Virus record (IMG/VR): IMGVR_UViG_3300030102_006934
Span: 186,001-250,000 of that record
Strand: one strand, 5' to 3'
Length of the DNA: 64,000 nucleotides
The notes below the pieces were generated by a model. The model ran no database searches. It was given only the letters and a program-made list of their open reading frames with translations, and had not been told where the DNA came from. This document shows, one piece after another, positions 1 to 64,000 of the stretch. A program made the position numbers and the translations under genes. Numbering within the stretch: the first letter of the stretch is position 1; every line of letters begins with the position of its first letter.

Positions 1-221
1 CTTAATGATTTAGTCCAACAAAATGGTGTAAATTTTTGTGTTTTTATTTTTTTACCCTTTTTAGGGTCGTCAATAACAATATAAACTCTGTTTGTTTCGT
101 CAATTGACCAATCACCTGTTTGGTCTAACTCTATGGATACGATGTACTTTTCATCGTCATGACCCTCTAGAAATTTTTTAATGTCTTCGGGTGTTGCCTG
201 TTTTATTTCTCCTTCATTCAT
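1..221 (-). CDS. 5' part of a gene running off the window, probably phage family-B DNA polymerase N-terminus (not in ORF track)
   Basis: ATG at 221 opens MNEGEIKQATPEDIKKFLEGHDDEKYIVSIELDQ...KGKKIKTQKFTPFCWTKSL with no stop before the window edge. It resembles my recollection of PolB N-termini in related large phages; no catalytic motifs are visible. Confidence 0.5.
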   Translation of the reverse strand, partial: MNEGEIKQATPEDIKKFLEGHDDEKYIVSIELDQTGDWSIDETNRVYIVIDDPKKGKKIKTQKFTPFCWTKSL

Positions 222-362
222 AATTTTTGATTTTTTTGGACGGGTTAAATCTTAACCACTCGTATTGTTTGATTTTAATTATAGATAAAATAAGATTCAT
301 AGTAAAGACACATATTTAGAAAGATTAATAAATGTGGTGCATATTTATAAGAAAAAACAATA

Positions 363-1511
363 ATGAGTTTAATTATATCTGATTCTGAAAGAGAAAAATT
401 GTTTAGACAAGTAAAACACCGATTAGGTGCACCAATAAGAAAAATCGAGTTAGAGGATGAAATGTTGGAAACCTTATTAGAGATTTCAATAGAAGATCAT
501 TCGTCTTACATAAATGAGTGGTTAATAGAATCACAGTGGACTTCTTTATATGGTAAAGATTTGACCACAACAGATTTAACCAAAGCTTTAACAGTTAGAG
601 AAATGGCCTATGAAGATTCTTTTACTTATGCCTATTCTAAGATTGTTGGGTTACAGGCTAGAGGTCCTTGGGAACTTAAAAAAGATTATGTCACAGTTAA
701 AGCTGGGCAACAAGTTTATGAAATACCAGCAGGTAGAGAAATAAATGAAGTTTTATGGATTACACCACCTACAATAGATCACGCACTTTATGCTTCATAT
801 GGTTTTGGGGATGCAGGTTTTGGTGGTGGTTTTGGTCAACTACCCTTCGCTGGTGGGGGTGGAGGTTTGGGATATGGAGGATTCTTTTTAGGTTCTTCTT
901 ACGATATTTTAAGTAGAGACGCCGATTATAGTCTAAAACAAAGAATTATTTCTGGTGATTTAATTTATAAAATAACGGCTGGAGCAAATGGTACTAAATT
1001 ACTACATCTAATACCACCCCCAGGTTCAAGAATAATCTTTGGTACAATCGGTGGAGGAAGAAATGGTATTGATGTCACAGGTAGTAAGGTTTGGTACCAT
1101 TATTATGAAACTAAAGATGACGATGACAGAAAAAGATGTCTTAATGATAATAAGGATATAGTTAAATTACCTTCAGACGTTCCTATTGATGTTGTTGACT
1201 TTGATGAATTAAATACACCCTCCAAACAATGGGTTAGAGATTATTTTACGGCTATGTGTAAAGAAACCCTAGGTAGAGTTAGAGGTAAATTTAGTGGTTC
1301 TTTAGGTATAACTGACGCAGATGTTACTATGGATTATGATTCATTATTAAATGAGTCTAAAGAAGATAAAGATAAACTTTGGGAAAGACTGAAAGAAAGA
1401 TTAGAAAGACTAAGACCAGACAAGATGTTAGAAAGAAAGGCTTTAGAGGCAGAAAATTTAAACAAGTCATTACAATTTAGACCGTTGGGTCATCATTGGA
1501 ACGTTATTTAA
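363..1511 (+). CDS. Neck/head-completion protein (T4 gp13-like)
   Basis: N-terminal RLGAPIRKIEL matches the gp13 LGAPxIxVEL motif; C-terminal KETLGRVRGKF; TATTTATA upstream. Confidence 0.8.
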   Translation: MSLIISDSEREKLFRQVKHRLGAPIRKIELEDEMLETLLEISIEDHSSYINEWLIESQWTSLYGKDLTTTDLTKALTVREMAYEDSFTYAYSKIVGLQARGPWELKKDYVTVKAGQQVYEIPAGREINEVLWITPPTIDHALYASYGFGDAGFGGGFGQLPFAGGGGGLGYGGFFLGSSYDILSRDADYSLKQRIISGDLIYKITAGANGTKLLHLIPPPGSRIIFGTIGGGRNGIDVTGSKVWYHYYETKDDDDRKRCLNDNKDIVKLPSDVPIDVVDFDELNTPSKQWVRDYFTAMCKETLGRVRGKFSGSLGITDADVTMDYDSLLNESKEDKDKLWERLKERLERLRPDKMLERKALEAENLNKSLQFRPLGHHWNVI

Positions 1512-1513
1512 TT

Positions 1514-3154
1514 ATGTCAGGAATTTTTAATACAAGACCTAGGTTTCAAGATAGAGATATGAAACAAATGAGTGGTGACACTATGACACTTTCTGGTGAC
1601 ACCATAATCACAGGTAATTTAGCGTATAATAATGGCGCTACTATTGGTTATGTTTTAACAGCTATAGACACTAATGGTAATGTTGGTTGGTCACCATTAT
1701 CATCGGTAACACCAGGTATTTTTTGGACTTCTGGTTCAACTAACTTAAGTAATATAATTGCTGACAATGGTACTGGTACGGATGCTACAGGTCAGTTTGC
1801 GGTCTCTTGGGGTAAGGGTAATTTGTCTAGTGGATTTCTTTCTACCTCCATGGGTCAAGATAATTTAGCTTCTGGACCTACTTCTTTAGCTCAAGGTAGG
1901 GATACTATAGCTTCTGGTTTTTATTCACATTCACAAGGTTCTCTAACTAAGGCTAGTGGTGATAGTTCTCACGCGGAAGGTGATAATACTTTAGCTAGTG
2001 GTGGTAGTTCTCACGCGGAAGGTGATAATACTTTAGCTAGTGGTCAAGCATCACATGCTGAAGGTAATGGTTCAATCGCAGATGGTGAGGCATCACACGC
2101 AGAAGGTAGTGGTTCAACAGCTAGTGGTCCAGGATCACATGCTGAAGGTACATTGACTTTCTCCAAAGGTAGTTATTCTCACGCAGAAGGTATGTCCACA
2201 ACTGCAGCGACCCAATACTCACATTCAGAAGGTTTCACCACTTTAGCTACTGGTGAATCTTCTCATGCGGAAGGGGATGGTACTGTATCATCTGGTCAAG
2301 CATCACACGCTGAAGGTGTGGATACTCAAACCAATTCAAATTATTCCCACTCAGAAGGTGATGGTACTGAAACTAATGGTTTAGGTTCTCACACAGAAGG
2401 ACTTTCTACCGTAACCTATGGTAATTATGCACACGCAGAAGGGAGTGGTACTAGAGCAGGTATAAGTACTACTGTTGGTATAGCTTCACACGCTAGTGGC
2501 CTAGGAACCATAGCTTATGAGGATTATCAAACCGTTATGGGTAGATATAATACGACTGGTAATACAAATCAGTACTTAGTTGTGGGTAGAGGTACTTCTT
2601 CAGCGGCTAGAGCTAACGCTTTTAGGATTGACTCAGCTGGTGAAATATATGGTGCTGGAGCTACTTACAATTCTGGGGCTGATTACGCTGAATATTTTGA
2701 ATCTGTAGATGGTTCTTCCATTCCTTTTGGGACAGTTGTTGAATTAGACAATGGTAAAATTAAAGAATGTGTTGACCCAAATAACGCTATTGGTGTTGTT
2801 TCTTCTAAACCTTCAATCGTTGGTAACTGTGAAGATGGTACTTCTGATGAGTGGGTTGGTAAATATATAAAAGATGTTTGGGGCAATTACATATATGAAG
2901 ATTACGAGTACGATGTTGATGTGTATGTTGGTGAAAACGGAGAAGAGGTATTCGTAACAAAAGAGGGTAAAAGAAGAGTTTTAAATAAAGATTTTAACCC
3001 ATCGACACCTTACCAAACTAGAAAGGAAAGGGATGAGTGGAATGTAGTTGGGTTATTAGGTCAAATAAGAATTTTAAAGAATCAACAAATACCATCTAGG
3101 TGGATAAAAATTAAAGATATTAACAATGATATAGCTATTTATCTTGTTAGATAA
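1514..3154 (+). CDS. Trimeric fibre/adhesin with 14-aa SHAEG beta-roll repeats and C-terminal Peptidase_G2-like intramolecular chaperone
   Basis: About 13 tandem 14-aa SHAEG repeats; GADYAEYFES...EWNVVGLLGQI typical of the G2 autocleaving chaperone. ATG 1514 preferred over TTG 1496. Confidence 0.75.
   Translation: MSGIFNTRPRFQDRDMKQMSGDTMTLSGDTIITGNLAYNNGATIGYVLTAIDTNGNVGWSPLSSVTPGIFWTSGSTNLSNIIADNGTGTDATGQFAVSWGKGNLSSGFLSTSMGQDNLASGPTSLAQGRDTIASGFYSHSQGSLTKASGDSSHAEGDNTLASGGSSHAEGDNTLASGQASHAEGNGSIADGEASHAEGSGSTASGPGSHAEGTLTFSKGSYSHAEGMSTTAATQYSHSEGFTTLATGESSHAEGDGTVSSGQASHAEGVDTQTNSNYSHSEGDGTETNGLGSHTEGLSTVTYGNYAHAEGSGTRAGISTTVGIASHASGLGTIAYEDYQTVMGRYNTTGNTNQYLVVGRGTSSAARANAFRIDSAGEIYGAGATYNSGADYAEYFESVDGSSIPFGTVVELDNGKIKECVDPNNAIGVVSSKPSIVGNCEDGTSDEWVGKYIKDVWGNYIYEDYEYDVDVYVGENGEEVFVTKEGKRRVLNKDFNPSTPYQTRKERDEWNVVGLLGQIRILKNQQIPSRWIKIKDINNDIAIYLVR
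1790..2520 (+). repeat. 42-nt (14-aa) coding tandem repeat, SHAEG
   Basis: Periodic tc(t/a)ca(c/t)gc.gaaggt; near-exact 42-nt duplication at about 1952-2045. Confidence 0.9.
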
Positions 3155-3163
3155 AATAATGAT

Positions 3164-5809
3164 ATGGGAATAAGTAGTTACTATTTCAAAAATTTAGAAG
3201 GTAGGATAATACATAATAATTATTGGGATGCTCACATTACGTCTGATAATGAAGGTAGGTGTTTAAATTACGCTACTAGTAAAAAAAATATTTCTAATAA
3301 AGAGGTTGTATCAAATGACTTGGTTCTTTGGTTAGACGTTAATAACACAAATACTACCACCAATGGAGATTCACTTACATCTTTAGTTACATGGGATGAG
3401 GCGATAATCAAACCTTGTTCTGGTTTTACCACCTGTGACTTTGGCTTAACTGGTGTTGATAATGGTAGGTATGATAAACTATCTGGTATTACTGTTAGTT
3501 TTACCACAGCCGATACTAAAGTTATTCTATACCCTGTTACTGGTTATACAGTAAATGATACTACTTCTGTAGGTACCAAAGGAAAGTATGATTATCCATG
3601 GACTTATATAACTAATACAACTACTAACCAAAATTCTGGTACTTATTGTACTGAAAAAGATGATTCTGGTAAAACTTGTAATGTAGGTAACGTTATTTGT
3701 TTAGATGGTGGTTTTTATCAAGGATTTTTTAAACTAGACTTTGAAGACCCTAACCCTATAGAAGTTACCGCTACCACTACTGAATGTGATAAAGAAGTTA
3801 TCATTAATGAATATGTGGAAGTAGACCCAGACGCCACAAAATACGATTTAATACCAACTAACTTTAATATATCTAACAATGATTGTAGTACTGGTACAGG
3901 TGGTTGGACAATGGAGACTTGGGTGAAGTGGGATAATAGTTCTTGTTCTGGTTTAACAACAAATAATTTAAATAATAATTTTAGTGGTAATACTGGATTT
4001 TTCTTTTACATAGGTACTAGAGCTGAAAATAAATTTAGAAATGTTTTTTCTGGTGAAACAGGTTTATACACTTGTGATGGTATCATCCCACTTTCTCCAG
4101 ATGGGAAAGAACCTATTATATCTAATGAGGGTCAGGATTGGTTTAGTTTAAGTAATTTTAATTTTATTAATAATGATTGTTGTAATCCTTGTAGTGCGGA
4201 TACTGTTACAACAACCGCAACAACTTACTGTGATGAATTATCCGAAAATGCTTTAGGTCTTAGGATAAAACCAGATGGTCGTATAGGTTATAGAAAAATG
4301 ACTGTATCTGGTTATGAGTATTGGTGTGATGATGATGGAAATGAAATAGATGGTTGTTTACTAGACGTAAATGGTAATATAACTGGTTCGACAAATGGTG
4401 ATTGTTCTTATAGTAGTAATGGTAATAAAAGTTTTTTTATGACTGGCACCACAATGGAAGAGGGTTATTCTAAATACCCTGTTGTTTTAAGTGGTGATAA
4501 TTGGACACACATTACTGTTACTTGGAATCAGAATAGCGTTAAAAATAATTTACCAGCTGGAACTTTAAGGTTTTGGGTTAATGGTAGGATGGTTTATAGA
4601 GTAGATAATTTCATTGGTTTACAATTAAGGGCTTTAAATGAGTATAGTTCTAAACAGTTAGGGGTACCTTATAATATTTCATGGGGTGGTGGTTCTCAGG
4701 GATTATTAGAGTCACAAACTTTTGGTGGCCCAGACCCTAAAGACCAAAATTTAGATATAGCAAAATATTTTGCTGGTACTTTCGATGGGGAATTATCTCA
4801 ACTAAGATTTTATCAAAGGCCTTTAGATTTATTAGAAATAAGAAACAACATGTATGTAGATTCTAATAGATATTGTGTGAGAGAAACTTTTGGTGGTAGT
4901 TTAATTGTACAACCAGCCTTGGTGACTTACGGTGGTGTTTGTGTGGATGGTGAATTAATAACTAGTGATACATTGGGTGTTTCTGTTGACTTAACAGCTA
5001 TTTTAAGTCCTGGTTCGATTAATGTACAATATATTGCTAAATTAAATAAAGAACTTAAAGAAGACCTTACATACAATTTTGATTTTAATTTAGGGGTGGT
5101 AAGTGGTTCCCCCATAAATGTTGAAGGTATTGAAATAGTAATACCTAAAGGTAGTATTTCCGCTACCACACAGACTTCTATAGAAGAGGATTATGAAAGA
5201 ATAACTGATGAGTACAGTATTACTAGAGCACAACACACGTCTTTACAAAAAATAAAAGTAAATAGAAAGGATATTGTTGAACACTTAAAAACACCTAAAC
5301 CAAGAACTATCTTTGGTTGTACTGATTCTGAGGCTACTAATTACAATCCATTAGCAGTAGTAGATGATGGTTCTTGTAATTATGTGGTAGTTAGAGGTTG
5401 TACTAATCCAGACGCCAACAATTATAACCCTAATGCTACCGTAGATGATGGTTCTTGTACTTTCACCCCTACACCACCAGTGGTAAGTAACATTTATTAT
5501 GGTAAACTATTAGACGCAACATTTGACACATCTTCTTTAGGTGATTTAACAATTAAAAACAGTTTAAACGCGGTTAGTACTTATATAGGTATTGGTGAAG
5601 GTAATGGGTATGGTTATATTCTAATACCACAATCAATGCAACAACCATCGTTGTTTAGGAATAGTAATGAAGGGTGTGTAGGTTTTGCTATACCAATGAT
5701 AGATATGGGAGATATTTCTCTAACCATTGATAAGGAAGAAACTATTTATAAAATATACAGAACATTTGTCTCTACCCATTCAAACATTGATGTGTGGTTG
5801 TGTGATTAA
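3164..5809 (+). CDS. Cys-rich virion protein with LamG/ConA-like domain and two GCTD-NYNP-DDGSC repeats
   Basis: WTMETWVK, WTHITVTW, LRFWVNG and FDGELSQLRFYQRPL are LamG-like strands; repeats at 5315-5458. Confidence 0.65.
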   Translation: MGISSYYFKNLEGRIIHNNYWDAHITSDNEGRCLNYATSKKNISNKEVVSNDLVLWLDVNNTNTTTNGDSLTSLVTWDEAIIKPCSGFTTCDFGLTGVDNGRYDKLSGITVSFTTADTKVILYPVTGYTVNDTTSVGTKGKYDYPWTYITNTTTNQNSGTYCTEKDDSGKTCNVGNVICLDGGFYQGFFKLDFEDPNPIEVTATTTECDKEVIINEYVEVDPDATKYDLIPTNFNISNNDCSTGTGGWTMETWVKWDNSSCSGLTTNNLNNNFSGNTGFFFYIGTRAENKFRNVFSGETGLYTCDGIIPLSPDGKEPIISNEGQDWFSLSNFNFINNDCCNPCSADTVTTTATTYCDELSENALGLRIKPDGRIGYRKMTVSGYEYWCDDDGNEIDGCLLDVNGNITGSTNGDCSYSSNGNKSFFMTGTTMEEGYSKYPVVLSGDNWTHITVTWNQNSVKNNLPAGTLRFWVNGRMVYRVDNFIGLQLRALNEYSSKQLGVPYNISWGGGSQGLLESQTFGGPDPKDQNLDIAKYFAGTFDGELSQLRFYQRPLDLLEIRNNMYVDSNRYCVRETFGGSLIVQPALVTYGGVCVDGELITSDTLGVSVDLTAILSPGSINVQYIAKLNKELKEDLTYNFDFNLGVVSGSPINVEGIEIVIPKGSISATTQTSIEEDYERITDEYSITRAQHTSLQKIKVNRKDIVEHLKTPKPRTIFGCTDSEATNYNPLAVVDDGSCNYVVVRGCTNPDANNYNPNATVDDGSCTFTPTPPVVSNIYYGKLLDATFDTSSLGDLTIKNSLNAVSTYIGIGEGNGYGYILIPQSMQQPSLFRNSNEGCVGFAIPMIDMGDISLTIDKEETIYKIYRTFVSTHSNIDVWLCD

Positions 5810-5821
5810 TCTTTACGAAAT

Positions 5822-6322
5822 ATGAGTGATTTTAATTTAATAGGTGGTGTTGGTTTATTAGGGTATCTAAGCCCAATGGACACTAGAGATAGTTACGCCG
5901 TTATTGACCCTGTTTATGGAATAGACGGTTTAAGAAATGTCGGTACCGTTGGAGAATTAAATTTAATTACAGCTGAAAGAAGAAGAGCTGGTATGATAGT
6001 GGGTGTTAATGGTGGTGAGACTTACTATAAATTAAAAAATATTAATAATTGGGTTTTTGATATAACTGATTGGGATGAGTTAACCTTCAAACAAGATTAT
6101 TCGGATAAAGAAACACCAATAGGTGTGGTAGACGGTAAAAATACTATTTTTCATATAACTAACGTACCAGAACAAAATAGTGAACATATATATTTAAATG
6201 GTTTGTTACAGGACATAGGTGAAGATGAAGACTATACATTAGAAGGTAATGAAATTGTTTTTAGTGAAGCACCTGCACCCAAGACTAAGATTAGATGTAG
6301 TTATAGGTATAAAAATTTATAA
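5822..6322 (+). CDS. Virion structural protein with a YLNGLLQ-G-DY domain
   Basis: ETPIGVVDGKNTIF...IYLNGLLQDIGEDEDYTLEGNEIVFSEAP is a small module common in phage fibre and baseplate proteins; a related copy lies in 6886-11505. Confidence 0.6.
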   Translation: MSDFNLIGGVGLLGYLSPMDTRDSYAVIDPVYGIDGLRNVGTVGELNLITAERRRAGMIVGVNGGETYYKLKNINNWVFDITDWDELTFKQDYSDKETPIGVVDGKNTIFHITNVPEQNSEHIYLNGLLQDIGEDEDYTLEGNEIVFSEAPAPKTKIRCSYRYKNL

Positions 6323-6378
6323 ATTATTAGTCTTTTTTATAAATTTTAGCTATTTATAATAGTAAAAAGAAAGAATTA

Positions 6379-6612
6379 ATGGAACAAGATAATAAATACA
6401 GAACATCAGACTTATATTTAACAGCTTATTTAAAATTTAAAGGTTTTAAAATGGAAGTTGAAAAAAATAATAAAAAAGCGACTTTCGTATTTGAAAGAAC
6501 GGAAGAAATAATGAAAGAAGTTACTAATTATTTAAATGAGTCAGGTTCTTGTGAACCTCTTTTATATGCTAATTCTATTAAGAATTTAAAAAATTTATTA
6601 TATAATTTATAA
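6379..6612 (+). CDS. DUF5659-like small phage protein
   Basis: YRTSDLYLTAYL...ATFVFE pattern; has its own late-promoter motif. Confidence 0.6.
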   Translation: MEQDNKYRTSDLYLTAYLKFKGFKMEVEKNNKKATFVFERTEEIMKEVTNYLNESGSCEPLLYANSIKNLKNLLYNL

Positions 6613-6885
6613 TTTTTTTCATATTTTTTAGTCTTTTACTAAAAACCTACCTATTTATATAAAAAGAATGGAGTTAAACCATTCGAATATTAATATCAAA
6701 TATATAATATTTCCAATTTAAATTTATATTAAAATCTAGTGGGTAGTTTTGTTTTAACTTCAGAAATACCCAACATCAAATATTTTTATTAATCAACAAA
6801 ATTAAGATTTGAATAACAAATAAAAATCTATATTAGATTTTTAACACAAAAGAGTGTTTAATAATTTGTTAAAAAAAAAATAATT

Positions 6886-9800
6886 ATGGCAAATACTAAA
6901 ATAGTATTAAATAGACAGTCAGATTTAATTTTAAACAACGCTAAAATCGTTGATCCTTCAGGAATCGTAAAAGGAGATTTACCTGGATTAGTAGATGATT
7001 TAGCAAACTTAAACGCAGCAGACCTTACTGAAGCATCTTTTAGAGTAGCTAAAGATAACTCTTTAGAGGCGAAGATTGATTCTGATGTATCTTCTGCTAG
7101 GCAACAACTGAATTCAGCTAGAGAAGCTGGAGACAATTCATTAGAGGCTAAGATTAATGCTGATGTATCCACTGAGAAAGCTGCGAGAGAAGCTGGAGAC
7201 TTATCATTAACTACAAAAGTTGATGCTGATGTAGACGCTGAGAAATCTGCGAGAAAATCTGCAGACTTATCATTAGAAACTAAAGTAAATGTTGATATCT
7301 CTACTGAGAAATTAGCTAGAGAAACTGATGTATCCAATGAGAAAGCTGCTAGAGAAGCTGGAGACTTATCATTAACTACAAAAGTTGATGCTGATGTATC
7401 CACTGAGAAAGCTGCTAGAGAAGCTGCGGACTTATCATTAACAACTTTGGTTGAAACTGAGATGTCTAATGAGGTTGCTGCGAGAGAAGCTGGAGACTTA
7501 TCATTAACTACAAAAGTTGATGCTGATGTATCTAGTGAAAAATCAGAAAGAGAAGCAGCTGTTACAGCTGAAGCATCTGCTAGAGTAGCGGGTGACACTC
7601 TATTACAATCAAACATCGACACTTTTGAGTCAAGACATGACAGTGAAATGTCGTCTGAGATTTCAGCTAGAGAAGCTGCTGACCTTGCGGAAGCATCATC
7701 TAGATTAGCTGCAGATACAATTTTACAGTCTAACCTTGATACTGAAGAGGCTGAACGTCTTGCTGATGTTTCAACACTTCAGTTGAACATTGACAATGAG
7801 TCTAGTAGAGCTCAAGTACAAGAGGTTGCTAACGCTGATGCTATCGCAGCTGAAACATCTAATAGAATTGTAGATGTTAACGCTGAGGAAGCTAGAGCAA
7901 TTGCTGCTGAAGGTTCTTTAGATACTAAACTAGGTGTTGAAGAAAACGCTAGAATAGCTGGTGATGCTAACTTACAGTCTAACATCGATGTTGAGAAAGG
8001 TAGAATTGACGCTATCTTAAGTGCTTCAACTGCTGATGCTGATTCATTCGCTGAAATCGTTCAATTAATCAACGCTGTTGATACTGAGAATGACAACGCA
8101 TTTGCATCGTATGTATTATCAAATGACGCGGCATTATCTACCGCTATCGCTAACAGTGAGGACGCTGATGAGGAAATAGAATCATCACTTTCAAGTGAGG
8201 TTGCTAGAGCTGAAGCTGCTGAGTCTTCATTAGACGTAGCTTTAGCTGGTGAGGCATCTGCTAGATTAGCTGCTGACCAAGCACATGACGCAGCAATTTC
8301 ACAAGAGATTGTTGATAGAACTGCTGGTGACCAAGCTTTACAAAACAGTTTAAACAACGAAATCTCTGATAGAGTTGTTGCTGACCAAACACAAGCTGCT
8401 AACCTATCAACTGAGGTTGCTAGAGCTGAAGCTGCTGAGTCTTCATTAGACACAGCGTTAGTTAACGAAGTATCTTCAAGGATTGCTGATGTTAACGCTG
8501 AGGAAGCTAGAGCAATTGCTGCTGAAGGTTCTTTAGTTATTAAGATAGATTCAGATATCGCATCTGAAGCATCTACTAGATTAGCTGCTGATATTTCTTT
8601 AACAACTAAAGTTGATACTGAGATGTCATCTGAAGCTTCTTCTAGAGTAGCTGGAGACAATTCATTAGAAGCTAAGATTGATTCTGATATGTCATCTGAA
8701 ACTTCTTCTAGAGTAGCTGGAGACAATTCATTAGAAGCTAAGATTGATTCTGATATGTCTACTGAGAAGTTAGCTAGAGAAACTGCTGATTCTGACGAAG
8801 CTGCAGCTAGAGTAGCTGGGGACAATTCATTAGAAGCTAAAGTTAACACTGATATCTCTACTGAGAAGTTAGCTAGAGAAACTGCTGATTCTTCATTAAC
8901 GACTAAGATTGATACAGATATGTCAAACGAAGTTGTAGCTAGAGAAGCTGCTGATTCTTCATTAACGACTAAGATTGATGTGGATATGTCAAACGAAGTT
9001 GTAGCTAGAGAAGCTGCTGATTCTACCGAAGCTGCGGCTAGAGTAGCTGGAGACAATTCATTAGAGGCTAAGATTGACGCCGATATTTCTACTGAGAAAT
9101 TAGCTAGAGAAACTGCGGACAATTCATTAGAGGCTAAGATTGATACAGATATGTCAAACGAAGTTGTAGCTAGAGAAACTGCTGACCAATCATTGGTAAC
9201 TAAGATTGACACAGATATGTCAAACGAAGTTGTAGCTAGAGAAGCTGGAGATAACTCTTTAGAAGCTAAGATTGACGCTGATATGTCAGACGAGGTTGTA
9301 GCTAGAGAAGCTGGAGACAATTCATTAGAGGCTAAGATTGATGTGAGTATATCAAACGAAGTTGTAGCTAGAGAAACTGCTGATTCTTCATTAACAACTA
9401 AGATTGATTCTGATATCTCTACTGAGAAAGCTGCTAGAGAAACTGCTGATTCTTCATTAGTAACTAAGATTGACACAGATATGTCAAACGAAGTTGTAGC
9501 TAGAGAAGCAGAAGATAAAGCTTTAGAGGCTAAGATTGATTCTGATATCTCTACTGAGAAAGCTGCTAGAGAAGCTGCTGACTTATCATTAACAACTAAG
9601 ATTGACACTGATATGTCAAACGAAGTTGTGGATAGAAAAGCAGAAGATGACGCTTTAGAGGCTAAGATTAATGTTGAGAAAGGTAGAATTGACACTATCT
9701 TAGATGGATCTACGGTTGATTTAGATCAATTTAAGGAAGTTGTTAGCTTCGTAGAAGAAATTGATTTAGAAAACGATGCTAATTTATTAGCAGCTGTTAA

Positions 9801-11505
9801 TACAATCAATGATTCGATTACTGATGAAAGAAACAAAAGAACAACGGCAGATAACGCTTTAGAGTCTAAGATTAATTCTGATATCTCTACTGAAAAGTTA
9901 GCTAGAGAAACTGCTGACCAATCATTAGTAACTAAGATTGATTCTGATATCTCTACTGAGAAATTAGCTAGAGAAACTGCGGACAATTCATTAGAAGCTA
10001 AGATTGATTCTGATATCTCTACTGAGAAATTAGCTAGAGAAACTGCGGACAATTCATTAGTAACTAAGATTGACACAGATATGTCAAACGAAGTTGTAGC
10101 TAGAGAAACATTAGAAAAAACTTTAGATGCTAAGATTGATTCTGAGATCTCTACTGAGAAATTAGCTAGAGAAACTGCTGACCAATCACTAACAACTAAG
10201 ATTGATACAGATATGTCAAACGAAGTTGTAGCTAGAGAAGCATTAGAAAAGAACTTAGAGTCTAAGATTGACACTGAGATCTCTACTGAGAGATTAGCTA
10301 GAGAAACTGCTGATGCTGAATTAAATGGTAAAATCACTGATATAATCTCTAACACAGATGTAACAGCTTTAGATTCATTTAGTGAAGTAAACAACCACTT
10401 GAATAGACTAGAAGATAACCACTTACAATCAATCTCTGTAAATACAGTATCTAATGGTAATGGTGATCTAATAGGTTTATATTCTCAAGCTTGTTTAACT
10501 GGATTTAAACAAGGTACAGTACAAGTCTTTTTAAATGGTCAACTTCTTACTGAAGGGGTAGACTGGCAAGAGGCTGTGGCTTACACTGACTTAAATAGCT
10601 TACCTGGAGAAGGTGTAGCTGTAGGAGCTGTAAAATTACTGTATACTGGTAATGTAAACGATTCTCATGTTATCTACGCTGTAAAACATTCTGATGAAAT
10701 AGTGTATGGTGGAACACCAGTAGCTGAAGAACCTAAAAAGGATGAAGGTCCAGGTTATGAAACACCAGCAGGTCCAGGTTATGGAGCACCAGTAGAAAAA
10801 AATCCCACACCGGGAGCGGGAGCTGAAGTACCTAAAGGTCCAGGTTATGGAACAATAGTTGAGGAACCTAAAAAGGATGAAGGTCTTGGTTATGGATACG
10901 GATATGGATACGGATACGGATACGATTCAGTAAAACCTAAACTTTCAGCGGAAGAGGAAGTAAATCAGTGGATGTCAACGTCAATTAATGATTATAGTAT
11001 GAAACATGGTACTCTTCAAAGAGAACCTAACGCTAAAACTATGTTTGACGGAATCATCGATGCGGTAAACCAATCTAAAGGTTATGAAAACGCCAAAAGA
11101 TGGTTTGGATTCGTAGGTGTTGTACATGAAGCACTATCTGAAGGGTTAGAGCTAGGATACGATTGGGACACTTTCTTTGATTTATTCGCTGAAGCACTAG
11201 GACACCAGTGGAACGGTAGTTGGAGTAACCCAGGTAAGGCGTTAGCCGCGGATTTCTTTAATGTTGTTAACAATAAGGAAATTTTCAGTCCAAAATACGT
11301 GGAACAAGTTGGATCGAAGTGGAATGAGCAAGAGTTAATGAAAACAAATGCACAAAGCTACTTCATGATGACTCAACCTACTACTGGATGGTTTACTCAG
11401 GAAGGTCTAGATTACTGGAAACCAGGTTCGTTATATAAAACTCATATACAAAATACAGAAAGTACATGGGTTGACTTACCGATTCCATTTGATACTAAAG
11501 GATAA
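6886..11505 (+). CDS. Very long coiled-coil fibre protein (11/22-aa repeats) with C-terminal globular domains
   Basis: 22-aa units such as IDTDMSNEVVAREAADSSLTTK; three neck-like interruptions; VFLNGQLLTEGVDW module; GPGY/GY linker; aromatic tip domain. Confidence 0.8.
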   Translation: MANTKIVLNRQSDLILNNAKIVDPSGIVKGDLPGLVDDLANLNAADLTEASFRVAKDNSLEAKIDSDVSSARQQLNSAREAGDNSLEAKINADVSTEKAAREAGDLSLTTKVDADVDAEKSARKSADLSLETKVNVDISTEKLARETDVSNEKAAREAGDLSLTTKVDADVSTEKAAREAADLSLTTLVETEMSNEVAAREAGDLSLTTKVDADVSSEKSEREAAVTAEASARVAGDTLLQSNIDTFESRHDSEMSSEISAREAADLAEASSRLAADTILQSNLDTEEAERLADVSTLQLNIDNESSRAQVQEVANADAIAAETSNRIVDVNAEEARAIAAEGSLDTKLGVEENARIAGDANLQSNIDVEKGRIDAILSASTADADSFAEIVQLINAVDTENDNAFASYVLSNDAALSTAIANSEDADEEIESSLSSEVARAEAAESSLDVALAGEASARLAADQAHDAAISQEIVDRTAGDQALQNSLNNEISDRVVADQTQAANLSTEVARAEAAESSLDTALVNEVSSRIADVNAEEARAIAAEGSLVIKIDSDIASEASTRLAADISLTTKVDTEMSSEASSRVAGDNSLEAKIDSDMSSETSSRVAGDNSLEAKIDSDMSTEKLARETADSDEAAARVAGDNSLEAKVNTDISTEKLARETADSSLTTKIDTDMSNEVVAREAADSSLTTKIDVDMSNEVVAREAADSTEAAARVAGDNSLEAKIDADISTEKLARETADNSLEAKIDTDMSNEVVARETADQSLVTKIDTDMSNEVVAREAGDNSLEAKIDADMSDEVVAREAGDNSLEAKIDVSISNEVVARETADSSLTTKIDSDISTEKAARETADSSLVTKIDTDMSNEVVAREAEDKALEAKIDSDISTEKAAREAADLSLTTKIDTDMSNEVVDRKAEDDALEAKINVEKGRIDTILDGSTVDLDQFKEVVSFVEEIDLENDANLLAAVNTINDSITDERNKRTTADNALESKINSDISTEKLARETADQSLVTKIDSDISTEKLARETADNSLEAKIDSDISTEKLARETADNSLVTKIDTDMSNEVVARETLEKTLDAKIDSEISTEKLARETADQSLTTKIDTDMSNEVVAREALEKNLESKIDTEISTERLARETADAELNGKITDIISNTDVTALDSFSEVNNHLNRLEDNHLQSISVNTVSNGNGDLIGLYSQACLTGFKQGTVQVFLNGQLLTEGVDWQEAVAYTDLNSLPGEGVAVGAVKLLYTGNVNDSHVIYAVKHSDEIVYGGTPVAEEPKKDEGPGYETPAGPGYGAPVEKNPTPGAGAEVPKGPGYGTIVEEPKKDEGLGYGYGYGYGYGYDSVKPKLSAEEEVNQWMSTSINDYSMKHGTLQREPNAKTMFDGIIDAVNQSKGYENAKRWFGFVGVVHEALSEGLELGYDWDTFFDLFAEALGHQWNGSWSNPGKALAADFFNVVNNKEIFSPKYVEQVGSKWNEQELMKTNAQSYFMMTQPTTGWFTQEGLDYWKPGSLYKTHIQNTESTWVDLPIPFDTKG
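7040..10320 (+). repeat. 66-nt (22-aa) degenerate coding repeat array
   Basis: Recurrent gctagagaa(a/g)ctg...tcatta...ctaagattga units. Confidence 0.9.
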
Positions 11506-11561
11506 GGTAAATGAAACGTTAGTTTTTAATGTAATTATATTGTATAATTTACAACAAATGG

Positions 11562-11594
11562 TATGGGGGTGTGTAAACACCCCCATATTTATTT
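11562..11594 (+). terminator. Rho-independent terminator after the fibre gene
   Basis: TATGGGGGTGT-GTAA-ACACCCCCATA followed by TTTATTT. Confidence 0.8.
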
Positions 11595-11639
11595 ACCATT
11601 ACTAATTTAATAAATATTTATTGTTAAACACTTATAGAT

Positions 11640-12758
11640 ATGTCTACTCAAAAAGAAAATAAAATGAACCTTTTAATATGGACTAGAACTGGGGAAAGTC
11701 TAAAAATAATAAATGAGTCTTTGGAAAAAGAATTTAAAGAAAAATATAACCTTTTAAATTATACTAAAAGGGGTGATATATTGTTAATGCACCACATTCA
11801 TTTAGACGATTTATCTAAATTCAGTAGAAGAATACTTATTCAACCAATGGACGGAACTGTTATACATCCACATATTATAGAAAAAATTAATAATTTTCAT
11901 TACATAGTTACACCATCTAATATTGGTAAAGAATTATTAGAAAACAATGGAGTTACTAAGCCTATTAAAGTAATACCTAATTATTATGATGATAACTTAT
12001 TGGGTGATGACAATGGTTTCTTTTCTAGTTTATTTAATGAAAAAAAATATACTTTCTATACAGAATCTACTGCTACACATAGAAAGAATATTAATAGGAC
12101 ATTAAGAAATTTTTTAAAAGAATTTACTGAAAAAGATAATGTTAGGTTAGTGATAAAATTAAATGAGGTATCAAAAAGTAGAGTTTCAGTACTTAAAAAA
12201 CTATTAAAAAAATACCCAAATCACCCAGAAGTAATTATTATAAATAAAAAGTTACCTAAAGAATATCTATACTCAATAAAAAAAGGTATAGATTGTTATA
12301 TTTGTTTATCGTATATGGAAGGATTTTGTATTCCATTATTAGATGCTGTAGTGTTAAAAAAAGATATAATTACTTTAGATACTAAAATCAGTGGTTATAG
12401 GGATTTTATAAATAAAGATAACTCTATTTTATTACCAGTGAAAGAGATATCTACGTTTTTATCTCCAGGAGATGAATGGATTTATTCGAAAAATTCCAAA
12501 TGGGAGAACGTTGATTATGTCGAATATAGAAAAGCTTTAAGGACTGCATTTAATGGTGAATATACTTTCAATAAAAATCAAGACTATAGTCAATATAGTC
12601 AAAAAAATGTTATGAGCCAATACAATGAACTACTAGATGTTGTTTCCAATGAAGTACTAGAAAGGGAAATGAAAATTAAAGAATTAGCACAACTTAGATA
12701 TGATGAACATTTTAGTAAGTTTAGAATGAATCCTAATTTAAATAGAAGAATAGATTAA
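11640..12758 (+). CDS. GT-B glycosyltransferase (GT4-like)
   Basis: IVTPS, VIPNY, HRKNI and SYMEGFCIPLLDA (E-x7-D variant of the EX7E motif). Confidence 0.8.
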   Translation: MSTQKENKMNLLIWTRTGESLKIINESLEKEFKEKYNLLNYTKRGDILLMHHIHLDDLSKFSRRILIQPMDGTVIHPHIIEKINNFHYIVTPSNIGKELLENNGVTKPIKVIPNYYDDNLLGDDNGFFSSLFNEKKYTFYTESTATHRKNINRTLRNFLKEFTEKDNVRLVIKLNEVSKSRVSVLKKLLKKYPNHPEVIIINKKLPKEYLYSIKKGIDCYICLSYMEGFCIPLLDAVVLKKDIITLDTKISGYRDFINKDNSILLPVKEISTFLSPGDEWIYSKNSKWENVDYVEYRKALRTAFNGEYTFNKNQDYSQYSQKNVMSQYNELLDVVSNEVLEREMKIKELAQLRYDEHFSKFRMNPNLNRRID

Positions 12759-13573
12759 TTAAACACTCTTTTACCGTACCAAAGTTGGTGGTAGTGTGTA
12801 TTACCTCCATCGTATAATAAACTTTGGTGGTTATCAATTTTAGGTTTTCCTATTATTTCACCATTCCTTTCGTCAAAAATCATTTTTCTACCTATTTCAT
12901 CGAGTCTATAGTCTAAAATTAAAGAATCATTATTTTCTTTTAATCTAATCTCTTTTGGTGTATTACTTTTGTAAGTTTTAAGATTAATAGTAGTACCTTT
13001 AAAAACCCCCATAAACGCCTGACCTAAAGCTACTGGACCAGTTATACCCAAAGTAGAGTGAGTATAATTTTCTTCTTCTATATTTTTTTTAGCTATTTCC
13101 GTTACTCGATATACTACGGGGTCTAATGGTTTTACACACATTAATGCATTATATAAACCTAATTTATCACTCAAACTATCCCTACATAAAACCCTGTCAA
13201 AACCACTACATATATTATTATATGGTACATATATTTCTTGTGTCATATCACCATAACATCCCCCATATTTGTAGAGTAATAAGTACCTAAATAAATCGGC
13301 TTTGTAAGCAGTAGGTATTAATTTATTGTAGTGTAGTAAGTAACTGGGGTTAAAATCTTTAATGAAATTATAACAATCATCGTTATCAAAATAAACAAAA
13401 TCATAATCAGGGTTTAACTTAATGGTATCTTTGTAAACCCCCATAACTACGTTAGGTATATCTTCTATTGCCCACTTACCAGTTCTAAAAATTATTTTAG
13501 GTATCTCGTCAACAAATATATCTACTTTGTCATATTTTTTGATGAACTGTCTATATGTTATTAAACCTGACAT
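12755..13573 (-). CDS. GT32/OCH1-like glycosyltransferase (DxT variant)
   Basis: IPKIIF, AYKADLFRYLLLYKYGGCYGDMT, ITGP. Confidence 0.8.
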   Translation of the reverse strand: MSGLITYRQFIKKYDKVDIFVDEIPKIIFRTGKWAIEDIPNVVMGVYKDTIKLNPDYDFVYFDNDDCYNFIKDFNPSYLLHYNKLIPTAYKADLFRYLLLYKYGGCYGDMTQEIYVPYNNICSGFDRVLCRDSLSDKLGLYNALMCVKPLDPVVYRVTEIAKKNIEEENYTHSTLGITGPVALGQAFMGVFKGTTINLKTYKSNTPKEIRLKENNDSLILDYRLDEIGRKMIFDERNGEIIGKPKIDNHQSLLYDGGNTHYHQLWYGKRVFN

Positions 13574-14751
13574 TCATCGTACAAATTAGTTTTATAATTA
13601 TATACCATTTCACTATTTCCACCTTTCCATAAATTTTCTATTAAAGTATCGTAAGCTTCTATTATGTTTTCATTTTCAGTGTGGTATCTTTGTAACACTA
13701 AATCATTTTTCTCATTGTATGAATCTAAATTTTTATCATGATTCTCTAATATGTACGATAACATTTTAGCTCCCTCTATTGTGTCAGAACCTTCGTAATA
13801 ATAACCTAAGTCAGCACACATATAAGCGTTGTGTAAGACGGGATAACCTAAATAAACGGCATCTAAATAAAGGTAGTTTAATGGGTTTAAAATTTGATGG
13901 CATACTAATATATCTAGGTGTTGTGTTAGAACATACGCTGTCTGATATCTAGCTTCGGCAGATATTTTATCGTCCTTAAAAAGGTCAAAAGTTTTTATAA
14001 ATGACATAAAGAGTTTATCTTCTTTAAGTTTAGTAGCATTTGTTATTCTCAATTTATCTATATAATTCTTACCAACCAGACCACGATAACATTCCTCGAC
14101 TATCATAGTTGGTATTAAACAAAATTTTACGATATTTAAATTGGGTTCCATTATACCTATAATTTTCTTTTCTTTAGTATTATCGTATTGCCAACCTTTT
14201 TTATATATATTTTTTCTAAAACCAGACTCTATTTCAACAGTTTTTTCATGTAGGAATTTTTGGTTCCATAAAAAGGGTACCATTAAAGCATTCGTTCTAT
14301 GTAAAGTTTTATAATAACCGTTATTAACTTCATGTTGTTGCGGTACATACCATAATTCATCTAATTCTTGTTCAAACTCACCAGTATTACTACCTTCACT
14401 AAATAATATTTCTTCCATGGATAAAACATAGTTATTACCACATTTATATGAAACAACCTTTTTGTCACCACTTTCTCTGAATTTTTTTAAATCACTATCC
14501 AACATTTGGCCACCCATAGATATAATTAAATCCATTTCCATAAATTTGTTTTTAACATAAAAAATATCAATATCTTTTAAGTAGTATGGTTTTTTCGTGA
14601 AATCAACGTCAAATATGTTCAATATACATATTTCATATTTTTTTTTGGATCTTTTAAGTAGGTCCACTAACATTAGGACATTCTGTTTGATTCCGTTTGT
14701 CCAAATTGATTCGTCATTAGTTTTTAATCCTAAAGTTATACCTATTTTCAT
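13561..14751 (-). CDS. DUF2827-family protein (putative GT-B fold)
   Basis: MKIGIT..SIWTNGIKQN, GIMEPNLNIVK, HQILNPLNYLYLD, GYPVLHN, LGYYY. Confidence 0.75.
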   Translation of the reverse strand: MKIGITLGLKTNDESIWTNGIKQNVLMLVDLLKRSKKKYEICILNIFDVDFTKKPYYLKDIDIFYVKNKFMEMDLIISMGGQMLDSDLKKFRESGDKKVVSYKCGNNYVLSMEEILFSEGSNTGEFEQELDELWYVPQQHEVNNGYYKTLHRTNALMVPFLWNQKFLHEKTVEIESGFRKNIYKKGWQYDNTKEKKIIGIMEPNLNIVKFCLIPTMIVEECYRGLVGKNYIDKLRITNATKLKEDKLFMSFIKTFDLFKDDKISAEARYQTAYVLTQHLDILVCHQILNPLNYLYLDAVYLGYPVLHNAYMCADLGYYYEGSDTIEGAKMLSYILENHDKNLDSYNEKNDLVLQRYHTENENIIEAYDTLIENLWKGGNSEMVYNYKTNLYDECQV

Positions 14752-14774
14752 TTTTTAAATATTATTTTATTTGG

Positions 14775-15326
14775 TTATCTATTATTATTGCAAAATCTTA
14801 TAAATCTATCTACTATTTCTTTTTTCTCCCCCTCTGTTTTTGAATTTATCCAAATCCATATAAAAGATTCTTCTATCTTCTTAATTTCAGACTTTTTAAT
14901 TTCTATAAGTTTGTTGAACAAATCTAGTTCTAAATCAGATACCTCGACATCGATATCCAATTTTTCACAAATGATATATAACTCCAAAACATCATTTAAA
15001 TTATTAGCTCTCGTAGCTTCTAAATAATAATTATTTAATACCCCTGAATTTACTTTATCGGGGTGAGTTTGTTTAACAATTTCTCTATATATTTTTTTTA
15101 TTTTACTTTTGGTTTGGTTTGGTATATTTTCGTTTTTTATTTTAACCTCTTCTTTCTTAATAGGACCATTCTCCTGATTATCTTTTTTTTCCTTAGTGAA
15201 AGTTTCCTTTAGGAATTCTTCTCGATACTCATCTACCATATTATTCTTTAATTCATAATCGGTATTTAACAAGTTATACTCTTGTATTATTCTTTGTATT
15301 TGTAATTTTTTTATTTTATAGTTCAC
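14775..15326 (-). CDS. J-domain (DnaJ-like) protein
   Basis: IKKIYREIVKQTHPDK contains the HPD motif; GTG start. Confidence 0.7.
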   Translation of the reverse strand: MNYKIKKLQIQRIIQEYNLLNTDYELKNNMVDEYREEFLKETFTKEKKDNQENGPIKKEEVKIKNENIPNQTKSKIKKIYREIVKQTHPDKVNSGVLNNYYLEATRANNLNDVLELYIICEKLDIDVEVSDLELDLFNKLIEIKKSEIKKIEESFIWIWINSKTEGEKKEIVDRFIRFCNNNR

Positions 15327-15401
15327 GTCTATAAATATTTTAATAAAACTGAATATTCATTTTTTTTTAGATATTTATAGTATATATAAAAACAAATTAA
15401 A

Positions 15402-16034
15402 ATGGTAGAATTTAAATACGCTTGTCCCATAGGTAATTATTGTTTTTCAGCGGCTTTACTTAACATGATAAAGTCTAGGGAGATGGCCCTCCCCTTTGAT
15501 TGGTTATTTACTACACCAAAATTTACTACAGAAATATTAAAAAATGACTTCCAAGATTTTTTAGATCCTAAATATTATACAGATATAGCATTAAACGAAC
15601 CAGATAATGAAAGACAAGCGGGTCACACTTTGTATCATGAAAACTTTTTTAACCACAAAGATCCAAGACAAAAATTAGACTATGATTACTATGTTAGATG
15701 TGTTGATAGGTTTAGGGAATTCATAAAATTAAAGGGTAAAAAGTTATTTATATGTTCTTACAAAAATTTAGAAAGTAAGATGGATGATTCGGTAATGTCT
15801 GAGATTTTCGAATTAAACAAAACATTATCAGATATAACTCAAGATCACCACCTTTTATGTCATATTAATTACCCAAATAATGAAGATTTAAAACATGAAA
15901 TAACAAAAATGGGTAATATTACTTTTTTTGAATTGTACACAAAAGAGAATAATCATGGTTTAGGGTACGCTAACAATGAAGATAACGAATGCTTTTTTGA
16001 AGTATTTAATAGTTTGTTTAAACATAAAAAATGA
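15402..16034 (+). CDS. DUF1796-like (putative papain-like) protein
   Basis: CPIGNYC...ALPFDW...FNH...YYVRCVDRF. Confidence 0.65.
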   Translation: MVEFKYACPIGNYCFSAALLNMIKSREMALPFDWLFTTPKFTTEILKNDFQDFLDPKYYTDIALNEPDNERQAGHTLYHENFFNHKDPRQKLDYDYYVRCVDRFREFIKLKGKKLFICSYKNLESKMDDSVMSEIFELNKTLSDITQDHHLLCHINYPNNEDLKHEITKMGNITFFELYTKENNHGLGYANNEDNECFFEVFNSLFKHKK

Positions 16035-16762
16035 TACCAAAAATAATATATAAAACTGGTCCTTTTGAAAAATCAAATTTACCCAATGAAATAGAAACTA
16101 TTTTCAATAAAACCATAAAAGACAATCCAGAATGTGAATTAGTTTATTTTGATGACGTACAGTGTTTGGAATTTATTACAAAAAATTTTAATAGTAGAAT
16201 TTTAAAAACTTATAATTCATTAGTACCTACAGCTTACAAAGCAGATTTATTTAGATATTGTGTGCTTTACCAAAAAGGTGGGATTTGGAGTGACTTAACT
16301 CAGACATTTATTGAACCTATAAATAGTTTTATAGACTTTGAAAAAGATGATTTTATACTAGTTGAGGGTGGTTACATTCCTTGTGCTGAAAAAAGGGGGG
16401 TTGAGATAGCTTTTATGGCCTCTAAACCTAAAAATGAAATTTATTTAAAAGCAATAGAACAAATAATAAAAAACGTAGAATCTAATTATTATGGGTGTAG
16501 TTCATTTAACCCAACGGGACCCATTATGTTTAGGGAATTAATAGAGTCTGGTGGTGTCACTTATAAATTAGGTTTTAAATTTGAGAGACTTGATGATAAC
16601 TCTAGTAACAATGACTTTATTTGTTACGAAAATAGGTTTAACGGTGATAAGAAAATAATCATAAAAACTAGAACTATTAACCATAGTAAATATCTATATT
16701 ACGAAGCAAATAAACCACACTACTCTGAATTACATAGAGATAAAAAAATATACAAAAAATGA
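16031..16762 (+). CDS. GT32-like glycosyltransferase (DxT variant)
   Basis: MIPKIIY, AYKADLFRYCVLYQKGGIWSDLT, TGP; paralogue of 12755-13573. Confidence 0.8.
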   Translation: MIPKIIYKTGPFEKSNLPNEIETIFNKTIKDNPECELVYFDDVQCLEFITKNFNSRILKTYNSLVPTAYKADLFRYCVLYQKGGIWSDLTQTFIEPINSFIDFEKDDFILVEGGYIPCAEKRGVEIAFMASKPKNEIYLKAIEQIIKNVESNYYGCSSFNPTGPIMFRELIESGGVTYKLGFKFERLDDNSSNNDFICYENRFNGDKKIIIKTRTINHSKYLYYEANKPHYSELHRDKKIYKK

Positions 16763-17502
16763 TACCAAAAACAATATTTCAAACACATAAATCCATGACT
16801 TATGTTATGGATAATAATAGGTTATTCGATTGCTACCAATCTTGGGATGTAAAAGGTTATACCCATAAGTTTTTTGATGATAAAAAAGCTGATGATTTTA
16901 TGAAGGAAAATTTTAATGATATATATGAAATTTACCATAATCTACCTCTACCAGTGATGAAAGCTGATCTATGGAGGTATTGTGTTATATACCATTATGG
17001 GGGTATATATGCTGATATGGATACTATATTTATAGGGGATGACTTAGATTCCCTATTTCAAAAAGAATCAGATTTAATTTTAACACCAGAATATCCACGT
17101 AATGAGGCTTTATGTCAGTGGGTTTTTGCGGCACCTAAAGGAAGTCCTTTATTAAAAAGTGTGATTGATGAGTCTGTTAAAAGAATTAAAGAGTGTAATG
17201 ATTTCAAATATGAACACATGGTACATAACTTAACTGGACCTAAAGTTTTTACAGAGTCTATAGAAAACTATTTAAAAGAAAATAATTTAACGGTTTTTGA
17301 TGGAACTGATAAAAATCAGTATGTTAATGAGTATAAAAATAAAGTTATGTATGTACATGACTCTCATTGGTTGTATAATAATCATGTTGAACATGTCTAC
17401 AGTGGCCAATGGGAAGGTGGTTGGATAACTGATGTAAATGAATTTACTGGTATAGAACATATAAAAATAACCTTGGATAAAGAAGGCAAATCTAAAGAAT
17501 AG
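16759..17502 (+). CDS. GT32/OCH1-like glycosyltransferase
   Basis: MIPKTIFQT, KADLWRY..YGGIYADMD, CQW, TGP, H.YSGQW. Confidence 0.85.
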   Translation: MIPKTIFQTHKSMTYVMDNNRLFDCYQSWDVKGYTHKFFDDKKADDFMKENFNDIYEIYHNLPLPVMKADLWRYCVIYHYGGIYADMDTIFIGDDLDSLFQKESDLILTPEYPRNEALCQWVFAAPKGSPLLKSVIDESVKRIKECNDFKYEHMVHNLTGPKVFTESIENYLKENNLTVFDGTDKNQYVNEYKNKVMYVHDSHWLYNNHVEHVYSGQWEGGWITDVNEFTGIEHIKITLDKEGKSKE

Positions 17503-17506
17503 AAAA

Positions 17507-18412
17507 ATGGAGTTACCCAAAAAGATACATTTAACATGTCCTAATAAGAATAAAATAGAAAACCCTATATGGGTGGAGTGTTTAAATAAGTATTATGAAC
17601 TTTATGATGACTATGAAATAATTTTATATGATGACTCTGATATCTATGACATAATTGATGAGTATTACCCACTATTTTTAGAAAAAATTAAAAAAATAAG
17701 TGTCGGAGCTGTTTTATCAGATTTATTTAGATATCTAATACTTTATTTAGAAGGTGGTATTTATTCTGATTTAGATTGTTTACCACTAAAAAAAATAGAC
17801 CCTTTACTAGACGTAAATTATAGATACTTTCATGGAGATGAAAATAGGGGTAATAATTTATTTGTTTATGAAAATAATGAAAACATCATAGATAGTAGGT
17901 GGGATTTTTGTAGTAATGTATGTGATAATAGTGTTGAGTTAGATTATGACCATTATTTAGGGATGAAAACATTAAAATGTTTGGGTCATAATATAGACAT
18001 TAAAAATACATCGACTATTTTATCTTATGAAGTACATAATGATTGGCATCAAGTTGATCAAAATTTACTAAAAAATCAAAAAATTTGTTATAAAAATTTA
18101 GGAATAGCACAATGGTTTATTATAACAGAACCTAAACAAGAAATATTTTTAAAAATGTTTATGTCCTGCATGGATAATTTAGATGACCTAGTAGATATAA
18201 AAAAAAACATGGTTAACGTTAATAGAGATGATTATCATTACAATATTATATCTAAAACTGGTCCACTAGCTTTCACTAAAATGGTGGTTGATAATATGCA
18301 TGATAAAATTAAAATATTACCTTCTGATTTTTTTTGTGGGGGTTCTTGGAAGAAAGTTCCTTTTACAAAAAACTCTTACATATCACATAAATTCACATCT
18401 AGTTGGTTATAA
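17507..18412 (+). CDS. GT32/OCH1-like glycosyltransferase
   Basis: LPKKIH, SDLFRY..EGGIYSDLD, AQW, TGP, HKFTSSW. Confidence 0.85.
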   Translation: MELPKKIHLTCPNKNKIENPIWVECLNKYYELYDDYEIILYDDSDIYDIIDEYYPLFLEKIKKISVGAVLSDLFRYLILYLEGGIYSDLDCLPLKKIDPLLDVNYRYFHGDENRGNNLFVYENNENIIDSRWDFCSNVCDNSVELDYDHYLGMKTLKCLGHNIDIKNTSTILSYEVHNDWHQVDQNLLKNQKICYKNLGIAQWFIITEPKQEIFLKMFMSCMDNLDDLVDIKKNMVNVNRDDYHYNIISKTGPLAFTKMVVDNMHDKIKILPSDFFCGGSWKKVPFTKNSYISHKFTSSWL

Positions 18413-18427
18413 CACTTAATAAAAAAA

Positions 18428-19126
18428 ATGAAAAAAGAAGTGGGTAATAGGGTTATAATTGTTGGTGATAGTCACGCTTTACATGGTTGGGTTGATTTCC
18501 AATCTGATACAAATAAACACACTTATGATGAAAGTAGTGGGTTAGACTTAAATGAACAGTGGGTGGATAATGTATTTATAAAATCACATTCTTTCGCTGG
18601 TACTTTATGTTATACTTTTAATAAAGAAGATTTTGATAGGTTTGATATTCGTAAGTTTGCTATATCTGACGGTGATATTTTAATTTTTAGTTTTGGTGAG
18701 ATAGATTGTAGGTCTCACATACACAAATATATTAATAATGAAAAATCTTACAAAGAAATTATTACACCTATTGTTACTAATTATTTTTCCACTATAAAAA
18801 GAGAAGTAAATAAATTAAATAAAAATTTAAAGAAGATTTGTGTATATAATATTATACCACCGACAGAAAAAAAATATTTAGATATTGCTGGTCATGTGTC
18901 TTGTATTGGTTCGGATGAAGAGAGGAAAAATTACTACCAATACTTTAATAAATTAATTAAAAATAAATGTTTAGAAAATAATTTTATTTTTATTGATGTT
19001 TATAAAGAACATTCAAATGTGAAAGGTTATTTGGATAGGAAATATTCTGATGGTGGTGATTTTGGTGATTTTCACCTAAAAAAATCAGAACATATTTTTA
19101 ATTTTTTAAAAAATAATATACTTTAA
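18428..19126 (+). CDS. SGNH/GDSL hydrolase-like protein (possible sugar acyl esterase/transferase)
   Basis: IVGDSH block I, FGEIDCR, C-terminal D-F-H. Confidence 0.7.
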   Translation: MKKEVGNRVIIVGDSHALHGWVDFQSDTNKHTYDESSGLDLNEQWVDNVFIKSHSFAGTLCYTFNKEDFDRFDIRKFAISDGDILIFSFGEIDCRSHIHKYINNEKSYKEIITPIVTNYFSTIKREVNKLNKNLKKICVYNIIPPTEKKYLDIAGHVSCIGSDEERKNYYQYFNKLIKNKCLENNFIFIDVYKEHSNVKGYLDRKYSDGGDFGDFHLKKSEHIFNFLKNNIL

Positions 19127-19136
19127 ATAAAAAAAA

Positions 19137-19568
19137 ATGAGAAAAGTAGTTATAGTTAGTGGGTACTTTAACCCAATTCATAAAGGACATTTAGAACTTT
19201 TAAGAAAGGCAAAAGAATTTAGTGATGATTATGTCATAGCCATAGTTAATTCAGACTTACAGAGAGAACTTAAGGGTTCAAAAGAATTCCAAGAAGAGAA
19301 CGAAAGACTAGAAATAGTTAGTTCAATAAAATACGTTGGCCACGCTTTAATTTCTATTGATAAAGATAGAACACAAATAGAAACTTTAAAACATATTCAC
19401 AATGAATATGGTAAGGTATGGGAACTTTATTTCGCGAATGGTGGGGACCAAGATAATAATTCAATACCAGAAAGCTCAATTTGTGGTGAACTAGGGATAA
19501 ATCTTTTAGATGGCCTTGGTGATAAAATACAATCTAGTAGTTGGTTACTAAAAAATAAAAACAAATAA
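19137..19568 (+). CDS. Cytidylyltransferase-family nucleotidyltransferase (RfaE/TagD-like)
   Basis: SGYFNPIHKGH (HxGH), FANGGD, KIQSSS. Confidence 0.85.
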   Translation: MRKVVIVSGYFNPIHKGHLELLRKAKEFSDDYVIAIVNSDLQRELKGSKEFQEENERLEIVSSIKYVGHALISIDKDRTQIETLKHIHNEYGKVWELYFANGGDQDNNSIPESSICGELGINLLDGLGDKIQSSSWLLKNKNK

Positions 19569-19569
19569 A

Positions 19570-19914
19570 ATGGAACAAAACGAGAGTAGACCTTGGGGTA
19601 AGTATGAGATACTTCTATCAAGTGATAATTGTAAAGTAAAAAAAATAACAGTAAGTCCAGGTGGTAGACTTAGTTATCAATACCACCATAAAAGAAGTGA
19701 AGTTTGGACAATAACTTCTGGTGTTGCCACAATAACTTTAGATGATGATGTTCAAGACTACAATTATGGAGAAACGGTTTTAATTCCTCAAGGAACAAAA
19801 CATAGGGTTGAAAATAGGGGAGAAGAAGATTTAAACTTCATAGAAGTTCAGTATGGGTCTTACTTTGGTGAGGACGACATAGTTAGAATTGAAGATGATT
19901 ATGATAGAAAATAA
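19570..19914 (+). CDS. Type II mannose-6-phosphate isomerase cupin (ManC C-terminal-like)
   Basis: RPWG, LSYQYHHKRSEVW, KHRVEN, IEVQYGSYFGEDDIVRIEDDY. Confidence 0.9.
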   Translation: MEQNESRPWGKYEILLSSDNCKVKKITVSPGGRLSYQYHHKRSEVWTITSGVATITLDDDVQDYNYGETVLIPQGTKHRVENRGEEDLNFIEVQYGSYFGEDDIVRIEDDYDRK

Positions 19915-19935
19915 CACACTGTAAATAAAATAAGA

Positions 19936-20298
19936 ATGAAAAAAGAAAGAATTGAAAGATTATTGGTCAAACACCCAAGTGGGTATAAAAAAATAAGAAG
20001 AATATTATTTAATTTATACAGACCTATTGTACACCCAAAAAAAAATAAAAAATTTTTTATGTTTAAATTACACCCAATAACTTATATTATGGTAATTGCG
20101 TTTATAACATCTTTTATTTTATATTCAGTGGGTAATGAAAATTGGGCCGTACCTTTTATTACTTGTTGGGCTTTTATACCTACTACTTGGATTTATTTTA
20201 AAATAACCCCACAAACTTGGGATGAGATGGACGATTATGAAAAAGAAATTTTTAGAGGTTTAAATAATAAATCTAGGGATTGGGAACCTATTTTATAG
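19936..20298 (+). CDS. Hypothetical membrane protein
   Basis: Two hydrophobic segments. Confidence 0.6.
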   Translation: MKKERIERLLVKHPSGYKKIRRILFNLYRPIVHPKKNKKFFMFKLHPITYIMVIAFITSFILYSVGNENWAVPFITCWAFIPTTWIYFKITPQTWDEMDDYEKEIFRGLNNKSRDWEPIL

Positions 20299-20335
20299 GT
20301 TTATTAATCACATTAATATTTATAATAAAAAGGTT

Positions 20336-20719
20336 ATGATATACATTGGATTTATATTGTTTTTAATTTCTGGGATTTGTGAAGCGGTTATGGATAAAAT
20401 ACAGTTCCATTACGATAGTTCTATATTTAAAAGAAAAAAGAATCAGCTATTTTGGGACCCTAGGGAGTCTTGGAGAAATAAGTATAAAAATGGTGACCCT
20501 TTAGCTGGTGAAAAATTTTTTTTATCTAAGAGCCTTCTTGTTGGGTTTACCGATGCTTGGCATCTATTTAAACTATTAAGAACTTTTTGTATGTTCTCTG
20601 GTATATTTTTTTTATTTATACCTTGTAACACTAAAATGACTTGTTTAATGTTTGTTATCATAGCTAGGGTTGTGTTTGGTTTATCTTTCACATTCTTCTT
20701 TAATAAGTTCGATAATTAA
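20336..20719 (+). CDS. Hypothetical membrane protein
   Basis: Hydrophobic termini; SWRNKYKNGD and FTDAWHLFK motifs; TATTTATA upstream. Confidence 0.65.
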   Translation: MIYIGFILFLISGICEAVMDKIQFHYDSSIFKRKKNQLFWDPRESWRNKYKNGDPLAGEKFFLSKSLLVGFTDAWHLFKLLRTFCMFSGIFFLFIPCNTKMTCLMFVIIARVVFGLSFTFFFNKFDN

Positions 20720-20750
20720 TATTTGAAACATATTTATATAAAAACAATAA

Positions 20751-21146
20751 ATGGCACAAAACTTCTTTATTAGAAAAAACTCACAACTACCAGTACTACA
20801 AATGAAAATCATTAACGATGGTAGAAACGACTATAAGAAAATATTCGAGGAACTAGAGAATGCGGCTATAACATTTTCAATGTTAAACATAGAAACAGGT
20901 AGGTATAAGGTTTTTAATCAACCCGCTCTAATAATACCAGTTGAAAATGATAATTGTTTAACAATACAACAAGAATATTATTTAGGGTACCAATTTAAAA
21001 AAAGAGAGGTAAATACGGCTGGTGTATATAAAGGTGAATTTAAAATAGATACTTTCAGTGATGGTTGTTCATTGATATTGCCAATATACGAGGAACTATT
21101 TATAAACGTAATAGATAGTTTTGTTAATTCTAAGATAGTTTGTTAA
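20751..21146 (+). CDS. Putative structural protein (BppU N-terminal-like Ig fold)
   Basis: FFIRKNSQLP, TAGVYKGEFKI; late motif upstream. Confidence 0.5.
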   Translation: MAQNFFIRKNSQLPVLQMKIINDGRNDYKKIFEELENAAITFSMLNIETGRYKVFNQPALIIPVENDNCLTIQQEYYLGYQFKKREVNTAGVYKGEFKIDTFSDGCSLILPIYEELFINVIDSFVNSKIVC

Positions 21147-22970
21147 TTAAAAATAACCACTAAGTAATTCACCAAACAAATCATTTTCTATATCCATAGA
21201 TACGTGTTCATCACCTATTACAGTGTCTATTATTTTTCTTTTCTTTTCTAGTATTTTAAACATCATCTCATCAATAGTACCTACGGCTATAGGGTAATAC
21301 ACATTGGTTGTTGACGTACTACCTATCCTATGAGCTCTATCTTCCGCTTGTGAGTGGTTTGAGGGTACAAAATCTAAATCATTCATAATAACTGTTTCAG
21401 CTTTGGTTAGGGTTATGGCTGTACCAGCTGAAATAAGATTACCAACAAAAACTTTAACATTATCGTCTTCTTGAAATCTATCTATCGAATTTTGTTTACT
21501 GTTTGCATTCATTTTACCGTTATGACCAACCGCTAACCCACCAAAATGGTTCATTAAATAATCAAAGGAGTGGGTAAAGTTAGTGAATATAATAACTTTT
21601 TGACCATTTTCTACCGCTTGTTCAGCTAATTCAATGGTTAATTTAGTTTTTTCTAGAGAGAGGTACTTTCTTAAAACTATTAACTCTACCATATGTCTAC
21701 CCGAACCTAATTTTTTACCCTCTGATTTGGCCCAAGCCAAGTACTCATCAAAAACTTTATGATACTGATTCATATCCTCTATTTCTACGTAGTATGGTGC
21801 CACTATTTTAGGTGGTAAATCTAAATGGTCTTCTTTTTTTCTTCTAAGTATTAAGTTTTTAGTTCTATCATGTAGTTCTTCTAAGTTAGAAGCCCCATCA
21901 GTTATCCATATATCTTTATATGCACCAGACTTCAACCTCTTTTTAAATTTTTTACCATCACAATATCTAAACGCGAATTGTTTCCAACTAGCTGTAACTG
22001 GTGAATCACATATATTTAATAGGTTAAAGAAGTCCATGGGTCTATTTGCTATGGGGGTACCCGTTAGTAACCAACGTTTTTTAATTTTCTCCGTTACTTG
22101 ATTCATTATTTTAGTTCTATTAGCTTTTGGGTTTTTCACCATGTGTGCTTCATCCATTATAACTAAATCGAAACCTTCTTCTACTAGTTCTCTACGTATT
22201 TCATGTTCTTTATATTTTTTTCTACCATCTGTGATGGTGTGAAAATTTTTTAGAATATCATAATTTATGATAGTATACTTTTTAGGGTTCCAATGTCCAG
22301 ACTTGATAATTGATATCTCATCCTCTGGTATATAAGCATTGATTTCACGAAACCAATTTATTTTAGCATTAGCTGGACAAACGATTAATATTTTCTCCGA
22401 TTTAGATTCTATAGAAGCTATAGTAGACATTAATGTCTTACCCAAACCCATATCATCCCCTAAAATACGATTATTCTTACTTAACAAAAACTTAATACCA
22501 GATTCTTGGTGTGGGAAAACACGCCAACCTCTTTTATCTAACTTTTGGTATTTATCGAAATCTACCTCAACCTCTACCTCAACATCTAGTAAATTTTCAT
22601 AAACTTGTGTTTTAGATAAATAAAAGGTTGGTGAATACTTTTGATTTTTAAATAATTTTCCTTTGACGTGATAACTTTTTTCAGTTTCACCTAAAACCCA
22701 TTCTACCAAAACTTTTTGTGGTATGTGACTTAGTTCGAACTTAGTTTGTAATTGTTTACCCTGAAATTCGTTTATATCTACGACTTTGTTTATTTCTACT
22801 GGGTCTCTATCGAAATTTAATTCTATATATTCTGCTGTACTGGGTGATATTGGAAAGTCTCCTTCTTTTTCTATTCTATCTCTTAGAGATAATAAATATT
22901 CATTAATGCCACTATAACTCTTAAGTTTAACCAGAGCTTTTCTGTTTTTCAACTTACTAATATCTAACAT
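21147..22970 (-). CDS. SNF2-family (SMARCAL1/HARP-like) helicase/translocase
   Basis: DDMGLGKT, DEAH, LTGTP, QAEDRAHRIG. Confidence 0.92.
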   Translation of the reverse strand: MLDISKLKNRKALVKLKSYSGINEYLLSLRDRIEKEGDFPISPSTAEYIELNFDRDPVEINKVVDINEFQGKQLQTKFELSHIPQKVLVEWVLGETEKSYHVKGKLFKNQKYSPTFYLSKTQVYENLLDVEVEVEVDFDKYQKLDKRGWRVFPHQESGIKFLLSKNNRILGDDMGLGKTLMSTIASIESKSEKILIVCPANAKINWFREINAYIPEDEISIIKSGHWNPKKYTIINYDILKNFHTITDGRKKYKEHEIRRELVEEGFDLVIMDEAHMVKNPKANRTKIMNQVTEKIKKRWLLTGTPIANRPMDFFNLLNICDSPVTASWKQFAFRYCDGKKFKKRLKSGAYKDIWITDGASNLEELHDRTKNLILRRKKEDHLDLPPKIVAPYYVEIEDMNQYHKVFDEYLAWAKSEGKKLGSGRHMVELIVLRKYLSLEKTKLTIELAEQAVENGQKVIIFTNFTHSFDYLMNHFGGLAVGHNGKMNANSKQNSIDRFQEDDNVKVFVGNLISAGTAITLTKAETVIMNDLDFVPSNHSQAEDRAHRIGSTSTTNVYYPIAVGTIDEMMFKILEKKRKIIDTVIGDEHVSMDIENDLFGELLSGYF

Positions 22971-23047
22971 AACTTATTAAATATACAAACATTTTTAATA
23001 AAATAAATGAAATGGTATTTAATAGATATTTATATAAAAAAACATTT

Positions 23048-23566
23048 ATGAGTAAAAAGAAATTCCCTATTTCAAGATTACATAGATTCTATGACTACAC
23101 TGATTTTAATCTAGAGGATGAGATGGCTCGTGAATTCGTTGAGGGTGATTTAAATTTTACTGTGGTCTTATTTAGAGTTGATAGGATTAAAAGTCAAACA
23201 GATGATGTTTATGGTGAATCTAGTACTCAAGAAATAAGGTTTAAACCACCTATTGAAATAAAAGTTAGACCACTATTAGAAAAATCAGAGTCAAAAGCCT
23301 ATTCTGAAGGTTTTGGTAGAATAGAAGAGTATGGTAATTTTACTTTTACTGTGTTCGTTACCCATTTAGAAGAACTCAATGTGGATATAACCTATGGTGA
23401 CTATATAGGTTACTCAGATAGAGAAGATAATATTAAGTATTTTACTGTTGTAGATGATGGTAAAATATTTTCAGATAACCAACATACTAGACTTGGGTAT
23501 AAAGGTTATTATAGAACTGTTGTTTGTACTACAGCTGATGAAAATGAATTTAATCCAAACTACTAA
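23048..23566 (+). CDS. Neck/head-closure protein (gp14-like)
   Basis: TDDVYGE motif; lies before the terminator and sheath genes. Start moved to ATG 23048 because TATTTATA sits at 23027-23034. Confidence 0.6.
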   Translation: MSKKKFPISRLHRFYDYTDFNLEDEMAREFVEGDLNFTVVLFRVDRIKSQTDDVYGESSTQEIRFKPPIEIKVRPLLEKSESKAYSEGFGRIEEYGNFTFTVFVTHLEELNVDITYGDYIGYSDREDNIKYFTVVDDGKIFSDNQHTRLGYKGYYRTVVCTTADENEFNPNY

Positions 23567-24606
23567 TGTCTTTACCTAAAAAAATAAAAAAAGATATAGA
23601 TATAAAGGTTACAGACCCATATGATGGTCCTCAAAATTGGTCTGAACAGTTTTTAGAACAAAACAAACAGTTTTTACCTAGGGAAGTTGCTATTGATGAT
23701 CTGGATAAAGGTTTTGTTGATTTTGTAAATAATGATTTAGAAATAACAATAGAGGGTAAGAAAATACCAATACACTTTTTGACATTACAAAGATGGAATG
23801 AGTTCGCTAAAACTTGGAGAACCAGTGATAAGTATAAAAACATAAAAATACCATTCATGTCCATTGTTAGAAGACCTAACCCAGAACAAGGTACTAATCC
23901 AGCCGATTTCAAGATACCTGTCAGAAAAGAGTTCCCTTATATGCAAATACCTATTTGGGATGGTAACCGAAAGGGAGCTGACATATACGGGATACCCAAC
24001 CCAGTTGGTGTGGATATGTATTACACTGTTAGGTTTTTTACTTTTAGAATGAGAGAGTTAAATAAATTAACTAAAAAAATATTACAAACCTTTGCTTCGG
24101 CTCAAGCTTATGTTAATATTAAAGGACACTATTTCCCAATAATGTTGGAGAGTATAGGTGATGAAAGTCAGGTTGATGATATAAACGGTAAGAGATATTA
24201 TGTTCAAAGTTACGAAATGAAGTTAATGGGTTATTTGGTTGATACTGAAGAGTTCGAGGTTAAACCAGCTATTAGTAGAGTGTTTTTAACTACAGAGTTA
24301 GATTCTAAAAAACCTAAAAATATAACTAAGTTTATTAAAGATGATACATCTGATAACCAAAGTTTAAAATGTGTGATACAATTTTTACCTGGAGCAGGTA
24401 CTAGTATAAAATTTAATGTTGATAATAAAACTGATTTTACAACTATAGATACTAATAATATAACTACTTACACTATTTATAAAAACGGTTCGGTAGTTAA
24501 CGTACCTTTTAGTGTAGAACCTAGTGACGTTATTGAGATAACTGTGGTAAAGGTAGATTCCAATAAAACGGCTGAAATAATAATAAATGGTTTAATAACG
24601 GTATAA
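23566..24606 (+). CDS. Tail terminator/sheath-stabiliser (gp15-like)
   Basis: IDDLDKGF, KIPFMSIVR, PVGVDMYYTV; gene position. Confidence 0.55.
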   Translation: MSLPKKIKKDIDIKVTDPYDGPQNWSEQFLEQNKQFLPREVAIDDLDKGFVDFVNNDLEITIEGKKIPIHFLTLQRWNEFAKTWRTSDKYKNIKIPFMSIVRRPNPEQGTNPADFKIPVRKEFPYMQIPIWDGNRKGADIYGIPNPVGVDMYYTVRFFTFRMRELNKLTKKILQTFASAQAYVNIKGHYFPIMLESIGDESQVDDINGKRYYVQSYEMKLMGYLVDTEEFEVKPAISRVFLTTELDSKKPKNITKFIKDDTSDNQSLKCVIQFLPGAGTSIKFNVDNKTDFTTIDTNNITTYTIYKNGSVVNVPFSVEPSDVIEITVVKVDSNKTAEIIINGLITV

Positions 24607-25025
24607 TGAATAAGAATTGTGGTCCTGATATTATAAAATATTTTATTGTAGAAAGTGGTTCTACAAATTCTAACTTTACTACTGTAAGTTACACATCAAC
24701 CAATATATTAAACAATGATTTGGTAACCGTTCTACCAACCCCAAACCCAAATGAATATTACCAAATCTTAGGAGTTTTTAAATATGTATATGGTACTACA
24801 CCCTATATTGTTGGTGGTATGGATTTTTTAAGGTTAAATAATGTTGCTGGTGGTACGATGGTTACCGCTCCAATACCAACGGGTAGTAGTAATGAGGTAA
24901 TAACAGGTTTTAATGCTGTAACAGAATTAGGTCAACCTTTAACTATGGATTTAAGGATTGGTGTAATTACTGGTGGAGATGGTTTTGTAAATGTTGATGT
25001 GACTTATGAATTGTTAACTTTTTAA
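24606..25025 (+). CDS. Hypothetical virion protein
   Basis: Translationally coupled (TAATG overlap); beta-rich. Confidence 0.55.
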   Translation: MNKNCGPDIIKYFIVESGSTNSNFTTVSYTSTNILNNDLVTVLPTPNPNEYYQILGVFKYVYGTTPYIVGGMDFLRLNNVAGGTMVTAPIPTGSSNEVITGFNAVTELGQPLTMDLRIGVITGGDGFVNVDVTYELLTF

Positions 25026-25030
25026 AATAT

Positions 25031-25192
25031 TTATTGTAATATTTCATCACCGTATATATCTATTTTAGTTTTACATTTATCTTTTATTAACTTTTCGACA
25101 AAAGCGAACATTTTTAAACCATTTTTGTCACAATAGTCTTTTAATATTTTATGTGTTTGAGGTGTAATTTTCAAGTTTTTATCTCTTTTCAT
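25031..25192 (-). CDS. Small ribbon-helix-helix-like DNA-binding protein (53 aa, not in ORF track)
   Basis: MKRDKNLKITPQTHKILKDYCDKNGLKMFAFVEKLIKDKCKTKIDIYGDEILQ: short strand, helix, G turn, helix. Confidence 0.65.
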   Translation of the reverse strand: MKRDKNLKITPQTHKILKDYCDKNGLKMFAFVEKLIKDKCKTKIDIYGDEILQ

Positions 25193-25205
25193 ATGGCTTT
25201 TCTCT

Positions 25206-25266
25206 ATAAGTATGATAAAAGTATCTTTTTTTTCATACTTATTTTATGGTATATACCATAAAATAA
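25206..25266. promoter_or_regulatory. Two adjacent inverted repeats, candidate operator
   Basis: ATAAGTATGA (25206-15) / TCATACTTAT (25233-42), and a perfect 28-bp palindrome TTATTTTATGGTATATACCATAAAATAA (25239-66). Confidence 0.55.
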
Positions 25267-25331
25267 ATTTTTTGAGTTTTTATCTAATATTTATTATTAG
25301 AAAATAACATAAAAAGAAAAAACATTTTTCA

Positions 25332-28148
25332 ATGGCAGACAATAAAGTATATGTATCACCAGGTGTGTTTACATCAGAAAAAGATTTAACATTTGTAGCA
25401 CAACAAGTTGGTGTTACAACATTAGGTATAGTTGGTGAGACTGTTAAAGGTCCAGCTTTCGAACCTATTTTTATAACAAATTATGAAGAGTATACCACAA
25501 TATTCGGTGGACTAAATCCTAGAATATTTTTAAATGGTAAACCTCAGTTTGAAGCTTCTTATATAGCTAAACAGTATTTAACAGAATCTAATCAATTATT
25601 TGTAACTAGAATATTAGGTTTAACTGGTTATGATGCTGGAGCGGCTTGGGCAATTGTAGCTGATGCTGATTACGACCCTAGTACAATAGTAACTGCTTCT
25701 ACTGGTACGTTCACAGCTTCTTTCTCAGGAGCGGGAGCTACATTAGAGTTCTTTGGATTTGCTGGAGCGGGAGCTACTGAAGCCGAAAACTTAATAGACG
25801 ATAACGCTGGTATCAACGTAAATCCTTACACAGGTGTTGGTACTGATTTTTCATTACCAGGTGGTGGTGAGATATCATTCACTAAAAATGTTGGTGGTGG
25901 TTTTGATGGTTCTGCTATTGTAGGTGAGGTTACATCAGCTAACTCAACAGGACTTACTGGTACAATAAGTGGTGTAACAAGTACATTTACGGCGGACGCT
26001 TATGATTGTGAGAACAAAGTATTAGCGATGGTAAGGTCTAGAGCTGACGTTATTAGTGACATTCTTTATTGGAGAACGGACCAATCAGCAACTGGTTTAG
26101 TGGGTGACTTTAGTTTAACATCAACCGATCCTTTAGGTAATTTTACTCTATCAGCTTCTAGTTCTGGATTTACTAGTGTAGAAACTTATGAAGCTTCTTT
26201 AGATTCCACTAAAAGAAATTATTTACCTAGGGTTATTGGTCAGAATTGTTCTGATAGAGATACTAGAGTATGGGTGGAAGAAATTTACCCTAACATGTTA
26301 TCTGATTTGATTACTAACGGTAAAATTTTAGGTTTAAAATCACAATTATTACATTTTGATAGTTTTGATAATTATCAACAACAATGGCAAACACCTGAGA
26401 CTCCTTGGATTGTTTCAGAATTACGAGGTAACCAAGTAGATAAACTATTTAAGTTTATTTCTATTTCAGACGGTAGTGGAGCAAATAAAGAAATAAAAAT
26501 ATCAATACAAAGAATTAATTTAGAAGATAAGACTTTTGATGTTGTTGTTAGAGAATTCTACGATTTAGATTCTAGACCACAAATATTAGAAAGATTCTCT
26601 AGATGTTCGTTAGACCCTAACGATAATTCATTTATCGGTGAAAGAATAGGTACAGCAGATGGTGAGTATCCACTTAGAAGTAGATTTATCATGTTAGTAC
26701 TTAATCCTGACGCACCAACAGACGCTTTCCCATCAGGATTTGAGGGGTATAGAGTTAGGGATTATGTAACTAGTGATTCTTTAACTACGGCTTTAGCACC
26801 AGAATTAGAGTACAAAAGTTCTTATGACTTAACTAATGATAAATTAAGAAAAGTTTATTTAGGTATATCTAACACTGTAGGAATCGACCAAGACATGTTT
26901 GATTGGAAGGGTTATACTAATGATTCATCACCAAATCCATGGACAGCCACTACTAAAGGTTTCCATATGGACAGTGGAGCTACTGTAGCTGGTGAGTTTA
27001 TTGTTGGTTGTTGTCCATTTACTGACGCTTTAGCGATACAAGATACTGTTTATGAAAGTGTTAACGCTAGAAAATTCACATTAGTACCTTACTTAGGTTT
27101 TGATGGTTGGAATTGCCATAGAGAGTCTGGTACTACACCAAGAACAAACACTGATAGATATAGAATAGGTAAGGCTGGTTTTACAGCTGGTTTAACATCA
27201 TCTGAATTTAGTCAATTAAGTAATACTATTGGTACTTCAGATTACTACGCTTATTTAGAGGCTATACAAACTTTCCAAAATCCAGAGAGTGTTAATATAA
27301 ATGTGTTTACAACACCAGGTATAGATTATCAATCTAACTTAAGTTTAGTTGAGGAGACTATTGATATGATAGAGGAAGATAGAGCTGACTCAATCTATTT
27401 AGTTACTTCTCCAGACGGAGCTGTTCAAGAAGATTCTTCATTTGACTTAAATGGTTTAGGTTTTAACACAATAGATAAGTTATCACCAGATGCTATAGTA
27501 GACATCTTAAGTGACGCTGATTTAGATTCTAACTATACAGCCACTTACTGGCCTTGGATTCAAATGAAAGATAGTGAGAACTCTGTAAACATATTTTTAC
27601 CACCAACACTAGAAGTGGTAAAAGATATAGCACTTACGGATAATATATCTTTCCCATGGTACGCAACAGCAGGTTATACAAGAGGTAGAACTGTAGCTAT
27701 TCAACCAAGAACTAAATTAACTGAATCACAAAGAGATACACTTTATGAAGGTAGAATTAACCCAATGGCGTTCTATTCTGATGAAGGTACTTTAATTTGG
27801 GGTAACAAGAACCTACAAGTTGCTGATTCAGCATTAGATAGATTAAATATTAGAAGATTGTTACTACAAACTAGAAAATTAATTTCAGCAGTAGCGGTAA
27901 GATTGTTATTTGAACAAAACGACCAAATAGTTAGAAATCAATTCTTAAACTTAGTAAATCCAATTTTAGATAATATTAGAAGAGAAAGAGGTTTATCAGA
28001 CTTTAGAGTTCAACTTTCTAGTGACCCTGAAGAAATTGATAGAAATGAAATGAGAGGTAAGATATTCTTAAAACCAATTCCTACCTTAGAATTTATAATC
28101 TTAGAGTTTAATGTAACTCCTACTGGAGCGTCATTCGATGATATCTAA
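25332..28148 (+). CDS. Contractile tail sheath protein (gp18-like)
   Basis: VSPGVFTSEKD, KGPAFEP, YWPW, PWYATAGYTRG, RDTLYEGRINP, LNIRRLL, LLFEQND. Confidence 0.95.
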   Translation: MADNKVYVSPGVFTSEKDLTFVAQQVGVTTLGIVGETVKGPAFEPIFITNYEEYTTIFGGLNPRIFLNGKPQFEASYIAKQYLTESNQLFVTRILGLTGYDAGAAWAIVADADYDPSTIVTASTGTFTASFSGAGATLEFFGFAGAGATEAENLIDDNAGINVNPYTGVGTDFSLPGGGEISFTKNVGGGFDGSAIVGEVTSANSTGLTGTISGVTSTFTADAYDCENKVLAMVRSRADVISDILYWRTDQSATGLVGDFSLTSTDPLGNFTLSASSSGFTSVETYEASLDSTKRNYLPRVIGQNCSDRDTRVWVEEIYPNMLSDLITNGKILGLKSQLLHFDSFDNYQQQWQTPETPWIVSELRGNQVDKLFKFISISDGSGANKEIKISIQRINLEDKTFDVVVREFYDLDSRPQILERFSRCSLDPNDNSFIGERIGTADGEYPLRSRFIMLVLNPDAPTDAFPSGFEGYRVRDYVTSDSLTTALAPELEYKSSYDLTNDKLRKVYLGISNTVGIDQDMFDWKGYTNDSSPNPWTATTKGFHMDSGATVAGEFIVGCCPFTDALAIQDTVYESVNARKFTLVPYLGFDGWNCHRESGTTPRTNTDRYRIGKAGFTAGLTSSEFSQLSNTIGTSDYYAYLEAIQTFQNPESVNINVFTTPGIDYQSNLSLVEETIDMIEEDRADSIYLVTSPDGAVQEDSSFDLNGLGFNTIDKLSPDAIVDILSDADLDSNYTATYWPWIQMKDSENSVNIFLPPTLEVVKDIALTDNISFPWYATAGYTRGRTVAIQPRTKLTESQRDTLYEGRINPMAFYSDEGTLIWGNKNLQVADSALDRLNIRRLLLQTRKLISAVAVRLLFEQNDQIVRNQFLNLVNPILDNIRRERGLSDFRVQLSSDPEEIDRNEMRGKIFLKPIPTLEFIILEFNVTPTGASFDDI

Positions 28149-28162
28149 GATGTGAAATTAAT

Positions 28163-28195
28163 AAATGGGGATTACTAAACAGTTTTCCCCATTTT
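28163..28195 (+). terminator. Probable terminator hairpin after the sheath gene
   Basis: AAATGGGGA...TCCCCATTTT. Confidence 0.55.
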
Positions 28196-28222
28196 AACAT
28201 ATTTATATTAAAAAAGAATATT

Positions 28223-29005
28223 ATGTCAAAAATTGTAACAAAAAAACAACTAGACTTAGTTATGGAAAATACCATGAGTGAAATGAATAATGTGGTAGAG
28301 TCTAAAGAAGAAATGAAAATCACCAAAGATCAAATGGATGAACTACATAAAGAAGGTCATTGTATGTGTGGTGATAAGTGTTTAGTATACACCGAAGATA
28401 TTAAAGGTGATGATAAAAAAATGACTGAACTATTAGAAAAATTAGCTTCAGAGAAAATGGACTGTGTCGTTGTTTCTAAAGAACAAATGGATATGTTACA
28501 TAAAGATGGTAAATGTGATTGTAACAATAATGTTACCCTTTCTTACGAAGATGAGATGAAGGAAGGTGATTATATGAACGATATGAGTGACCATATGGGT
28601 GATGATATGAAGTCTGAAGGCGACCATATGGATGACCATATGACCGAAGAAATGTGTAACGAATGTGGTGGTACTATGAAAGAAGGAATTTGTGAAGGTT
28701 GTGGTAGTATGAAAGAAGGAGATGTGGATGAAAATTTTGTTTTAGCCGCTGACGAAGCTAAAGACAAGGGAGATGATGAATTTGAATATCCTAAAGGTAG
28801 TGGTAAGATGCATCCCGTAACAATTAAAGCCGATATAAAAAATGAAGAAAAAGAAGTAACTGAAATTACTGTGGGTGAAAAAAAATATAAAGTTGTGGAA
28901 GAGTCAGTAAATAAATTAACTGAAGCTTTATCTAACACAACTAATAAAGAAATTATAAAAGAAGATATGGATTTCTTTAATAAAATGGTAAATTATAAAA
29001 AATAA
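28223..29005 (+). CDS. Acidic Met/Cys-rich protein, putative scaffold or internal head protein
   Basis: Many [MLI]xE sites; duplicated QMDxLHKxGxCxC; CNECG/CEGCG; late motif upstream. Confidence 0.55.
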   Translation: MSKIVTKKQLDLVMENTMSEMNNVVESKEEMKITKDQMDELHKEGHCMCGDKCLVYTEDIKGDDKKMTELLEKLASEKMDCVVVSKEQMDMLHKDGKCDCNNNVTLSYEDEMKEGDYMNDMSDHMGDDMKSEGDHMDDHMTEEMCNECGGTMKEGICEGCGSMKEGDVDENFVLAADEAKDKGDDEFEYPKGSGKMHPVTIKADIKNEEKEVTEITVGEKKYKVVEESVNKLTEALSNTTNKEIIKEDMDFFNKMVNYKK

Positions 29006-29012
29006 TATTAAA

Positions 29013-29597
29013 ATGAAAAGAAGGTATAAAGTAACAAAAGAACAATTAGAGATGGTAGTTGAGTCTCTAGTATCTGACAATTCTTTAGTGGAAAACAAAG
29101 AAGGTGTTTTGGAAGAAGGTATTTTTGACAGACTTAGAATGAAATTTAAAGCTAAAGTAGAAGCATTTTTAGATAAATTAAGTCAATCTGACGACCCAGA
29201 AGTACAAGATGCTTTAGCTACTGTTAAAGCAACAGCTTCTAAAGTAGATGCAGAAGATGTACCTACTGAAGAAATAGAGGCCAATAATGAAGTTATGGAA
29301 GCCATTTTAAGTATGGGTAACTTAATTAACGAATCTGTAAAAGGTAAAATGAGTAAGGTGGATAGAGCTATCAATAGAGTTAAAGAGATTGGTGGATGGG
29401 GTACTGCTGGTGCAGCCTTTGTAACTGCGGTAGGTGTTTTACTTAAAGCGGCTATAGGAGCAGGTATGTATACACTTGGTTTACCAGTTGGTTTAGTGGT
29501 TATGATAATGTTAGCTATATTAGTACCTGGGGCTGTTATAGGTGGTTCAGCTACTAATAAAAGAACAAGAGATAAAACTGGTGATATTAGGTATTAA
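29013..29597 (+). CDS. Putative head-packaged protein with C-terminal hydrophobic hairpin
   Basis: Leader MKRRYKVTKEQLEMVVES; two TM-like helices. Confidence 0.55.
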   Translation: MKRRYKVTKEQLEMVVESLVSDNSLVENKEGVLEEGIFDRLRMKFKAKVEAFLDKLSQSDDPEVQDALATVKATASKVDAEDVPTEEIEANNEVMEAILSMGNLINESVKGKMSKVDRAINRVKEIGGWGTAGAAFVTAVGVLLKAAIGAGMYTLGLPVGLVVMIMLAILVPGAVIGGSATNKRTRDKTGDIRY

Positions 29598-29618
29598 TAA
29601 AAACCTTAAATATTAATT

Positions 29619-29650
29619 AAACCCTCACAGTAATGTGGGGGTTTTTATTT
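29619..29650. terminator. Terminator between convergent genes
   Basis: AAACCCTCACA-GTAA-TGTGGGGGTTT then TTATTT. Confidence 0.8.
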
Positions 29651-29911
29651 TTTAATCTCTTCTGATAATGATTTTATCATTAGTGTAATTTCACTATTTT
29701 CTTCTTTCATTTCATTTTTATTGATGAACTTATCACTAATAAAAATCCATATTAAGTAGTGCCCTACTAATTGAAATATCGGTGGGTTGTCTACTAAGTA
29801 ACCAAAAAACAAAGTTAAACTTAGGGTTAAAATAAAGAAAAATATTTCAGTATTAAAAAATCTGATTAGTTTTAGAAATAATATTTTTTTTATGATTTGG
29901 GTTTTTTTCAT
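29645..29911 (-). CDS. Small membrane protein (early/middle)
   Basis: Hydrophobic; TATATTTG upstream at 29941-29934. Confidence 0.55.
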   Translation of the reverse strand: MKKTQIIKKILFLKLIRFFNTEIFFFILTLSLTLFFGYLVDNPPIFQLVGHYLIWIFISDKFINKNEMKEENSEITLMIKSLSEEIKK

Positions 29912-29951
29912 TTTTTTCTTTAGTGTTTAATTACAAATATAATAATTATTT

Positions 29952-30320
29952 TTAATCATACAGTGGATCTATTACAAAATTTTCTATTTTATGTAAATTA
30001 TCCTTGTTTAAGACACCTTGTTCCTTGTATTTTAGAACTGAAAACCAATAATTAGATATTCCCTCCCTTCTTTTGTTAGCGTGATACCCAGAAGAAAGGA
30101 AAGAGAAAAAAGAAGCTACACCAAATAATAATGGTATTAAATAGTATAAACCAAAAAAGAAAGTGATTAAAGTACCTAAAATTTGTAGTTTAAAATGTGT
30201 TATGTTTTTTTTAACTTTCTTACTAGATAGGTTTATGTCTTCCACTAAATTAGATATATTTTTTATCATTTCTTCTTCAGTAAATCCTCTATCTTCTACT
30301 ATGTATCTTAAATCTGACAT
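29952..30320 (-). CDS. Small membrane protein (early/middle)
   Basis: Hydrophobic core; TATATTTG upstream at 30339-30332. Confidence 0.6.
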   Translation of the reverse strand: MSDLRYIVEDRGFTEEEMIKNISNLVEDINLSSKKVKKNITHFKLQILGTLITFFFGLYYLIPLLFGVASFFSFLSSGYHANKRREGISNYWFSVLKYKEQGVLNKDNLHKIENFVIDPLYD

Positions 30321-30424
30321 AATGTTTTTTACAAATATAAAAAATTATCACAAAAAAACCTAATAATAGTGATTTTTTTTTATTAAAAGCGGTGATATTT
30401 ATATAATAAATATAAATATTTTAC

Positions 30425-31285
30425 ATGAAAAAGTACATTATCACTGAACCTCAACTAAATTTAATTAAAACTAAGTTAAATGAGAGTAATCTTAGATCAT
30501 ACGTATTTGATTGGGATGATAATATACTTTACATGCCTACCACCATTAAAATGGATGTTAAAACCTCTGGTGGTTGGGAACCTATTGATGTATCTACGGA
30601 GGATTACTCTAAGGTTAGAACTGATTCTAATTATAGACTTAGGGATAACGACCCTAATATAGCTTTCAAGGATTTTAGAGATTCTAAATCATTTATCAGA
30701 GATATTAAAAAAGCTTTAAAAAATAAAATGTTCGCTCCTAGTTATGATAAATTTAAAGAAGCTCTTATTTTCGCTAATCCTTTCGGTATAAATACGGCTA
30801 GGTCACACAAACCACAAACTTTAAGGAACGGTGTTAAGTTTTTCATAGATGAAGTTTTTACTGAAGAAGAAAAAGAAGAAATGGTTAGTAATATAAATAA
30901 AAGTATGAGAAGTACTAAAAATTTAAATAGAGAACAAACTATTGATTTTTATTTAGATGAAATGGGTGAATACTATCCAGTATCATCTAAAGAATTTGGT
31001 AAAAGATTCGGTATTGATACGTCTCTCACAGCTTCTAATCCAGAACACGCTAAAAAAATAGCTATTGAACATTTCATAAAAAAGGTATTTGATAATGTAA
31101 AAACTTTGGTTAATAGTGATTATAAAAAAATGTCTTTGGGGTTTTCTGATGATGATGTTAGAAATGTTAGGTCTATGGAACTATTTATTGAAGAAGAACT
31201 TAATAAAATGTATCCAGAATTTCATTTTGTGGTTTACGATACCTCTGAGAAGGGTAAGAGAAAAATGGTAATAGAAAAAGAATGA
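30425..31285 (+). CDS. HAD-superfamily phosphatase-like protein with xxE leader
   Basis: FDWDDN (motif I), NTAR (motif II), GFSDDD..N (motif IV); leader MKKYIITEPQL..KLNES. Confidence 0.65.
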   Translation: MKKYIITEPQLNLIKTKLNESNLRSYVFDWDDNILYMPTTIKMDVKTSGGWEPIDVSTEDYSKVRTDSNYRLRDNDPNIAFKDFRDSKSFIRDIKKALKNKMFAPSYDKFKEALIFANPFGINTARSHKPQTLRNGVKFFIDEVFTEEEKEEMVSNINKSMRSTKNLNREQTIDFYLDEMGEYYPVSSKEFGKRFGIDTSLTASNPEHAKKIAIEHFIKKVFDNVKTLVNSDYKKMSLGFSDDDVRNVRSMELFIEEELNKMYPEFHFVVYDTSEKGKRKMVIEKE

Positions 31286-31803
31286 AAAATTTAATACGTA
31301 AAATATTGAAAGAAGAAACAGAAGATTTTGATTGGGTTAGTGAGGTGGACACTGAACAAGATTTTGAAGATTACTTTTATGGTAAAGGTGAATACTATCA
31401 TAATAGAAGAAATGCACCAGGTATATACATCGCGAGAGATATAAAATGGTGGAAAAATTGGATTATGAATGTGTATGGAGCTCATGCGGTAATTGAAGAA
31501 GATGTTGAGGAGTTTGCGGAGATGGTAAAAGAATTGGTTAATCCAATAGATGGGGGTAAGAAAGAATATACAATATTAGCTAATGATGTTTATGACTATG
31601 TTAGATCTCATAAAGGTAAAACTACTTTTCAAGAAAGTACTGGTGATATAAAGGATGCTTATGATTCTTTTGGTCTTTACGCTAATAATAATAATTTAAA
31701 CATCTTACAGGTAATGGATGTATTTGATAGGTGGTTAAATAAAAGAAAAAAAGAGGGGAGACCACTACATGTTGAAGATGGTCAAAGTTTTAATATAGAT
31801 TAG
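31282..31803 (+). CDS. Hypothetical protein with ILKEE..FDW leader
   Basis: MKNLIRKILKEETEDFDW; ATGA overlap with the upstream gene. Confidence 0.65.
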   Translation: MKNLIRKILKEETEDFDWVSEVDTEQDFEDYFYGKGEYYHNRRNAPGIYIARDIKWWKNWIMNVYGAHAVIEEDVEEFAEMVKELVNPIDGGKKEYTILANDVYDYVRSHKGKTTFQESTGDIKDAYDSFGLYANNNNLNILQVMDVFDRWLNKRKKEGRPLHVEDGQSFNID

Positions 31804-31814
31804 AGAACGGACTA

Positions 31815-33608
31815 ATGGGTAAAATAAATTACATATTAAAGGATTTGATACTTGAATCACGTAGAAAAGATTTAATGAATAAGTATCGTGAATTGTATGA
31901 AAAGGATTTTGATACAGTTGGTGGTATAGAGATTCGTGATGGTGATTATGATGATTTCGATTCTTTCATAAACGTACTTGAAGAGGAAATACCACACCCA
32001 AAGTATTTAGAGTTTGCTTTGAAAAATATGTGTTGTGGTGTAAAATGGGACATACCTAACTCAATACTTAATATGTTGGTTGATTTCCATGAATTATCGG
32101 AAAAAGGTTTTATTAAAAATAAAGACATATACTCTAAGGAATATAGGAATGATACTGATTTTAAATTTTTAATATCAGTAATAGAAGGAGCTAAAGAACT
32201 AGAAAGAAAAAAAGAGTTAAAAACAAAGTTAACTAGTGAGAGAGATGTTATATATGACGGTGATAGATGGGTCGTGATAGTACCTAAATCACATTTAGCC
32301 TCTTGTAAGTATGGTGCTGGAACTAAGTGGTGTACCGCCAGTAAAAACAACCCAGAACATTTCGGTGATTACACAGATGATGCATTATTGTTTTATATTT
32401 TAGATAAAAATGAAATACCAACTACACAATCTATGGGTGAGGTGGATGATAATCTCATGTATAAAATAGCTATTAATTGGAGGTATGATTTCGATAGTGA
32501 TAAAAACAAATACTTAGGTTATTCTATTTTAGATAGGAAGGAGGTAGAAATGTATGATGTTAAAGATAATAGAATAAAAATATCACATGTAATACCCTTA
32601 CTACCGAAAGATATGGTTGATTCGATGGAGGATTATTATAAACAAACCATCCAATCTAAAAACAAAGAACATTTAAAAAAGGAGTTAAGTCTTAAACTTA
32701 TATTGAATGATTTTCAACAAAAATTAGTTGACAGTGGATTAGTTAGTAAGTTTATGAGTAAATTAGAAAGGGATTTACCTAAAGAACAAGTGGTTAAACT
32801 TAATGGTGGTATTGATGATATGGAAACAGATGTTTCAACACACACATTTTACTTTACGTTAAATGATAACACTTCAATGGAAGATTCGATGGACTTGAAT
32901 AGTAAACCCATATATAGTGGTTTTGTTTTAGGTACTCAGGAATTTACTGGTAAGGAACAATTTTTAGAGTTAATGTTAATGGATGAAGAGGGTGTTACTG
33001 TAGATAGTGAAGAGTTGGTGATGGATATAACAGGGTTTAGAAATATATTTGGATATAAATTCGTAAAACCTTCAGCTTTAGATGATTCTGTTAAATGGGA
33101 AAATTGGTTAAGGTTTTTAAATTTGAAAAAAGATACATTTTTTAATACTAAACCAGAGATAATAATCAACAAGTTATATAAAAAAGTTATAGACTTTATT
33201 AGAGATAATTCTTGGATGAGACAGTGGCAAGGTGAAAATTCTAAAAAAACTTATCATACAACATCTAATGGTGAAGTTTATTGGGTGCCATCTAATTGTT
33301 CTTCAACATACGTATTTAAATATCCACTAAAAGAGGGTACAATAAGTTCTAATTTTATAGAATATATTAAAGAAAATCCAGGTTCCACATCTAAACAATT
33401 TTATTGGGACGTTTATCAAAAAGATTATTTCCCAGGTTTAAATAGTGCATTAACACCTAGTTTAAAGGCTGCTGGTATTATTAAAACTAAAAAAGGAAGA
33501 TACGGTGAATTAAAATATTATTTAGGTCCTAATTATATAAAATGGACTCAGGGTAGAGTACATAGATATAGATTACAGTGTATACCCATGAAATGGAAAA
33601 GAAGATAA
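31815..33608 (+). CDS. Protein with a PcfJ-like motif and LILE leader
   Basis: WVVIVPKSHLASCKYGAGTKWCTAS; leader MGKINYILKDLILES. Confidence 0.55.
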   Translation: MGKINYILKDLILESRRKDLMNKYRELYEKDFDTVGGIEIRDGDYDDFDSFINVLEEEIPHPKYLEFALKNMCCGVKWDIPNSILNMLVDFHELSEKGFIKNKDIYSKEYRNDTDFKFLISVIEGAKELERKKELKTKLTSERDVIYDGDRWVVIVPKSHLASCKYGAGTKWCTASKNNPEHFGDYTDDALLFYILDKNEIPTTQSMGEVDDNLMYKIAINWRYDFDSDKNKYLGYSILDRKEVEMYDVKDNRIKISHVIPLLPKDMVDSMEDYYKQTIQSKNKEHLKKELSLKLILNDFQQKLVDSGLVSKFMSKLERDLPKEQVVKLNGGIDDMETDVSTHTFYFTLNDNTSMEDSMDLNSKPIYSGFVLGTQEFTGKEQFLELMLMDEEGVTVDSEELVMDITGFRNIFGYKFVKPSALDDSVKWENWLRFLNLKKDTFFNTKPEIIINKLYKKVIDFIRDNSWMRQWQGENSKKTYHTTSNGEVYWVPSNCSSTYVFKYPLKEGTISSNFIEYIKENPGSTSKQFYWDVYQKDYFPGLNSALTPSLKAAGIIKTKKGRYGELKYYLGPNYIKWTQGRVHRYRLQCIPMKWKRR

Positions 33609-34144
33609 TGAAAAATGTAATATTAAAAATATTAAAAGAGTCTGGTGATTTTGATTGGGCTGGTGATATACCTAGTTTCTTGGAGGTTTTACAACCAGTA
33701 AGTAATAGAAATCCGAAAGATGTGTGGAGGTTACACTTTAATTTAGGTTATGGTGAAAGTTCTCATAGATGGTCTTCGGATTGGGCTCAATTTAATAATG
33801 ATGAAAAATCTACAAAAAATTTACAATGGTTAATTAATTTAATTGAGTTTCAAGAAGATGATAAAGGTACTTTTGATTCGAGTGCTTTAGCTTCAGCATT
33901 TTTGAGCGGTCAGGAATGGATTATGGGTCCATACTTGAAAGATTGGAAAGCTAAGGATTATGATAAATTGGATTCAGTTGAACAAAAAGATACAGCCGAA
34001 GAATGGATAGAGGAAATATTACAAGATTACGGTTTATGGGATTTAGATGATTATTCGGGTAGACCAGCACCAATTGAGGATTGGAAAGTAACCTATTTCG
34101 ATAAAAATGGTGTGGAACATATTGTTAAGGTAAATAATATTTAA
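33608..34144 (+). CDS. Hypothetical protein with ILKES..FDW leader
   Basis: MKNVILKILKESGDFDW; start at the TAATG overlap (33608) rather than 33578. Confidence 0.65.
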   Translation: MKNVILKILKESGDFDWAGDIPSFLEVLQPVSNRNPKDVWRLHFNLGYGESSHRWSSDWAQFNNDEKSTKNLQWLINLIEFQEDDKGTFDSSALASAFLSGQEWIMGPYLKDWKAKDYDKLDSVEQKDTAEEWIEEILQDYGLWDLDDYSGRPAPIEDWKVTYFDKNGVEHIVKVNNI

Positions 34145-34175
34145 AAAAAAGGGACTAAAAAGTCCCTTTTTTTTT
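34143..34175. terminator. Bidirectional intrinsic terminator
   Basis: AAAAAAAAGGGACT-AAAA-AGTCCCTTTTTTTTT between convergent genes. Confidence 0.9.
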
Positions 34176-34848
34176 ATCCAATAACCTCATCTATAATACC
34201 ATAGTCTAAAGCTTCTTTTGAACCTAACCACAAATCTCTTTGTGCGTCTTTTTCAACTCTTTTAGCTGTTTTACCACAGTACTTACCTAATAACTCAAAT
34301 AAAGTTTTATTAACCTTTTCCCACTCATCAAACTGTATTCTAGCGTCTTGTATGTTACCACCCGCTCCACCACTAGATTGATGTAACATAGTTCTTGAGT
34401 GTGGTAAAGAAGCTCTCATACCTTTTGTACCAGCACCTAATAATACTGAGCCCATTGAAGCGGCCATACCAGTATTAATTGTTTGTATTTTTGTTGGAAT
34501 ATAATTCATAACATCTACCATAGATAGACCAGCTTTCACACTACCACCAGGACTATCTATATGCATTGTTATAGTTTTCTTTGGATCTTGTTGTGATAAA
34601 TAAAGTAATTGTGCTTGTACTGTTATAGCCATTCTATCATCTACTGGACCAGCACACCAGATAATTCTATCCATCATTAGTCTATCAAATACAGACATTA
34701 CAGCCATATTTAATTGTCTCTCTTCTATAATAGTTGGGGTAACTGAAGCTGAAACGTTTGGTGCTACAGATTGTAACTCTTGATATGAGTTAATCATTTT
34801 TTCGTTTAAACCTAGGTGTTTTTTTGCGTACTTATTAAATTCTGACAT
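34174..34848 (-). CDS. clpP: ATP-dependent Clp protease proteolytic subunit (Bacteroidota-like)
   Basis: IDSPGGSV, AASMG (Ser), MLHQ (His), RDLW (Asp); N-terminus FNKYAKKHLG...PTIIEERQLN..VFDRLMMDRII. Confidence 0.95.
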   Translation of the reverse strand: MSEFNKYAKKHLGLNEKMINSYQELQSVAPNVSASVTPTIIEERQLNMAVMSVFDRLMMDRIIWCAGPVDDRMAITVQAQLLYLSQQDPKKTITMHIDSPGGSVKAGLSMVDVMNYIPTKIQTINTGMAASMGSVLLGAGTKGMRASLPHSRTMLHQSSGGAGGNIQDARIQFDEWEKVNKTLFELLGKYCGKTAKRVEKDAQRDLWLGSKEALDYGIIDEVIG

Positions 34849-34948
34849 GTCTTTTGAAATTTATTGTTTTTTATAACTATAGTTTAATTATTATAATAAG
34901 TCAAATTAATTTTTTATAAAAAACCTAATATTTATATAAAAAAGATTT

Positions 34949-37321
34949 ATGTCACTAAACAGGGATAACAACGCTTTATTAGATTTACTAGATAATAAGA
35001 TTGATTTAATAAAAATAGATTTAATAGAAACCATTGATGAACTAGATGGTTTGGAAAATAAGTTAATACCAGAAAGTCATTTATTATTAGAGAAGGTATC
35101 TTTATGGAGTAAGGTTAAGTACGGACTATCAAAATTAGGTAGGTATAAAGCTGGGGGTAAGATTTTAGGTAAAAGAAAAATAGACCAAGAGACCGCGGCT
35201 AAAATAGTTAGAATACTAGATAAAAAGGGTAATGAGTCTTTAAAAGAATTAGATTCTTTAATAAAACAACAAAGTTCTAAGGGTAAGGGTGATTTCCCAA
35301 ATAACCAAGACCCAGAGATATTTCTAAATATAATAGAGTCAATAGCGGCTGTTTACGATTCGATAGTGGAAGCTACTAAAAAGAATTCTGAAGAAAAAGG
35401 ATTTTTACCAATAGATGCTGCTAATTCAATTATACTAGATTTAAGAGAATATGTTAAGAAATTTTTAGATGTTGATTTATCAGCTGCCTATTCTGTTATG
35501 GATTCTGAAGAAGAAAAAGAAAGTGAATTAATAGTTGATAATACCATTGAAGAAGATAGGTCTAAGGATGTTAGGAAAAAATTACAGGCTAAAGTAGGTA
35601 AGGACGCCGAAAAAATAGATTCTCAAAGAATGAAGACTTTGAAGTCTTGGAAATTACCGTTAGCTTTATTAGGTACAGGAGCTTCTTTTGGGGCTTTAAG
35701 TTGGTTAATTCATTATCTTTTTGACCCTCAAGAAATTACTCAAATGTCACCTGAAGAAATAAGGTCGGCTAGTGAGGGTACTTTGGGGAATATTCAACCA
35801 GGTGAAGGATTTACTCAAATAATGAACAGAACAATGGATATGGATTTAGGACCAGGTTCAGACCCTAATGATGTTGTTGCTGGTTTATCTAAATTAGGTG
35901 ATGGTGATCCAAACGTGGGTATAGATATAATCACACAAAAAGGTGGTATATTTCAAGACCCAGTTGCGGCTAAAGCAACATTAAGTGAGATAGTTAGTAA
36001 CCCAAATGGTCATGGTGATAATTTAGGAGAAGTATTTAAAGGTGATTGGGCTGGTACTGGAAAAAATGCTGGTGATACTTTAGTTACTGTACCAGGTGGT
36101 ACTTTGAAGGGTATGATTGTTAAAAGTATTATTAGGTGGACAACCAAAAAAACTATTGTTGGTGGTAGTAAAATGTTAATAGCTGCACCAATACTTAAGA
36201 TATTAGGTATTGCTTTATTTGGTGGGGGTGTTGCTGTTAAATTAATGAGGGAAAAAGGTAAGAGACAATCTAGATCTAAAACCTTAGATGATTTATTACA
36301 ATCACTACAATTGGTTAAACCTACAAAAGAGAACCCACCTATCATAGATATTAAACCAGAAGATGAAGAAGACCCAGATGAAATTATAGATGACCCTAAA
36401 GGAGGTGAAGGAGATGACCCTAAAGGAGATGACCCTAAAGGAGATGACCCTAAAGGAGGCGAAGGAGATGACCCTAAAGGAGGCGAAGGAGATGACCCTA
36501 AAGGAGGTTCTGGTGGTGGAACAACAGGTGGGGGTACTGATGATCCTAGTATACCTAAAGATTTCCTAGATGGTAATAGAAACATGCAGTTAGCTTATTT
36601 ATCTAAAAACTTTTTACCTGGTGGTAAAAGTTTGTGGGATAGACTTGGATTAAAAGAGGGTACTGTTTTACCTTCTGGACTTTTTGACGCAGCTTTAGGA
36701 CAAGGTAAAGTAGACCAAGAAAAGTATTTAAAAGCCTTTTTCAATAAACTAAAAAAAGATGGTGACTTACTTAAGGACACTAGTTTTGATAAATGGAAGA
36801 AGGGTTTATTTAAGAAAGATAATTTAGCTTTAGTAGCGTGGATTAGGAATACTAGAAAAGGTATTGGTTCTTTCTTTAAAAAACTTAAGGACGCTTTCCC
36901 AGAGTTTGAAATTAGTACTAGAGCTAAAGCAGGTATCTCAAAACCTGGTCAAAGAGGTAAGGGAGCTGGAACAGCGGGTAGTATAAACAATTCAACAGAT
37001 ATTAGATATGATTTAATAATAGAAGCAGGTTTAGGTAGTACGGCTAATCAAGCTGGTTTTGACGAGTCTACTTTTATGAAAAATTTACCACAATTTATGA
37101 AAATGTTAGCTTCAATGTACTTTGGAGCTAAAGGTAGTAAGTTATACTATAATGAAAAGGCTGTATTAGATAAGTGTAAGAAATATGGTTGTAAAGCAAC
37201 ATCTTCAAAAGAGTTCGATAAAAGTGTTTCCGATGATTACTATTTAATAGATGATCAAAAAATGAAACAAGAAAAGACTTTAAACGAAGAAATAATGAGA
37301 ATAAGACAATTAATGAAATAA
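34949..37321 (+). CDS. Large putative head-packaged/ejected protein with two TM segments and DDPKG repeats
   Basis: Late motif upstream; LLLE/LIIE/LNEE sites; C-terminal LNEEIMRIRQLMK. Confidence 0.55.
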   Translation: MSLNRDNNALLDLLDNKIDLIKIDLIETIDELDGLENKLIPESHLLLEKVSLWSKVKYGLSKLGRYKAGGKILGKRKIDQETAAKIVRILDKKGNESLKELDSLIKQQSSKGKGDFPNNQDPEIFLNIIESIAAVYDSIVEATKKNSEEKGFLPIDAANSIILDLREYVKKFLDVDLSAAYSVMDSEEEKESELIVDNTIEEDRSKDVRKKLQAKVGKDAEKIDSQRMKTLKSWKLPLALLGTGASFGALSWLIHYLFDPQEITQMSPEEIRSASEGTLGNIQPGEGFTQIMNRTMDMDLGPGSDPNDVVAGLSKLGDGDPNVGIDIITQKGGIFQDPVAAKATLSEIVSNPNGHGDNLGEVFKGDWAGTGKNAGDTLVTVPGGTLKGMIVKSIIRWTTKKTIVGGSKMLIAAPILKILGIALFGGGVAVKLMREKGKRQSRSKTLDDLLQSLQLVKPTKENPPIIDIKPEDEEDPDEIIDDPKGGEGDDPKGDDPKGDDPKGGEGDDPKGGEGDDPKGGSGGGTTGGGTDDPSIPKDFLDGNRNMQLAYLSKNFLPGGKSLWDRLGLKEGTVLPSGLFDAALGQGKVDQEKYLKAFFNKLKKDGDLLKDTSFDKWKKGLFKKDNLALVAWIRNTRKGIGSFFKKLKDAFPEFEISTRAKAGISKPGQRGKGAGTAGSINNSTDIRYDLIIEAGLGSTANQAGFDESTFMKNLPQFMKMLASMYFGAKGSKLYYNEKAVLDKCKKYGCKATSSKEFDKSVSDDYYLIDDQKMKQEKTLNEEIMRIRQLMK
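36389..36507 (+). repeat. Six copies of GATGACCCTAAAGGAG (15/24-nt units; DDPKG or DDPKGGEG)
   Basis: Read directly from the sequence. Confidence 0.95.
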
Positions 37322-37377
37322 AACAAAATTGTCGCATATTTATAATAAAAGATAATAAAAAAGTAAAAACATAAACA

Positions 37378-37866
37378 ATGGCAGATTTATTGATGAGAAT
37401 GCCTGTTCCTTACGAACCAAAGAAAAAGAACAGGTTTATATTTAGATTCCCTACACCTCTTGGAATTCAAGAGTGGTTTGTAGCTTCTGGTTCTAGACCA
37501 GCAATTACTATAGAAGAGGTGCCTATTCAATTCTTAAACACCGAAACATACGTAGCGGGTAGATTTAATTGGGAGAGTATTGATGTAACATTTCGTGACC
37601 CTATTGGTCCTTCAGCGGCTCAGGCTCTTATGGAATGGGTTCGTTTACACGCGGAATCGGTAACAGGTCGTATGGGTTATGCAGCGGGTTATAAGAAAGA
37701 TATTGAGTTAGAATTATTAGACCCTACAGGTGTTGTCATTGAAAAATGGATACTACAAGGAACTATGTTAACAAACGTTAACTTTAACGATTTAGATTAT
37801 GGTTCATCTGATATTGCTGACATCAACGCTACTTTAAGATTTGATAGAGCTATACACGTATTCTAA
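37378..37866 (+). CDS. Tail tube protein (gp19-like)
   Basis: YEPKKKNRF, YVAGRFNW, YKKDIELELLDPTGVVIEKWILQG, LDY. Confidence 0.92.
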   Translation: MADLLMRMPVPYEPKKKNRFIFRFPTPLGIQEWFVASGSRPAITIEEVPIQFLNTETYVAGRFNWESIDVTFRDPIGPSAAQALMEWVRLHAESVTGRMGYAAGYKKDIELELLDPTGVVIEKWILQGTMLTNVNFNDLDYGSSDIADINATLRFDRAIHVF

Positions 37867-37882
37867 TAAAAAAATTAATTAT

Positions 37883-37911
37883 AAAAACCCTCTTTACTGG
37901 AGGGTTTTTTT
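37883..37911. terminator. Bidirectional terminator
   Basis: AAAAACCCTC-N7-GAGGGTTTTTTT. Confidence 0.85.
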
Positions 37912-38676
37912 ATGCTTTGAATCGAACCAAAAAGTTCTACCATTTCTATCTTTAATTTTTTCCTTTTTAGTATAACACCTCATCCATTCTCTAAATGTTA
38001 ATTTATCATCAAAGTATGGATTCATCCATTGTGATAGTTGTCCACCTCCTAGTTGGTAAGCTTCTTCAACCACAGTATCACACAAAGATAACATTTTTTT
38101 ATTTTTAATAGCTTCTCTAGAGGATACAAATGGGTCTTGGTCAGCTCTATCTAAAATCTCAGCTCTAAGGTAGTTACCCATTCCGTTGAAGTATTTTTGA
38201 TCTAACATTAATTCGTAAATTGGTTTGTCGAATATTTTTTTATGAGAATTATTATGTAAGTTGTCTACAAAATCATCCCATTCAGTTAACATACAAGGAC
38301 CTCTATTATCAGACCATCCATTACTTTCCTTCCATCTAGAAAATCTTCTAACATCATACATACATAATTTACCACCACTTAATGATTCAAAAATTATATG
38401 TGAGTGTTTAGGTACATTACCCTTCTCAATAAAAACCCAATTACCAGACATACCCATACCCATTAAAAACCTTTTCTCTTTTTTAGTTTTTACATCTTCA
38501 ATGACCAACATTAACTCTTTACCTCTACTAAAAGAATAAATTTTAAACTCTTTATAAGGTACACTTATATTTGGGTTTTTATTCTTTTCAGATTTTTTAA
38601 CGTCAACATAAGTTTCGTCTTTACTAACATAATTAATGTATTCAGACATAATTTTGACTTCTGCTAATTCAGGCAT
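37894..38676 (-). CDS. nei: Fpg/Nei DNA glycosylase, NEIL1-like (zincless finger)
   Basis: MPELAEV (Pro2-Glu3), RGKEL, GMSG, DVRRF, H2TH LDQKYFNGMGNYLRAEIL, DRNGRTFWF; no Cys4 zinc finger. Confidence 0.9.
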   Translation of the reverse strand: MPELAEVKIMSEYINYVSKDETYVDVKKSEKNKNPNISVPYKEFKIYSFSRGKELMLVIEDVKTKKEKRFLMGMGMSGNWVFIEKGNVPKHSHIIFESLSGGKLCMYDVRRFSRWKESNGWSDNRGPCMLTEWDDFVDNLHNNSHKKIFDKPIYELMLDQKYFNGMGNYLRAEILDRADQDPFVSSREAIKNKKMLSLCDTVVEEAYQLGGGQLSQWMNPYFDDKLTFREWMRCYTKKEKIKDRNGRTFWFDSKHKKTLQ

Positions 38677-38678
38677 TA

Positions 38679-38870
38679 TTATCTATTTTTATTGATTATT
38701 TTTTCTATTTTTTCAACCGTAGAGTCATCCAACTTCATTCTACCACCAAATTCCATTTTTATGATTAGTAGCTCGTTACTTATTGATGATATATCCGAGG
38801 TGTTCTTCCTTAATTTTGTTAACTCTCCTTTTAATTCTAATAAAAGGTCTAATCCTTTATTGATTGTCAT
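38679..38870 (-). CDS. Small hypothetical protein
   Basis: Sits between the peptidase and nei genes with tight spacing. Confidence 0.55.
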   Translation of the reverse strand: MTINKGLDLLLELKGELTKLRKNTSDISSISNELLIIKMEFGGRMKLDDSTVEKIEKIINKNR

Positions 38871-38879
38871 CTTTTTGAT

Positions 38880-39719
38880 TTAATTTTCGTCACCACCCTC
38901 CTCTAAAATAGTAGAGTAGTTAGGTTTATTTGTTAATAATTCACTTTTGGAACCTTCATAAAAGTTTTCACCGAGAATACTATGAAGTTTAATACCTAGA
39001 TTAAAAGCGTTTTGTACTTCTTCAACAACAACATATTCATCATCTGTATGATATCTATGGTAACCAGCCGCTAAATTAAGACAAGCGAAGTTGAATTTTT
39101 CCATTAAAGGCCAAATGTCCGTATATGGATGTCTTTCCCAACTAGTAACACCATGTTCTAATATTGGTTCGGAAACTTTTTCAGCGAAATCACTATTTTC
39201 AGAGAATAACCTTTTACCCATTAAAGTTAAACTCATTGAATTACCTTTGGGTGAATCATATTGAATAGCGTAACCCACATCTTTAAAAAAGTTAGGGTCT
39301 GCTTGATTTGAACCTATACAACCTATTTCTTCGGAAACAAAAAAGGCGACTTTAACATTATCTAATTTGTCTAACATCTCCAAACAAAGGTAAACACCAC
39401 ATTTATCATCCCCACCAATTCCTGAAGGTCTCATTGTTGTAGAATCAATACCAGTTAATATGGTCTTACCTTCTTCTTCTAGTTGAATGACTTTAAGATT
39501 TTTATTCACTCTATGAACTGTATCTGTGTGCGACACAAAACAAGGAAAATTATCAGTTTTACCTTTAGTAACATATATATTACCTATTTCATCTATATGA
39601 TGTTTGTAATTCTTTTGTGTTAGAACTTCTTTCAGATAATCTATCATCAATCCTTCATCTCTAGAGAATGTAGGTACCGATAATACTTCTTTCAATCTGT
39701 TTAAATTAGGGTCTTTCAT
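38880..39719 (-). CDS. M28/M20/M42-clan metallopeptidase
   Basis: SHTDTVH, GGDDKCG, SEEIG, YHTDDE. Confidence 0.85.
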   Translation of the reverse strand: MKDPNLNRLKEVLSVPTFSRDEGLMIDYLKEVLTQKNYKHHIDEIGNIYVTKGKTDNFPCFVSHTDTVHRVNKNLKVIQLEEEGKTILTGIDSTTMRPSGIGGDDKCGVYLCLEMLDKLDNVKVAFFVSEEIGCIGSNQADPNFFKDVGYAIQYDSPKGNSMSLTLMGKRLFSENSDFAEKVSEPILEHGVTSWERHPYTDIWPLMEKFNFACLNLAAGYHRYHTDDEYVVVEEVQNAFNLGIKLHSILGENFYEGSKSELLTNKPNYSTILEEGGDEN

Positions 39720-39742
39720 TTTAAAATCTTTTAATATTTAGA

Positions 39743-39774
39743 CAAATATAAAGACTTTTTTCCTATTAAACAAA
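39743..39774 (-). promoter_or_regulatory. Bacteroidota sigma-A type promoter
   Basis: TTTG (39774-71)-N20-TATATTTG (39750-43), an exact match to the -33/-7 consensus. Confidence 0.75.
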
Positions 39775-39941
39775 TTTTTTGTGATTTTTTTTGCTAGCGA
39801 AAGCTTTTCTTTGAGCTTATATGTATATTATATTAAGTAAAAGCATATTAATAATAATGATCTAAAAGCTGCTTAAAAAAATAAAAACAAAATATTTATG
39901 AATGTAAATAGTATAATAAAAGTTTTATAAAAAAAATATTA

Positions 39942-40715
39942 ATGGACGTACAAAATCAAACAATAGAAAACAAAAGTGTACAAGTAGAAGTACCTTATGA
40001 TATAATACCGTTACCTTCAAAAGGTTTATTATATCCAGGTAGAAAACCTAATTTAGAGGTTGAATACTTAACCGCTATGGATGAAAACATTCTAACATCT
40101 CCTAATCTTTTACAGTCAGGTAAATTTATAGAGGTTTTAATGAAAAGAAAAATAAGAAAAGGCCAAGTATCTCACGATGATTTGTTACTCGGTGACAGGA
40201 ATTCTATCTTAATATGGTTAAGAGCTACTGGTTATGGTGAAAAATATCCAGTAACAATACAAACACCAGAAGGACTAGAAATAGAAACAGAGGTAGATTT
40301 AACAAAATTGAAACAAAAAGAATTAGGAGCAGAACCAGACGATAATGGATTATTCGATTTTACCTTACCCCAATCTAAGAAAAGAATTAAATTTAGGTTA
40401 TTAACGGTAAAAGATGAAGATGAATTAACAAAAAGAGAAAAAGCTCAAGAAAAAAGAAAGGCTGAATTTTCAGACAGCTTAACACACAAGTTAGGTACAC
40501 ATATCATGAGTATTGATGGTCGTAATGATAAAGAATGGATACATAATTTTGTTAGAGTTATGCCGGCTAGAGATTCATTAGCTTTAAGAAGATATATAAA
40601 TGATATCGAACCAGGTGTCGATTTATCTATCACAGTGGAGGGTCCTGGAGGTGACCCTATAGACACATTTCTTGTCCTTGGACCAGACTTTCTTTGGCCT
40701 GAGTTCGGAGTATAA
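39942..40715 (+). CDS. Baseplate hub assembly / tail assembly chaperone (gp26-like)
   Basis: IPLPSKGLLY, LTAMDENIL, LLLGDR, LRATGYG, FTLP, FRLLT, FLWP terminus. Confidence 0.8.
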   Translation: MDVQNQTIENKSVQVEVPYDIIPLPSKGLLYPGRKPNLEVEYLTAMDENILTSPNLLQSGKFIEVLMKRKIRKGQVSHDDLLLGDRNSILIWLRATGYGEKYPVTIQTPEGLEIETEVDLTKLKQKELGAEPDDNGLFDFTLPQSKKRIKFRLLTVKDEDELTKREKAQEKRKAEFSDSLTHKLGTHIMSIDGRNDKEWIHNFVRVMPARDSLALRRYINDIEPGVDLSITVEGPGGDPIDTFLVLGPDFLWPEFGV

Positions 40716-40920
40716 ACCTTATTTAACCAATGAAATATTTATATGTACCAAACATATAGGATTTACTAGAGCAGACATAATGTCAATGCCTATTTGGGAA
40801 AGAAGGAATTATATAACTCAACTTTTAGAAGAAAAAGAAGAAGAAAAAAAACAAATGGATAGAGTTAATAGTACATCATCTAGTAGTGGTGGAAAAAGAA
40901 CTAGGAGAGTGACTACTTAA
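40696..40920 (+). CDS. +1-frame extension of the tail chaperone (gpT-like), probably made as a frameshift fusion
   Basis: Overlapping +1 ORF without a good start; MPIWERR-type motif; slippery TTT CTT TGG at 40689-40697. Confidence 0.6.
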   Translation, partial: GLSSEYKPYLTNEIFICTKHIGFTRADIMSMPIWERRNYITQLLEEKEEEKKQMDRVNSTSSSSGGKRTRRVTT

Positions 40921-40934
40921 GTCACTCTTTTTTT
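40906..40934 (+). terminator. Intrinsic terminator
   Basis: AGAGTGACT-ACTTA-AGTCACTCT-TTTTTT. Confidence 0.8.
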
Positions 40935-40965
40935 CTTTCTCGTATATTTATAATAAAAAGAAAGT

Positions 40966-42573
40966 ATGGACTTAAAATTAGGGAGTGTACTGAATTCAAG
41001 TGTTGATGATTTATTAATAAAAGAATTCTTCACTATAGGTAAGGGTGAAATATTCAAAGACTATATACCGATACAATTTTTTAATGAACCAGTAAAGACA
41101 AGAATGGTCCTTGACGGTCTTGAGACAGAAGGAGAAATGACTTTAACTGATAGTGATTACAGTTCACACGAACAAGGTGAAGGTAAACCTTTAGAAACAT
41201 ATACTTTTAATTACATACCAATCAGAACTTTAGACGGTAAAATAAAAAAGGGTGATAGGTTTATAATTAAAATTAAGGGTAGTGATATGTACAACCCAAA
41301 AATTAAAACTCCAGCACTTGAAATGGATAGAGGTTATACTACATTAACCGATAAGGTAGGTAATGGTAGTGATGGTACAACCGAAAAAGAACAAGAAGGA
41401 AGTGGTGATGAACAAAATGTATCTACAGACGAAGAAACTTTTAAAGATTTAGACTCTAGTTTAAAAAATATAAAATCACAAACACCAAATCTAAAATCAC
41501 TAGATATAAGTGGTAGGGGTGATAAAGACCCAAGTTTTAGAAGAAATGTGGTTTTAAATTTCGCTAATTCTAGTAAAACAAATATTAAAATACAAGGAAA
41601 GTCTTTATTCGACATGTTAAAAAAACTTTCTGACGATAAAATAGTTGAGAAAGATGAGGTAAAATGGACAGACGAGGTATCAAAATTTTTCAATGATTTA
41701 CTAAAACTATTTAGTGAACTACATAAATGTTGTAAAGAAAATAAATTATATATAAGAATAAAAAAATTCTTAAAAGAATTATATGACGCTTTAAAAAATG
41801 TCAGAGGTAAATACAAAGATGAAAAACAAAGAGACTTAGCTTATACTAAAATAATTATGTCAATGAGCGATATTATAAATTACATATCTAAAGCTAGTAA
41901 TTTCAGTAATCAAGGACAAAAAACAGAAAATATAATAAAAGAAGAACCTAAAGTTACAAAAATAACTTTCAAAGACTTTAATGTGAATACACCAAAAACA
42001 GCTACTGATGCAAAGGAAAAAATTTTTGATGACGATAATTTAAGTCAAAGAGAAATGGAAAGATTAGCTTTTAAACTGTATGGTAAAGATGCTGGTAAGT
42101 TTTTCCCTAAATTGTCTTTAAAATTTAAAGATATACCAAGTTTATTTGGTCTTGTTGGTTCTGGTGGTATAGAAACGAGACAGGACAAGTTAGCTGATAA
42201 ATATGGTATATATAACCTAGACCGTATGGTTGGTGATAGTAGCTCTAAGAGTATGGATAACACACCCCAATACAAATTACGATTCGATAAAGATGTAAAA
42301 ATCGCAGACGCTAAAAGTGGGATTAAATTAGAAATTAAAAAGGACGAAGAAAAAATATTTAATTATGATCAATCTAATAAAGTTTTAATACACAAGACCA
42401 GTAGTAAAAGTCAAAATGTTAGTCAAATTTTTATAGAAATAGATGAAGAACCAAAAAAAGGTAAATCTTATGATGAAAAAATAACTAAAATAATACCTAT
42501 AAGAGGTGGGGTACTAGAGAATAACCCAAACTACAAAGTTAAATTTACGGTAGTAGACGGCCCAAATAAATAA
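40966..42573 (+). CDS. Hypothetical late protein
   Basis: Long Lys-rich ORF with TATTTATA upstream; no recognised domain. Confidence 0.7.
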   Translation: MDLKLGSVLNSSVDDLLIKEFFTIGKGEIFKDYIPIQFFNEPVKTRMVLDGLETEGEMTLTDSDYSSHEQGEGKPLETYTFNYIPIRTLDGKIKKGDRFIIKIKGSDMYNPKIKTPALEMDRGYTTLTDKVGNGSDGTTEKEQEGSGDEQNVSTDEETFKDLDSSLKNIKSQTPNLKSLDISGRGDKDPSFRRNVVLNFANSSKTNIKIQGKSLFDMLKKLSDDKIVEKDEVKWTDEVSKFFNDLLKLFSELHKCCKENKLYIRIKKFLKELYDALKNVRGKYKDEKQRDLAYTKIIMSMSDIINYISKASNFSNQGQKTENIIKEEPKVTKITFKDFNVNTPKTATDAKEKIFDDDNLSQREMERLAFKLYGKDAGKFFPKLSLKFKDIPSLFGLVGSGGIETRQDKLADKYGIYNLDRMVGDSSSKSMDNTPQYKLRFDKDVKIADAKSGIKLEIKKDEEKIFNYDQSNKVLIHKTSSKSQNVSQIFIEIDEEPKKGKSYDEKITKIIPIRGGVLENNPNYKVKFTVVDGPNK

Positions 42574-42593
42574 TAAACTAAAAAAGTAAAAAG

Positions 42594-45449
42594 TTGGCAT
42601 TTAATCCTAAAGATCTTAACGCTTATAAAGAGTTTCTAAACACACAACAGAAAATTTCGGAGACAATTAGTAAAGGAACTAAATCTTTTGCTGTTGGAGC
42701 TAAAGATGCCATAAAAGCTTCTAGAGATTTAAATAAAATAAAAAAAGATTTAAATAGGTTAGAAAAAGAAGAGAAGGAACTTTTAGAAAGGAAAAAAGAC
42801 CTTTCAGGAGAAGAATTAAGAATAGCTGAAGAAAAACTAAAAGTAATTCAGGCAGAAAAGAAAGCCACTGAAGATATACTCAAAAAACAAGAAGCCTTAT
42901 CTAAAGCTCTATCTAGTCAAGTAACTAGTGTTAAAAATTTAGCAGTAGCCTTAGGTAGAGATACATACAAAGCTTTAAGTAAAGTAACTGTAAAAGCTAA
43001 AGAACTAGGTAAAGAATTCTCAGAGTATGATGATGCTATGAGAAGAACCGCTGTCAACATCGGTGTTGTTGGTAAACAGTTTAATCAAATGCGTAAAGAA
43101 GCTTATAAAGCTTCCTTGATGACACAAAGAATAGGTGTTAGTGCAAAAGAACTCGTACAAAATTATGGTGAATATGTAGATGAGATAGGTAGATTAGTAC
43201 CCTTATCTAGAAGTGCTGGTAAAGCATTAGCTTACATGGGACAAGGTACAGCTTTAGGAGCTCAAGGAGCTGCTCAAATGGCAGCTAGTTTAGATAACTT
43301 TGGTATGTCTATTGAAACTAGTGCTAAATTCGTGGAAGACATAGTTAATATGTCTGAAAAGATGGGTGTTAATTCTGGTAAAACATTAAAAATGTTAAAT
43401 CAGAATTTATCTAAAGCGGCTACTATGAACTTTAATGGTGGTGTGAACGCAATGGCTAAAATGGCAGCAACCGCCGTCAAGTTAAAAGGGGACATGGCTA
43501 GTACACTAAGTTTCGCAGAAAGAATGTACCAACCCGAAGAAGCTATTAAAACCGCTGCTAGTTTCCAAATGTTAGGTGGAGCTATTGCTGGTATTGGTGA
43601 TGGTTTACAACTAATGTCTAAATCAATGTTTGACCCAGAAGGTCTTCAAAAAGATATAGCGAAAGCTGCTGCTTCTTTATTCAAAATGGAAGACGGACAA
43701 GCTAAAATATCTGGTGTAGTGGCATCGAATAAGTTAAGGGTAATGGCTGAACAACTTAACATGTCCAAAGAGGAACTAGCCGCTCAAGGTCAAATATATA
43801 AAAAACAAGAACAAATAGGTAAATCACTTTCTCGTAGAATGGACCCTGAAACTAGAGAGTTTATTAAAACAATCGCGACTTATGATGAAAAATCTGGTGG
43901 GTTTGTAGTTAAAGCGGATGGTAAAACTATACAAGTTGCTAATCTACAACAGTCTACAGCTCAGATGTTAATGTCTGAGAACAAAACCTTAGAAAAAAGA
44001 GCAGAAGATGCACAAGGGTTTATGACTAGGATTAAAAATCTAATGGAGTCTTTAAAGAACTTAGGTTTCGCTTTCTTTGCTGGTTTAGATAAAACTATAG
44101 GGCCTATGTTAGACCGTTTAACGGGTAGAGGTGAAGGTACTTTAACTAGTTTCGCTGAGAAGTTCGAGAGTTGGGGTGAACAATTAGGTACTTGGCTTAG
44201 TACTGGATTGGTACCATTAATGGAAACTGGAATACCTATGGTTCAAAAATCCGCTAAGTTTGTTGTTTCTACAATACAACAAGGAATTAATTTTATAAAA
44301 TCAATTTATAAATCAGCTGAAGAGTTAATGGTTAAACATGTAATTCCTTTCGTAAAGGATGTCGCTGAATATGTAAAACAATTTTGGGCAGATAATGGTT
44401 CCTCCATAAAAGAACTTGGTGCAGCGATGGCAAATGCTACTACAGCAATGTTACCAGTATTAGTTAAGGTGGCTAAATTTTTAGGACCTGGTGGTATATT
44501 TGCTATATTATTAATGAAAAAATTCCCAGGACTTATGGGTGGTTTATTCCGAGGGTTAGCTAATAGTACCAAAGGTGTATTTAACAGATTATTTGGAATG
44601 CCTGGATCTAGTCCCGCTAGACCTAGTTATGTAGTACCCATGGGTGGTGGAGCTATGGGCGGTGGAGCTATGGGTGGTAGAGGTGGACCAATGATGGGAC
44701 CAATGGGAGCAACGGGAGCTAGAGGAGCCGCCACAACAGGAAAATTCGCTTCGGGACCTAGAGCTGGACAAAGGTATTATCAAGTAGGTGGACAATTTGC
44801 TTCTGCGGCACAATACAAAGCCGCTGGGGGGTTGTCGGCTGCGGGTAGACTTGGTAACATGATGGGTGCTGCTTCACCCTACATGATGTTAGGTGGTTTA
44901 GCTTTAGGAATTGGTAGACAATTCTTGGATAATACTAATTCTGCTGCTGGAAAAGCGATGGGAATGGGTGCTGGTATTCTAGGTGGTGCTGGTACTGGAG
45001 CAATGTTAGGTAGTATGATAGGACCAGTAGGTACCTTAGTTGGAGGTATTGTAGGTGGTTTAATTGGTGGTGTTAATTCTTATATGAATGAATACGTTAC
45101 AAAAGAAGTACCTAAAATGTCTAACGACAAAGCCATTTCAAAACTAGATAATATGACCTTCGCGTCAAATAAAACTGGTTACATGGCAGATGGACAAATT
45201 GCTGGTGGTGGTTCTGTAATTTTTTCCCCTGCAGGTACTTATTTTACAGATAAAAAGGATTACGTCACCGCATCAACAAACAACCCTCTAAATGGAAATG
45301 GCGGAACCACTAACGGTAATATCACAGTCAACGGTACAATAAAATTAGATACAGGAAACTCGTCAATGCAAGTTGACTTCGAGAAAATGAGTGCTTCTGA
45401 AAAACAACAATGGGTACAAATAGTTGTGGCGGGAATGAAAAATATGTAA
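42594..45449 (+). CDS. Tape measure protein
   Basis: Helical and Ala/Gly/Met-rich, with hydrophobic and glycine-zipper segments; downstream of tube and chaperone; TTG start. Confidence 0.8.
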   Translation: MAFNPKDLNAYKEFLNTQQKISETISKGTKSFAVGAKDAIKASRDLNKIKKDLNRLEKEEKELLERKKDLSGEELRIAEEKLKVIQAEKKATEDILKKQEALSKALSSQVTSVKNLAVALGRDTYKALSKVTVKAKELGKEFSEYDDAMRRTAVNIGVVGKQFNQMRKEAYKASLMTQRIGVSAKELVQNYGEYVDEIGRLVPLSRSAGKALAYMGQGTALGAQGAAQMAASLDNFGMSIETSAKFVEDIVNMSEKMGVNSGKTLKMLNQNLSKAATMNFNGGVNAMAKMAATAVKLKGDMASTLSFAERMYQPEEAIKTAASFQMLGGAIAGIGDGLQLMSKSMFDPEGLQKDIAKAAASLFKMEDGQAKISGVVASNKLRVMAEQLNMSKEELAAQGQIYKKQEQIGKSLSRRMDPETREFIKTIATYDEKSGGFVVKADGKTIQVANLQQSTAQMLMSENKTLEKRAEDAQGFMTRIKNLMESLKNLGFAFFAGLDKTIGPMLDRLTGRGEGTLTSFAEKFESWGEQLGTWLSTGLVPLMETGIPMVQKSAKFVVSTIQQGINFIKSIYKSAEELMVKHVIPFVKDVAEYVKQFWADNGSSIKELGAAMANATTAMLPVLVKVAKFLGPGGIFAILLMKKFPGLMGGLFRGLANSTKGVFNRLFGMPGSSPARPSYVVPMGGGAMGGGAMGGRGGPMMGPMGATGARGAATTGKFASGPRAGQRYYQVGGQFASAAQYKAAGGLSAAGRLGNMMGAASPYMMLGGLALGIGRQFLDNTNSAAGKAMGMGAGILGGAGTGAMLGSMIGPVGTLVGGIVGGLIGGVNSYMNEYVTKEVPKMSNDKAISKLDNMTFASNKTGYMADGQIAGGGSVIFSPAGTYFTDKKDYVTASTNNPLNGNGGTTNGNITVNGTIKLDTGNSSMQVDFEKMSASEKQQWVQIVVAGMKNM

Positions 45450-45482
45450 CATAAAGAATATTTATTAAAAAAGTTAGACAAT

Positions 45483-48400
45483 ATGCCTTCTATAAATCCC
45501 GAAAATTACAACATAAACAGTTTCAATAGTCAAACATTAGGACCAATTACAGTCCAAGACTTTAGGGATTATGTGTTAAAACACAACCTCCCTGGTTTAG
45601 ACCCAGTTTTAGCTAGTAACGGAATAGATAATTACGGCTTAAATATTTACGCACCTTTATTATTTAACCCATCAGATACGGTGAACGATTTACCTAATTT
45701 ATCTGAAGTAGCTTTTATACCTAGCCCAATAAACGATAATACCTCACCTAGACCAGACAATAAAAAAAGAAATTTATTCACCAACGAAGAACCTTTCATT
45801 GGTTCTGAAACAGAGGAAGAGATTTTTTCTGTAACAACAAGGTCTCTGGAAGATCCAGGTTCTATAGATTCTTGGGTAGAGGGAGCTGGTTTTTCAACAG
45901 ATGTATTTTCGGTTAGAAATTTTAACAACTTAACTAACAATGAGTACGGACCAGAATACGTAGAAACTTATAATGACCCTGACCAACCATTAGAATCTAC
46001 AGGTTATAAACAATATCCATCAGACGCTGGTGGAGATGTAATAGGACCAGTAATAGCTAGAAGTTTAGGTTTTAGTCCTGAGAATTTTATTAATTTCCCA
46101 TCACCACTACAAGATACAGCTAAGGAAAGAAGAATTGAAGAATTAACAAATAGAGTTAAATTAAACTTTGTTGATGATACTGTTGGTAGATTAAATTTAG
46201 ACCCTTTAGGTTTATTAGCTGGACAAAGCATTTTTCTACCAGATTATACAATAACTAAAAGAAAAGGTATACTTGGTAAAGCGGCTCAATTCGCAGCTAG
46301 TTTAGGTGGTTTCAATTGGCCTAGAAGTCCACTAAAAGGTGGCAAAAATCCTGACTTAGGGAGTAACGCTTTCCAAGCAGACTTATTAGACTTCACTGGT
46401 AAAGCACAAAGGAAAATTTTATATAAAAATGTTTACTCTAGTAAGTACACACCAGAATTACTAACAAAAGGTTATGATTTAGAAAATGCGGGAGCCGATA
46501 CTTTAAGTGCTGGTGGAGCCGAATCTTTAGGTGAGGGAAAGAAAACACCTAACAACTATTTAAAATTAAATAAAAAATTAAATAAAGACGAATCTACTAG
46601 AGAACGTAGAGTAGGTAATTGGTTAAGGGATTTAACAACTAAAGGAGATCAAACATTACAACCAGATAGTGATAGACTAACCACACCATCGGACCCATTT
46701 GTAACCATGGGTGTAACAGGACAATATCCATCAATAGATAATCTTGATCCCGAATCTACATTTGTTGAATTAGATTTTATAACACCACCATCTTATCAAT
46801 ATGGGGATGAAAACTACTACCCAAACAAAACCACATTAAAACCATCACAAGAGGATAGTGATAGTGGTCTAAATAGTTTTACTCACACAACACCTGGTAC
46901 AAAAAACTTATTCTATTGGCAGAATAGGGACAGAAGTGTCGCTAAAAGAGGTTTATTAGATTTTACTCAAAAAATGATTAATAATACAGACGCGAATGGA
47001 TATAGAGGTGGAGCTAAATTTATTGGTCGTTTTGATAGTGATAGTAATCTAAAGGATGTACAAGTTGATGTGGGTGATGGAGATGTAAGAAACGTACCTA
47101 GGTCGAAAGATGTCTCCAAAGGTAACTTACTTCGAGGAGCAGATGGTGACCATTATTGTCGTTCATGGACAACTAGAAATCCATACCAAAACCATTATGA
47201 TTTAATTAGAAGAAGTAGGTTATACAGAGCGGGTGGTGGTTCGGATACAGGACCATTCCCAGGGCCATACCAAAGTACATTAGAAGATAATGGACATGTT
47301 AAGATAGCACCTTATTCGTCAGATGACTTTGATATTGATGCCGATGTAACAAATGCTAGAGGAATATTTAACTCTGGTAATGATGTTAAAAGATATATGT
47401 TCTCCATAGAAAATTTAGCTTGGGCTGATGCAACAGAAAAAATAGCATTAGAAACTTGTGAAATAGGCCCAAATGGTGGTAGAATAATGTGGTTCCCACC
47501 TTATGATATTAACTTTACAGATAATACAACGGCTAATTGGGACTCAACCGTATTCTTGGGTAGAGCTGAACCAGTCTACACATATAATCATACAGAAAGA
47601 AAAGGTACTTTAAGTTGGTCTATAATTACAGATCACCCATCCGTTTTAAATAAACTAAAAAGTCCATTAGAGGGTAAAATATTAGAATTTTTTGCTGGAT
47701 GTGGTGTAGATGTTACTAAATTTTATGAAGAAATAAAAGAAGAAATTTTAAGGATAGAAATACCAGTAATCGAAGATGAGGATGAAGATGATGATGAAGA
47801 TGAAGTTATTACACCAACTCCAGTAATAAAAAAAGAACCACCCGTTAAAAAGTTAAGTTTTTATTTTAGGAATGCTGGACCAGGAGATGGTAGTGCTAAA
47901 GGTAGACCTGGTGTGGGTAGAACTATCGAGAAAGAAATTGCCGTAAATTATGATACGGGTAAATTTAGTAGTGATGGTGTTGGAAAGAATCAAATATCTA
48001 AAACTAAAACAGGTGATTATTTAATGTTGAATGAAAATCGTTGGTTTACAACGGAAGGTGATGAGAGTAAGGGTATAGATGCTTTAATAGACTTTTTAGC
48101 AACAGAAGACGGTCAAGAATGGTCTATTAAATTAGAGGGTTTCTGTAGTGCCGCTTCAACCGACACATATAATCAAATGTTATCCATAGATAGGGTACAA
48201 CGTGTTTATGAGTATATGGCTAAAGCCGTAAAAGAAAGAGGTGAAACTGGTGGTTCTGGTTATACATATATACCTGAAAACTTTAAAAAGGCACATTTTG
48301 GTTATAAGTGTACTGATGGTACCGATGATAAAAGAACTTCTTATCGAAAACAAAAAGATGCTGAACTAGGTATGGATTCTAGGAAATGTGCAGAATGTTT

Positions 48401-50789
48401 TTCGGTTGGTAGAAAATACGGTTACTACCCTTACGTGGGGTCAATCAAAGATATTGGTACGCCTAAATCTGAAAATATAACTGAGGAAGAACTATCTAAA
48501 TTAGGGAGATGGATTACAGTTGCTAAAAGTGAGGATTACGCGGCCCAAGTTGATGAAGATGGGTTGCCTTTGGAAAGTGAACAATTAGACGGTACAGTAA
48601 TATCCGTGGGTACTCTATCTAATAAAGCTAAAGAAGATAGAAAAGTAGTGGTAACTTTATTTAGAAACCATGAGTATGTTGCACAAAATACAAAAGTTGA
48701 AGATGACCCATCTTTATCTTCTGAATTAGAATTAACTAGATTACCAATTCAACCCTTACCAGAAAGAATAGGACCAGAACCACCAGGAACACCCAAAACC
48801 ATCTTGATACCAGACGCGATAGATTTTCCTTCCGATTCCATCACCTTCTCACCAAACGGTGACTTGTTACAAGATGGATTACCAGTCATGGAATACCGTG
48901 AAGAACCTAAAAAAACTAGAAAACAAAGAAGGTTAGAAAAAAAGAAAAATAAAAACCAAGAGTACGAAAAAGAAGTTGTTACTTCGGCTGGTACAAAAAC
49001 TATAATGACAAAATACGGTGAAATAATAGAACTACCAACTACTGAAGCTTTATTGAAACAAAAAGCTGTAGAAGACCAGATTCGAACAACTGAAGAGATA
49101 GCTAGAAGAGCGGCAGATGGTGGTGTCTCTGAAAACGTAAACGATGATGAAATTAGTGAAAACCCTATTATCACTGAAAAAGTTGTTAAGAGAGTAGTTC
49201 AAAAATTATTTAGGGAGTGTGAATACTTTGAAAAAATAAAAGTATCAGATCCTTTTTTATATGAAACTATAGAAGAAAAAGTTAAATTTTTTCATCCAGC
49301 TTTTCATTCTATCACACCAGAGGGGTTAAATAGTAGGTTAACTTTCTTACAACAATGTATGAGACAAGGGCCAAGTTTAAGAGACTCAAACAATATTACA
49401 CAAAACATGGCTTTTGGTAAACCACCCGTTTTAGTACTAAGAATAGGTGATTTTTATTACACTAAAATAATACCAGATTCATTAAACATAAATTACGAAC
49501 CACTACAATGGGATATGAACCCTGAAGGTGTTGGTGTACAACCTATGATTGCCAAAGTAGATTTAAACTTTAGTATGGTGGGGGGCTCTAGTTTAGACGG
49601 ACCAATAAATAGATTACAAAACGCAGTATCTTTTAACTTTTTCGCCAATACTTCTGTTTATAACCCTAGAAGATATTATGATGGTAATATAGCTAATAGA
49701 AGTGCTTTCAGTACGATGGAAGAAAAACTAGAGGAAGATGCTAATAAAATAGAGTTGAATAATCAAAATATAGGATTTGGGGCTTTCAAAACACAAGACC
49801 AAGCCTCCTTAGAATTCTATGGTAAAGATACGGGTGGTCAACAAAGTAATGTTAAAACAGACGATAAAGATAAAGGTGATAAAAATGAAGATGAAGAAAT
49901 TAAAGCAACATTCTATTTTAATGATTTAGGGATATCACCTAAAGGAGCTTCAATACCAGAAGAACAAAAAATAAAAACTAATATTTTAATAGACCCTAAT
50001 CAACCAAATAAACCAATAGATGAAGCGTTATTAATGGGTACCACTGGTGAGGTTGAAGTTGAGGGTGTAGACCCAACAACTAGTGTTTTTTACGCTGGTG
50101 GATTTATGGGGACTGAATCTGACCAAGAAGAAATATCTAATATGTATCCAGGTTCAACCACACCACTAATAGAGTTAAGGTCAGATTTGTTTTATAGAGT
50201 TCAGTACAAAGAAGTGGTGGAACTACCATTGGGTGAAGAAGTTTTAACAGGTAATATAAACCCACAAGTTAATATTAATGAATCCAATATAAAAGCAAAA
50301 TACCCAGATGGGTCTGGTGGTATTTTATTAGATACAATAACATTCGGTATAACTAACGAGGGTAGAAAACAAGGTTGGTATGTATCCCCAAGAGTTGAGC
50401 TTAAAATGACTTATCCAGATGGTGAAGTTAAAACTCTACAAGATAAGGCTTATATTGTATCCACCACATCATCAATCGAAAGTTTAGGTAAACCATATAC
50501 TGATAATACGGTTATCACTACAGACGTAGCAATGGTATTAACTTTTGAAGTTCAAAGATACTACTTAGATTGGTTTGATTTAGATGGTTTTGAAAATGGT
50601 AATTACAAATTAGACATTACTTGGATATATGCTAGAGAAGTTACAGAAGAAACACAAGGAATAGACCCTACTAAAAACGTTGGTGACTTAGTGATTAAGG
50701 AGTATACAGAAAGTTTAGTATATGACTTGTATAGTGAAGATTATGTTGACACAACCCTAATAGGACCACAACCAAACCCAACACCTTAA
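45483..50789 (+). CDS. Baseplate/tube-initiator-like protein with inserted OmpA-like peptidoglycan-binding domain
   Basis: Tube-like halves FPPYDINFTD..ANWDS..LGRAEPVYTY and KPPVLVLRIGD..SLNINYE flank IKLEGFCS...YNQMLSIDR...DRKV. Confidence 0.6.
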   Translation: MPSINPENYNINSFNSQTLGPITVQDFRDYVLKHNLPGLDPVLASNGIDNYGLNIYAPLLFNPSDTVNDLPNLSEVAFIPSPINDNTSPRPDNKKRNLFTNEEPFIGSETEEEIFSVTTRSLEDPGSIDSWVEGAGFSTDVFSVRNFNNLTNNEYGPEYVETYNDPDQPLESTGYKQYPSDAGGDVIGPVIARSLGFSPENFINFPSPLQDTAKERRIEELTNRVKLNFVDDTVGRLNLDPLGLLAGQSIFLPDYTITKRKGILGKAAQFAASLGGFNWPRSPLKGGKNPDLGSNAFQADLLDFTGKAQRKILYKNVYSSKYTPELLTKGYDLENAGADTLSAGGAESLGEGKKTPNNYLKLNKKLNKDESTRERRVGNWLRDLTTKGDQTLQPDSDRLTTPSDPFVTMGVTGQYPSIDNLDPESTFVELDFITPPSYQYGDENYYPNKTTLKPSQEDSDSGLNSFTHTTPGTKNLFYWQNRDRSVAKRGLLDFTQKMINNTDANGYRGGAKFIGRFDSDSNLKDVQVDVGDGDVRNVPRSKDVSKGNLLRGADGDHYCRSWTTRNPYQNHYDLIRRSRLYRAGGGSDTGPFPGPYQSTLEDNGHVKIAPYSSDDFDIDADVTNARGIFNSGNDVKRYMFSIENLAWADATEKIALETCEIGPNGGRIMWFPPYDINFTDNTTANWDSTVFLGRAEPVYTYNHTERKGTLSWSIITDHPSVLNKLKSPLEGKILEFFAGCGVDVTKFYEEIKEEILRIEIPVIEDEDEDDDEDEVITPTPVIKKEPPVKKLSFYFRNAGPGDGSAKGRPGVGRTIEKEIAVNYDTGKFSSDGVGKNQISKTKTGDYLMLNENRWFTTEGDESKGIDALIDFLATEDGQEWSIKLEGFCSAASTDTYNQMLSIDRVQRVYEYMAKAVKERGETGGSGYTYIPENFKKAHFGYKCTDGTDDKRTSYRKQKDAELGMDSRKCAECFSVGRKYGYYPYVGSIKDIGTPKSENITEEELSKLGRWITVAKSEDYAAQVDEDGLPLESEQLDGTVISVGTLSNKAKEDRKVVVTLFRNHEYVAQNTKVEDDPSLSSELELTRLPIQPLPERIGPEPPGTPKTILIPDAIDFPSDSITFSPNGDLLQDGLPVMEYREEPKKTRKQRRLEKKKNKNQEYEKEVVTSAGTKTIMTKYGEIIELPTTEALLKQKAVEDQIRTTEEIARRAADGGVSENVNDDEISENPIITEKVVKRVVQKLFRECEYFEKIKVSDPFLYETIEEKVKFFHPAFHSITPEGLNSRLTFLQQCMRQGPSLRDSNNITQNMAFGKPPVLVLRIGDFYYTKIIPDSLNINYEPLQWDMNPEGVGVQPMIAKVDLNFSMVGGSSLDGPINRLQNAVSFNFFANTSVYNPRRYYDGNIANRSAFSTMEEKLEEDANKIELNNQNIGFGAFKTQDQASLEFYGKDTGGQQSNVKTDDKDKGDKNEDEEIKATFYFNDLGISPKGASIPEEQKIKTNILIDPNQPNKPIDEALLMGTTGEVEVEGVDPTTSVFYAGGFMGTESDQEEISNMYPGSTTPLIELRSDLFYRVQYKEVVELPLGEEVLTGNINPQVNINESNIKAKYPDGSGGILLDTITFGITNEGRKQGWYVSPRVELKMTYPDGEVKTLQDKAYIVSTTSSIESLGKPYTDNTVITTDVAMVLTFEVQRYYLDWFDLDGFENGNYKLDITWIYAREVTEETQGIDPTKNVGDLVIKEYTESLVYDLYSEDYVDTTLIGPQPNPTP

Positions 50790-50844
50790 ATAGTTTGTAA
50801 AAAAAGTTTACATTTGAGATATTTATCTAATAATTAAGTAAGAT

Positions 50845-51168
50845 ATGGGAACTAGTTATTTTGATAGGTACGGTAATTTTAAAAATAAGGATAAATTTAG
50901 TTTTATACCCTTTATAAAGTTATCAAAAAAACCAACAGATTTAAATATAAAATGGAAAGAAACCAAAAGACTAGATAAAGTTTCAAATGACGTTTATGGG
51001 TCACCCTTTTATGGGTGGTTAATATTACTAGCCAACCCAAAGTATGGTGGGTTGGAGTTTGATATTCCAGATGGTGTTTCACTAAGGATACCATTCCCAT
51101 TAATGGAAAGTTTACAAGACTACCAAAAAAAAGTAGATAATTATATTTTACAAAATGGCAGAGAGTAG
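50845..51168 (+). CDS. Baseplate wedge protein (gp53/LysM-like)
   Basis: RLDKVSNDVYGSPFYGWLILLANP...LRIP. Confidence 0.8.
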   Translation: MGTSYFDRYGNFKNKDKFSFIPFIKLSKKPTDLNIKWKETKRLDKVSNDVYGSPFYGWLILLANPKYGGLEFDIPDGVSLRIPFPLMESLQDYQKKVDNYILQNGRE

Positions 51169-54100
51169 TACACAGTTTGGTTGTAATGACTTAGCTAAAA
51201 ATGTTTCTGGTTGTGAGGAGAATGGTAACATAAGACTAATCAACCCAAACGCACAAATAGATGAGGAAGGTGTTAAAAATGAAGACCTAGTCATGTATGC
51301 GACATTAAGAGCTAGAGTAAAAAACAAAAGTTTATTATTAGACAAAGACGATGAGTTATGGAATGAATTGACTTTTATAAAAGCCAAGTCAAACGCTCCA
51401 GGCCAAGCCGCTGAAGGTTCTGCAAACGCTACACCAGAAAATACTAGTTTTTTAACCACTAATTGGACCGACATAGGTTCATCAGATATGTTATTTGAAA
51501 AAGATCATGAAACTTTTGGTATAACTAATATAAATGTGGATATACAGGCAGACTTTATACCAAAAATAAGTATAGATTTCGTAGATTTAAGAGGAGCCAC
51601 TTTATTTGAACAAGGATCTTGTTCACCTTATGCTAGTTTCTTTCACCAACCGTACCCAGTATTTGAGTTAGTACTTAAAGGTTATTATGGTAGTCCGATA
51701 AAATATCAGTTGATGGTCCAAGACTTTAAAACATCTTTTGATGCTAGTACTGGTAATTACGTTTCTAAAGCTGAAATGATAGGTTTTAACTACGCCTTCT
51801 TAGGTGATATTATGTTAGCTTACGTTTTAGCTGTACCCTATATAGAAGGGTCAGATGAGATACTAACATCAATATACCAAGACTATTTAAATTATTATAA
51901 AGAAAGAGGTTTTAATGAGGGTAGGAATAAATTCGAACCCTTAAGTGCTGATGATAACTCACCATTAACACTTTATAATTACGTAAGAAAATTACAAGAA
52001 CTAGAAGGCCAAGGTAATTCAGACAAAGGACCTATTGCAGAAATACAAAGTTCATCTGAGTTATTTACCATAGAAAACCTAGATAAGTTCCAAGAGATAT
52101 TAAATGATATTGATGAATTTATAGATAAAGATTTTGATGAGTCTTGGAAAAAAAAGGGTGGTAAGAATGTAAATAATTTATATTACTATGGTGATGGTTC
52201 AGTTGGTGATACTGGTGTAAACACTGATAATTTATTGGACGTTTATAGTAATTTTTTTGGTTCGGTTGGTAAGATAACCACCTCAATAGCTGTTTATAAT
52301 GATTTAGTCGGTGATTCTGGTTCTTCATCTTTAACACCAATAATATCAAACCCAAAAGTAGAAAAAACATCTACTTACTTGTTAAGTTTAGATTTAGAAG
52401 GTCTAAAGAATGAAATGAATAATAAGTTGGATGAAATTTCTTTGGACTTAAAGACTAAAAGAAAAGAATTTATAGATTTAGCTAATGCTAAAATAAAGTC
52501 TTCCGTAGGTTTCGTACCCACTATAAGAAGTTTTTTTACTACTTTAATCGCTAACACAGAATTATTTTTAGAACTACTTAGGACCACGTCTTACGATGCA
52601 GAACAATATCATCAAAAAAACAAAGATTCTGATAAAATAAGGTTTAAAAATGAGGAGGACGTTCCAGTATCGGATATTGTTTATGCTTGGCCTACATATA
52701 CAGAAATAAGACAAAGTGGGACTAGAGATGAAACGGAAGTAGAAGTTTACCCAGGAACTAACCCAAAGTTCCAAAATTGGCCTGAAGTAATATTCGTAGA
52801 AAACCTATTAAAAGCTCTCACTGAAATGAACAGAAAGTTACAAGAAGGTGATGGAGAGGAAGTTAATCCAGAAGTAGATCCATATGATGGTATACCAGGT
52901 AGAGATAACTATTTCCCAGTCAATGCCATGGAAACACCTCTAGGTGCTAGAGACGCTAATAATAGTTATTATAACCTAAACTCAAAAGATGCTGTCATAA
53001 GGTCTTTGGGTGAAAGATTTATACTATACAGTAATGTTACAGGTGTTAACTCTAATTTTTTAAATACATCGGTGATAGCTTCAGCTAAAAATAGTTTTAA
53101 CGAAACACTATTATTAAGGGGTAAATATGCTATACAACCCGTAGAATTTAACTTAAATAAATCCTTTAATCCCTCTAAAAAATATCAGATATTTCCAGGT
53201 ATAGAAAAATTAAATAACGGCGTTTTAACACCTTATTTTAGTGCTGGACATTATTTTAAACCTAAAAAGTTTGGTGGTGAAGATTTAAACATTAATACAA
53301 ATCTAACTTATAGCCAAAACTATAAAAAAATAGGTGGTATCAAAGGTTACCCATATATAGATGATAGAAAATTCTTCGGAAACTACGTAAGTCCTATGGG
53401 TTTACCTTTATCTAGAGAAGCTAGTGAAACTGAAGATACTTATAACAATGATTGGAATAATATTGGTTATTTAATGGAAGGTGATGGTGAGGTTAAAAGT
53501 AGTAATAACCTAACTTACGAAGAATTAACACCATCATCTGAATTACGTACACATGTAATTAGTTTCAAAATACCTAAAATAACCCAAACAGATTTTAGAA
53601 CAAAATTTGAAAAAAGTTTTAAATATGAGGGTAATTTAGGTAATAAAAAAAGTTTTACTAACGATGAAAATGTGGTTGTTCTAGAACCACTTTATTACAC
53701 TAAAAAAATGGTAATAATATTTGTTGATAAGAATACCACAAAACCAGGTTACAGTATTGAAAATCACATATCACAGGTACCAAAAAATGTTAGAGACAAA
53801 GCGTGGATTATATTATGTACTAATTATGTTGGTTACGATTATAAGGGTAAAAATAAATCTGCTAGAGCAGAGTTTTTAAGTAATTATCTTGAGACTGACA
53901 ATTATCTACAACTAGTAAACATAGTTGTAGAAATACTTTATAAAGCAAAAGGAAACCCAACCCGAAAGCTGACTTCAGAAGAAATAGACTTATCATCAGG
54001 TATAGATTCATTTTTTGATATAACCTTATTAGGGTATGGATCTGGTTCTCTTGAAGCCTTTTTATATGGAGACACCCAAGAAACTTTAGACAATGTAGAA

Positions 54101-57100
54101 ATAGTTGGTTTAGCTGACCCTAATCTATTTGGTGTTTCTGGGACAAGTTATGCTGATATAAGTGGAGACCTTACTATAATTAATGAATTTGGAGTTGCCA
54201 ACCGTTTTGAAAAACAAACATTAGAAACAGTAAAACAACATTTAAATTTTCCACAAAAAGGGTTTAGAATGGTTTGGGGTAGTGATACCCAAGTAAATGT
54301 ATTTGGGGGTGATGAAACACCCAATCAGTACCAAAAATTAGAAAATTATATAAAAAATACTTCATCTACGGGTAAGTCTGGAAAATCTTCTAAAATAAGT
54401 GGATTAAATAAAAGTGAGGCGCTGAAATCTTGGTTTGAAAATTACGGTGAAGAAATAGTGGAAGATATACAAAAAACAGACACTTTACTGTTCCCTTCCG
54501 AAACCACTGTTTCAAAATCAAAACCTAGTTCAGAAAACAACTTTGAAGTTGGTAGAGAATTTATACCAGAAAAAGAATTTGCAATTTGGGCAGGCCTCGG
54601 TTTAACCGAAAGACTATCAAAAAATTGGGAGTATCTAGGTAAATTAGAGGCACACAATATGTATAACTCTTTAAGTAATCAAAATTTAATTGGTAATTTA
54701 CTCAGTTCTCTAGATAACGTTAAGGAATTACATAAACAAATAATAGAGAAATTAGGTATCACCACATCAGACATATATGACAACAATTACTACAATCAAT
54801 TATATAGATATAACAAACCAATTACGATAAATAGAGTTTCAAAAGAAAAGGGTGGTGCTATAAAAGTTCTACCTAATATTCATGACATGAAAGGATCTGA
54901 CTTAGTTAGGCTAACTAGGTTTGACAACATAGCTGGTTCAGGTTGGGATTTCGGTAAGGAATCACCTGTCTATTTTTGGTATAAAAATGCATCTGGTAGA
55001 AGAGGTTTCGGTATCGACCCAGAATCTACTTTTATCACGTCTAGTGTTTTCGAAGATTTAAATAAATATTATGGGTCAGAACCTAAAGGTGATAATAAGT
55101 TAGATGTTAGTAAAAATAGCACACAATACGTGGATGGTTTGTTAGCTAGAGATTTTAATATAAGAGAAGGTACACAAACATTAATGCATAGGTATTCTAA
55201 GGGTATGGCCAGAACAGGTTTATTCAATACAGAGGGCACCTTTTTAACAAACGGTTCTAGAGCTGGTATAGATGGTTCTGTTGACAATTTCGGTGAACCC
55301 ATGATAAACACGTTTACACAAACAAATAATACTATTAGGGATAAATTATTAAGTTTGGACGTATGGCCTAATAATAACTTTTCTTATAGTAGTTTTGACA
55401 ATATAGGTGGTAGATTTTTGAAAATAGGTGGTGAGTTTACTAGAAAATACATGAAAACACCGAGTGAATTCACACTTACTACTACTGGTGATAACCACAA
55501 ACCCACAAATGTAAGAGCTAAAAAATCTGGGTTAAACCCTTTAGGAACCACCAATATAACTTGGAATACACTAAATTTAAATACACCAATATATGAAACA
55601 TACACCTCAGAGTCGGCTAAATTAAGAGATAGTTTAGGTAAAGATGAGGATTCTAGTCCAAATTGGAGGAATTATAGAGCATCCGTATTATCTTACAGTA
55701 ATTGGGCCAGCAGTGAAATAACTAAAGTGGAAGAAGCAAAAGAATCTGCTAATGCTGAAGGTAATAATGATAAATTAAAGGTATCTTCTGGTTTTGGTTT
55801 AAACGCTTCTCTTTCACCATTCTTTAATGCACCCATGAGTAGAAAACTAGAAAATTTAAATTTCTTTAATCAAGGTGCTACCATAACTGAGTCACCGTGG
55901 TGGAGACACAATATGCCATCTAATCAATCAGGTTCAAATTATTGGAGTGATAATAAAACTTATTACTCATTCTTTGGGGCTGGTGTATTCAATGAAGTAG
56001 AAGGTGATGATTTTGTTAATAACGCAAACGATGGTAGTACCTATAATAGACAACCTTCTGTAACCAATAAACTTAAAGGTGATGGTGATAGTGGTGGACA
56101 AGCAAAGTTTATCAGTAAGGCACCTCTTTTTGTTGGTATTGGTAATGACTTAGATAGTTACAACACTACTTCTAAATTTTTTCCATCTGGTAATGGGTCT
56201 CAATTTAATTATTTTGGTACATTGGGAACATCTGAAGATAAAATATATAAGGTAGAAAATGGTGATAATGGTTTTGTTGACCAAGGTACTTTAAGTCCAG
56301 TCGCTCAACAAAATTACTATGGCAGTTCCGTTGACTGGTCAGTAAAACTAAATAGAAAAAATCAATATTTAGGTAGAAAATACCAATTAACAAATCATAA
56401 CAAAGATGATTTTAGTATCACAAGAGATTCAAACTCTGGAACTTTTGGTGCAGATGGAGAAATAGATTTAGGTAATATAACGGTAGACCCAAACTTAACT
56501 AGTTATAATAAAACTAAAGCTTGGAAAGGGTCTTTAGCTTATTTATTCCTATCCAACCAATTCCACAAACCATGGACAGGTTTATACACTAATACTAATA
56601 AAAATTTAGGACCCCAAGGTTATTTTGGGATGGCATCTTTCAACGCTCAAATGCCTAGACATTCCGTATTAATGTTAGGAGCAGTATTATGGAGAATGAG
56701 AGAGTCAGGATTATTAGAATCTGATGATAATAAATGGAATTTACCACCAGAAATAACAAATGGTTTAGACCCAGTTAATTACCCTATAACACCTAACAAG
56801 CTTGATTTAGCATATAGTAATACCAGTATAGGTATAGACACTAAACAATTTTTATTGAGATCAATAAATAAGAACAGTTCCATAACCACAGAAGAATATG
56901 TGGATGCAATAAACACAGAATTAAATCCATTAGATTCTGTTTGGCCAACAAATCATAATGTCAGACCACCACAGATATCTCTAGTATCCAATCCAAGTGG
57001 TGATAATAACGGAGGTTATTTATTTGGAAATAATAAATTCATGACCTTCCCTAGAGCTGATGAGTGGCCAGTACCTAATTTAGGTATGATTGGAGCCTAT

Positions 57101-60100
57101 GATTTTTTCGCTGACAAAAAGGCTAAAAATCCATTTAAAAATCAATACAGAATATTTACTCCAATATTAGCTAATTCAGGCATGAACGCTTTAAGGTATA
57201 ACACACAAGATTTTAGGTTTAGAAACACCCAAAAACAGGTAGACGCATTTAAACAACAAATCTTAGAAGTATTAAAAGCACAAGAATCAGAATTGAACGC
57301 TGTGGCAAATGAAGCTGCAGATAATACAGCACATAATGCTAGGGTAGCTGGTCAAACTGACGAAGCTGCAGAAGCCGCAGGACAATCACAGGTTAAAAAA
57401 GCTGAAGAATTATTAAATGAGGTTAAAGAGAAAGCTGATAAGAAAGCTTTAGAAGCTGCTGTTGTGACAATGGATAGTATATTAAAAAAGATACCTAATT
57501 TAGCTGGAACTGAAGAAAGTTTTACTAGATTAACCTCTTTAGTTTTCGAGGGTAGAGAATTTATTAATGGTGCACTACTCAATACCGTAGATAATAGTAT
57601 ACTTGAACAAGATATATACCTAAAAAATGATACTATTAAAAGAATTATAGATCCATCTTTTGGTGTTGAAATCGCTGATTTCAGTACTATGACTTATTTT
57701 AGGATGGATCAAGTGGATGATGGTAGAAGTTCATTATGGAAACAAACCGATGATGTGGCAGCTTACAACGAAAGTTCTTCAGCTTTTCCTACAATTCGTA
57801 ATCTATATAAGTCTAATGAAGGAATCAACACACAGATTAATGGTGAAGAGGAGGCAATTGTCGCCAAATTAGCTGGTGCTGAAGTACCGAGTACACAAAA
57901 TGTTATTAAAACGGTTATAGATACACCAATGGAATTGTTAAATATTACAGAAAATGGTGTATTCATTAGGCAGGTTGAGGGTCAGTTAATAAAAGCTTCA
58001 GTAATTAATATAGAGGAGGTTATTGGTACTGAAAAAACCGTTATATATAGAACTTACGAAGGTAAGGCTACTTTTGATTTATACGCCAATAGAACGGGTG
58101 AACTACTAAAAAAAGGTGAAACAGATACACCCTACTTTCTAACCCAAGATTTACTAGATTCAGACGGAGATGTTTTGTATGAAGCTGGTACAGGGTATAA
58201 GGAATGGCCTATAACAGAAGGTGAAGTAAATATAACACAAGATAGTGAAAACAAGTGGAAATTAGTAACCCCAAGAGTATTAGAAATACAAGGATATACC
58301 CCAGTTAGTGGTTCTAGAAAATTAACCAATGAATTTGATCAAAAAAGATACATTGGTAAAAGCTCAAATATAAAAATGCCAAATGGTGTATCAGTCCCTG
58401 GGGGTAATACTTATATTGGTGATAGAAGTATAGAAGCACAATTGAATATATGGCGAGACAATTCTTGGGGTATTGATTGGATTGAAAGTGATGGCTCTCC
58501 AAATGGTAGTTCAGAGACGGTGAGGTCGGGTTACCATAAATATAGTGGATATTATAAAGTATTTACAGATGGATCTTATGTGGTTTACAAGTCGGGTAAA
58601 GTAAGAGCAGTTGGTTCCTCCGATTTTGATGGTGTAACTATTAAAGCCACTAAATCTAGAGCTTTAAAGTTAACATTAGAAGGTTTAACTTCGGGGGAAA
58701 AGACTTTATTAAATTTAGAGACAGCTTATGCTTATGGTGATAATGACGATGCAGTAGATACAGTAGATTTAGTAAAAAGTGAGCTTACTTTATTAAATGA
58801 CCCAGAAATAGACCAAGATACTTATAAAGATTCTTTAACAAGAAGGATACAAAGAAGAAGTTCTTATAGGGGGTATCTAAGGGGTTACCTACCTATGGGA
58901 CCAGAAATATGGTTTATGCCCACAGAAGTTAAAAAAATATTTATAAAAGAGTTTGAAGATTATGTGGGTGACATGAATAATTGGGTAGACCCAAACGAAT
59001 CAACCGATAATTTTGATTACGCATTACAAACTATAGACCCATTAAACTTCCCAAGATACGAGAATAATAATAAATTCGGTGTTTTTAAAAATGAAATCAT
59101 ATACCCAACAGCTTTTGAGGAGATAGGGACAGTTGGAACTGACGCTCCATCAGTATTGAGGTTAAGTACAAATAAGATAAGAGAAGCTTATGGTGATGGT
59201 TTAGATTTAACCAAAGATAAAATGCCTTTAATCCCTCAACCACTATTAGATTTTTATAATTTATTCGAAATTAATAAGGCAACAATACCAATAAATCAAT
59301 TACGAAAATACAGTAAATTCCAAACCCAAATAACAAGAGATTTTAATAAAGGAGATACTCCTGAAATATACCCTTTTATTGAACAAAGAACTAAATCATT
59401 TGATTCCAAAGGATTACCAGCAAATTCAAAGTTAAATGATGTATATAACTCTTTGTTTGGATCTTATTATTTTGTAACATCTACCACCCCTAGAACTTTT
59501 AGTGGTGAGTTTCCACTACAGGAAATAGATGGCGAAATGGTAGAAACCACACATGATTATTTTACCTTTAATAAAAGAGAAATGTTTGCCTTCTTAAAGG
59601 GGTTCGTCAAAGAATTGTCGTCACCAGAAATAAAAGGAGCTTTCGAGCAGTCTTTAAAAGATGATTATATGAACGAAATACAAGGTGAAGTATTAGGTGC
59701 TGGACAAGATGATGATATTAGACTATCTATTTATAGGTCACTTAAAACATTATATGATAAATATATTTCAGGTTCTGCCGCGGGACAATCAAGTGGAAAG
59801 GGTGAAGATAAAACAAGAATGTTTTACAACCCAATAGGTAGGAATAGATTATTTATCGATCATTTTGTTTTTGTTAATAGAGTGAATGCTGACATTGGGG
59901 ACGTAGCTTTAGTTAAATTAGAAACAGTGAACAACCTTTTCCAAAATACACAAAATAGTATTTTCGAAATTTCATCAGATGTTTTAAGTAGTAGTAATTT
60001 TATATTTTTACCTTTACCTGGTTACGTAGATTTAAGTGCTGGTTTAACTAAAACTAATGTCGATAGAAATACTGAATTTCCTAACTTTGTGGCTGAACAA

Positions 60101-63100
60101 GCTAACAACATGTTTAGACCTATATCAGACCAAGGAACATTTAGTGATATAGATAGTAAGTTAGGCTCACCAATGTGGTACTCTATGTATATAGGTGGTG
60201 TTTCTAGACAACTAAAATTAAAAAATGATGATAACCAACCAGGGTGCTTAACAGAACTAAATATCAACGGTAAAAAAGATCAGTCAGATGATGGATTCTT
60301 AATGAGCCCATTTCCAAACTCAAAACCAGCTCCACCAGATTTTGTTAGTACTACTAATCCAGACAATACCCTAACTAATAGTAATTCCACCTCAAAAGGT
60401 ATTACAGCTTTCAAAGTAAGGTTTGGAGCGGAAAATCAAAGTCACTTCACTGGGATAAATTTAGACCAGTTAGAATTTAAGGATACTAATGAAAGTATTG
60501 TAGCAACACAAGCAATAGCTGAAAGAGCTTCCAATGGTGGTGCTGGTGGTTTTATCGCTAAAGGACAAGACCTATATCAAATATTCTTAAATAGAAGTTA
60601 TACCGCTAAAGTAGAGTCATTGGGTAATGCGATGATTCAACCATTCCAATATTTTCAATTAGAAAACGTACCGATGTTCTTTGGTAGTTATCTTATAACT
60701 AAAGTTTCTCATAATATTAGACCTAATCACATGAAAACTAGTTTTGAGGGGGTAAGAATGAGTCACGCAACAGTACCAATAGTAGAAGACTTTATTTCTA
60801 CATTTAACATTAAACCTTCTAAAGAGGGAGCTAAAAGAAAATCTTTAAAGGGTACTGGTAGTAATTCTAACAAAGCTAGTAATTATAGTTATAGTTCCTC
60901 ATCAAGTTCAACAACAGGTATGAAATCAGTTAGTGGTTTATATAGTCCAATAGAAATAGCGACAACCACTGTAACAGACGAGCAAGGTAACACAAAAAAT
61001 ATAACCAAGAAAATAAGGGAAGGTTTAGTAGCTAGAGGTTTTAATTTGAATCAAGTACTCACAAAAGGTGATTCTAGAAAATATACAGATGCAAATGGAA
61101 ATGTAATAGATGTTAAACAAATAAAAGATGGTTCTTTTTATAATGAAGTTACTAGAATAAATGGTAAGAACTGGATGGCTGGAGATTGGCCTAAATATTC
61201 AGGTAGTGAAGAAAGAGGGCCTAAAGGTATTCAAATACATTGGACCGCTGGTTGGACTTTAAAACAAACAACTACTGTCTTAGCTAATAGAGGTTTAGCC
61301 TATAGTATATTAATAGGTGAGGATGGTAAGGCTTATCAAATCACCAATCTAGATAAAAAAGGTGCCCACGCTGGTTGTGTTAGTGACACAGTAGCTTGTC
61401 ATAGAGGAATGAACTCTAAATCTTTAGGTATTTCTTATGTAGGTGGTATTGAAGGAGGTACTGAAAGATCAATAAATAATGGTTATTTAAGAACTTGGGA
61501 AGATTGGCAGACAGAAAGTAAAACAGTACCTTTTTGTCCGAAAGGTACTAAAAAGAACAAAGAGGGTATTGCTAGTTGTTCCGATACTGAAGCAACAGAC
61601 CCATATGACGTAGTATCTTCTAGGGGTAGGGTATTCAAACCAAAAGGCCAATGGGAATCTTTAGTAGATTCTATATTAATGATGAAAGTTAAGTTCCCCA
61701 GAATGCAGTGGATTACTGGACACAACTTTACCAACGCTGGTAAAGCAGACCCTGGTATAGGGTTTCCATGGGACAAATTAGTTAGAGACCTAAAAACAAG
61801 GGGATGGAACAAGGAAGACGCTGACGATGACCCAATTATCGTTACTGAATGGCCAATCACCAGAGGAAAAGGTAATAAGGCAGGTCAAACAATAGTGGAC
61901 GGTGGACTTTACCAACAAGATAGTATTGATGCTTTAGGGGAAGAATTAAAATCTGCTGGTGTAGAGTATGGTGCCGCACAAAATGAATATGACATAGATG
62001 ATGTCTTAGTAGCTCAAGAAGAAAGGGAAGATGACGCTCAAGAAGGCCAAACAGTAGACCAAATAGCTTGTAGAATATTAAATGGACCATTTAAATATGG
62101 ACCTAACGATACTGGTAAAGGTTTAATAGAAGATTTAGGTTTAACAAAACAGCAAGCAGCAGGTGTTGTTGGTAATCTACAAGGTGAGTCAGGATTAATA
62201 CCAGATAGAATACAAGGAGCTGGTACTAAAACGGGCACTATTGACCAATCTGGAAAAGGTGGATATGGTTGGGCTCAATGGACCTTCCCTAAATTAAAAG
62301 AAGATTTTATTGCTAGTGCGAAAGCGGTAGGTGTTGACCTAAATAAAACACCAGCTGATATGGATATCAATTATAAGTATTTGGTTGAGTTCATACAATC
62401 AAGTGGTAAGTTAGCGATACAAAAAGATAAATACGGTAATATAGCTACAGAACTGGGCATAGATAAATGTGGTGGTTTGGAAGGGTTTAAAAAAACAAAA
62501 ACAGTAAGAGAAGCTACAGTTTATTTTATGGGATGTTATGAAAGACCAGCAGTTCAAGACGAAAAAGAAATAGTAAAAAGAACAACCTTTGCTAATCAAG
62601 CCTACCAAACTTGTGAATCATCAAATACGGCGGTGACAAATGATGATACTGAAACCGTAACTGAAAATAGTATTATAGTACATTCTAATGTTAAAAACTT
62701 AAATGAGGCATTAGGTATAGAGGGTCCTTACACAGCTAACTACCCACCACCAGCTGGAGCAATACCACAAAGTACGATAGACAAATTAGTTCTATTGAAT
62801 GTTGAATATAAAAATCATTTAGGACAAGAGTGTAGGGGACAATTAGTTACTTATAAAGTTGCGGAAGAGAAAATGAAAAATATATTTAAAAAACTCAAAC
62901 AAATAGAGTACCCAATAGAAAAATGTGATCTACCAGTTAAATATAATTGGAATGACGAAGACTTAATGAATAAAAACATAACGAATAGTTTTAACTATAG
63001 AGCAATAACGGGTGGAAACGGTATAAGTCCACATGGTACAAAACCAGTTTTAGATTTAAACCCACTATTTAATCCATACTTTAAACCAGGGTATATCAAC

Positions 63101-63451
63101 AACGATAAGTCCCAAGGGGTATCACCAGGACCATATAGTGAATTAACACCATCTAAAACACCTTATAAAACTGTTGAATCTTATTGGAAAAATACAATAC
63201 CACCCACTTTTGGGTTATTTGGTAGTTCATACCCAGTAGCCTTTAACTCAGTTACCAAGACAATGAATGTGGTAGATAAAAAATGGATACCAAATGGTGA
63301 AGAAATAACTACAACAGGACCCAACGCGGCAGGTAAAAAATCTAAAATAGTACAAATATTTAAAGAAAATGGTTTTAATAGATGGGGTGGAGCTTGGACA
63401 GACCAAATAGATGGACAACATTTTGAGATTGCTAACACTGGTAATATATAA
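51155..63451 (+). CDS. Giant baseplate hub (gp27/VgrG-like) with C-terminal amidase, tail lysozyme and M15 peptidase domains
   Basis: Hub N-part (FGITNINV..IDFVDLRG..LKGYYG) and C-part (SYTAKVESLGNAMIQP..GSYLITKVSH); Amidase_2 about 61220-61790; Phage_lysozyme2 about 62130-62610; M15 about 62780-63430. Confidence 0.8.
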   Translation: MAESSTQFGCNDLAKNVSGCEENGNIRLINPNAQIDEEGVKNEDLVMYATLRARVKNKSLLLDKDDELWNELTFIKAKSNAPGQAAEGSANATPENTSFLTTNWTDIGSSDMLFEKDHETFGITNINVDIQADFIPKISIDFVDLRGATLFEQGSCSPYASFFHQPYPVFELVLKGYYGSPIKYQLMVQDFKTSFDASTGNYVSKAEMIGFNYAFLGDIMLAYVLAVPYIEGSDEILTSIYQDYLNYYKERGFNEGRNKFEPLSADDNSPLTLYNYVRKLQELEGQGNSDKGPIAEIQSSSELFTIENLDKFQEILNDIDEFIDKDFDESWKKKGGKNVNNLYYYGDGSVGDTGVNTDNLLDVYSNFFGSVGKITTSIAVYNDLVGDSGSSSLTPIISNPKVEKTSTYLLSLDLEGLKNEMNNKLDEISLDLKTKRKEFIDLANAKIKSSVGFVPTIRSFFTTLIANTELFLELLRTTSYDAEQYHQKNKDSDKIRFKNEEDVPVSDIVYAWPTYTEIRQSGTRDETEVEVYPGTNPKFQNWPEVIFVENLLKALTEMNRKLQEGDGEEVNPEVDPYDGIPGRDNYFPVNAMETPLGARDANNSYYNLNSKDAVIRSLGERFILYSNVTGVNSNFLNTSVIASAKNSFNETLLLRGKYAIQPVEFNLNKSFNPSKKYQIFPGIEKLNNGVLTPYFSAGHYFKPKKFGGEDLNINTNLTYSQNYKKIGGIKGYPYIDDRKFFGNYVSPMGLPLSREASETEDTYNNDWNNIGYLMEGDGEVKSSNNLTYEELTPSSELRTHVISFKIPKITQTDFRTKFEKSFKYEGNLGNKKSFTNDENVVVLEPLYYTKKMVIIFVDKNTTKPGYSIENHISQVPKNVRDKAWIILCTNYVGYDYKGKNKSARAEFLSNYLETDNYLQLVNIVVEILYKAKGNPTRKLTSEEIDLSSGIDSFFDITLLGYGSGSLEAFLYGDTQETLDNVEIVGLADPNLFGVSGTSYADISGDLTIINEFGVANRFEKQTLETVKQHLNFPQKGFRMVWGSDTQVNVFGGDETPNQYQKLENYIKNTSSTGKSGKSSKISGLNKSEALKSWFENYGEEIVEDIQKTDTLLFPSETTVSKSKPSSENNFEVGREFIPEKEFAIWAGLGLTERLSKNWEYLGKLEAHNMYNSLSNQNLIGNLLSSLDNVKELHKQIIEKLGITTSDIYDNNYYNQLYRYNKPITINRVSKEKGGAIKVLPNIHDMKGSDLVRLTRFDNIAGSGWDFGKESPVYFWYKNASGRRGFGIDPESTFITSSVFEDLNKYYGSEPKGDNKLDVSKNSTQYVDGLLARDFNIREGTQTLMHRYSKGMARTGLFNTEGTFLTNGSRAGIDGSVDNFGEPMINTFTQTNNTIRDKLLSLDVWPNNNFSYSSFDNIGGRFLKIGGEFTRKYMKTPSEFTLTTTGDNHKPTNVRAKKSGLNPLGTTNITWNTLNLNTPIYETYTSESAKLRDSLGKDEDSSPNWRNYRASVLSYSNWASSEITKVEEAKESANAEGNNDKLKVSSGFGLNASLSPFFNAPMSRKLENLNFFNQGATITESPWWRHNMPSNQSGSNYWSDNKTYYSFFGAGVFNEVEGDDFVNNANDGSTYNRQPSVTNKLKGDGDSGGQAKFISKAPLFVGIGNDLDSYNTTSKFFPSGNGSQFNYFGTLGTSEDKIYKVENGDNGFVDQGTLSPVAQQNYYGSSVDWSVKLNRKNQYLGRKYQLTNHNKDDFSITRDSNSGTFGADGEIDLGNITVDPNLTSYNKTKAWKGSLAYLFLSNQFHKPWTGLYTNTNKNLGPQGYFGMASFNAQMPRHSVLMLGAVLWRMRESGLLESDDNKWNLPPEITNGLDPVNYPITPNKLDLAYSNTSIGIDTKQFLLRSINKNSSITTEEYVDAINTELNPLDSVWPTNHNVRPPQISLVSNPSGDNNGGYLFGNNKFMTFPRADEWPVPNLGMIGAYDFFADKKAKNPFKNQYRIFTPILANSGMNALRYNTQDFRFRNTQKQVDAFKQQILEVLKAQESELNAVANEAADNTAHNARVAGQTDEAAEAAGQSQVKKAEELLNEVKEKADKKALEAAVVTMDSILKKIPNLAGTEESFTRLTSLVFEGREFINGALLNTVDNSILEQDIYLKNDTIKRIIDPSFGVEIADFSTMTYFRMDQVDDGRSSLWKQTDDVAAYNESSSAFPTIRNLYKSNEGINTQINGEEEAIVAKLAGAEVPSTQNVIKTVIDTPMELLNITENGVFIRQVEGQLIKASVINIEEVIGTEKTVIYRTYEGKATFDLYANRTGELLKKGETDTPYFLTQDLLDSDGDVLYEAGTGYKEWPITEGEVNITQDSENKWKLVTPRVLEIQGYTPVSGSRKLTNEFDQKRYIGKSSNIKMPNGVSVPGGNTYIGDRSIEAQLNIWRDNSWGIDWIESDGSPNGSSETVRSGYHKYSGYYKVFTDGSYVVYKSGKVRAVGSSDFDGVTIKATKSRALKLTLEGLTSGEKTLLNLETAYAYGDNDDAVDTVDLVKSELTLLNDPEIDQDTYKDSLTRRIQRRSSYRGYLRGYLPMGPEIWFMPTEVKKIFIKEFEDYVGDMNNWVDPNESTDNFDYALQTIDPLNFPRYENNNKFGVFKNEIIYPTAFEEIGTVGTDAPSVLRLSTNKIREAYGDGLDLTKDKMPLIPQPLLDFYNLFEINKATIPINQLRKYSKFQTQITRDFNKGDTPEIYPFIEQRTKSFDSKGLPANSKLNDVYNSLFGSYYFVTSTTPRTFSGEFPLQEIDGEMVETTHDYFTFNKREMFAFLKGFVKELSSPEIKGAFEQSLKDDYMNEIQGEVLGAGQDDDIRLSIYRSLKTLYDKYISGSAAGQSSGKGEDKTRMFYNPIGRNRLFIDHFVFVNRVNADIGDVALVKLETVNNLFQNTQNSIFEISSDVLSSSNFIFLPLPGYVDLSAGLTKTNVDRNTEFPNFVAEQANNMFRPISDQGTFSDIDSKLGSPMWYSMYIGGVSRQLKLKNDDNQPGCLTELNINGKKDQSDDGFLMSPFPNSKPAPPDFVSTTNPDNTLTNSNSTSKGITAFKVRFGAENQSHFTGINLDQLEFKDTNESIVATQAIAERASNGGAGGFIAKGQDLYQIFLNRSYTAKVESLGNAMIQPFQYFQLENVPMFFGSYLITKVSHNIRPNHMKTSFEGVRMSHATVPIVEDFISTFNIKPSKEGAKRKSLKGTGSNSNKASNYSYSSSSSSTTGMKSVSGLYSPIEIATTTVTDEQGNTKNITKKIREGLVARGFNLNQVLTKGDSRKYTDANGNVIDVKQIKDGSFYNEVTRINGKNWMAGDWPKYSGSEERGPKGIQIHWTAGWTLKQTTTVLANRGLAYSILIGEDGKAYQITNLDKKGAHAGCVSDTVACHRGMNSKSLGISYVGGIEGGTERSINNGYLRTWEDWQTESKTVPFCPKGTKKNKEGIASCSDTEATDPYDVVSSRGRVFKPKGQWESLVDSILMMKVKFPRMQWITGHNFTNAGKADPGIGFPWDKLVRDLKTRGWNKEDADDDPIIVTEWPITRGKGNKAGQTIVDGGLYQQDSIDALGEELKSAGVEYGAAQNEYDIDDVLVAQEEREDDAQEGQTVDQIACRILNGPFKYGPNDTGKGLIEDLGLTKQQAAGVVGNLQGESGLIPDRIQGAGTKTGTIDQSGKGGYGWAQWTFPKLKEDFIASAKAVGVDLNKTPADMDINYKYLVEFIQSSGKLAIQKDKYGNIATELGIDKCGGLEGFKKTKTVREATVYFMGCYERPAVQDEKEIVKRTTFANQAYQTCESSNTAVTNDDTETVTENSIIVHSNVKNLNEALGIEGPYTANYPPPAGAIPQSTIDKLVLLNVEYKNHLGQECRGQLVTYKVAEEKMKNIFKKLKQIEYPIEKCDLPVKYNWNDEDLMNKNITNSFNYRAITGGNGISPHGTKPVLDLNPLFNPYFKPGYINNDKSQGVSPGPYSELTPSKTPYKTVESYWKNTIPPTFGLFGSSYPVAFNSVTKTMNVVDKKWIPNGEEITTTGPNAAGKKSKIVQIFKENGFNRWGGAWTDQIDGQHFEIANTGNI

Positions 63452-63460
63452 CCTACCAAT

Positions 63461-63492
63461 ATTGAATTAATTAATTAATTTGTCTATCTTTG
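63461..63492 (+). promoter_or_regulatory. Bacteroidota-type promoter
   Basis: ATTG-N20-TATCTTTG, ending 5 nt before ATG 63498. Confidence 0.6.
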
Positions 63493-63497
63493 TTGAT

Positions 63498-64000
63498 ATG
63501 ATAAAAGTTATAACAAATAATAGAGATGTTGTTGAAAAGTATCTAGATTCTAACTTTTCTTTTGAAAATGGGTTTATCACAGTTTACATAGGTTGGGATT
63601 TAGCTAAAGAAAATGGGGCTTCAATTTTAAATCATAAAATAGATGAAAGAACTTATTGGACTTTTTTACCCACAGAAAAAAGAAAAGTTTTTCAAGAATC
63701 ATTAGAAGAATTTAAAAGTATTGTTTTTAATAAGATTAAAAGTGAGATAAAATTCTATAATATAAACCCATTAGACCACAACACCAAAGAAGAAGTACTC
63801 TCTTTTATTTTAGACAAACTTATCGATTTTATTGGATATTTATATAAAGAAAAAATCTATTTTTATAAAAATAAAACAGTTTATCATTTAGATTTAGGTT
63901 TTTTAGATTTTATGAACTGGAACATAATTGATGAAATTACGAGTAAAATAAGTATCAGACCTTTAGAAGTGACTGATAATAACTTGGAAATAAAATATAT
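63498..64000 (+). CDS. Hypothetical protein, truncated by the window end (not in ORF track)
   Basis: MIKVITNNRDVVEKY...VYIGWDLAK...YWTFLPTEKR... stays open to the edge. Confidence 0.7.
   Translation, partial: MIKVITNNRDVVEKYLDSNFSFENGFITVYIGWDLAKENGASILNHKIDERTYWTFLPTEKRKVFQESLEEFKSIVFNKIKSEIKFYNINPLDHNTKEEVLSFILDKLIDFIGYLYKEKIYFYKNKTVYHLDLGFLDFMNWNIIDEITSKISIRPLEVTDNNLEIKY

What the first reader, a model, noticed from the sequence alone, without database searches (positions are those of the whole stretch)
342..50826. Late promoter TATTTAT(A) is the reverse complement of the T4 late box TATAAATA
Seen: 18 sites on the sense strand upstream of structural, cargo and glycosylation genes, with no obvious general upstream element. 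At this AT content a 7-mer falls in a 40-nt window only about 2% of the time. Known: T4 gp55 reads TATAAATA on the non-template strand. Inference: a distinct phage late sigma factor or activator recognises a box resembling the host -7 element (TATATTTG). The motif also corrects starts (23048) and assigns the GT locus to the late class.
Basis: partly seen in the sequence, partly recalled or inferred. Interest (0 to 1): 0.6.

Follow-up and report, generated by a model that had tools for sequence, protein, structure and literature searches.

The report
Conserved phage late-type promoter box ATATTTAT
A short DNA box (ATATTTAT) sits a fixed few bases in front of about a fifth of the genes of this 380-kb marine giant phage, mostly genes for building the virus particle. 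It is conserved in hundreds of relatives and is most likely a phage-specific promoter read by a previously unannotated, very divergent relative of the T4 late sigma factor gp55.

Summary
The window is bases 186,001-250,000 of a 380,343-bp IMG/VR jumbo myovirus with T4-like portal, capsid and sheath. TATTTAT is not over-represented in the window as a whole (61 vs 54.5). It is strongly enriched, strand-specific and position-locked upstream of genes. The true core is ATATTTAT: 83 of 451 genes genome-wide vs 9.4 in shuffles, and 14 of 46 window genes vs 1.1.

Spacing to the ATG is bimodal (4-5 nt and 13-16 nt) with a sharp floor at 4 nt, as expected of a -10-type element that fixes a transcription start. 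The box is kept exactly upstream of the portal gene in 62 of 69 relatives while the flanks diverge. It also occurs before structural genes of cultured Flavobacterium phage immuto and Microcystis phage Mel-JY01.

Packaging, virion and lysis genes carry it. Nucleotide-metabolism and repair genes carry the Bacteroidota host box (TTTG-N18-20-TAnnTTTG).

A 257-aa ORF outside the window (genome 166,667-167,440, minus strand) is a remote gp55/sigma-region-2 homologue. It co-occurs with the box in all three lineages; two of them lack any canonical sigma-70 gene.

No transcription start or timing data exist. "Late" and the sigma assignment are inferences. The reverse-complement relation to the T4 box is true but probably coincidental.

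The parts
341..348 (+). L box ATATTTAT, 14 nt before the ATG at 363 (382-aa protein with head-tail adaptor-like C-terminus)
3135..3142 (+). Variant box CTATTTAT, 21 nt before the ATG at 3164 (881-aa protein)
   Evidence: The C variant is common in phage immuto.
6350..6357 (+). Variant box CTATTTAT, 21 nt before the ATG at 6379 (77-aa ORF)
6651..6658 (+). Variant box CTATTTATA. Only a 17-codon ORF follows; the 1539-aa gene starts at 6886.
   Evidence: Function here is uncertain.
11614..11621 (+). L box 18 nt before the ATG at 11640 (glycosyltransferase). A second copy at 11585-11592 directly follows a GC-rich hairpin.
15331..15338 (-). L box on the minus strand, 4 nt before the GTG at 15326 (91 nt before the ATG at 15239). 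It heads the minus-strand operon: DnaJ-like, DUF2827, glycosyltransferase.
15371..15378 (+). L box 23 nt before the ATG at 15402. It heads the plus-strand operon with three DXD glycosyltransferases and a cytidylyltransferase (15402-19568).
20316..20323 (+). L box 12 nt before the ATG at 20336
20730..20737 (+). L box 13 nt before the ATG at 20751
23026..23033 (+). L box 14 nt before the ATG at 23048. It lies inside the longer ORF call from 23012, which supports 23048 as the start.
25287..25294 (+). L box 37 nt before the ATG at 25332 (tail sheath, 938 aa)
   Evidence: No contig from the four RNA libraries that fits the window throughout reaches upstream of 25324.
28199..28206 (+). L box 16 nt before the ATG at 28223, directly after a terminator-like hairpin downstream of the sheath gene
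30395..30402 (+). L box 22 nt before the ATG at 30425
34928..34935 (+). L box 13 nt before the ATG at 34949 (790 aa)
37336..37343 (+). L box 34 nt before the ATG at 37378
39892..39899 (+). L box 42 nt before the ATG at 39942
40944..40951 (+). L box 14 nt before the ATG at 40966 (535 aa, followed by a tape-measure-like 951-aa gene), directly after a terminator-like hairpin
45458..45465 (+). L box 17 nt before the ATG at 45483 (1768 aa)
50819..50826 (+). L box 18 nt before the ATG at 50845 (107 aa, then the 4098-aa ORF). A host-type box TACATTTG at 50809-50816 sits 2 nt upstream, forming a tandem arrangement.
39743..39750 (-). For contrast: host-type Bacteroidota box TATATTTG with TTTG 19 nt upstream, 23 nt before the minus-strand gene starting at 39719
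30332..30339 (-). For contrast: host-type box TATATTTG, 11 nt before the minus-strand gene starting at 30320
29934..29941 (-). For contrast: host-type box TATATTTG, 22 nt before the minus-strand gene starting at 29911

Best explanation
ATATTTAT (extended form: T-tract at about -28..-26, then a non-T base, then ATATTTAT, then W) is the -10-region element of a phage-specific promoter class.

Host core RNA polymerase is redirected to it by a phage-encoded, highly divergent gp55-like sigma factor. This is the 257-aa product of genome positions 166,667-167,440 on the minus strand, 18.6 kb upstream of the window.

Transcription starts about 5-6 nt downstream of the box. That gives either leaderless mRNAs (box, 4-5 nt, ATG) or 5' leaders of about 9-11 nt, followed by the A-rich, Shine-Dalgarno-free initiation region typical of Bacteroidota.

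The class drives virion, packaging, lysis and glycosyltransferase genes. Genes with the host-type TTTG-N18-20-TAnnTTTG promoter are read by the host primary sigma (or the phage's own primary-type sigmas) before that.

Status of each step:
- Shown: enrichment, strand and position specificity, conservation, association with gene function, and co-occurrence with the ORF family.
- Inferred: that it is a promoter, where the start site lies, the timing, and which protein reads it.
For: 1. Enrichment. ATATTTAT is the top 8-mer upstream of genes: 83 of 451, 14.7-fold over expectation, 18 antisense. Shuffles give 9.4 +/- 2.9.

2. Geometry. In 331 unique sites (own genome plus relatives), spacing to the ATG is bimodal at 4-5 nt (60 sites) and 13-16 nt (110 sites), with almost nothing below 4. 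There is an A-rich patch 5-7 nt after the box, where a start site would lie. Host-type boxes show the same 4-nt floor.

3. Transcription-unit position. 19 of 85 boxes lie within 70 nt downstream of a terminator-like hairpin, against 20 of 307 for genes without a box (p = 1e-4). In several cases the interval from hairpin to ATG holds nothing but the box.

4. Phylogenetic footprint. The exact box is kept before the portal gene in 62 of 69 relatives (58-97% protein identity) while the flanks diverge. It is the top 8-mer upstream of ORFs around the portal in all relatives (212 of 613 unique upstream regions), where TAnnTTTG occurs at most twice per locus.

5. Function.
- Box-headed genes: T4-like portal, large terminase, tail sheath, adaptor-like protein, amidase, glycosyltransferase operons, and the gene in front of the Gp23 capsid gene.
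- Host-box-headed genes: class I RNR, DnaG primase, UvdE, Mom, SprT, metallophosphatase, CCA/polyA polymerase, DUF2828 (two copies), and the genes in front of both primary-type sigma genes.
- Sources. Fisher p = 0.002.

6. The candidate sigma (the 257-aa ORF).
- Weak Sigma70_r2 hit in the same ORF. A relative's copy reaches 20.6 bits.
- phrog_234, 'late sigma transcription factor' (the T4 gp55 family), is the only annotated family hit: 11 of 22 homologues, best E = 1.6e-5.
- Profile-profile alignment to a gp55 alignment covers gp55 residues 47-125, E = 1.7e-4, probability 49%.
- The N-terminal domain of the model superposes on sigma domain 2 structures, including T4 gp55 chain 7d7d_F (Z 6.3, 114 of 137 residues).
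- ESM Atlas neighbours are viral 'RNA polymerase sigma factor family' clusters (score 0.98).

7. Co-occurrence. Flavobacterium phage immuto and Microcystis phage Mel-JY01 both have [A/C]TATTTAT before terminase, portal, tail and lysis genes. Both have a full-length homologue of this ORF. Neither has a PF04542 sigma-70 gene.

8. Like T4 late promoters, the box lacks a -35/-33 element.
Against: - There is no transcription start or time-course data. The metatranscriptome material is assembled contigs only. It shows that the sheath region is present in RNA libraries but gives no 5' ends.
- Homology of the ORF to gp55 is remote. The hhalign probability is only 49%. No PDB sequence hit was found. 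Foldseek found nothing significant, and the VIA Z-scores are in the range common for helical proteins.
- No gp45-type clamp was found. gp33 was not searched.
- The box also precedes two DnaB-like helicase genes and the operon with a class II RNR. It is the nearest upstream box for 288 of 451 genes, or 76% of coding capacity. That is more than a strictly late class would be expected to cover.
- The function-class table is small and was assembled after the fact. Structural proteins of this phage rarely match any family.
Confidence: 0.6

Rival explanations
1. The box is a promoter, but it is read by one of the phage's two primary-type sigma-70 factors (genes at genome 59,574-60,407 and 291,143-291,958; regions 1.2, 2 and 4 present) rather than by the gp55-like ORF.
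For: - Both genes are intact and lie just downstream of host-type promoters, which fits an early-to-late cascade.
- The second sigma belongs to a large clade of 271-aa proteins that are probably phage-borne.
- The box shares A(-11) and the TTT of the Bacteroidota -7 element, which a Bacteroidota-derived region 2 could read.
Against: - Phages immuto and Mel-JY01 use the same box but have no PF04542 gene.
- A 96%-complete 318-kb relative has only one such gene.
- Box promoters lack the -33 TTTG that region 4 of these sigmas should need.
- Regions 2.3-2.4 of both phage sigmas look like ordinary Bacteroidota RpoD.
Confidence: 0.15
2. The box is a variant host promoter used by the host primary sigma together with a phage activator or sigma-appropriation factor, as in T4 middle promoters (MotA/AsiA).
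For: - The box overlaps the host -7 consensus at A(-11) and TTT.
- The portal gene and the gene at window 50845 have a host-type box immediately upstream of the L box.
- A weak T-tract lies at a fixed distance upstream.
Against: - T at the host's -12 position is avoided (12% vs 34.5%, p = 4e-21).
- The invariant host G is replaced by A.
- The same box is used in a cyanobacterial host whose sigma recognises a different -10.
- No conserved activator-type upstream box is seen genome-wide.
Confidence: 0.12
3. The box acts at the RNA level, as a translational operator or processing site in the 5' leader (RegA- or RegB-like), and not as a promoter.
For: It lies very close to start codons (4-20 nt) and is AU-rich, as are RegA operators.
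Against: - The floor at 4 nt and the peak at 4-5 nt leave no room for a leader that contains the box.
- The box often follows terminators, with no other promoter-like sequence in between.
- Its composition is -10-like.
- It is kept in hosts with very different translation-initiation signals: Shine-Dalgarno-like GGAG follows it in Mel-JY01, and A-rich leaders follow it here.
Confidence: 0.05

Closest known systems
T4 late promoters (TATAAATA) read by gp55 with gp33 and the gp45 clamp
   Same: - A single 8-bp A/T box in the -13..-6 region, with no -35 element.
- It heads virion, packaging and lysis genes.
- The phage has a T4-like portal, Gp23 capsid and sheath.
- A remote gp55-like ORF is present.
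- Host-type promoter units are over-represented on the opposite strand: 18 of 47 vs 11 of 85.
   Different: - The sequence is ATATTTAT, the base-by-base complement of the T4 box. With a trailing A it contains the reverse complement.
- The putative sigma is 257 aa, with an extra C-terminal half, against 185 aa for gp55.
- No gp45 homologue was found.
- Many transcripts are predicted to be leaderless.
- Timing and dependence on replication are unknown.
Bacteroidota primary-sigma promoters (-33 TTTG / -7 TAnnTTTG)
   Same: A at -11 and TTT at -8..-6. The distance to the predicted start is similar. The genome also holds about 50 canonical copies of the host type, with TTTG 18-20 nt upstream.
   Different: No -33 element. 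G is replaced by A-T. The first T is avoided. The two middle bases are fixed as TA. The box is also used in a cyanobacterial host.
Late promoters of T4-like cyanophages (gp55-dependent variants of the T4 box; from my own knowledge)
   Same: A phage-encoded gp55 and a short -10-type box upstream of structural genes.
   Different: Those boxes are variants of TATAAATA and their gp55 is readily recognisable. Here both the box and the sigma are far diverged.
Microcystis phage Ma-LMM01 (PMC5780444), reported to have no gp55 and no phage-specific late motif
   Same: A distant myovirus of Microcystis for which the control of late genes is an open question.
   Different: It is a different lineage. Its structural region (47% GC) shows no TATTTAT boxes, and the ORF family was not found in the 50 kb I examined. 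This finding therefore does not transfer to it.

Membership tests
T4-type late transcription system (gp55-dependent late promoter) | A single conserved box in the -10 region on the non-template strand, with no -35 element | tested here: met
   Position weight matrices of 106 and 331 sites show only the 8-mer, a weak T-tract and non-T at -2. TTTG spacing is flat.
T4-type late transcription system (gp55-dependent late promoter) | Box consensus TATAAATA | tested here: not met
   The consensus is ATATTTAT(A/T). The opposite orientation, ATAAATAT, occurs upstream of only 18 of 451 genes.
T4-type late transcription system (gp55-dependent late promoter) | A phage-encoded gp55 homologue | tested here: inconclusive
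   - phrog_234 hits 11 of 22 family members, best E = 1.6e-5.
- E = 3.4e-4 in the genome scan.
- hhalign against a gp55 alignment: E = 1.7e-4, probability 49%.
- VIA Z = 6.3 to T4 gp55 chain 7d7d_F.
- Atlas neighbours are named sigma factor.
- No PDB sequence hit.
T4-type late transcription system (gp55-dependent late promoter) | gp45 sliding clamp acting as mobile enhancer, and gp33 as co-activator | tested here: not met
   phrog_223 (gp45) gives no hit in the genome at E <= 1. gp33 was not searched. A divergent clamp is not excluded.
T4-type late transcription system (gp55-dependent late promoter) | Late timing and dependence on DNA replication | not testable with these tools
   Only assembled metatranscriptome contigs were available.
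Bacteroidota primary-sigma promoter | -7 element TAnnTTTG | tested here: not met
   A replaces G in all sites by definition. T at the first position is depleted to 12%.
Bacteroidota primary-sigma promoter | -33 element TTTG, 17-23 nt upstream | tested here: not met
   TTTG spacing peaks at 18-20 nt for TAnnTTTG sites but is flat for ATATTTAT sites.

The most novel reading that the evidence does not exclude
An unannotated family of gp55-like sigma factors has more than 1,300 members in public metagenomes. All are labelled hypothetical, including gp118 of cultured Flavobacterium phage immuto and a Mel-JY01 ORF.

Together with the box ATATTTAT, this family forms the late-transcription system of a widespread aquatic lineage of T4-related phages. 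The lineage spans Bacteroidota and cyanobacterial hosts.

The specificity is the base-complement of T4's, and a large share of late mRNAs are made leaderless.
Probability: 0.45. Interest if true: 0.7.

Novelty: new variant of a known kind. Interest (0 to 1): 0.55.

Why it matters
- It would give the first promoter consensus and regulatory logic for a very abundant but mostly uncultured clade of marine jumbo phages. That allows transcription units, gene starts and temporal classes to be annotated from sequence alone.
- It assigns a function to a conserved 'hypothetical' protein family.
- It extends the known range of gp55-type sigma specificity.
- Two cultured systems make it directly testable: phage immuto on Flavobacterium sp. 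LMO8, and Mel-JY01 on Microcystis.
- The predicted leaderless late mRNAs bear on how translation starts in Bacteroidota, which lack Shine-Dalgarno pairing.

Tried and rejected
- **Whole-window count.** The TATTTAT count is not above chance. Only the positional test is.
- **Close cultured relative.** None by megablast.
- **Phage multisubunit RNA polymerase.** PF00562 and PF00623 give nothing, so a phiKZ/AR9-type polymerase is unlikely, unless it is too diverged to detect.
- **TTCACATT.** This block is conserved upstream of the portal box in relatives, but it is not a genome-wide partner element.
- **Third promoter class.** A search among the 307 genes without either box gave only A-rich initiation-region words.
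- **gp55-like ORF against the PDB by sequence.** Both the single sequence and the profile gave nothing.
- **Foldseek.** No significant hit.
- **tblastn of the ORF against cultured phages.** Nothing, although profile searches then found immuto gp118 and the Mel-JY01 homologue.
- **Ma-LMM01.** This is the phage with a published transcriptome (PMC5780444). It proved to be a different lineage without the box, so its data cannot be used here.
- **Metatranscriptomes.** Four marine or aquatic RNA runs hold parts of the sheath region, but as contigs only. They give no 5' ends. Two contigs cross the sheath/next-gene intergenic region.
- **Complex prediction.** No result exists either way.
- **Literature.** Full-text searches for the motif or for late promoters of Bacteroidota phages found nothing relevant.

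Full report
**What the window is.**
The window is bases 186,001-250,000 of a 380,343-bp linear IMG/VR virus record. CheckV rates it complete, and its G+C content is 31%. It is a jumbo myovirus with T4-type morphogenesis genes:
- tail sheath, adaptor-like and tape-measure-like proteins in the window;
- Gp20-type portal, large terminase and Gp23-type capsid elsewhere in the genome.

No close cultured relative exists. The nearest isolates by portal protein, at about 39% identity, are Microcystis phage Mel-JY01 and Flavobacterium phage immuto. Marine metatranscriptomes and metagenomes hold fragments of the window.

**Checking the observation.**
The 7-mer TATTTAT occurs 61 times in the window. That is not more than dinucleotide-preserving shuffles give (54.5 +/- 7.2). 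The signal lies in where and on which strand the copies sit.

Forty of the 61 are on the plus strand. One more lies on the minus strand in front of the divergent glycosyltransferase operon.

Fifteen of the 19 are preceded by A. Genome-wide, ATATTTAT is the most enriched 8-mer in the 60 nt upstream of genes: 83 of 451 genes, 14.7-fold over expectation, and only 18 in the opposite orientation.

Shuffling each upstream region gives 9.4 +/- 2.9 (maximum 17 of 300) for the genome. For the window it gives 1.1 (maximum 5 of 500) against 14 observed.

- the core is the 8-mer;
- a weak T-tract at -17..-15 and avoidance of T at -2 do exist.

**Why it looks like a promoter.**
I pooled 331 distinct sites from this genome and from portal neighbourhoods of relatives. 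The distance from the box to the ATG is bimodal. There are 60 sites at 4-5 nt and 110 at 13-16 nt, and almost none below 4.

An A-rich patch lies 5-7 nt after the box. In the 4-5 nt class, the A of the ATG falls exactly there. This is the geometry of a -10-type element that fixes a start site. It predicts leaderless mRNAs for the short class and leaders of about 10 nt for the other.

The genome's second motif class shows the same 4-nt floor. This is the canonical Bacteroidota promoter, TTTG-N18-20-TAnnTTTG, in front of about 50 genes.

Boxes often open transcription units. Nineteen of 85 lie within 70 nt of an upstream terminator-like hairpin, against 20 of 307 for genes without any box. In several cases nothing but the box lies between hairpin and ATG.

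**Conservation.**
A scan of IMG/VR with the portal protein returned 291 relatives. In 62 of 69 loci where the portal start could be read (58-97% protein identity), the exact 8-mer lies 14-37 nt (three of them 66 nt) before the ATG. The surrounding intergenic sequence has diverged.

Around the portal in all relatives, the box is by far the commonest 8-mer upstream of ORFs (212 of 613 unique upstream regions). TAnnTTTG occurs at most twice per locus there.

The box also precedes structural genes in two cultured phages:
- **Flavobacterium phage immuto:** terminase, portal, tail-fibre, virion-protein and lysis-cassette genes. It occurs before 10 of 29 genes in the structural part, against 9 of 87 in the replication and nucleotide part.
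- **Microcystis phage Mel-JY01:** terminase, portal, sheath-operon and tail-tube genes, 9 of 36 in all.

Mel-JY01 infects a cyanobacterium. The box is therefore a trait of the phage lineage and not an imitation of the Bacteroidota -7 element.

**Gene classes.**
Genes directly headed by the box:
- portal, large terminase, sheath, adaptor-like protein, a peptidoglycan amidase;
- the glycosyltransferase operons of the window;
- the gene in front of the capsid gene.

Genes headed by the host-type box:
- class I ribonucleotide reductase, DnaG-type primase, UvdE, Mom;
- SprT, a metallophosphatase, a CCA/polyA polymerase, two DUF2828 proteins;
- the genes just upstream of both primary-type sigma genes.

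On these small, post-hoc numbers the association is significant (p = 0.002).

There are exceptions. Two DnaB-like helicase genes and the operon with a class II reductase follow the box. DNA polymerase B, an SNF2 helicase and a ClpB-like gene have neither box.

Counting operons, the box is the nearest upstream signal for 288 of 451 genes. 'Late' may therefore mean 'everything after the host-type early genes'.

Host-type units are over-represented on the minus strand: 18 of 47, against 11 of 85 for the box. This recalls the opposed early and late transcription of T4.

**Who reads it.**
The genome has no recognisable multisubunit polymerase. It encodes two primary-type sigma-70 proteins of Bacteroidota RpoD size, with regions 1.2, 2 and 4. 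They are 51% identical to each other, and one is 60-69% identical to many 'primary sigma factor' proteins.

A third candidate is a 257-aa ORF at 166,667-167,440 on the minus strand. Five independent lines point to a sigma-like protein:
- **Sigma-70 model.** It gave a weak Sigma70_r2 hit. A relative's copy reaches 20.6 bits.
- **gp55 family model.** It hit phrog_234, the T4 gp55 'late sigma' family. That is the only annotated family matched, by 11 of 22 homologues, best E = 1.6e-5.
- **Profile comparison.** A profile-profile comparison with a seven-member gp55 alignment aligns the sigma-2-like core, gp55 residues 47-125 (E = 1.7e-4, probability 49%).
- **Structure.** In an AlphaFold model (pLDDT 73), residues 15-163 superpose on sigma domain 2 structures, including T4 gp55 chain 7d7d_F (Z 6.3, 114 of 137 residues). 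Z-scores of this size are common for helical proteins.
- **Language-model neighbours.** The nearest ESM Atlas clusters are viral 'RNA polymerase sigma factor family' clusters.

The family has over 1,300 members, all unnamed.

Co-occurrence decides between the candidates. Immuto gp118 is a full-length homologue (hhalign 98%), and Mel-JY01 also has one (E = 1.9e-9). Neither phage has any PF04542 sigma-70 gene. The absence of a -33 element at box promoters also fits a gp55-type factor better than a sigma with region 4.

**Relation to T4.**
ATATTTAT is the base-by-base complement of TATAAATA.

A -10 element is read on the non-template strand in one orientation. The box's spacing ties it to the downstream gene. 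A T4-type box on the other strand would point away from the genes. I therefore treat the relation as a coincidence among A/T-only octamers, not as a mechanism.

**What is missing.**
No 5' ends and no timing data are available. The four RNA runs are stored as contigs. They cover the sheath gene and the next gene. None that fits the window throughout reaches upstream of 25324 (the box is at 25287-25294). Two contigs cross the next intergenic region.

The published Ma-LMM01 transcriptome cannot be borrowed, because that phage lacks the box. Literature searches found no description of this motif.

**Verdict.**
This is a real, conserved, phage-specific promoter-like box. It is most likely a late (or middle-plus-late) promoter read by a divergent gp55-like sigma. 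It is a new variant of a known kind of system. Interest is moderate to good, because the lineage is abundant, the sigma family is unannotated, and two cultured systems allow a direct test.

Noticed in passing
genome 147,380-147,424 (outside the window); relatives L030-L106 upstream of the portal gene: The portal promoter region keeps two further blocks in more than 60 relatives. One is TTCACATT, about 35-40 nt upstream of the L box. The other is a TAnnTTT(A/G) block in between, which in this genome is a true host-type TATATTTG. This may be a tandem early/late promoter or a regulator site. TTCACATT is not a genome-wide element.
   Followed up: partly
window 50809-50826: A host-type box TACATTTG lies 2 nt upstream of an L box, with TTTG upstream of it. 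The pair sits in front of the 107-aa gene and the 4098-aa ORF. It is a second case of tandem boxes.
   Followed up: no
genome-wide, e.g. genes starting at 70,470; 316,710; 325,075(-); 123,538(-); 116,580(-); 95,011(-): Several host-type TAnnTTTG boxes lie exactly 4 nt before the ATG. This predicts leaderless early mRNAs as well.
   Followed up: partly
genome 59,574-60,407 and 291,143-291,958 (outside the window): There are two primary-type sigma-70 genes of Bacteroidota RpoD size (277 and 271 aa, 51% identical to each other). Each lies downstream of a gene with a host-type promoter. Their role is open.
   Followed up: partly
window 51155-63451: A single 4098-aa ORF follows a 1768-aa ORF (45483-50789).
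   Followed up: no
window 21147-22970(-), 29645-30320(-), 38880-39719(-): Minus-strand islands sit inside the plus-strand structural block. They hold an SNF2 helicase (no box) and small genes with canonical host-type promoters. This fits early genes set in opposite orientation to late ones.
   Followed up: partly
window 11640-19568: This is a divergent glycosylation locus. It holds at least five glycosyltransferases (four of the DXD type), a cytidylyltransferase, DUF2827 and a DUF1796 papain-like domain protein. L boxes face both ways at 15331-15338(-) and 15371-15378(+).
   Followed up: partly
genome 75,494-76,948 and 308,515-309,933; 134,359-136,824(-); 311,505-312,266: Two DUF2828/DUF7788 (vWA-like) paralogues and a Mom-family protein all have host-type promoters. 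A ClpB-like AAA+ chaperone has neither box.
   Followed up: no
genome about 318,000-321,000 and about 98,000-100,000: Upstream regions there contain tRNA-like sequence (T-arm motifs), which suggests tRNA gene clusters. I did not scan them.
   Followed up: no
NC_055915.1 78,174-78,872 (immuto gp118); PP395634.1 158,863-159,474 (Mel-JY01): Both ORFs belong to the gp55-like family described here. The immuto ORF is annotated as a hypothetical protein; I did not read the annotation of the Mel-JY01 ORF.
   Followed up: yes

What the first reader, a model, noticed from the sequence alone, without database searches (positions are those of the whole stretch)
1514..28148. [S/T]-G-x-T motif enriched in several external virion proteins but absent from the hub: candidate glycosylation sequon
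Hand counts (approximate) of [ST]G dipeptides that form [ST]-G-x-T: LamG protein 3164-5809, 9 of ~18 (SGFT, SGIT, TGYT, SGKT, SGLT, SGNT, SGET, TGST, TGTT); SHAEG fibre 6 of ~21; sheath 5 of ~14; 24606 protein has SGST. By contrast: 4098-aa hub 0 of ~50, 1768-aa protein 1 of ~14, 790-aa cargo protein 0. The 1539-aa fibre also has none. Inference: a short motif repeated across non-homologous surface proteins suggests an enzyme recognition signal, plausibly for the neighbouring GT locus. It differs from the Bacteroidota D-[ST]-[AILVMT] O-glycosylation sequon.
Basis: partly seen in the sequence, partly recalled or inferred. Interest (0 to 1): 0.78.

Follow-up and report, generated by a model that had tools for sequence, protein, structure and literature searches.

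The report
Conserved Ser/Thr-Gly-x-Thr motif on phage fibres
A four-residue motif, [Ser/Thr]-Gly-x-Thr, really is over-represented and conserved in the outward-facing tail and neck proteins of a whole clade of uncultured giant marine phages, but sequence data alone cannot tell whether it is a building element of these fibres or a sugar-attachment signal, and it is not tied to the neighbouring sugar-transferase genes.

Summary
Within the window alone, enrichment (20 observed, about 5 expected) survives local-composition shuffles but is only borderline after look-elsewhere correction. Homologues settle it. The LamG family has 12.2 motifs per protein against 1.45 expected (120 proteins), the fibre family is 4.2-fold enriched, the sheath 3.3-fold, and about 34 further fibre-like families 3-8-fold. 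Only S/T at position 0 and T at +3 are favoured. T4 shows none of this and other aquatic myoviruses only 1.5-2-fold. Hub "absence" is not significant.

The link to the neighbouring GT island fails. The island occurs only in the closest relatives, co-occurs with a motif-free coiled-coil fibre, and motif density is the same with or without nearby GT genes. However, the clade has a conserved double-GT2 gene heading variable glycan loci. The window's own phage carries one just upstream, including a NeuB-type synthase.

Best reading (0.40): an inherited architectural element of these β-rich modules. Live rival (0.30): an O-glycosylation acceptor motif. Mass spectrometry or co-expression is needed.

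The parts
1496..3154 (+). Fibre gene (552 aa from TTG 1496; public gene aa from ATG 1514). YadA/Hep_Hag-type SHAEG head repeats plus a phi29-gp12-type C-terminal auto-chaperone. 6 motifs.
   Evidence: Pfam Peptidase_G2 E 7e-34. PHROG pre-neck appendage. PDB 3gqh, 6qz9, 7o23. Family is 4.18x enriched, 611 against 146.
1571..1582 (+). Motif SGDT (fibre residue 26)
1592..1603 (+). Motif SGDT (fibre residue 33)
1730..1741 (+). Motif SGST (fibre residue 79)
   Evidence: coordinates by arithmetic
1871..1882 (+). Motif SGPT (fibre residue 126, inside the head-repeat region)
2108..2119 (+). Motif SGST (fibre residue 205, inside the SHAEG repeats)
2555..2566 (+). Motif TGNT (fibre residue 354, start of the auto-chaperone domain)
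3164..5809 (+). 881-aa Cys-rich LamG/ConA-like lectin-fold protein. 9 motifs, all within residues 86-430.
   Evidence: Pfam Laminin_G_3. Foldseek matches LamG, pentraxin and CBM40 folds. 120 homologues average 12.2 motifs against 1.45 expected.
3419..3430 (+). Motif SGFT (LamG residue 86). G and T invariant in 119 homologues.
3482..3493 (+). Motif SGIT (residue 107). Kept in 95 of 107 homologues; held by 90% of the <35%-identity group.
3539..3550 (+). Motif TGYT (residue 126). Kept in 109 of 120.
3665..3676 (+). Motif SGKT (residue 168). Lineage-specific, in an insertion.
3947..3958 (+). Motif SGLT (residue 262). Kept in 37 of 116.
3983..3994 (+). Motif SGNT (residue 274). Kept in 56 of 120.
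4049..4060 (+). Motif SGET (residue 296). S-G-E invariant; +3 is T in 68 and S in 52.
4382..4393 (+). Motif TGST (residue 407). Lineage-specific.
4442..4453 (+). Motif TGTT (residue 427). T-G invariant; +3 is T in 85, V in 22, K in 12.
24654..24665 (+). Single SGST in the 139-aa protein 24606-25025. Not significant (1 against 0.34 expected).
25332..28148 (+). T4 gp18-like tail sheath (938 aa) with clade-specific insertion domains. 5 motifs.
   Evidence: Pfam Phage_sheath_1 and 1C. tblastn to gp18 homologues. Family is 3.29x enriched, 352 against 107.
25947..25958 (+). Motif TGLT (sheath residue 206, variable insertion domain)
25968..25979 (+). Motif SGVT (residue 213)
26163..26174 (+). Motif SGFT (residue 278)
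26973..26984 (+). Motif SGAT (residue 548). Conserved in 38 of 39 orthologues, inside an insertion absent from T4 gp18 and from the cyanophage and Flavobacterium-phage sheaths.
27126..27137 (+). Motif SGTT (residue 599). Created by a 4-residue insertion seen in only 2 of the 39 aligned sheaths (the window's own and one other).
6886..11505 (+). 1539-aa A/E/D/S-rich coiled-coil fibre. No motif, only 4 [ST]G. It is the partner that travels with the GT island.
11640..19914 (.). Neighbouring GT island: GT1 (11640-12758 +), DXD-type GT (12755-13573 -), DUF2827 (13561-14751 -), small DnaJ-like (14775-15326 -), 15402-16034 +, three DXD-type GTs (16031-18412 +), 18428-19126 +, cytidylyltransferase (19137-19568 +), mannose-6-P-isomerase-type cupin (19570-19914 +). 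GC 26-28% against 32-38% in the flanks.
   Evidence: Pfam, NCBIfam, composition, distribution
363..1511 (+). gp13-like neck adaptor (382 aa). Highly conserved and motif-free (family 0 against 9.2 expected).
   Evidence: phrog_211, PF26809 Phage_T4_gp13 in the public gene call
51155..63451 (+). 4098-aa 'hub' protein. 0 motifs in 51 [ST]G (expected 3.6); depletion not significant.
45483..50789 (+). 1768-aa protein. 1 motif (expected 1.5); family ratio 0.37.
34949..37321 (+). 790-aa protein. 0 motifs (expected 0.41); family 1 against 4.7.

Best explanation
SHOWN. [ST]-G-x-T, usually preceded by a hydrophobic residue and followed by Y/F/H then N/Q, is a selectively maintained sequence element. It occurs in the outward-facing, β-rich virion proteins of a large clade of uncultured giant T4-like marine or aquatic phages: neck or tail fibres, a lectin-fold LamG protein, and the inserted outer domains of the sheath. 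It does not depend on the GT island next to the fibre genes.

INFERRED (my commitment, about 0.4). The motif is mainly an architectural element that these modules inherit, not an enzyme signal.
- The hydrophobic residue at -1 anchors the chain.
- Ser/Thr-Gly makes the transition from loop into a β-strand.
- The Thr at +3 is the first outward-facing strand residue.
- The two hydroxyls are needed for local hydrogen bonding.

The high counts then arise in three ways. First, sites are conserved at fixed columns (LamG family, sheath insertion). Second, one copy per unit is multiplied when repeat units duplicate (36-aa, 12-aa and PTR-linked repeats). Third, there is a general 2-3-fold propensity for this tetrapeptide in Thr/Gly-rich fibre proteins, which is also seen outside the clade.
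For: - Most sites are inherited columns. In 120 LamG homologues G is invariant at five sites, and Ser/Thr at position 0 and Thr/Ser at +3 are nearly so. 63% of motifs in homologues below 35% identity sit at columns shared with close homologues, against 9% by chance.
- Repeat arrays carry exactly one motif per unit, with V, G and T as conserved as the other framework residues. Spacing peaks at 36-37 residues and there is no short-range clustering.
- Motifs at new positions in distant homologues (about 3.6 per protein against 1.3 expected, 2.8-fold) match the generic excess outside the clade: T4 gp37 6 against 2.1, Flavobacterium-phage and cyanophage fibres 1.5-2-fold.
- The flanks look like core-anchored β structure. 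Position -1 is hydrophobic in 59-64% of cases against a 32% background, charged residues there are at 0.2x, and P and R are excluded at x.
- Two AlphaFold models, both of modest or low confidence, put [ST]G in coil and x-T at the start of a strand: in several LamG sites (86, 126, 168 clearly) and in four of the five repeat units.
- The motif tracks β-rich composition, not externality. The external coiled-coil fibre has none.
- There is no correlation with nearby GT genes, and no protein-specific O-glycosyltransferase was identified.
Against: - The fold does not require the motif. Chitinophagales surface proteins with the homologous 36-aa repeat have T-S-V-V at that place (0-0.6x).
- PTR/HxH fibre proteins of Moraxella phage Mcat26 and Bacillus phage G have none.
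- The motif occurs in about 750 unrelated flank contexts.
- In the LamG model it shows no single local conformation (coil, helical turn, mid-strand), and none of the eight confident tight hairpins uses it.
- The clade-level excess (4-8-fold) is well above the generic 1.5-3-fold, and density holds at 24-35% identity.
- Asn/Asp at position 0 and Val/Ile at +3, the usual substitutes in turns and β-strands, are not enriched at all.
- The clade carries large glycan loci.
Confidence: 0.4

Rival explanations
1. O-glycosylation acceptor motif. A phage-encoded cytoplasmic glycosyltransferase recognises Φ-[ST]-G-x-T on fibre, LamG and sheath-surface domains and attaches a sugar to one of the hydroxyls. 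Variable neighbouring enzymes then elaborate the glycan, which in this phage could include a nonulosonic acid. The enzyme would belong to the clade-wide locus headed by the double-GT2 gene, about 9-20 kb upstream of the window. It would not be the island beside the fibres.
For: - Three-way specificity: only S/T at position 0 (4.9x and 4.4x, all others at most 1.15x) and T, then S, at +3 (4.6x and 1.9x).
- Hundreds of unrelated contexts.
- Restricted to outward-facing proteins.
- Absent from T4 and weak in other myoviruses.
- Absent from cellular homologues of the same repeat.
- Density maintained with gains at new positions.
- The double-GT2 gene lies on many of the same contigs, with fucosyltransferase-type GTs, a DegT aminotransferase and an RmlD-like enzyme behind it in L329.
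- In the window's own phage it is followed by a GT2, a PF01973 MptE/Maf-family protein, a PseF-like gene, NeuB (E 3e-49), a pyruvyl transferase and a methyltransferase.
- Maf enzymes O-glycosylate Ser/Thr of flagellin in the cytoplasm. Their sites lie among V, M, I, F, T and G, with no strict sequon (PMC11339370).
Against: - No modification has been observed.
- The PF01973 match only just reaches threshold (34.7 against 34.6 bits), covers only the end of the domain, and its best solved match is an archaeal MptE kinase at E 0.04, not Maf.
- The double-GT2 most resembles polysaccharide synthases (chondroitin and heparosan synthase, SpsA), and PF13712 is reported from lipooligosaccharide loci. 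It sits among replication and nucleotide genes, so DNA or host-surface glycans are equally possible targets.
- No significant avoidance in bystander proteins.
- No correlation with GT genes within 10 kb.
- From my own knowledge, strict linear O-sequons are not known for cytoplasmic bacterial O-GTs.
- True sequons are rarely 4-8-fold enriched or invariant in folded cores.
Confidence: 0.3
2. A recognition element for something other than a glycosyltransferase. Candidates are a fibre-assembly chaperone, another post-translational modification of Ser/Thr, or a shared ligand-contact element of receptor-binding proteins.
For: The same evidence for a linear, clade-specific, context-independent signal applies. 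Fibre proteins of this clade carry intramolecular chaperone domains (Peptidase_G2 and S74). A small DnaJ-like gene travels with the fibre cassette.
Against: No candidate enzyme or chaperone with matching distribution was identified. The sheath is not a chaperone-dependent trimeric fibre. This reading is purely by elimination.
Confidence: 0.12
3. A chance or post hoc pattern: the motif and the three proteins were picked after looking, so the enrichment means nothing.
For: Within the window alone, 20% of shuffled proteomes yield some motif with an equally strong best-three-protein statistic.
Against: Replicated in independent data: 1459 observed against 174.5 expected in 120 LamG homologues, and 37 enriched families in 156 loci. 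Codon usage inside motifs equals general usage, so there is no DNA-level repeat.
Confidence: 0.02

Closest known systems
Bacteroidota general O-glycosylation motif D-[ST]-[AILVMT]
   Same: A three-position Ser/Thr-centred motif shared by many non-homologous surface proteins. The probable host phylum is the same, given Flavobacterium-phage sheath similarity and Chitinophagales homologues.
   Different: The residues differ: no Asp, an obligatory Gly, and Thr at +3. That system works in the periplasm with an oligosaccharyltransferase (own knowledge), whereas phage virions assemble in the cytoplasm. No modification has been shown here.
Maf-type flagellin O-glycosylation with nonulosonic acids
   Same: Cytoplasmic modification of many Ser/Thr on a fibre-forming protein, with sites flanked by V, M, I, F, T and G (PMC11339370). 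The window's phage has NeuB, a PseF-like gene and a PF01973-family protein in a row.
   Different: Maf systems have no strict sequon. The phage protein is 216 aa and matches only the end of the domain at threshold, with no match to the solved Maf. The acceptor is unknown.
Mycobacteriophage virion glycosylation (Freeman et al. 2023, cited in PMC12619734)
   Same: Phage-encoded GTs close to structural genes; decoration of external virion proteins.
   Different: There the glycans sit at the C-termini of capsid and tail-tube subunits. Here the motifs are internal, lie in fibres, LamG and sheath, and no glycan has been demonstrated.
Autotransporter heptosylation (AIDA-I and TibA by the TibC/BAHT family; PMC4358343)
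   Same: A precedent for a repeat element that is both part of a β-solenoid architecture and the acceptor for cytoplasmic O-glycosylation, with one site per repeat.
   Different: It involves a different enzyme family, which I did not search for here. As I recall the literature, recognition there is of a structural motif and not a linear tetrapeptide.
Sequence-signature repeats of phage fibres (T4 gp12/gp34/gp37 repeats; Pfam PTR PF12789; YadA/Hep_Hag head repeats)
   Same: Short conserved residues recurring once per structural unit in trimeric β-rich fibres. The window's fibre matches Hep_Hag/BpaC heads and one relative matches PTR.
   Different: T4 fibres, and the PTR proteins of the Moraxella phage and Bacillus phage G, lack [ST]GxT enrichment. 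Here the same tetrapeptide also recurs in a globular lectin-fold domain and in sheath insertions.

Membership tests
Protein glycosylation sequon (generic) | Motif over-represented in target proteins after composition correction | tested here: met
   20 against about 5 in the window; 3-8-fold in 37 families
Protein glycosylation sequon (generic) | Motif presence or density co-varies with presence of the cognate transferase | tested here: not met
   For the neighbouring island, motif counts are 10.1 with and 11.3 without a GT within 10 kb, and the island is absent from L083/L004. For the clade-wide double-GT2 the test is inconclusive because contigs are partial.
Protein glycosylation sequon (generic) | Covalent sugar on the Ser/Thr of the motif | not testable with these tools
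   Needs mass spectrometry
Protein glycosylation sequon (generic) | Sites solvent-exposed | tested here: inconclusive
   No coordinates are returned. DSSP and pLDDT show sites mostly in coil or at strand entry, in lower-confidence regions.
Bacteroidota D-[ST]-[AILVMT] O-glycosylation | Asp before the Ser/Thr and an aliphatic residue or Thr after it | tested here: not met
   Position -1 is hydrophobic with Asp at 0.2x, and +1 is always Gly
Maf-type nonulosonic-acid protein glycosylation | Maf_flag10 (PF01973) transferase | tested here: inconclusive
   34.7 bits against a cut-off of 34.6, covering model positions 115-169 of 171 only. Best PDB match is archaeal MptE at E 0.04.
Maf-type nonulosonic-acid protein glycosylation | Nonulosonic-acid synthase and CMP-activating enzyme in the same locus | tested here: met
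   NeuB E 2.7e-58 (Pfam) and 3.5e-49 (NCBIfam), below the equivalog cut-off. The PseF-like gene is weak, 38 bits.
Structural repeat signature of a fibre fold | One copy at a fixed position in each repeat unit | tested here: met
   36-aa and 12-aa repeats; spacing peak at 36-37
Structural repeat signature of a fibre fold | Kept in all homologues of the same repeat fold | tested here: not met
   Chitinophagales homologues have T-S-V-V; P0191 has TGAS, DGIS and TGIG
Structural repeat signature of a fibre fold | Same local conformation at every occurrence | tested here: inconclusive
   Strand-entry position in four of the five repeat units (pLDDT 49) and at several LamG sites, but others are helical or mid-strand
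Tight two-residue β-hairpin (G-x turn) | Motif located at tight strand-turn-strand connections | tested here: not met
   None of eight confident tight hairpins uses it; predicted turns in the repeat are at N-G-T-N; no cross-strand hydrophobic correlation
T4 gp18-type contractile sheath (protein 25332-28148) | Phage_sheath_1 and C-terminal domains; similarity to gp18 | tested here: met
ConA-like/LamG lectin fold (protein 3164-5809) | Laminin_G_3 profile and jelly-roll fold | tested here: met
   Pfam 28.3 bits against 27.6; Foldseek matches to LamG, pentraxin and CBM40 at E down to 1e-6

The most novel reading that the evidence does not exclude
[ST]-G-x-T is the first defined O-glycosylation sequon of a bacteriophage. 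A clade of giant marine phages uses a conserved cytoplasmic transferase, with lineage-variable glycan loci that include nonulosonic-acid synthesis in this phage. Together these coat the fibres, a lectin-like receptor protein and the outer sheath surface with sugars, much as giant eukaryotic viruses glycosylate their fibrils.
Probability: 0.3. Interest if true: 0.85.

Novelty: new variant of a known kind. Interest (0 to 1): 0.58.

Why it matters
Short conserved signatures in fibre proteins are common, and virion glycosylation by phage enzymes is known from mycobacteriophages and giant viruses. What is new is a tetrapeptide with exact residue specificity shared by dozens of unrelated outward-facing protein families. 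It occurs across an abundant, uncultured clade of giant marine phages that also carries large, variable glycan loci.

If the motif is an acceptor site, it would give a sequence-readable map of phage surface glycosylation in metagenomes. It would also give a handle for glyco-engineering.

If it is architectural, it marks a fibre-building idiom that structure predictors currently model poorly.

Either way, the analysis gives three concrete results. It separates the motif from the neighbouring GT island. It links that island to a coiled-coil fibre cassette instead. And it locates a second glycan locus containing NeuB just outside the window.

Tried and rejected
1. DNA-level repeat or codon artefact: rejected. 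Motif codons (AGT/TCT, GGT/GGA, ACA/ACT/ACC) mirror general usage.
2. Simple low-complexity or pairwise bias: rejected. [ST]G followed by other residues, and xG.T with other x, sit at about 1x.
3. Tight β-hairpin with a cross-strand Thr pair: rejected.
4. Avoidance of the motif in bystander proteins: not significant.
5. Clustering of motifs into patches: none.
6. Significant depletion in the hub: not supported.
7. Correlation with the neighbouring GT island: absent.
8. Membership of the published 'moraphage' lineage (PMC12619734): could not be verified from the text. It stays a lead only.
9. Cross-phage test in cultured phages: impossible. No curated phage has the double-GT2 or the 36-aa repeat.
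10. Solved homologues of the LamG family: none. The fold search gave only generic lectin jelly-rolls.
11. Direct detection of the double-GT2 on the window's IMG/VR contig by pattern scan failed. It was then found through the public gene call of the same phage.
12. Literature on fibre glycosylation motifs: nothing relevant.

Full report
WHAT THE WINDOW IS. The window is part of a 380-kb IMG/VR contig. The same phage occurs on a 163-kb Tara Oceans marine contig. It is a low-GC (26-38%), distantly T4-like giant myovirus. The sheath carries gp18 domains and its nearest curated relatives are only 28-32% identical.

Gene order at the left end is as follows:
- a gp13-like neck adaptor (363-1511);
- a fibre with YadA/Hep_Hag head repeats and a phi29-gp12-type auto-chaperone (1496-3154);
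- an 881-aa Cys-rich LamG lectin-fold protein (3164-5809);
- a 166-aa protein;
- a 1539-aa coiled-coil fibre (6886-11505).

Next comes a genuine GT island (11640-19914). It holds one GT1, four DXD-type GTs, a DUF2827 protein, a cytidylyltransferase and a mannose-6-P-isomerase-type cupin.

CHECKING THE OBSERVATION. All hand counts are exact. Against composition, the LamG protein has 9 motifs for 1.5 expected, the fibre 6 for 1.5, and the sheath 5 for 1.1. Shuffling within 20-80-residue blocks keeps the combined expectation at about 5 against 20 observed. After [ST]G, Thr is enriched only at offset +3 (20 of 53). Because the motif was chosen after looking, I scanned about 52,700 motifs of similar form using a best-three-proteins statistic. 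20% of shuffled proteomes match the [ST]G.T score, and 1 of 60 matches S-G-x-T. Taken alone, the window is therefore borderline.

REPLICATION. In 120 database homologues of the LamG protein, the motif occurs 1459 times against 174.5 expected, a mean of 12.2 against 1.45. It occupies about a dozen recurrent columns, several with invariant Gly and near-invariant hydroxyls. I clustered all ORFs of 156 related loci without preselection. This gave 37 enriched families (ratio at least 3): LamG 8.05, fibre 4.18, sheath 3.29, and many fibre-like families at 4-8 (PA14, endosialidase-chaperone, PTR, tail-fibre PHROGs). Helicase, neck adaptor, tape-measure-like and other internal families lie at or below expectation. 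In the enriched families only Ser (4.9x) or Thr (4.4x) is favoured at position 0, with every other residue at most 1.15x. Only Thr (4.6x), then Ser (1.9x), is favoured at +3. The extended logo is D/N(-4), Y/F(-2), V/L/M/F(-1), [ST], G, x (not P or R), T, Y/F/H, N/Q. Codon usage excludes a DNA repeat.

CONTROLS OUTSIDE THE CLADE.
- T4: gp34 0 against 2.0, gp12 1 against 1.1, gp18 0 against 0.7, gp37 6 against 2.1.
- A Flavobacterium myovirus and a T4-like cyanophage: fibre-like proteins at 1.5-2x.
- The two curated phages with the closest sheaths: none.
- PTR/HxH fibre proteins of Moraxella phage Mcat26 and Bacillus phage G: none by eye.

There is thus a generic 1.5-3-fold propensity in Thr/Gly-rich fibres, and a clade-specific 4-8-fold excess on top of it.

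THE HUB CLAIM. Zero in 51 [ST]G against 3.6 expected gives p of about 0.025 before any correction. A partial orthologue has 1 against 1.7. Across 29 core non-fibre families the cluster-weighted ratio is 0.62. This is the lowest of 17 motifs tested but lies inside the range of the 16 other control motifs. No avoidance is demonstrated.

THE NEIGHBOURING GT ISLAND. Iterative searches find its genes only on the window's contig, its 98% and 85% relatives, and a few others. The next-best DXD-GT matches are mostly giant-virus MAGs at 33-43%. In relative L083/L004 the whole block from the 166-aa gene through the island is missing, yet the fibre and LamG orthologues keep 7-8 motifs. Two further fibre proteins there carry 12 and 20. 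Island genes co-occur with homologues of the motif-free coiled-coil fibre: 3 of 5 loci against 0 of 71, p=1.4e-4. LamG motif counts do not differ with or without any GT within 10 kb. The DUF2827 plus DnaJ-like pair is 57-68% identical in relatives whose LamG is about 30% identical, which suggests a mobile cassette.

OTHER GLYCAN MACHINERY. A protein with two GT2-type domains (Glyco_tranf_2_5 plus Glycos_transf_2) lies 6-9 kb from the LamG gene in 24 loci. It is found on many of the same contigs as the motif-rich genes, with at least 570 relatives in IMG/VR. In L329 it heads a locus with GT25, GT11, GT10, a DegT aminotransferase, an RmlD-like enzyme and a GT2. In the window's own phage it lies about 8.7 kb upstream of the window. 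There it is followed by a GT2, a PF01973 MptE/Maf-family protein (at threshold), a weak PseF-like gene, NeuB, a pyruvyl transferase, a methyltransferase and two more GT-like genes. Maf enzymes glycosylate flagellin Ser/Thr in the cytoplasm at sites surrounded by V, M, I, F, T and G. On the other side, the PF01973 protein's best solved match is an archaeal kinase at E 0.04. The double-GT2 resembles polysaccharide synthases. It sits among PolB, exonuclease and dUTPase genes, so DNA or host-surface glycans are equally plausible targets.

STRUCTURE. The LamG model (pLDDT 67) places 7 of 9 sites in the Thr-rich, irregular N-terminal 300 residues. None of its eight confident tight hairpins uses the motif, and the well-folded C-terminal sandwich has none. 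A five-repeat model (pLDDT 49) puts the hairpin turn at N-G-T-N and the motif at the entry of the first strand in four of the five units; the fifth is unstructured in the model. Hydrophobicity at -1 and +4 rises when Thr is at +3, but cross-strand correlations are nil. The motif is therefore not a tight hairpin. A loop-to-strand element is the best structural description available, and it rests on weak models.

EVOLUTION. LamG motif density holds at 12.2 per protein at 30-40% identity and 7.4 below 30%. 63% of motifs in distant homologues are at shared columns, against 9% by chance. The rest, about 3.6 per protein against 1.3 expected, are at new positions, while several ancestral sites are lost. 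Homologues of the 36-aa repeat in signal-peptide-bearing Chitinophagales proteins have T-S-V-V in its place (0-0.6x), whereas phage-type hits stay at 4.4-5.6x down to the weakest matches. The motif occupies about 750 distinct flank contexts.

WEIGHING THE EXPLANATIONS. Conserved columns, one copy per repeat unit, and a new-site rate equal to the generic fibre propensity together account for most of the numbers without invoking an enzyme. That is why I rank the architectural reading first (0.40). It does not explain why the fold can do without the motif, why the usual turn and strand substitutes are excluded, or why the clade excess is so large. Those points, together with the glycan loci, keep an O-glycosylation acceptor reading alive at about 0.30. 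Another kind of recognition signal gets about 0.12. Chance is excluded. Sequence analysis cannot go further. The decisive data are mass spectrometry after co-expression, coordinates for the motif sites, and GT-loss contrasts in complete genomes.

Noticed in passing
L340:7760-18000 (same phage, about 8.7-19 kb upstream of window position 1): A second, larger glycan locus: double-GT2 (514 aa), GT2, PF01973 MptE/Maf-family protein, PseF-like gene, NeuB-type nonulosonic-acid synthase, polysaccharide pyruvyl transferase, methyltransferase, GT1-like and GT2-like genes. It follows PolB, an exonuclease and a dUTPase-like gene.
   Followed up: partly
window 11640-19914: The GT island has distinctly lower GC (26-28%) than its flanks. 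Outside a few close relatives, its DXD-type GTs are most similar (33-43%) to genes on giant-virus MAG contigs, which suggests recent horizontal acquisition.
   Followed up: partly
window 6886-15326; L144:13777-22346; L161:9359-20686; L164:14-6420; L160:8737-15731: Island GT genes, especially DUF2827 with a small DnaJ-like gene, travel with homologues of the coiled-coil 1539-aa fibre (3 of 5 loci against 0 of 71). DUF2827 is 57-68% identical where LamG is only about 30%, so this looks like a mobile fibre-plus-GT cassette. If the island modifies a virion protein, this motif-free fibre is the obvious candidate.
   Followed up: partly
window 6886-11505: The 1539-aa fibre consists of A/E/D/S-rich coiled-coil-type tandem repeats. 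The long antisense ORFs inside it (6858-7622, 8061-9695 and 9726-10394, minus strand) are probably by-products of the repeats.
   Followed up: no
window 26940-27140: The sheath has a clade-specific insertion around GFHMDSGAT that T4 gp18 and other T4-like sheaths lack. A 4-residue insertion at residue 599, seen in only 2 of the 39 aligned sheaths, creates an extra motif.
   Followed up: yes
P0169, P0175, P0186, P0197 (Chitinophagales MAG proteins): Bacterial surface proteins with a signal peptide share the phage's 36-aa fibre repeat and YadA-type head repeats. This is module sharing between the phage clade and Bacteroidota, consistent with a Bacteroidota host.
   Followed up: partly
window 3164-5809: The LamG protein is unusually Cys-rich. 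Its model resembles sialic-acid-binding CBM40 modules and other lectin jelly-rolls, which is intriguing in a phage that encodes a nonulosonic-acid synthase. The matches are weak (TM 0.1-0.5).
   Followed up: no
window 1496-1514: Start of the fibre gene is ambiguous: TTG at 1496 (552 aa) or ATG at 1514 (546 aa, as in the public gene call). Motif coordinates are unaffected.
   Followed up: yes
window 42594-63451: Three very large consecutive proteins (951, 1768 and 4098 aa) have no Pfam assignment in the parts tested. The 951-aa protein is Gly-rich and tape-measure-like. Their families run at 0.4x of expectation for the motif.
   Followed up: no
L329:12802-17771: In a relative, the locus behind the conserved double-GT2 holds GT25, GT11 and GT10 (fucosyltransferase-type) genes, a DegT aminotransferase and an RmlD-like enzyme instead of the NeuB module. 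Glycan chemistry therefore varies between clade members.
   Followed up: partly

Follow-up and report, generated by a model that had tools for sequence, protein, structure and literature searches.

Why does a 380-kb marine phage carry a series of glycosyltransferase and sugar-related genes directly beside the gene for its giant coiled-coil fibre? To address this question we analysed a window of 64,000 nucleotides of the phage contig (IMG/VR record IMGVR_UViG_3300030102_006934, positions 186,001 to 250,000), in which the genes of interest occupy positions 11640-19914. The original prediction had described here one GT4-like, four GT32-like and one DUF2827 (GT-B-like) gene, together with a J-domain protein, DUF1796, an SGNH hydrolase, a cytidylyltransferase and a type II PMI cupin, organized in three units. 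This gene content was confirmed, as all eleven ORFs are present. The features of the locus are as follows.

6886-11505, plus strand: giant fibre gene (1539 aa), the proposed acceptor
11562-11587: GC-rich hairpin of eleven pairs between the fibre gene and the GT4 gene, terminator-like on both strands
11610-11621, plus strand: ATATTTAT promoter-like motif, 18 nt upstream of the GT4 start, with a second copy at 11586-11592
11640-12758, plus strand: GT4-type GT-B glycosyltransferase (372 aa)
12755-13573, minus strand: GT32a (272 aa), last gene of the minus-strand unit
13561-14751, minus strand: DUF2827 protein with a predicted GT-B fold (396 aa), the proposed fibre glycosyltransferase
14775-15326, minus strand: J-domain protein (183 aa, HPD at 88-90), first gene of the minus-strand unit
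15331-15378: back-to-back ATATTTAT motifs (15337-15331 on the minus strand and 15372-15378 on the plus strand) in the 75-nt gap between the two divergent units
15402-16034, plus strand: DUF1796 protein (210 aa)
16031-18412, plus strand: three tandem GT32 genes, GT32b (16031-16762), GT32c (16759-17502) and GT32d (17507-18412)
18428-19126, plus strand: SGNH-like protein (232 aa), a candidate glycan O-acyl esterase or transferase
19137-19568, plus strand: HxGH nucleotidyltransferase (143 aa)
19570-19914, plus strand: stand-alone PMI-type cupin (114 aa)

Most of the family assignments are supported by Pfam. The GT4 gene matches Glycos_transf_1 (4e-11) and phrog_2170, a glycosyltransferase family (1e-19). 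The four GT32 paralogues match Gly_transf_sug at 47-52 bits against a cutoff of 23 (2.5e-12, 5e-12, 1e-13 and 8e-13 for GT32a to GT32d) and are 25-33% identical. Only GT32c and GT32d have a canonical DxD, whereas GT32a and GT32b have DxT in its place, which is conserved in their orthologues. The DUF2827 protein matches PF10933 at 8e-95, covering 361 of 362 profile positions. DUF1796 (PF08795) was found at 25 bits against a cutoff of 23; the ESM Atlas places this protein in DUF1796 clusters that are mostly viral, and contains a cyanobacterial fusion of DUF1796 with GDSL lipase and CBM20. The nucleotidyltransferase matches CTP_transf_like (45 bits, 1.7e-11), its HxGH motif reading HKGH, and the cupin matches MannoseP_isomer (5.5e-34).

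Two of the identities are weaker than had been implied. The J-domain is below the Pfam cutoff for the single sequence (23 against 27.8 bits), but it is confirmed by an invariant HPD in 30 homologues and by a profile that finds almost only J-domains in the PDB (Ydj1, 6e-5). The SGNH-like protein gave no Pfam, NCBIfam or PDB sequence hit, and its assignment rests on GDSH and DxxH motifs seen in the sequence and on a predicted-structure TM of 0.75 to an SGNH cluster and to a domain of giant-virus GT32+GT8 proteins. The suggestion that the glycan might be acylated rests on an SGNH-like fold only. Similarly, the proposal that the last two genes supply nucleotide sugars is weak. The cupin corresponds only to the C-terminal domain of GMP/PMI, matching residues 359-466 of GMP_PMI at 123 bits against a cutoff of 373. 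The transferase is nearest to glycerol-3-P or ethanolamine-P cytidylyltransferases in the PDB and to the RfaE domain II, and is below every NCBIfam equivalog cutoff.

We next asked whether these genes belong to a single system. Comparison with related loci reveals two layers. The J-domain gene followed by DUF2827, next to a coiled-coil fibre gene, forms a core which is conserved across a large clade of aquatic huge phages; in most huge-phage loci the J-domain gene lies directly upstream of DUF2827, often with a 4-nt overlap. Every other enzyme occurs only in the window's contig and in one close relative (L002), and the nucleotidyltransferase and the cupin are absent even from L002, the closest relative. 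The GT4 protein is 66% identical to its L002 counterpart, and the accessory genes as a whole are 66-91% identical between the window and L002, like other phage genes, so they are maintained. In L002 the gene order is J, GT32a, DUF2827. Other relatives hold a sulfotransferase (with APS kinase in one of them, L003) or other glycosyltransferases in this slot. The locus is therefore not one system, as had been assumed, but a conserved pair with a strain-specific cassette.

DUF2827 is linked to fibre-family genes in two phage lineages with different gene arrangements. Of 73 viral loci with DUF2827, 55 have a fibre-family homologue in the flanks examined (within 10 kb), 30 as the immediate neighbour and 43 within three genes, and several of the other 18 loci are truncated. 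The association occurs in two independent arrangements. In huge phages, J then DUF2827 runs convergent with the fibre gene, whereas in smaller phage contigs, with only 35-40% identical DUF2827 and no J gene, the fibre gene is followed 75-124 nt later by DUF2827 on the same strand. However, most fibres of this family have no DUF2827 nearby (it is present in 2 of 78 loci), and glycosylation is therefore not needed for the fibre as such. In relatives the module also borders DNA polymerase B and SNF2 helicase genes, so position alone is not specific to structural genes. In bacteria, 72 of 80 loci hold 2-4 tandem DUF2827 genes, and of six large neighbours scanned, four are trimeric autotransporter adhesins, one is a classical autotransporter and one is a collagen-repeat protein, which agrees with a preprint (10.64898/2026.01.22.700529).

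The fibre itself is a coiled coil with about 30 clear copies of a 22-residue repeat (aAREaaDxSLTTKIDxDxSxE; period 22 by autocorrelation), two copies of a conserved central element (RIDAIL..D.D.F.E.V..[IV]D.END) and a Pro/Gly/Tyr-rich C-terminal region. When fibres were chosen only by their non-repeat central element, the repeat motif was present in 15 of 17 DUF2827-linked fibres against 3 of 46 others, and two of those three lie on contigs that do carry DUF2827 just outside the flank. This co-occurrence has to be read with caution, since the motif was defined after seeing this fibre, the loci are phylogenetically related so that the p value of a Fisher test overstates the support, and many huge-phage fibres have only 1-5 motif copies. 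In nine DUF2827-adjacent adhesins, SL[ST]T occurs 21-102 times against 0.4-3 expected.

Is DUF2827 a glycosyltransferase? We found 797 homologues, at least 120 of which are 62-100% identical, many of these on contigs of 100-310 kb. The best Foldseek matches of the predicted structure are GT-B enzymes (BshA at 8e-5, TM 0.5), although the model is only moderate (pLDDT 68) and its structural neighbours are generic GT-B enzymes, not specifically protein glycosyltransferases. The protein retains all 27 positions that are at least 95% conserved across 205 phage and bacterial sequences. DUF2827 also occurs fused to GT32 (N- or C-terminal), GT2, GT9-like, GT25, PLOD-GT and methyltransferase domains, and would therefore work in multi-step glycan assembly with the same GT32 family that surrounds it here.

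These observations bear on two alternatives. In the first, DUF2827 and the J protein would be non-enzymatic fibre-assembly chaperones and the accessory cassette an unrelated moron. The J-domain points to folding, phage fibres often need dedicated chaperones encoded next to them, and the accessory genes are absent from nearly all relatives. However, the 27 conserved positions are polar or aromatic and are shared from phages to Burkholderia in a GT-B scaffold, DUF2827 is repeatedly fused to catalytic GT domains, and the accessory GT genes are inserted exactly between DUF2827 and the fibre gene and in the adjoining slot. We consider this possibility improbable. In the second, the locus would hypermodify phage DNA with sugars to evade restriction. 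The GT-B fold includes DNA glucosyltransferases, T4 AGT and phage SP-15 glycosyltransferases appear among weak structural matches, SNF2 helicase and, in relatives, DNA polymerase B are neighbours, and diverse DNA glycans made by viral glycosyltransferases have been described (Pyle et al. 2024, as cited in PMC12619734). However, the structural matches to DNA glycosyltransferases are poor (TM 0.27-0.33), and none of the window's genes scanned has a hydroxymethyl-pyrimidine synthesis hit, with several large ORFs scanned only against PHROGs or left out of the scan. Moreover, bacterial DUF2827 genes sit in tandem next to adhesin genes, and the fusions are to protein- or glycan-type GT domains, including PLOD-GT. 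DNA modification is the least likely of the readings considered.

A further alternative is that the enzymes remodel host envelope glycans (LPS, capsule or a teichoic-acid-like polymer) during infection, which could block superinfection or stop progeny phage from sticking to debris. The GT32 genes also hit Caps_synth, the best NCBIfam hit of the GT4 protein is a lipoteichoic-acid glycolipid-anchor transferase (though far below the cutoff), the nucleotidyltransferase resembles TagD and RfaE domain II, and similar gene sets of marine cyanomyoviruses have been read in this way (PMC12801897). However, no enzyme in the locus has a membrane segment, and no flippase, polymerase, ligase or polyprenyl-phosphate priming transferase was found, which argues against O-antigen or capsule work. 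The core enzyme tracks fibre and adhesin genes, not envelope gene clusters, and the locus uses the promoter-like motif of structural genes rather than TAnnTTTG. This reading seems unlikely.

Does the locus share its expression signals with the structural genes? The TATTTAT sites at 11615, 15337-15331 (minus strand) and 15372 are present, and all three units start behind the ATATTTAT motif. The motif is not over-represented in the window as a whole (61 sites against 54 expected) but is strongly placed, as 25 of the 61 sites lie in the 5.8% of DNA that is intergenic and 16 lie in sense orientation 12-47 nt upstream of gene starts, including the sheath gene and a gene with a weak, below-cutoff T4_baseplate hit. 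It lies 2-12 nt upstream of the J-like start in 27 of 35 distinct related loci. TAnnTTTG is seen only upstream of 29952-30320 (minus strand), 38880-39719 (minus strand) and 50845.

The late expression put forward in the original prediction is, however, only an inference from this shared motif. In three metatranscriptome runs from two samples, the fibre gene is covered at depth 20-130 up to the hairpin, its RNA contigs ending at 11398-11571. In contrast, 11650-16040 shows only three or four small contigs at depth 3-5.5, at least about tenfold below the fibre gene, while DNA from the same sample is even at about 4-6. The RNA runs also hold little or nothing of 16000-19950. Being assembled contigs, these data show presence rather than absence. 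The hairpin has the longest stem (11 pairs) of the 11 terminator-like sites in 6000-23500, against 5.3 expected.

Taken together, the original interpretation is partly supported, in that virion-protein glycosylation is the best reading and can now be narrowed to the adjacent fibre. We propose, with moderate confidence, a two-layer module for cytoplasmic glycosylation of the giant coiled-coil fibre. In this view, DUF2827 most likely transfers the first sugar to Ser or Thr of the fibre repeats (the aD-x-S-L-T-T-K/R-I motif) before or during trimer assembly, and the J-domain protein, encoded in the same operon, most likely recruits an Hsp70 (DnaK) so that the long fibre chain stays accessible. 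The GT4 and four GT32 transferases would extend the glycan, although two of the latter lack the second Asp of DxD, DUF1796 and the SGNH-like protein would tailor it, and the nucleotidyltransferase and cupin would adjust donor supply. As related phages hold other tailoring genes in the same slot, the glycan would differ between strains. Our analysis establishes the gene content, family membership, synteny, fusions, motif co-occurrence, shared promoter-like motif and absence of membrane segments, whereas the glycan and the enzymatic activity of DUF2827, the acceptor, the site, the order of steps, the sugars, the role of the J-domain and the timing are inferred from genomes.

It remains possible, though doubtful, that virion proteins other than the fibre (capsid, sheath or tube) are glycosylated, as in mycobacteriophages, the link to the fibre being only positional. 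The locus lies within the structural region and uses the structural-type motif, the accessory glycosyltransferases have no demonstrated link to the fibre beyond adjacency and the DUF2827-GT32 fusions, and the sheath is unusually large (938 aa). Against this, DUF2827 adjacency is to the fibre gene specifically, in two arrangements, the repeat motif co-varies with the presence of DUF2827, and the bacterial partners are fibrous adhesins. In mycobacteriophage virion glycosylation (Freeman et al. 2023, Cell Host Microbe, cited in PMC12619734 and PMC12801897), phage-encoded glycosyltransferase genes likewise lie within or beside the structural genes and virion proteins are modified in the cytoplasm. 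There, however, the acceptors are the C-termini of the capsid and tail-tube subunits and the hosts are actinobacteria, whereas here the inferred acceptor is a fibre repeat, the enzyme families are different (DUF2827, GT32) and the host is probably a member of Bacteroidota.

The proposed module also resembles the cytoplasmic glycosylation of bacterial autotransporter adhesins by a transferase encoded next to its substrate (the TibC/TibA and Aah/AIDA-I heptosyltransferases, and HMW1C/HMW1). In both, a soluble transferase gene sits beside the gene of a long, repetitive, Ser/Thr-rich fibrous surface protein, and DUF2827 itself is associated with adhesins in bacteria (10.64898/2026.01.22.700529). 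However, the substrate here would be a virion fibre and not a secreted adhesin, DUF2827 is not homologous to GT9-type heptosyltransferases or to GT41 HMW1C, and the phage module adds a J-domain partner and a multi-enzyme extension cassette. The 'Moraphages' and other aquatic jumbo phages of Bacteroidota (PMC12619734) are aquatic phages of 200-300 kb with predicted Bacteroidota hosts, DnaJ/DnaK homologues and several glycosyltransferase orthogroups in the core genome; that study does not link the glycosyltransferases to a fibre and does not mention DUF2827.

The toolkit further overlaps with the glycosylation machinery of giant viruses, which make chlorovirus capsid glycans and Mimivirus fibril glycans, although the present genome is that of a tailed phage with a T4-type sheath. 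As for Mimivirus fibrils, the proposed target is a surface fibre. The GT32, DUF1796 and SGNH-like families of this locus have their nearest Atlas clusters in Nucleocytoviricota and in phages, those of the three tandem GT32 genes being from phages and giant viruses. DUF2827 has a homologue in Pyramimonas orientalis virus 01B (4e-12), and a GT32-DUF2827 fusion lies on a contig labelled as a giant-virus MAG (L073).

The window belongs to the IMG/VR contig 3300030102_006934 of 380,343 bp, which is present in DNA runs of marine metagenomes, and the phage is known only from metagenomes. It encodes a T4-type tail sheath of 938 aa, a protein with tape-measure-like PHROG hits (phrog_167), neck and adaptor proteins, and ORFs of 1539, 1768 and 4098 aa. 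The G+C content is about 30-38% in the structural genes (31-38% in those flanking the locus) and falls to 26-28% across 12001-20000, which fits a cassette with a different history from the backbone. The only TAnnTTTG motifs lie upstream of a few genes and sigma-70-type promoter matches are not enriched (78 against 96 expected). This fits a Bacteroidota host, as proposed for similar aquatic jumbo phages (PMC12619734). A nucleotide search with the whole locus and a protein search with DUF2827 against 50,697 phage records found nothing, whereas the 1539-aa fibre gave only three weak hits, in Erwinia phage Kaldavass and Psychrobacter phage Psymv2, so that no cultured relative could be identified among these records.

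The gene content described in the original prediction was confirmed. All eleven ORFs are present and nine of the eleven family assignments hold at Pfam level. Four genes match GT32 (Gly_transf_sug, PF04488) with 46.7-51.8 bits against a cutoff of 23. GT32c (DMD) and GT32d (DLD) contain the DxD metal-binding motif, while GT32a (DMT) and GT32b (DLT) lack the second Asp, as do their orthologues in L002, a close relative on a 55-kb contig. The J-domain (DnaJ, PF00226) falls below the Pfam cutoff for the single sequence (23.0 against 27.8 bits, covering only 24 residues) and a fold search with the whole model found nothing significant; the assignment therefore rests on the sequence profile. Its HPD tripeptide at residues 88-90 is invariant in 30 homologues and is flanked in the model by helices 70-87 and 95-109, and a profile of the family finds almost only J-domains in the PDB (Ydj1 6e-5, DnaJ 5.5e-4).

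The SGNH-like protein of 232 aa has no Pfam, NCBIfam or PDB sequence match, the PDB search giving only chance-level hits. The assignment rests on GDSH near the N-terminus and DFGDFH near the C-terminus, visible in its sequence, and on a predicted-structure TM of 0.75 to an SGNH cluster. The presumed type II phosphomannose isomerase consists only of the C-terminal cupin of GMP/PMI, matching positions 359-466 of 467 with 122.7 bits against an equivalog cutoff of 373, and lacks the N-terminal nucleotidyltransferase domain of the bifunctional enzyme, although the cupin domain itself is clear (117 bits). The nucleotidyltransferase retains the HxGH motif as HKGH. However, it scores only 36.7 bits against 165 for glycerol-3-P cytidylyltransferase (TagD) and 48.0 against 181.5 for heptose-1-P adenylyltransferase (RfaE II); only the generic cyt_tran_rel domain passes its cutoff. 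NCBIfam gave no specific name for any enzyme of the locus. None of the enzymes has a hydrophobic stretch of transmembrane strength.

DUF2827 (PF10933) is matched in full length, with 318 bits against a cutoff of 25 over profile positions 1-361 of 362. Twenty-seven positions are at least 95% conserved across 205 phage and bacterial sequences and all of them are kept in the window protein, which argues for a conserved catalytic function. Conserved residues include E113, E202, R268, D280 and H307. A PDB sequence search gave only chance-level hits. The AF2 model (pLDDT 68, pTM 0.71) has a well-predicted N-terminal Rossmann domain, and its top PDB matches are the GT-B enzymes BshA, UGTs and WaaG, with E down to 8e-5 and TM about 0.5. 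The support for a predicted GT-B fold is moderate because the C-terminal domain is poorly modelled.

TATTTAT is not over-represented in the window as a whole (61 sites against 54 expected) but its placement is far from random. Twenty-five of the 61 sites lie in the 5.8% of the window that is intergenic, and sixteen lie in sense orientation 12-47 nt upstream of gene starts, all as ATATTTAT. These include the sheath gene, a gene with a weak, below-cutoff T4_baseplate hit, and the 1768-aa ORF. The three units of the locus start behind ATATTTAT, as originally predicted. In 27 of 35 distinct related loci the same motif lies 2-12 nt upstream of the J-like gene, and it is therefore a conserved signal. 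The element reads ATATTTAT(A) on the coding strand and is a different AT-rich octamer from the T4 late octamer TATAAATA, which lies at about -10; that it marks late genes is an inference. Features that bear on the motif are the following.
6323-6885: a 564-nt stretch upstream of the fibre gene without an ORF of 100 aa or more; TATTTAT sites lie at 6351 and 6652 but none within 80 nt of the fibre start.
14775-15337: the J-domain gene and its promoter-like ATATTTAT, which ends only 4 nt before the GTG start, suggesting a leaderless or nearly leaderless mRNA.
21147-22970(-), 34174-34848(-), 37894-38676(-) and 38880-39719(-): four non-structural genes inside the structural region, namely an SNF2 helicase, a ClpP protease, an Fpg/Nei-type DNA glycosylase and an M28-like peptidase, none of which has the ATATTTAT motif.
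29952-30320(-): a 122-aa gene which, like the peptidase gene, has TATATTTG instead.
Two of the minus-strand non-structural genes have TAnnTTTG.

Contigs of three metatranscriptome runs from two samples were placed on positions 10050-16040. The end of the fibre gene is covered by error-free contigs of 493-885 nt at depth 12-39, with summed bin depths up to 130, which stop at 11398-11571, at the 11-pair hairpin 11562-11587. From 11650 to 16040 there are only three or four small contigs at depth 3-5.5, while the DNA run of the same sample is even at about 4-6 across both regions. The RNA runs also contain little or nothing of 16000-19950. Assembled contigs show presence rather than absence and these libraries say nothing about time, so that the late expression claimed in the original prediction remains an inference. 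Still, the RNA of the locus is at least about tenfold below that of the fibre, and the GT4 gene is not read through from the fibre gene. Low RNA is compatible with enzymes.

Comparison with related loci separates the locus into two layers. L002 has the same genes at 66-91% identity but lacks the nucleotidyltransferase and the cupin, and has GT32a and DUF2827 in swapped order. DUF2827 has 797 homologues, of which the 120 listed are 62-100% identical and many lie on contigs of 100-310 kb. In 73 viral loci collected with a DUF2827 alignment, the GT4, GT32, DUF1796, SGNH-like, nucleotidyltransferase and cupin genes occur only in the window's own contig and, apart from the two genes it lacks, in L002. 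In contrast, the J-like gene is found in 48 of 75 loci and usually lies directly upstream of DUF2827, often with a 4-nt overlap. Annotated relatives show a backbone of gp13, DNA polymerase B, a variable slot, a 127-aa gene, a 65-aa gene, J, DUF2827 and then the fibre gene. Among these relatives the slot holds a sulfotransferase (L234, L236) or unknown genes (L235, L237). In two further related loci, L005 carries HtrL/YibB-like and GlcNAc-transferase-like genes 6-10 kb from the pair, and L003 has a sulfotransferase, an APS kinase and a weak GT9-like gene next to the pair. In the window the slot holds DUF1796, three GT32 genes, the SGNH-like gene, the nucleotidyltransferase and the cupin, with GT32a and GT4 inserted between DUF2827 and the fibre gene.

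The 1539-aa fibre is a coiled coil with a 22-residue repeat and also contains a non-repeat central element, RIDAIL..D.D.F.E.V..[IV]D.END.
8020-8230 and 9700-9910 (fibre residues about 380-450 and 940-1010): the central element, with the consensus EKGRIDAILDGSTVDLDQFAEIVSFVNxIDLENDNALLSAV.
10900-11100 (fibre residues about 1340-1400): Pro/Gly-rich PGYG-type repeats and a run of GYGYGYGYGYGY in the C-terminal region, before a globular end domain.
Fibre-family homologues lie within the examined flanks in 55 of 73 DUF2827 loci, as immediate neighbours in 30 and within three genes in 43. In a second group of smaller phage contigs DUF2827 is only 35-40% identical and there is no J gene. There the fibre gene lies directly upstream on the same strand, and those fibres carry very similar Ser/Thr-rich repeats such as SADTSLTTRLSTEE. 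However, the converse does not hold. The central element has no Pfam match, yet it occurs in at least 416 stretches of the viral contig collection (loci L157-L233 among them), and of the 78 best loci only the window's and L002's contigs have DUF2827 within 10 kb. The element therefore marks a widespread, unannotated phage fibre family, of which DUF2827 is an optional companion in one branch.

Since selecting fibres by BLAST to the repeats themselves makes a motif comparison circular, both sets of fibres were defined only by the central element. The repeat motif [AGS][DE]x[ST]Lx[TASV][KR][IVL] is then present in 15 of 17 DUF2827-linked fibres and in 3 of 46 others, and two of those three lie on contigs that carry DUF2827 just outside the examined flank. 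Shuffled sequences give 0.05 motifs against 70 observed. The motif was chosen after seeing this fibre and the loci are related, and the comparison is therefore suggestive, not conclusive.

In bacteria, a scan of species-representative genomes found 80 loci with DUF2827 at 31-38% identity, mostly in Burkholderia and relatives, plus one 65% hit on a 5-kb metagenomic bin contig. Of the 80 loci, 72 hold two to four tandem copies. A regular expression for adhesin head repeats found only 6 of the 80 loci, and six large neighbours were therefore scanned with Pfam. Four are trimeric autotransporter adhesins, one is a classical autotransporter and one is a collagen-repeat protein. This independently agrees with a 2026 preprint proposing DUF2827 proteins as cytoplasmic glycosyltransferases of such adhesins (10.64898/2026.01.22.700529). 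The exact phage repeat motif is absent from the bacterial adhesins and only the shorter SL[ST]T core is shared. Nine such adhesins contain 21-102 copies against 0.4-3 expected, while the linked phage fibres have 29 against 3.1 and the control fibres 2 against 3.6. As the adhesin counts stand without a comparison set lacking DUF2827, they provide only a lead for a shared acceptor sequence. On a contig binned as a Flavobacteriaceae MAG (L097), a 1244-aa collagen triple-helix repeat protein (176-3910) lies about 4 kb upstream of a DUF2827 gene (8001-9236; 38% identity to the window's), and this contig may be phage DNA binned with its host.

A profile search of 1.8 billion representatives found 1468 DUF2827 clusters. 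Many are fusions with GT32 (at either end), GT2, GT9-like, GT25, PLOD-GT or methyltransferase domains (among them P0121, P0124, P0144, P0152, P0159, P0175 and P0183). One GT32-DUF2827 fusion lies on a contig labelled as a giant-virus MAG (L073:9311-11143, P0134), and a DUF2827 homologue exists in Pyramimonas orientalis virus 01B. The GT32, DUF1796 and SGNH-like proteins have their nearest Atlas clusters among phages and giant viruses, and DUF1796 is fused to a GDSL lipase and a CBM20 in cyanobacteria.

The best-supported reading is cytoplasmic glycosylation of the neighbouring fibre by DUF2827, in which the J-domain co-chaperone would assist and a strain-specific set of transferases and tailoring enzymes would extend the glycan. 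The interpretation given in the original prediction is thus partly supported. While the gene content, the adjacencies, the fusions and the motif co-occurrence were observed in the sequences, sugar transfer by DUF2827, covalent attachment of a glycan to a virion protein, the acceptor site, the sugars, the order of steps, the role of the J protein and the timing are all inferred. Remodelling of the host envelope, virion acceptors other than the fibre, glycosylation of DNA and a non-enzymatic chaperone role are each less consistent with the adjacency, fusion and motif data, but none of them is excluded on present evidence. A further-reaching possibility, which we consider doubtful at present, is that huge aquatic phages use a J-domain co-chaperone, translationally coupled to the so far uncharacterised glycosyltransferase family DUF2827, to glycosylate unfolded fibre chains at a short repeat sequon (core S-L-T/S-T). 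In this view bacteria would use the same enzyme family and a related sequon for trimeric autotransporter adhesins, and the adjacent hypervariable slot of tailoring enzymes would give each phage strain its own fibre glycotype.

Virion glycosylation in phages is established only for actinobacteriophage capsid and tail-tube proteins. A fibre-directed system would extend it to a new virion part and to a new host group. The host is probably a member of Bacteroidota, and the module is widespread in marine and freshwater huge phages. It would also give a function to DUF2827, an unstudied family of about 1,470 clusters at 50% identity. The fibre repeat offers a concrete candidate acceptor, which would at the same time bear on the DUF2827 genes beside Burkholderia adhesins. 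A strain-variable fibre glycan could affect host range, adsorption to particles or mucus, and recognition by host defences or grazers. A full-text literature search for DUF2827 found two papers, neither about phages, and searches on phage fibre glycosylation found no described case. The coupling of a J-domain protein to a glycosyltransferase is, as far as we could find, undescribed.

Two further giant ORFs, of 1768 aa (45483-50789) and 4098 aa (51155-63451), follow the gene with tape-measure-like hits. Around 10850-11050, near the PGYG-type repeats of the fibre, RNA and DNA contigs from other organisms pile up, suggesting a repeat shared with other genomes. In one DNA run (X2), a low-depth contig (2.9) joins position 15403 to 11872 with 28 other letters between, which may represent a co-occurring strain with a different arrangement of the block from GT4 to the J gene.

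What the first reader, a model, noticed from the sequence alone, without database searches (positions are those of the whole stretch)
28223..37321. Block of unrelated late proteins sharing short leader/tail tags ending in [ILMV]-x-E: putative capsid-targeting and protease-release system
Seen: two leader classes on non-homologous bodies. Class 1: MSKIVTKKQLDLVMEN, MKRRYKVTKEQLEMVVES, MKKYIITEPQLNLIKTKLNES. Class 2: MKNLIRKILKEETEDFDW, MKNVILKILKESGDFDW, MGKINYILKDLILES. C-terminal tags IIKEDMDFFNKMV and LNEEIMRIRQLMK also occur. The block separates sheath from tube by ~9 kb. Known: T4 internal proteins carry an N-terminal capsid-targeting sequence removed by prohead protease gp21 at [IL]-x-E. 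Inference: a modular tag loads diverse cargo (HAD phosphatase, PcfJ-like and membrane proteins) into the head for co-injection.
Basis: partly seen in the sequence, partly recalled or inferred. Interest (0 to 1): 0.75.

Follow-up and report, generated by a model that had tools for sequence, protein, structure and literature searches.

The report
Shared peptide tags on jumbo-phage proteins
About a tenth of the proteins of this uncultured 380-kb T4-like phage carry a conserved short peptide tag that contains the motif a T4-type head protease cuts, sometimes repeated many times along one protein, so it most likely marks proteins for cutting and loading into the phage head, though no experiment has shown this.

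Summary
The strong signal is one composite tag, h-[N/K]-E-[S/E]-x-D-F-D-W-[V/I]-[K/R]-D-[V/I]-x-P. It is not special to the sheath-tube block.

- Genome-wide: about 50 copies in 24 proteins of the 380-kb genome, two thirds of them internal, up to about 10 per protein at roughly 110-aa spacing.
- Metagenome-wide: at least 335 protein clusters, up to 13 copies per protein.
- In the block, o173 and o178 are robust members. o597 is not. Class 1 (o260, o194, o286) is weak.

Selection acts on the peptide: synonymous codons vary, and the tag is the most conserved segment among orthologues. The tag is not part of the cargo fold in two AlphaFold models, and the bodies it precedes are mostly unrelated.

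The genome encodes a T4 gp21-type prohead protease. Its capsid protein has L-I-S-E|T exactly where T4 gp23 is cut. Small ORFs in the head module carry the same leaders. Tagged genes share a promoter-like box with virion genes.

Best reading (confidence about 0.45): a cut-and-address tag for a T4-like head protease, a polyprotein-capable variant of the T4 capsid-targeting system. Cleavage and packaging are untested. A phage ClpC/ClpP pair is a rival reader of the tag.

The parts
25332..28148 (+). Tail sheath gene, left border of the block
   Evidence: Pfam Phage_sheath_1/1C and phrog_23, E=5e-50. An ATATTTAT box lies at 25287-25294.
28199..28206 (+). ATATTTAT promoter-like box upstream of o260
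   Evidence: The same box precedes TerL, portal, protease, scaffold, sheath and tube.
   Evidence: Present and conserved in close relatives. Not recovered by the outside-only class 1 profile (E>100). A related motif repeats inside o260 at residues 33 and 84.
28952..29002 (+). o260 C-terminal tail IIKEDMDFFNKMVNYKK
   Evidence: Present and conserved in L013 and L017. Kinship with the other helices was judged by eye only.
29013..29066 (+). o194 N-terminal leader MKRRYKVTKEQLEMVVES. The body has C-terminal hydrophobic segments (residues 130-182).
   Evidence: Not recovered by the outside-only profile.
30395..30402 (+). ATATTTAT box upstream of o286
30425..30487 (+). o286 class 1 leader MKKYIITEPQLNLIKTKLNES. 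The body is HAD-like (a lead only).
   Evidence: The leader is kept in orthologues at 49-66% identity as MKKIIITESQ...LNEE. Leave-out E=2.6; the orthologue's domain E=0.004. HAD lead from the Atlas, score 0.90.
31282..31350 (+). o173 composite tag MKNLIRKILKE|ETEDFDWVSEVD (class 2)
   Evidence: Leave-out E=1.5e-12. Nearly invariant in 16 orthologues that are 49-84% identical overall. pLDDT<50 and detached in the AlphaFold model.
31815..31859 (+). o597 N-terminus MGKINYILKDLILES, not a demonstrable tag member
   Evidence: No hit to the class 2 profile. Conserved in orthologues. Resembles T4 gp24 MAKINELLRE|S by eye only.
33608..33676 (+). o178 composite tag MKNVILKILKE|SGDFDWAGDIPS (class 2)
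   Evidence: Leave-out E=1.4e-7. I5, K7, I8, L9, E11, D16 and W17 are invariant in 12 homologues down to 36% identity. Residues 1-19 have pLDDT<50 while the body reaches 84-94.
34174..34848 (-). ClpP protease subunit inside the block
   Evidence: Pfam CLP_protease E=2.9e-60. Conserved at this position in relatives.
34928..34935 (+). ATATTTAT box upstream of o790
34949..37321 (+). o790: large protein with a hydrophobic segment (about residues 403-433), a GDDPKG repeat, and the C-terminal tail LNE|EIMRIRQLMK (37280-37318)
   Evidence: The tail EE[IV]x[RK]I..LM is kept in orthologues at 43-50% identity. This helix type occurs 5 times against 0.8 expected.
37378..37866 (+). Tail tube gene, right border of the block
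   Evidence: phrog_4542 E=1e-28 and Pfam gp19. ATATTTAT box at 37336-37343.

Best explanation
The tags are a bipartite 'cut and address' peptide read by the phage's T4 gp21-type prohead protease and prohead core.

The first half is a hydrophobic-x-Glu site. At N-termini it is the end of an 11-residue amphipathic helix, M-K-N-L-I-R-K-I-L-K-E. Internally it is h-N-E-S. This is where the protease would cut after Glu, as T4 gp21 does at L/I-x-E. The second half is x-DFDW-[V/I]-[K/R]-D-[V/I]-x-P. It would stay on the new N-terminus and serve as an exosite or docking element.

Proteins with one tag would lose a short leader. Proteins with many tags would be diced into mostly acidic modules of about 110 aa. 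The products would be head-internal, or transient core, proteins.

Shown: the motif, its conservation at the protein level, its independence from the cargo fold, the presence of the protease and its conserved site in the capsid protein, and a promoter-like motif shared with virion genes.

Inferred: cleavage, packaging and any injection into the host.
For: 1. A gp21-family protease is present with its catalytic blocks.
2. The capsid protein's LISE|T aligns to T4 gp23 FLTE|A and gp24 LLRE|S. The protease's C-terminal FMES aligns to T4 gp21 ITES.
3. h-x-E sits at a fixed offset before the Trp in 36 of 38 internal and 15 of 17 N-terminal copies here, and in 515 of 553 tags in 150 independent library proteins, mostly INES or LNES.
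4. The literature says gp21 cuts after L/I-x-E, that the 10-19-residue N-terminal propeptides are capsid-targeting sequences, that Alt is also cut at its C-terminus, and that core proteins are cut many times (PMC9026906). SPN3US gp245 prefers Ser at P1' (PMC10052503).
5. Small ORFs between the protease, scaffold and capsid genes carry the same leaders, and the scaffold-like protein has ALLES near its N-terminus and INES near its C-terminus.
6. The tag is the most conserved segment in orthologues, synonymous codons vary freely, and it is detached and low-confidence in two unrelated folds.
7. The same module occurs stand-alone behind an N-terminal tag and as a C-terminal module behind an internal tag. 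One library orthologue lacks exactly one module between two tags.
8. Tagged ORFs are enriched behind the ATATTTAT box shared with virion genes (22/50 vs 67/405, p=3e-5). That box is absent upstream of the primase and helicase homologues.
Against: - There is no proteomic or biochemical evidence. The phage is uncultured and no isolate carries the tag proteins.
- h-x-E is a short motif in a Glu-, Ile- and Leu-rich proteome, so on its own it is weak.
- The best-conserved part (DFDW) lies after the putative cut, unlike the T4 CTS.
- The modules are acidic, unlike the basic T4 internal proteins.
- About 10% of ORFs would be head cargo, which is a lot.
- One tagged protein carries a lysozyme domain, which is not a typical head cargo.
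- The phage also encodes ClpP and a ClpC-like unfoldase.
- The complex prediction gave no verdict.
- The late-promoter assignment rests on few reference genes.
Confidence: 0.45

Rival explanations
1. Uncleaved docking peptide. The helix plus DFDW is a short linear motif that tethers each module to a common hub, either a virion part or an intracellular factory or host factor. In this reading h-x-E is simply part of the binding epitope or a helix cap, and the protease plays no role.
For: The tag is detached from the cargo fold yet is the most conserved segment. DFDW would be retained under any model. It occurs once per module.
Against: This does not explain why the invariant Glu with a hydrophobic residue two positions before it matches the specificity of the protease family encoded in the same genome. 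Nor does it explain why head-module ORFs carry leaders without DFDW.
Confidence: 0.23
2. Conserved first strand or linker of a fast-diverging family of ~110-aa domains. The tag would be a structural domain boundary in tandem arrays, such as fibre or decoration proteins.
For: Module length peaks sharply at 92-130 aa. Some module subfamilies exist, including one ending in GxWVxV.
Against: 32 of 58 bodies have no detectable paralogue even with iterated profiles. Only the tags align across 39 two-module stretches. A body-only search finds just 3 homologues. The tag heads an all-alpha fold, an alpha/beta fold, a 392-aa lysozyme-containing module and a 945-aa module. It is not packed onto the fold in either model.
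Confidence: 0.12
3. Recognition signal for the phage's own ClpC-ClpP protease, acting as a degron or adaptor signal and giving timed turnover of late proteins.
For: ClpP lies inside the block and is conserved there across the clade. A ClpC-like unfoldase with a GVGFG loop is encoded at about 134-137 kb. From my own knowledge, some ClpX N-terminal degrons are Met-basic-hydrophobic.
Against: Degrons act at termini, whereas two thirds of the copies are internal and repeat up to 13 times. Processive Clp degradation needs no repeated sites. There is no evident reason to put a constitutive degron on 10% of the proteome.
Confidence: 0.07
4. A nucleic-acid-level feature: an A-rich translation enhancer at gene starts, or a recombination or regulatory DNA repeat.
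For: The leaders are encoded by very AT-rich, purine-rich codons at gene starts. Cassette-like module gain and loss occurs at tags.
Against: Synonymous codons at conserved residues follow genome-wide usage (GAT:GAC 22:8; mixed Val and Arg codons). All 30 exact DF[DE]W copies are in frame in ORFs. Internal copies cannot be start-codon enhancers.
Confidence: 0.03

Closest known systems
T4 capsid-targeting sequence (CTS) of internal proteins IPI-III and Alt, with gp21 processing at L/I-x-E
   Same: A gp21-family protease is encoded. Short N-terminal amphipathic leaders (Glu at residue 11-21, against 10-19 residues in T4) end in hydrophobic-x-Glu. The leader is shared by unrelated, fast-changing cargo bodies. 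A C-terminal tail preceded by LNE (o790) parallels Alt's C-terminal processing. Capsid and scaffold proteins have sites in the expected places.
   Different: There is a conserved DFDW box downstream of the cut. Most copies are internal, giving polyprotein-like arrays of up to 10 modules here and 13 elsewhere. Modules are acidic, not basic. About 10% of ORFs are tagged. No significant sequence similarity to the T4 CTS itself was shown.
phiKZ / 201phi2-1 / SPN3US head-protein maturation (gp175/gp245, S/A-x-E)
   Same: Jumbo phages with dozens of head proteins. Cleavage is after Glu, with several cuts per protein, Ser preferred at P1', and paralogous internal or ejection protein families.
   Different: P3 here is hydrophobic (I/L/V/M), not Ser/Ala/Gly. 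The head genes are T4-type (gp23 and gp21 Pfam families). No DFDW-like retained box is described for those phages.
Hypervariable internal-protein loci of T-even phages
   Same: Variable cargo sits behind a constant leader, and the content of the sheath-tube block differs between relatives while the flanks stay fixed.
   Different: Here the cassettes are spread over at least six genomic regions and can be fused in frame into arrays.

Membership tests
T4-type CTS / gp21 propeptide system | A gp21-family (Peptidase_S77) prohead protease is encoded | tested here: met
   PF03420 E=4.5e-29 at genome 151810-152367. The ELNHP and GxSSRGxGS blocks align with T4 gp21.
T4-type CTS / gp21 propeptide system | Hydrophobic-x-Glu site at the tag boundary | tested here: met
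   51 of 55 copies here and 515 of 553 in library proteins. The capsid-protein site aligns to the T4 gp23 and gp24 sites.
T4-type CTS / gp21 propeptide system | Signal is a short N-terminal leader (10-19 residues) | tested here: inconclusive
   True for 17 N-terminal copies and for the class 1 leaders. However, 38 of 55 copies are internal.
T4-type CTS / gp21 propeptide system | Targeting information lies in the removed propeptide | tested here: not met
   The most conserved box (DFDW...) lies on the C-terminal side of the Glu, so it would be retained. Whether it is what does the targeting is unknown.
T4-type CTS / gp21 propeptide system | Cleavage after Glu and incorporation into proheads | not testable with these tools
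   No proteomics are available for this uncultured phage. Complex prediction gave no verdict.
phiKZ-type head maturation | S/A/G at P3 of the cleavage motif | tested here: not met
   P3 is I, L, V or M in the great majority of tags.
Single repeated structural domain | Bodies following the tag are homologous, and the tag is part of the fold | tested here: not met
   32 of 58 bodies are singletons. Only the tags align. The tag has pLDDT<50 and is detached in two different folds.
DNA-level repeat or regulatory element | Conservation extends to synonymous positions | tested here: not met
   Codon usage at conserved residues matches the genome average.
Clp degron | A cognate unfoldase and ClpP are present | tested here: met
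   ClpP. ClpC-like AAA+ protein with a GVGFG loop.
Clp degron | Signal acts at an exposed terminus | tested here: not met
   Two thirds of the copies are internal and repeated.

The most novel reading that the evidence does not exclude
A clade of uncultured jumbo T4-like phages uses a universal junction, h-N-E|S-x-DFDW-V-R-D-V-x-P, as a plug-in code. Any domain placed behind it, alone or strung into arrays of up to 13 unrelated ~110-aa modules, is diced by the prohead protease and retained in the capsid through the DFDW N-terminus. New virion cargo would then evolve by cassette insertion, fusion and fission at the tags, and about 10% of the proteome would be routed this way.
Probability: 0.3. 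Interest if true: 0.8.

Novelty: new variant of a known kind. Interest (0 to 1): 0.62.

Why it matters
If the tag works as proposed, it generalises the T4 capsid-targeting principle from a handful of internal proteins to a proteome-scale, polyprotein-capable system in an uncultured clade of very large phages. It would mark out dozens of candidate virion-delivered proteins per genome, which are likely anti-defence or takeover factors, purely from sequence. It would also give a compact natural tag for loading foreign proteins into large capsids. Even if cleavage is wrong, a ~25-residue peptide that is more conserved than any of the 50 or more domains it precedes, and that is found in at least 335 protein clusters, is an undescribed short linear motif whose reader has yet to be found.

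Tried and rejected
- Complex prediction of the gp21-like protease with o173 residues 1-45 gave no verdict (score 0.00, controls not run). It is not evidence either way.
- The T4 late promoter TATAAATA is not found upstream of the tagged genes and precedes only one of the structural genes checked, TerL. ATATTTAT turned out to be the relevant box.
- Pfam and PHROGs found nothing for the multi-tag proteins, apart from one lysozyme domain, a weak nucleotidyltransferase hit and one PHROG of unknown function.
- Iterated profile searches that included the tags seemed to unite most modules. This was rejected as tag-anchored, because only the tags align and a body-only search finds 3 homologues.
- Fold searches with the o178 model gave no credible match.
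- The PDB sequence search for o597 found nothing.
- No paper mentions DFDW together with phage.
- No isolate phage carries a multi-tag protein or an o173 homologue.
- BLASTP of T4 early and late proteins found only 8 homologues, so the early-versus-late promoter comparison is thin.
- The class 1 profile including the block members looked significant, but this was circular. The leave-out test downgraded it.
- The N-glycosylation sequon idea for N-E-S was rejected because K, T and R replace N freely.
Full report
**What is in the window.** The window is bases 186001-250000 of a single 380,343-bp, 31% GC viral contig. The finding spans the 9.2 kb between a tail sheath gene (25332-28148) and a tail tube gene (37378-37866), both confirmed by Pfam and PHROGs. 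The block holds seven plus-strand ORFs, which I call o260, o194, o286, o173, o597, o178 and o790 after their lengths. It also holds two small minus-strand membrane ORFs and a minus-strand ClpP gene (34174-34848, CLP_protease E=2.9e-60). After removing the first 25 residues, the seven bodies show no pairwise similarity better than E about 1.

**The tag is a genome-wide feature, not a block feature.** A regex scan of my own set of 455 ORFs found the 'class 2' element all over the genome. DF[DE]W occurs 30 times against 0.75 expected from composition, and every copy is in frame inside a called ORF, none in the other five frames. A relaxed core occurs 55 times against 8 +/- 2.5 in shuffled proteins.

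Anchoring on the Trp shows one composite motif: h-[N/K]-E-[S/E]-x-D-F-D-W-[V/I]-[K/R]-D-[V/I]-x-P. A hydrophobic-x-Glu sits at a fixed offset in 36 of 38 internal and 15 of 17 N-terminal copies. N-terminal copies are preceded by an amphipathic helix, M-K-N-L-I-R-K-I-L-K-E. Internal copies mostly read I/L-N-E-S.

Twenty-four proteins carry 50 such tags. One 1254-aa ORF (genome 109811-113575) has about ten, and a 1577-aa ORF has seven. The stretches between tags peak at 92-130 aa and are mostly acidic. Counting all leader types, about 47 of 455 ORFs (10%) are tagged, and roughly six of them are in the block.

**The tag is clade-wide.** o173 has metagenomic orthologues at 49-84% identity in which the tag is nearly invariant and is the best-conserved segment. 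The same holds for o178 down to 36% identity. Eighteen IMG/VR loci hold either orthologues or other small proteins that share only the tag. The order sheath, variable block, ClpP, (o790), tube is conserved while the block's content changes.

A profile of 32 tags searched against 1.84 billion representative proteins found 335 proteins at E<=0.001. Many have several copies, up to 13. In the best 150 of these, 515 of 553 tags have h-x-E at the fixed offset, INES and LNES dominate, and spacing peaks at 100-130 aa. No isolate phage in INPHARED has such a protein, and no paper pairs DFDW with phage.

**What kind of object is it?** Three tests bear on this.
- *Protein-level, not DNA-level.* Synonymous codons at the conserved residues follow genome-wide usage (first Asp GAT:GAC 22:8 against 75:25; Val and Arg codons mixed).
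- *Not the start of one repeated domain.* With tags stripped, 32 of 58 module bodies have no detectable paralogue even with jackhmmer. In an alignment of 39 two-module stretches only the two tag blocks align. A body-only query finds three homologues.
- *Not part of the cargo fold.* AlphaFold models of o173 (all-alpha, mean pLDDT 65) and o178 (alpha/beta, mean pLDDT 78.5, body 84-94) both leave the tag (residues 1-20 and 1-19) as a helix plus coil with pLDDT below 50.

Modules do move as cassettes. One domain occurs stand-alone behind an N-terminal tag (genome 100503-100946) and, at 45% identity, as the C-terminal module behind an internal tag (369117-370403). A library orthologue of the 1254-aa protein lacks exactly one module between two tags.

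**Link to head maturation.** The genome has a T4-type head module at 145-161 kb, containing TerL, portal, a Peptidase_S77 (gp21-family) protease (E=4.5e-29), an acidic scaffold-like protein and a gp23-family capsid protein.
- MAFFT aligns the capsid protein's SSLISE|TTDAGN onto T4 gp23 SFLTE|AEIGG and gp24 ELLRE|STTT. It aligns the protease's C-terminal FMES onto T4 gp21 ITES. The ELNHP and GxSSRGxGS blocks are kept.
- The literature states that gp21 cuts after Glu in L/I-x-E, that the 10-19-residue N-terminal propeptides of the internal proteins are the capsid-targeting sequences, that Alt is also processed at its C-terminus, that core proteins are cut into several fragments, and that CTS-like leaders on divergent cargo occur in T4 relatives (PMC9026906; PMC3012670). 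SPN3US gp245 prefers Ser at P1' (PMC10052503).
- Small ORFs lying between the protease, scaffold and capsid genes start with the same leaders: MKMKKRIVKLNESDLELLVKKIIREEE, MNIRKIIKEELL, MRSLIKKVLRE, MKKVIKINESQLEYLVKKVIKEEE and MRNLIRKILKEES. The scaffold-like protein has ALLES near its N-terminus and INES 21 residues from its C-terminus.
- The o790 tail (LNE-EIMRIRQLMK) belongs to a helix type that occurs 5 times against 0.8 expected and always follows h-N-E-x. The scaffold's C-terminal ELEKMKKLW looks similar. This last link is by eye.

**Expression class.** ATATTTAT occurs 123 times on the main coding strand and 58 times on the other. Of the 123, 86 touch the 6.6% of the genome that is intergenic. 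The box lies 4-40 nt upstream of TerL, portal, protease, scaffold, sheath and tube, and upstream of o260, o286 and o790. The two detectable replication homologues (primase, helicase) lack it. Tagged ORFs sit directly behind it four times more often than others (22/50 against 67/405, Fisher p=3e-5). 'Late' is therefore plausible but rests on few reference genes.

- Class 2: o173 (E=1.5e-12) and o178 (E=1.4e-7) are recovered. o597 is not.
- Class 1: the family is strictly N-terminal and real outside the block. o286 is borderline (E=2.6), and its Ser-variant orthologue has a domain E of 0.004. o260 and o194 are not recovered. They share VTKxQLxxVxE[NS] with each other, and a related motif recurs inside o260.
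- Functional labels: the HAD label for o286 is a lead (Atlas score 0.90; FDWDDN motif). PcfJ-like for o597 is weak (0.76).

**Best explanation and rivals.** The reading that accounts for most of the facts is a bipartite cut-and-address tag. The gp21-type protease would cut after the Glu, and the DFDW box would stay on the new N-terminus as an exosite or docking element. Single-tag proteins would lose an 11-21-residue leader. Multi-tag proteins would be diced into modules. I put this at about 0.45.

Points against it: the conserved box lies after the cut, the modules are acidic, 10% of ORFs is a lot of cargo, one tagged protein carries a lysozyme domain, and nothing has been measured.

Rivals:
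- An uncleaved docking motif (0.23).
- A structural boundary of a diverging domain family (0.12), weakened.
- A signal for the phage's own ClpC-ClpP (0.07). ClpP is in the block, and a ClpC-like unfoldase with a GVGFG loop lies at about 134-137 kb. Internal repeated copies do not fit a degron.
- A nucleic-acid-level feature (0.03), contradicted.

**Verdict.** It is a new variant of a known kind. The decisive experiments are protease assays, prohead-loading assays, and metaproteomic searches for N-termini that begin after the tag Glu.

Noticed in passing
window 34174-34848 (-) and genome about 134.36-136.67 kb (L037:1204-3519, -): The phage encodes a bona fide ClpP and a ClpC-like double-AAA+ unfoldase (UVR-like YEDAANLRDEE motif, GVGFG loop), so a complete Clp protease is likely. 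ClpP is conserved between sheath and tube across the clade.
   Followed up: partly
window 25287-25294, 28199-28206, 30395-30402, 34928-34935, 37336-37343, and genome-wide: ATATTTAT[A/T] box, strand-biased (123 vs 58) and concentrated in intergenic DNA 4-40 nt upstream of virion genes and tagged genes. It is a candidate late promoter, and its core TATTTATA is the reverse complement of T4's TATAAATA.
   Followed up: partly
window 37894-38676 (-): Fpg/Nei-family DNA glycosylase (Fapy_DNA_glyco, H2TH and Neil1 DNA-binding domains) right after the tube gene.
   Followed up: partly
window 39942-40715 (+): Protein matching the Pfam T4_baseplate family (E=5e-7).
   Followed up: no
window 28223-29005 (o260) and genome 66846-68312: o260 has internal repeats [IV][TS]K[DE]QM[DE]xL[HK]K[DE]GxCxC and a Cys-rich, Met/Asp/Glu-rich body. 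A paralogue with the same repeat lies at 66.8 kb, next to two ORFs sharing a ...EDxxKMKHLMNFKSQDTLGT motif.
   Followed up: no
genome 71859, 72614, 158962, 159791, 160255 (L011:13962-16241): A third N-terminal leader type, MRR[F/Q/Y]DK..I.[E/K]AN.RLE, on five ORFs. Three of them are consecutive, just after the capsid gene.
   Followed up: no
window 36388-36508 (in o790) and L011:2459-4342 (portal C-terminus): Tandem Gly/Asp-rich repeats: GDDPKG(GE) in o790 (TRF period 15/24/39) and GGGFGDDT repeats in the portal's C-terminal tail.
   Followed up: no
window 31815-33608 (o597), L011:12685-13452 (-), L018, L019: o597 shares a GTKWC-containing N-terminal domain with a 255-aa ORF beside the capsid gene and with ORFs in related contigs. 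PcfJ-like is only a weak lead.
   Followed up: partly
genome 113578-114792 (L005:578-1792), and L032:3271-4866: A tagged protein with a C-terminal phage lysozyme domain sits next to multi-tag genes. A lysozyme-domain gene also neighbours the 13-tag protein P0026 in another contig.
   Followed up: no
A3 alignment; genome 359237-363970, residues 1485-1577: A module subfamily ends in ...Y[I/V]xxGxWVx[V/I] immediately before the next tag or the stop codon.
   Followed up: no
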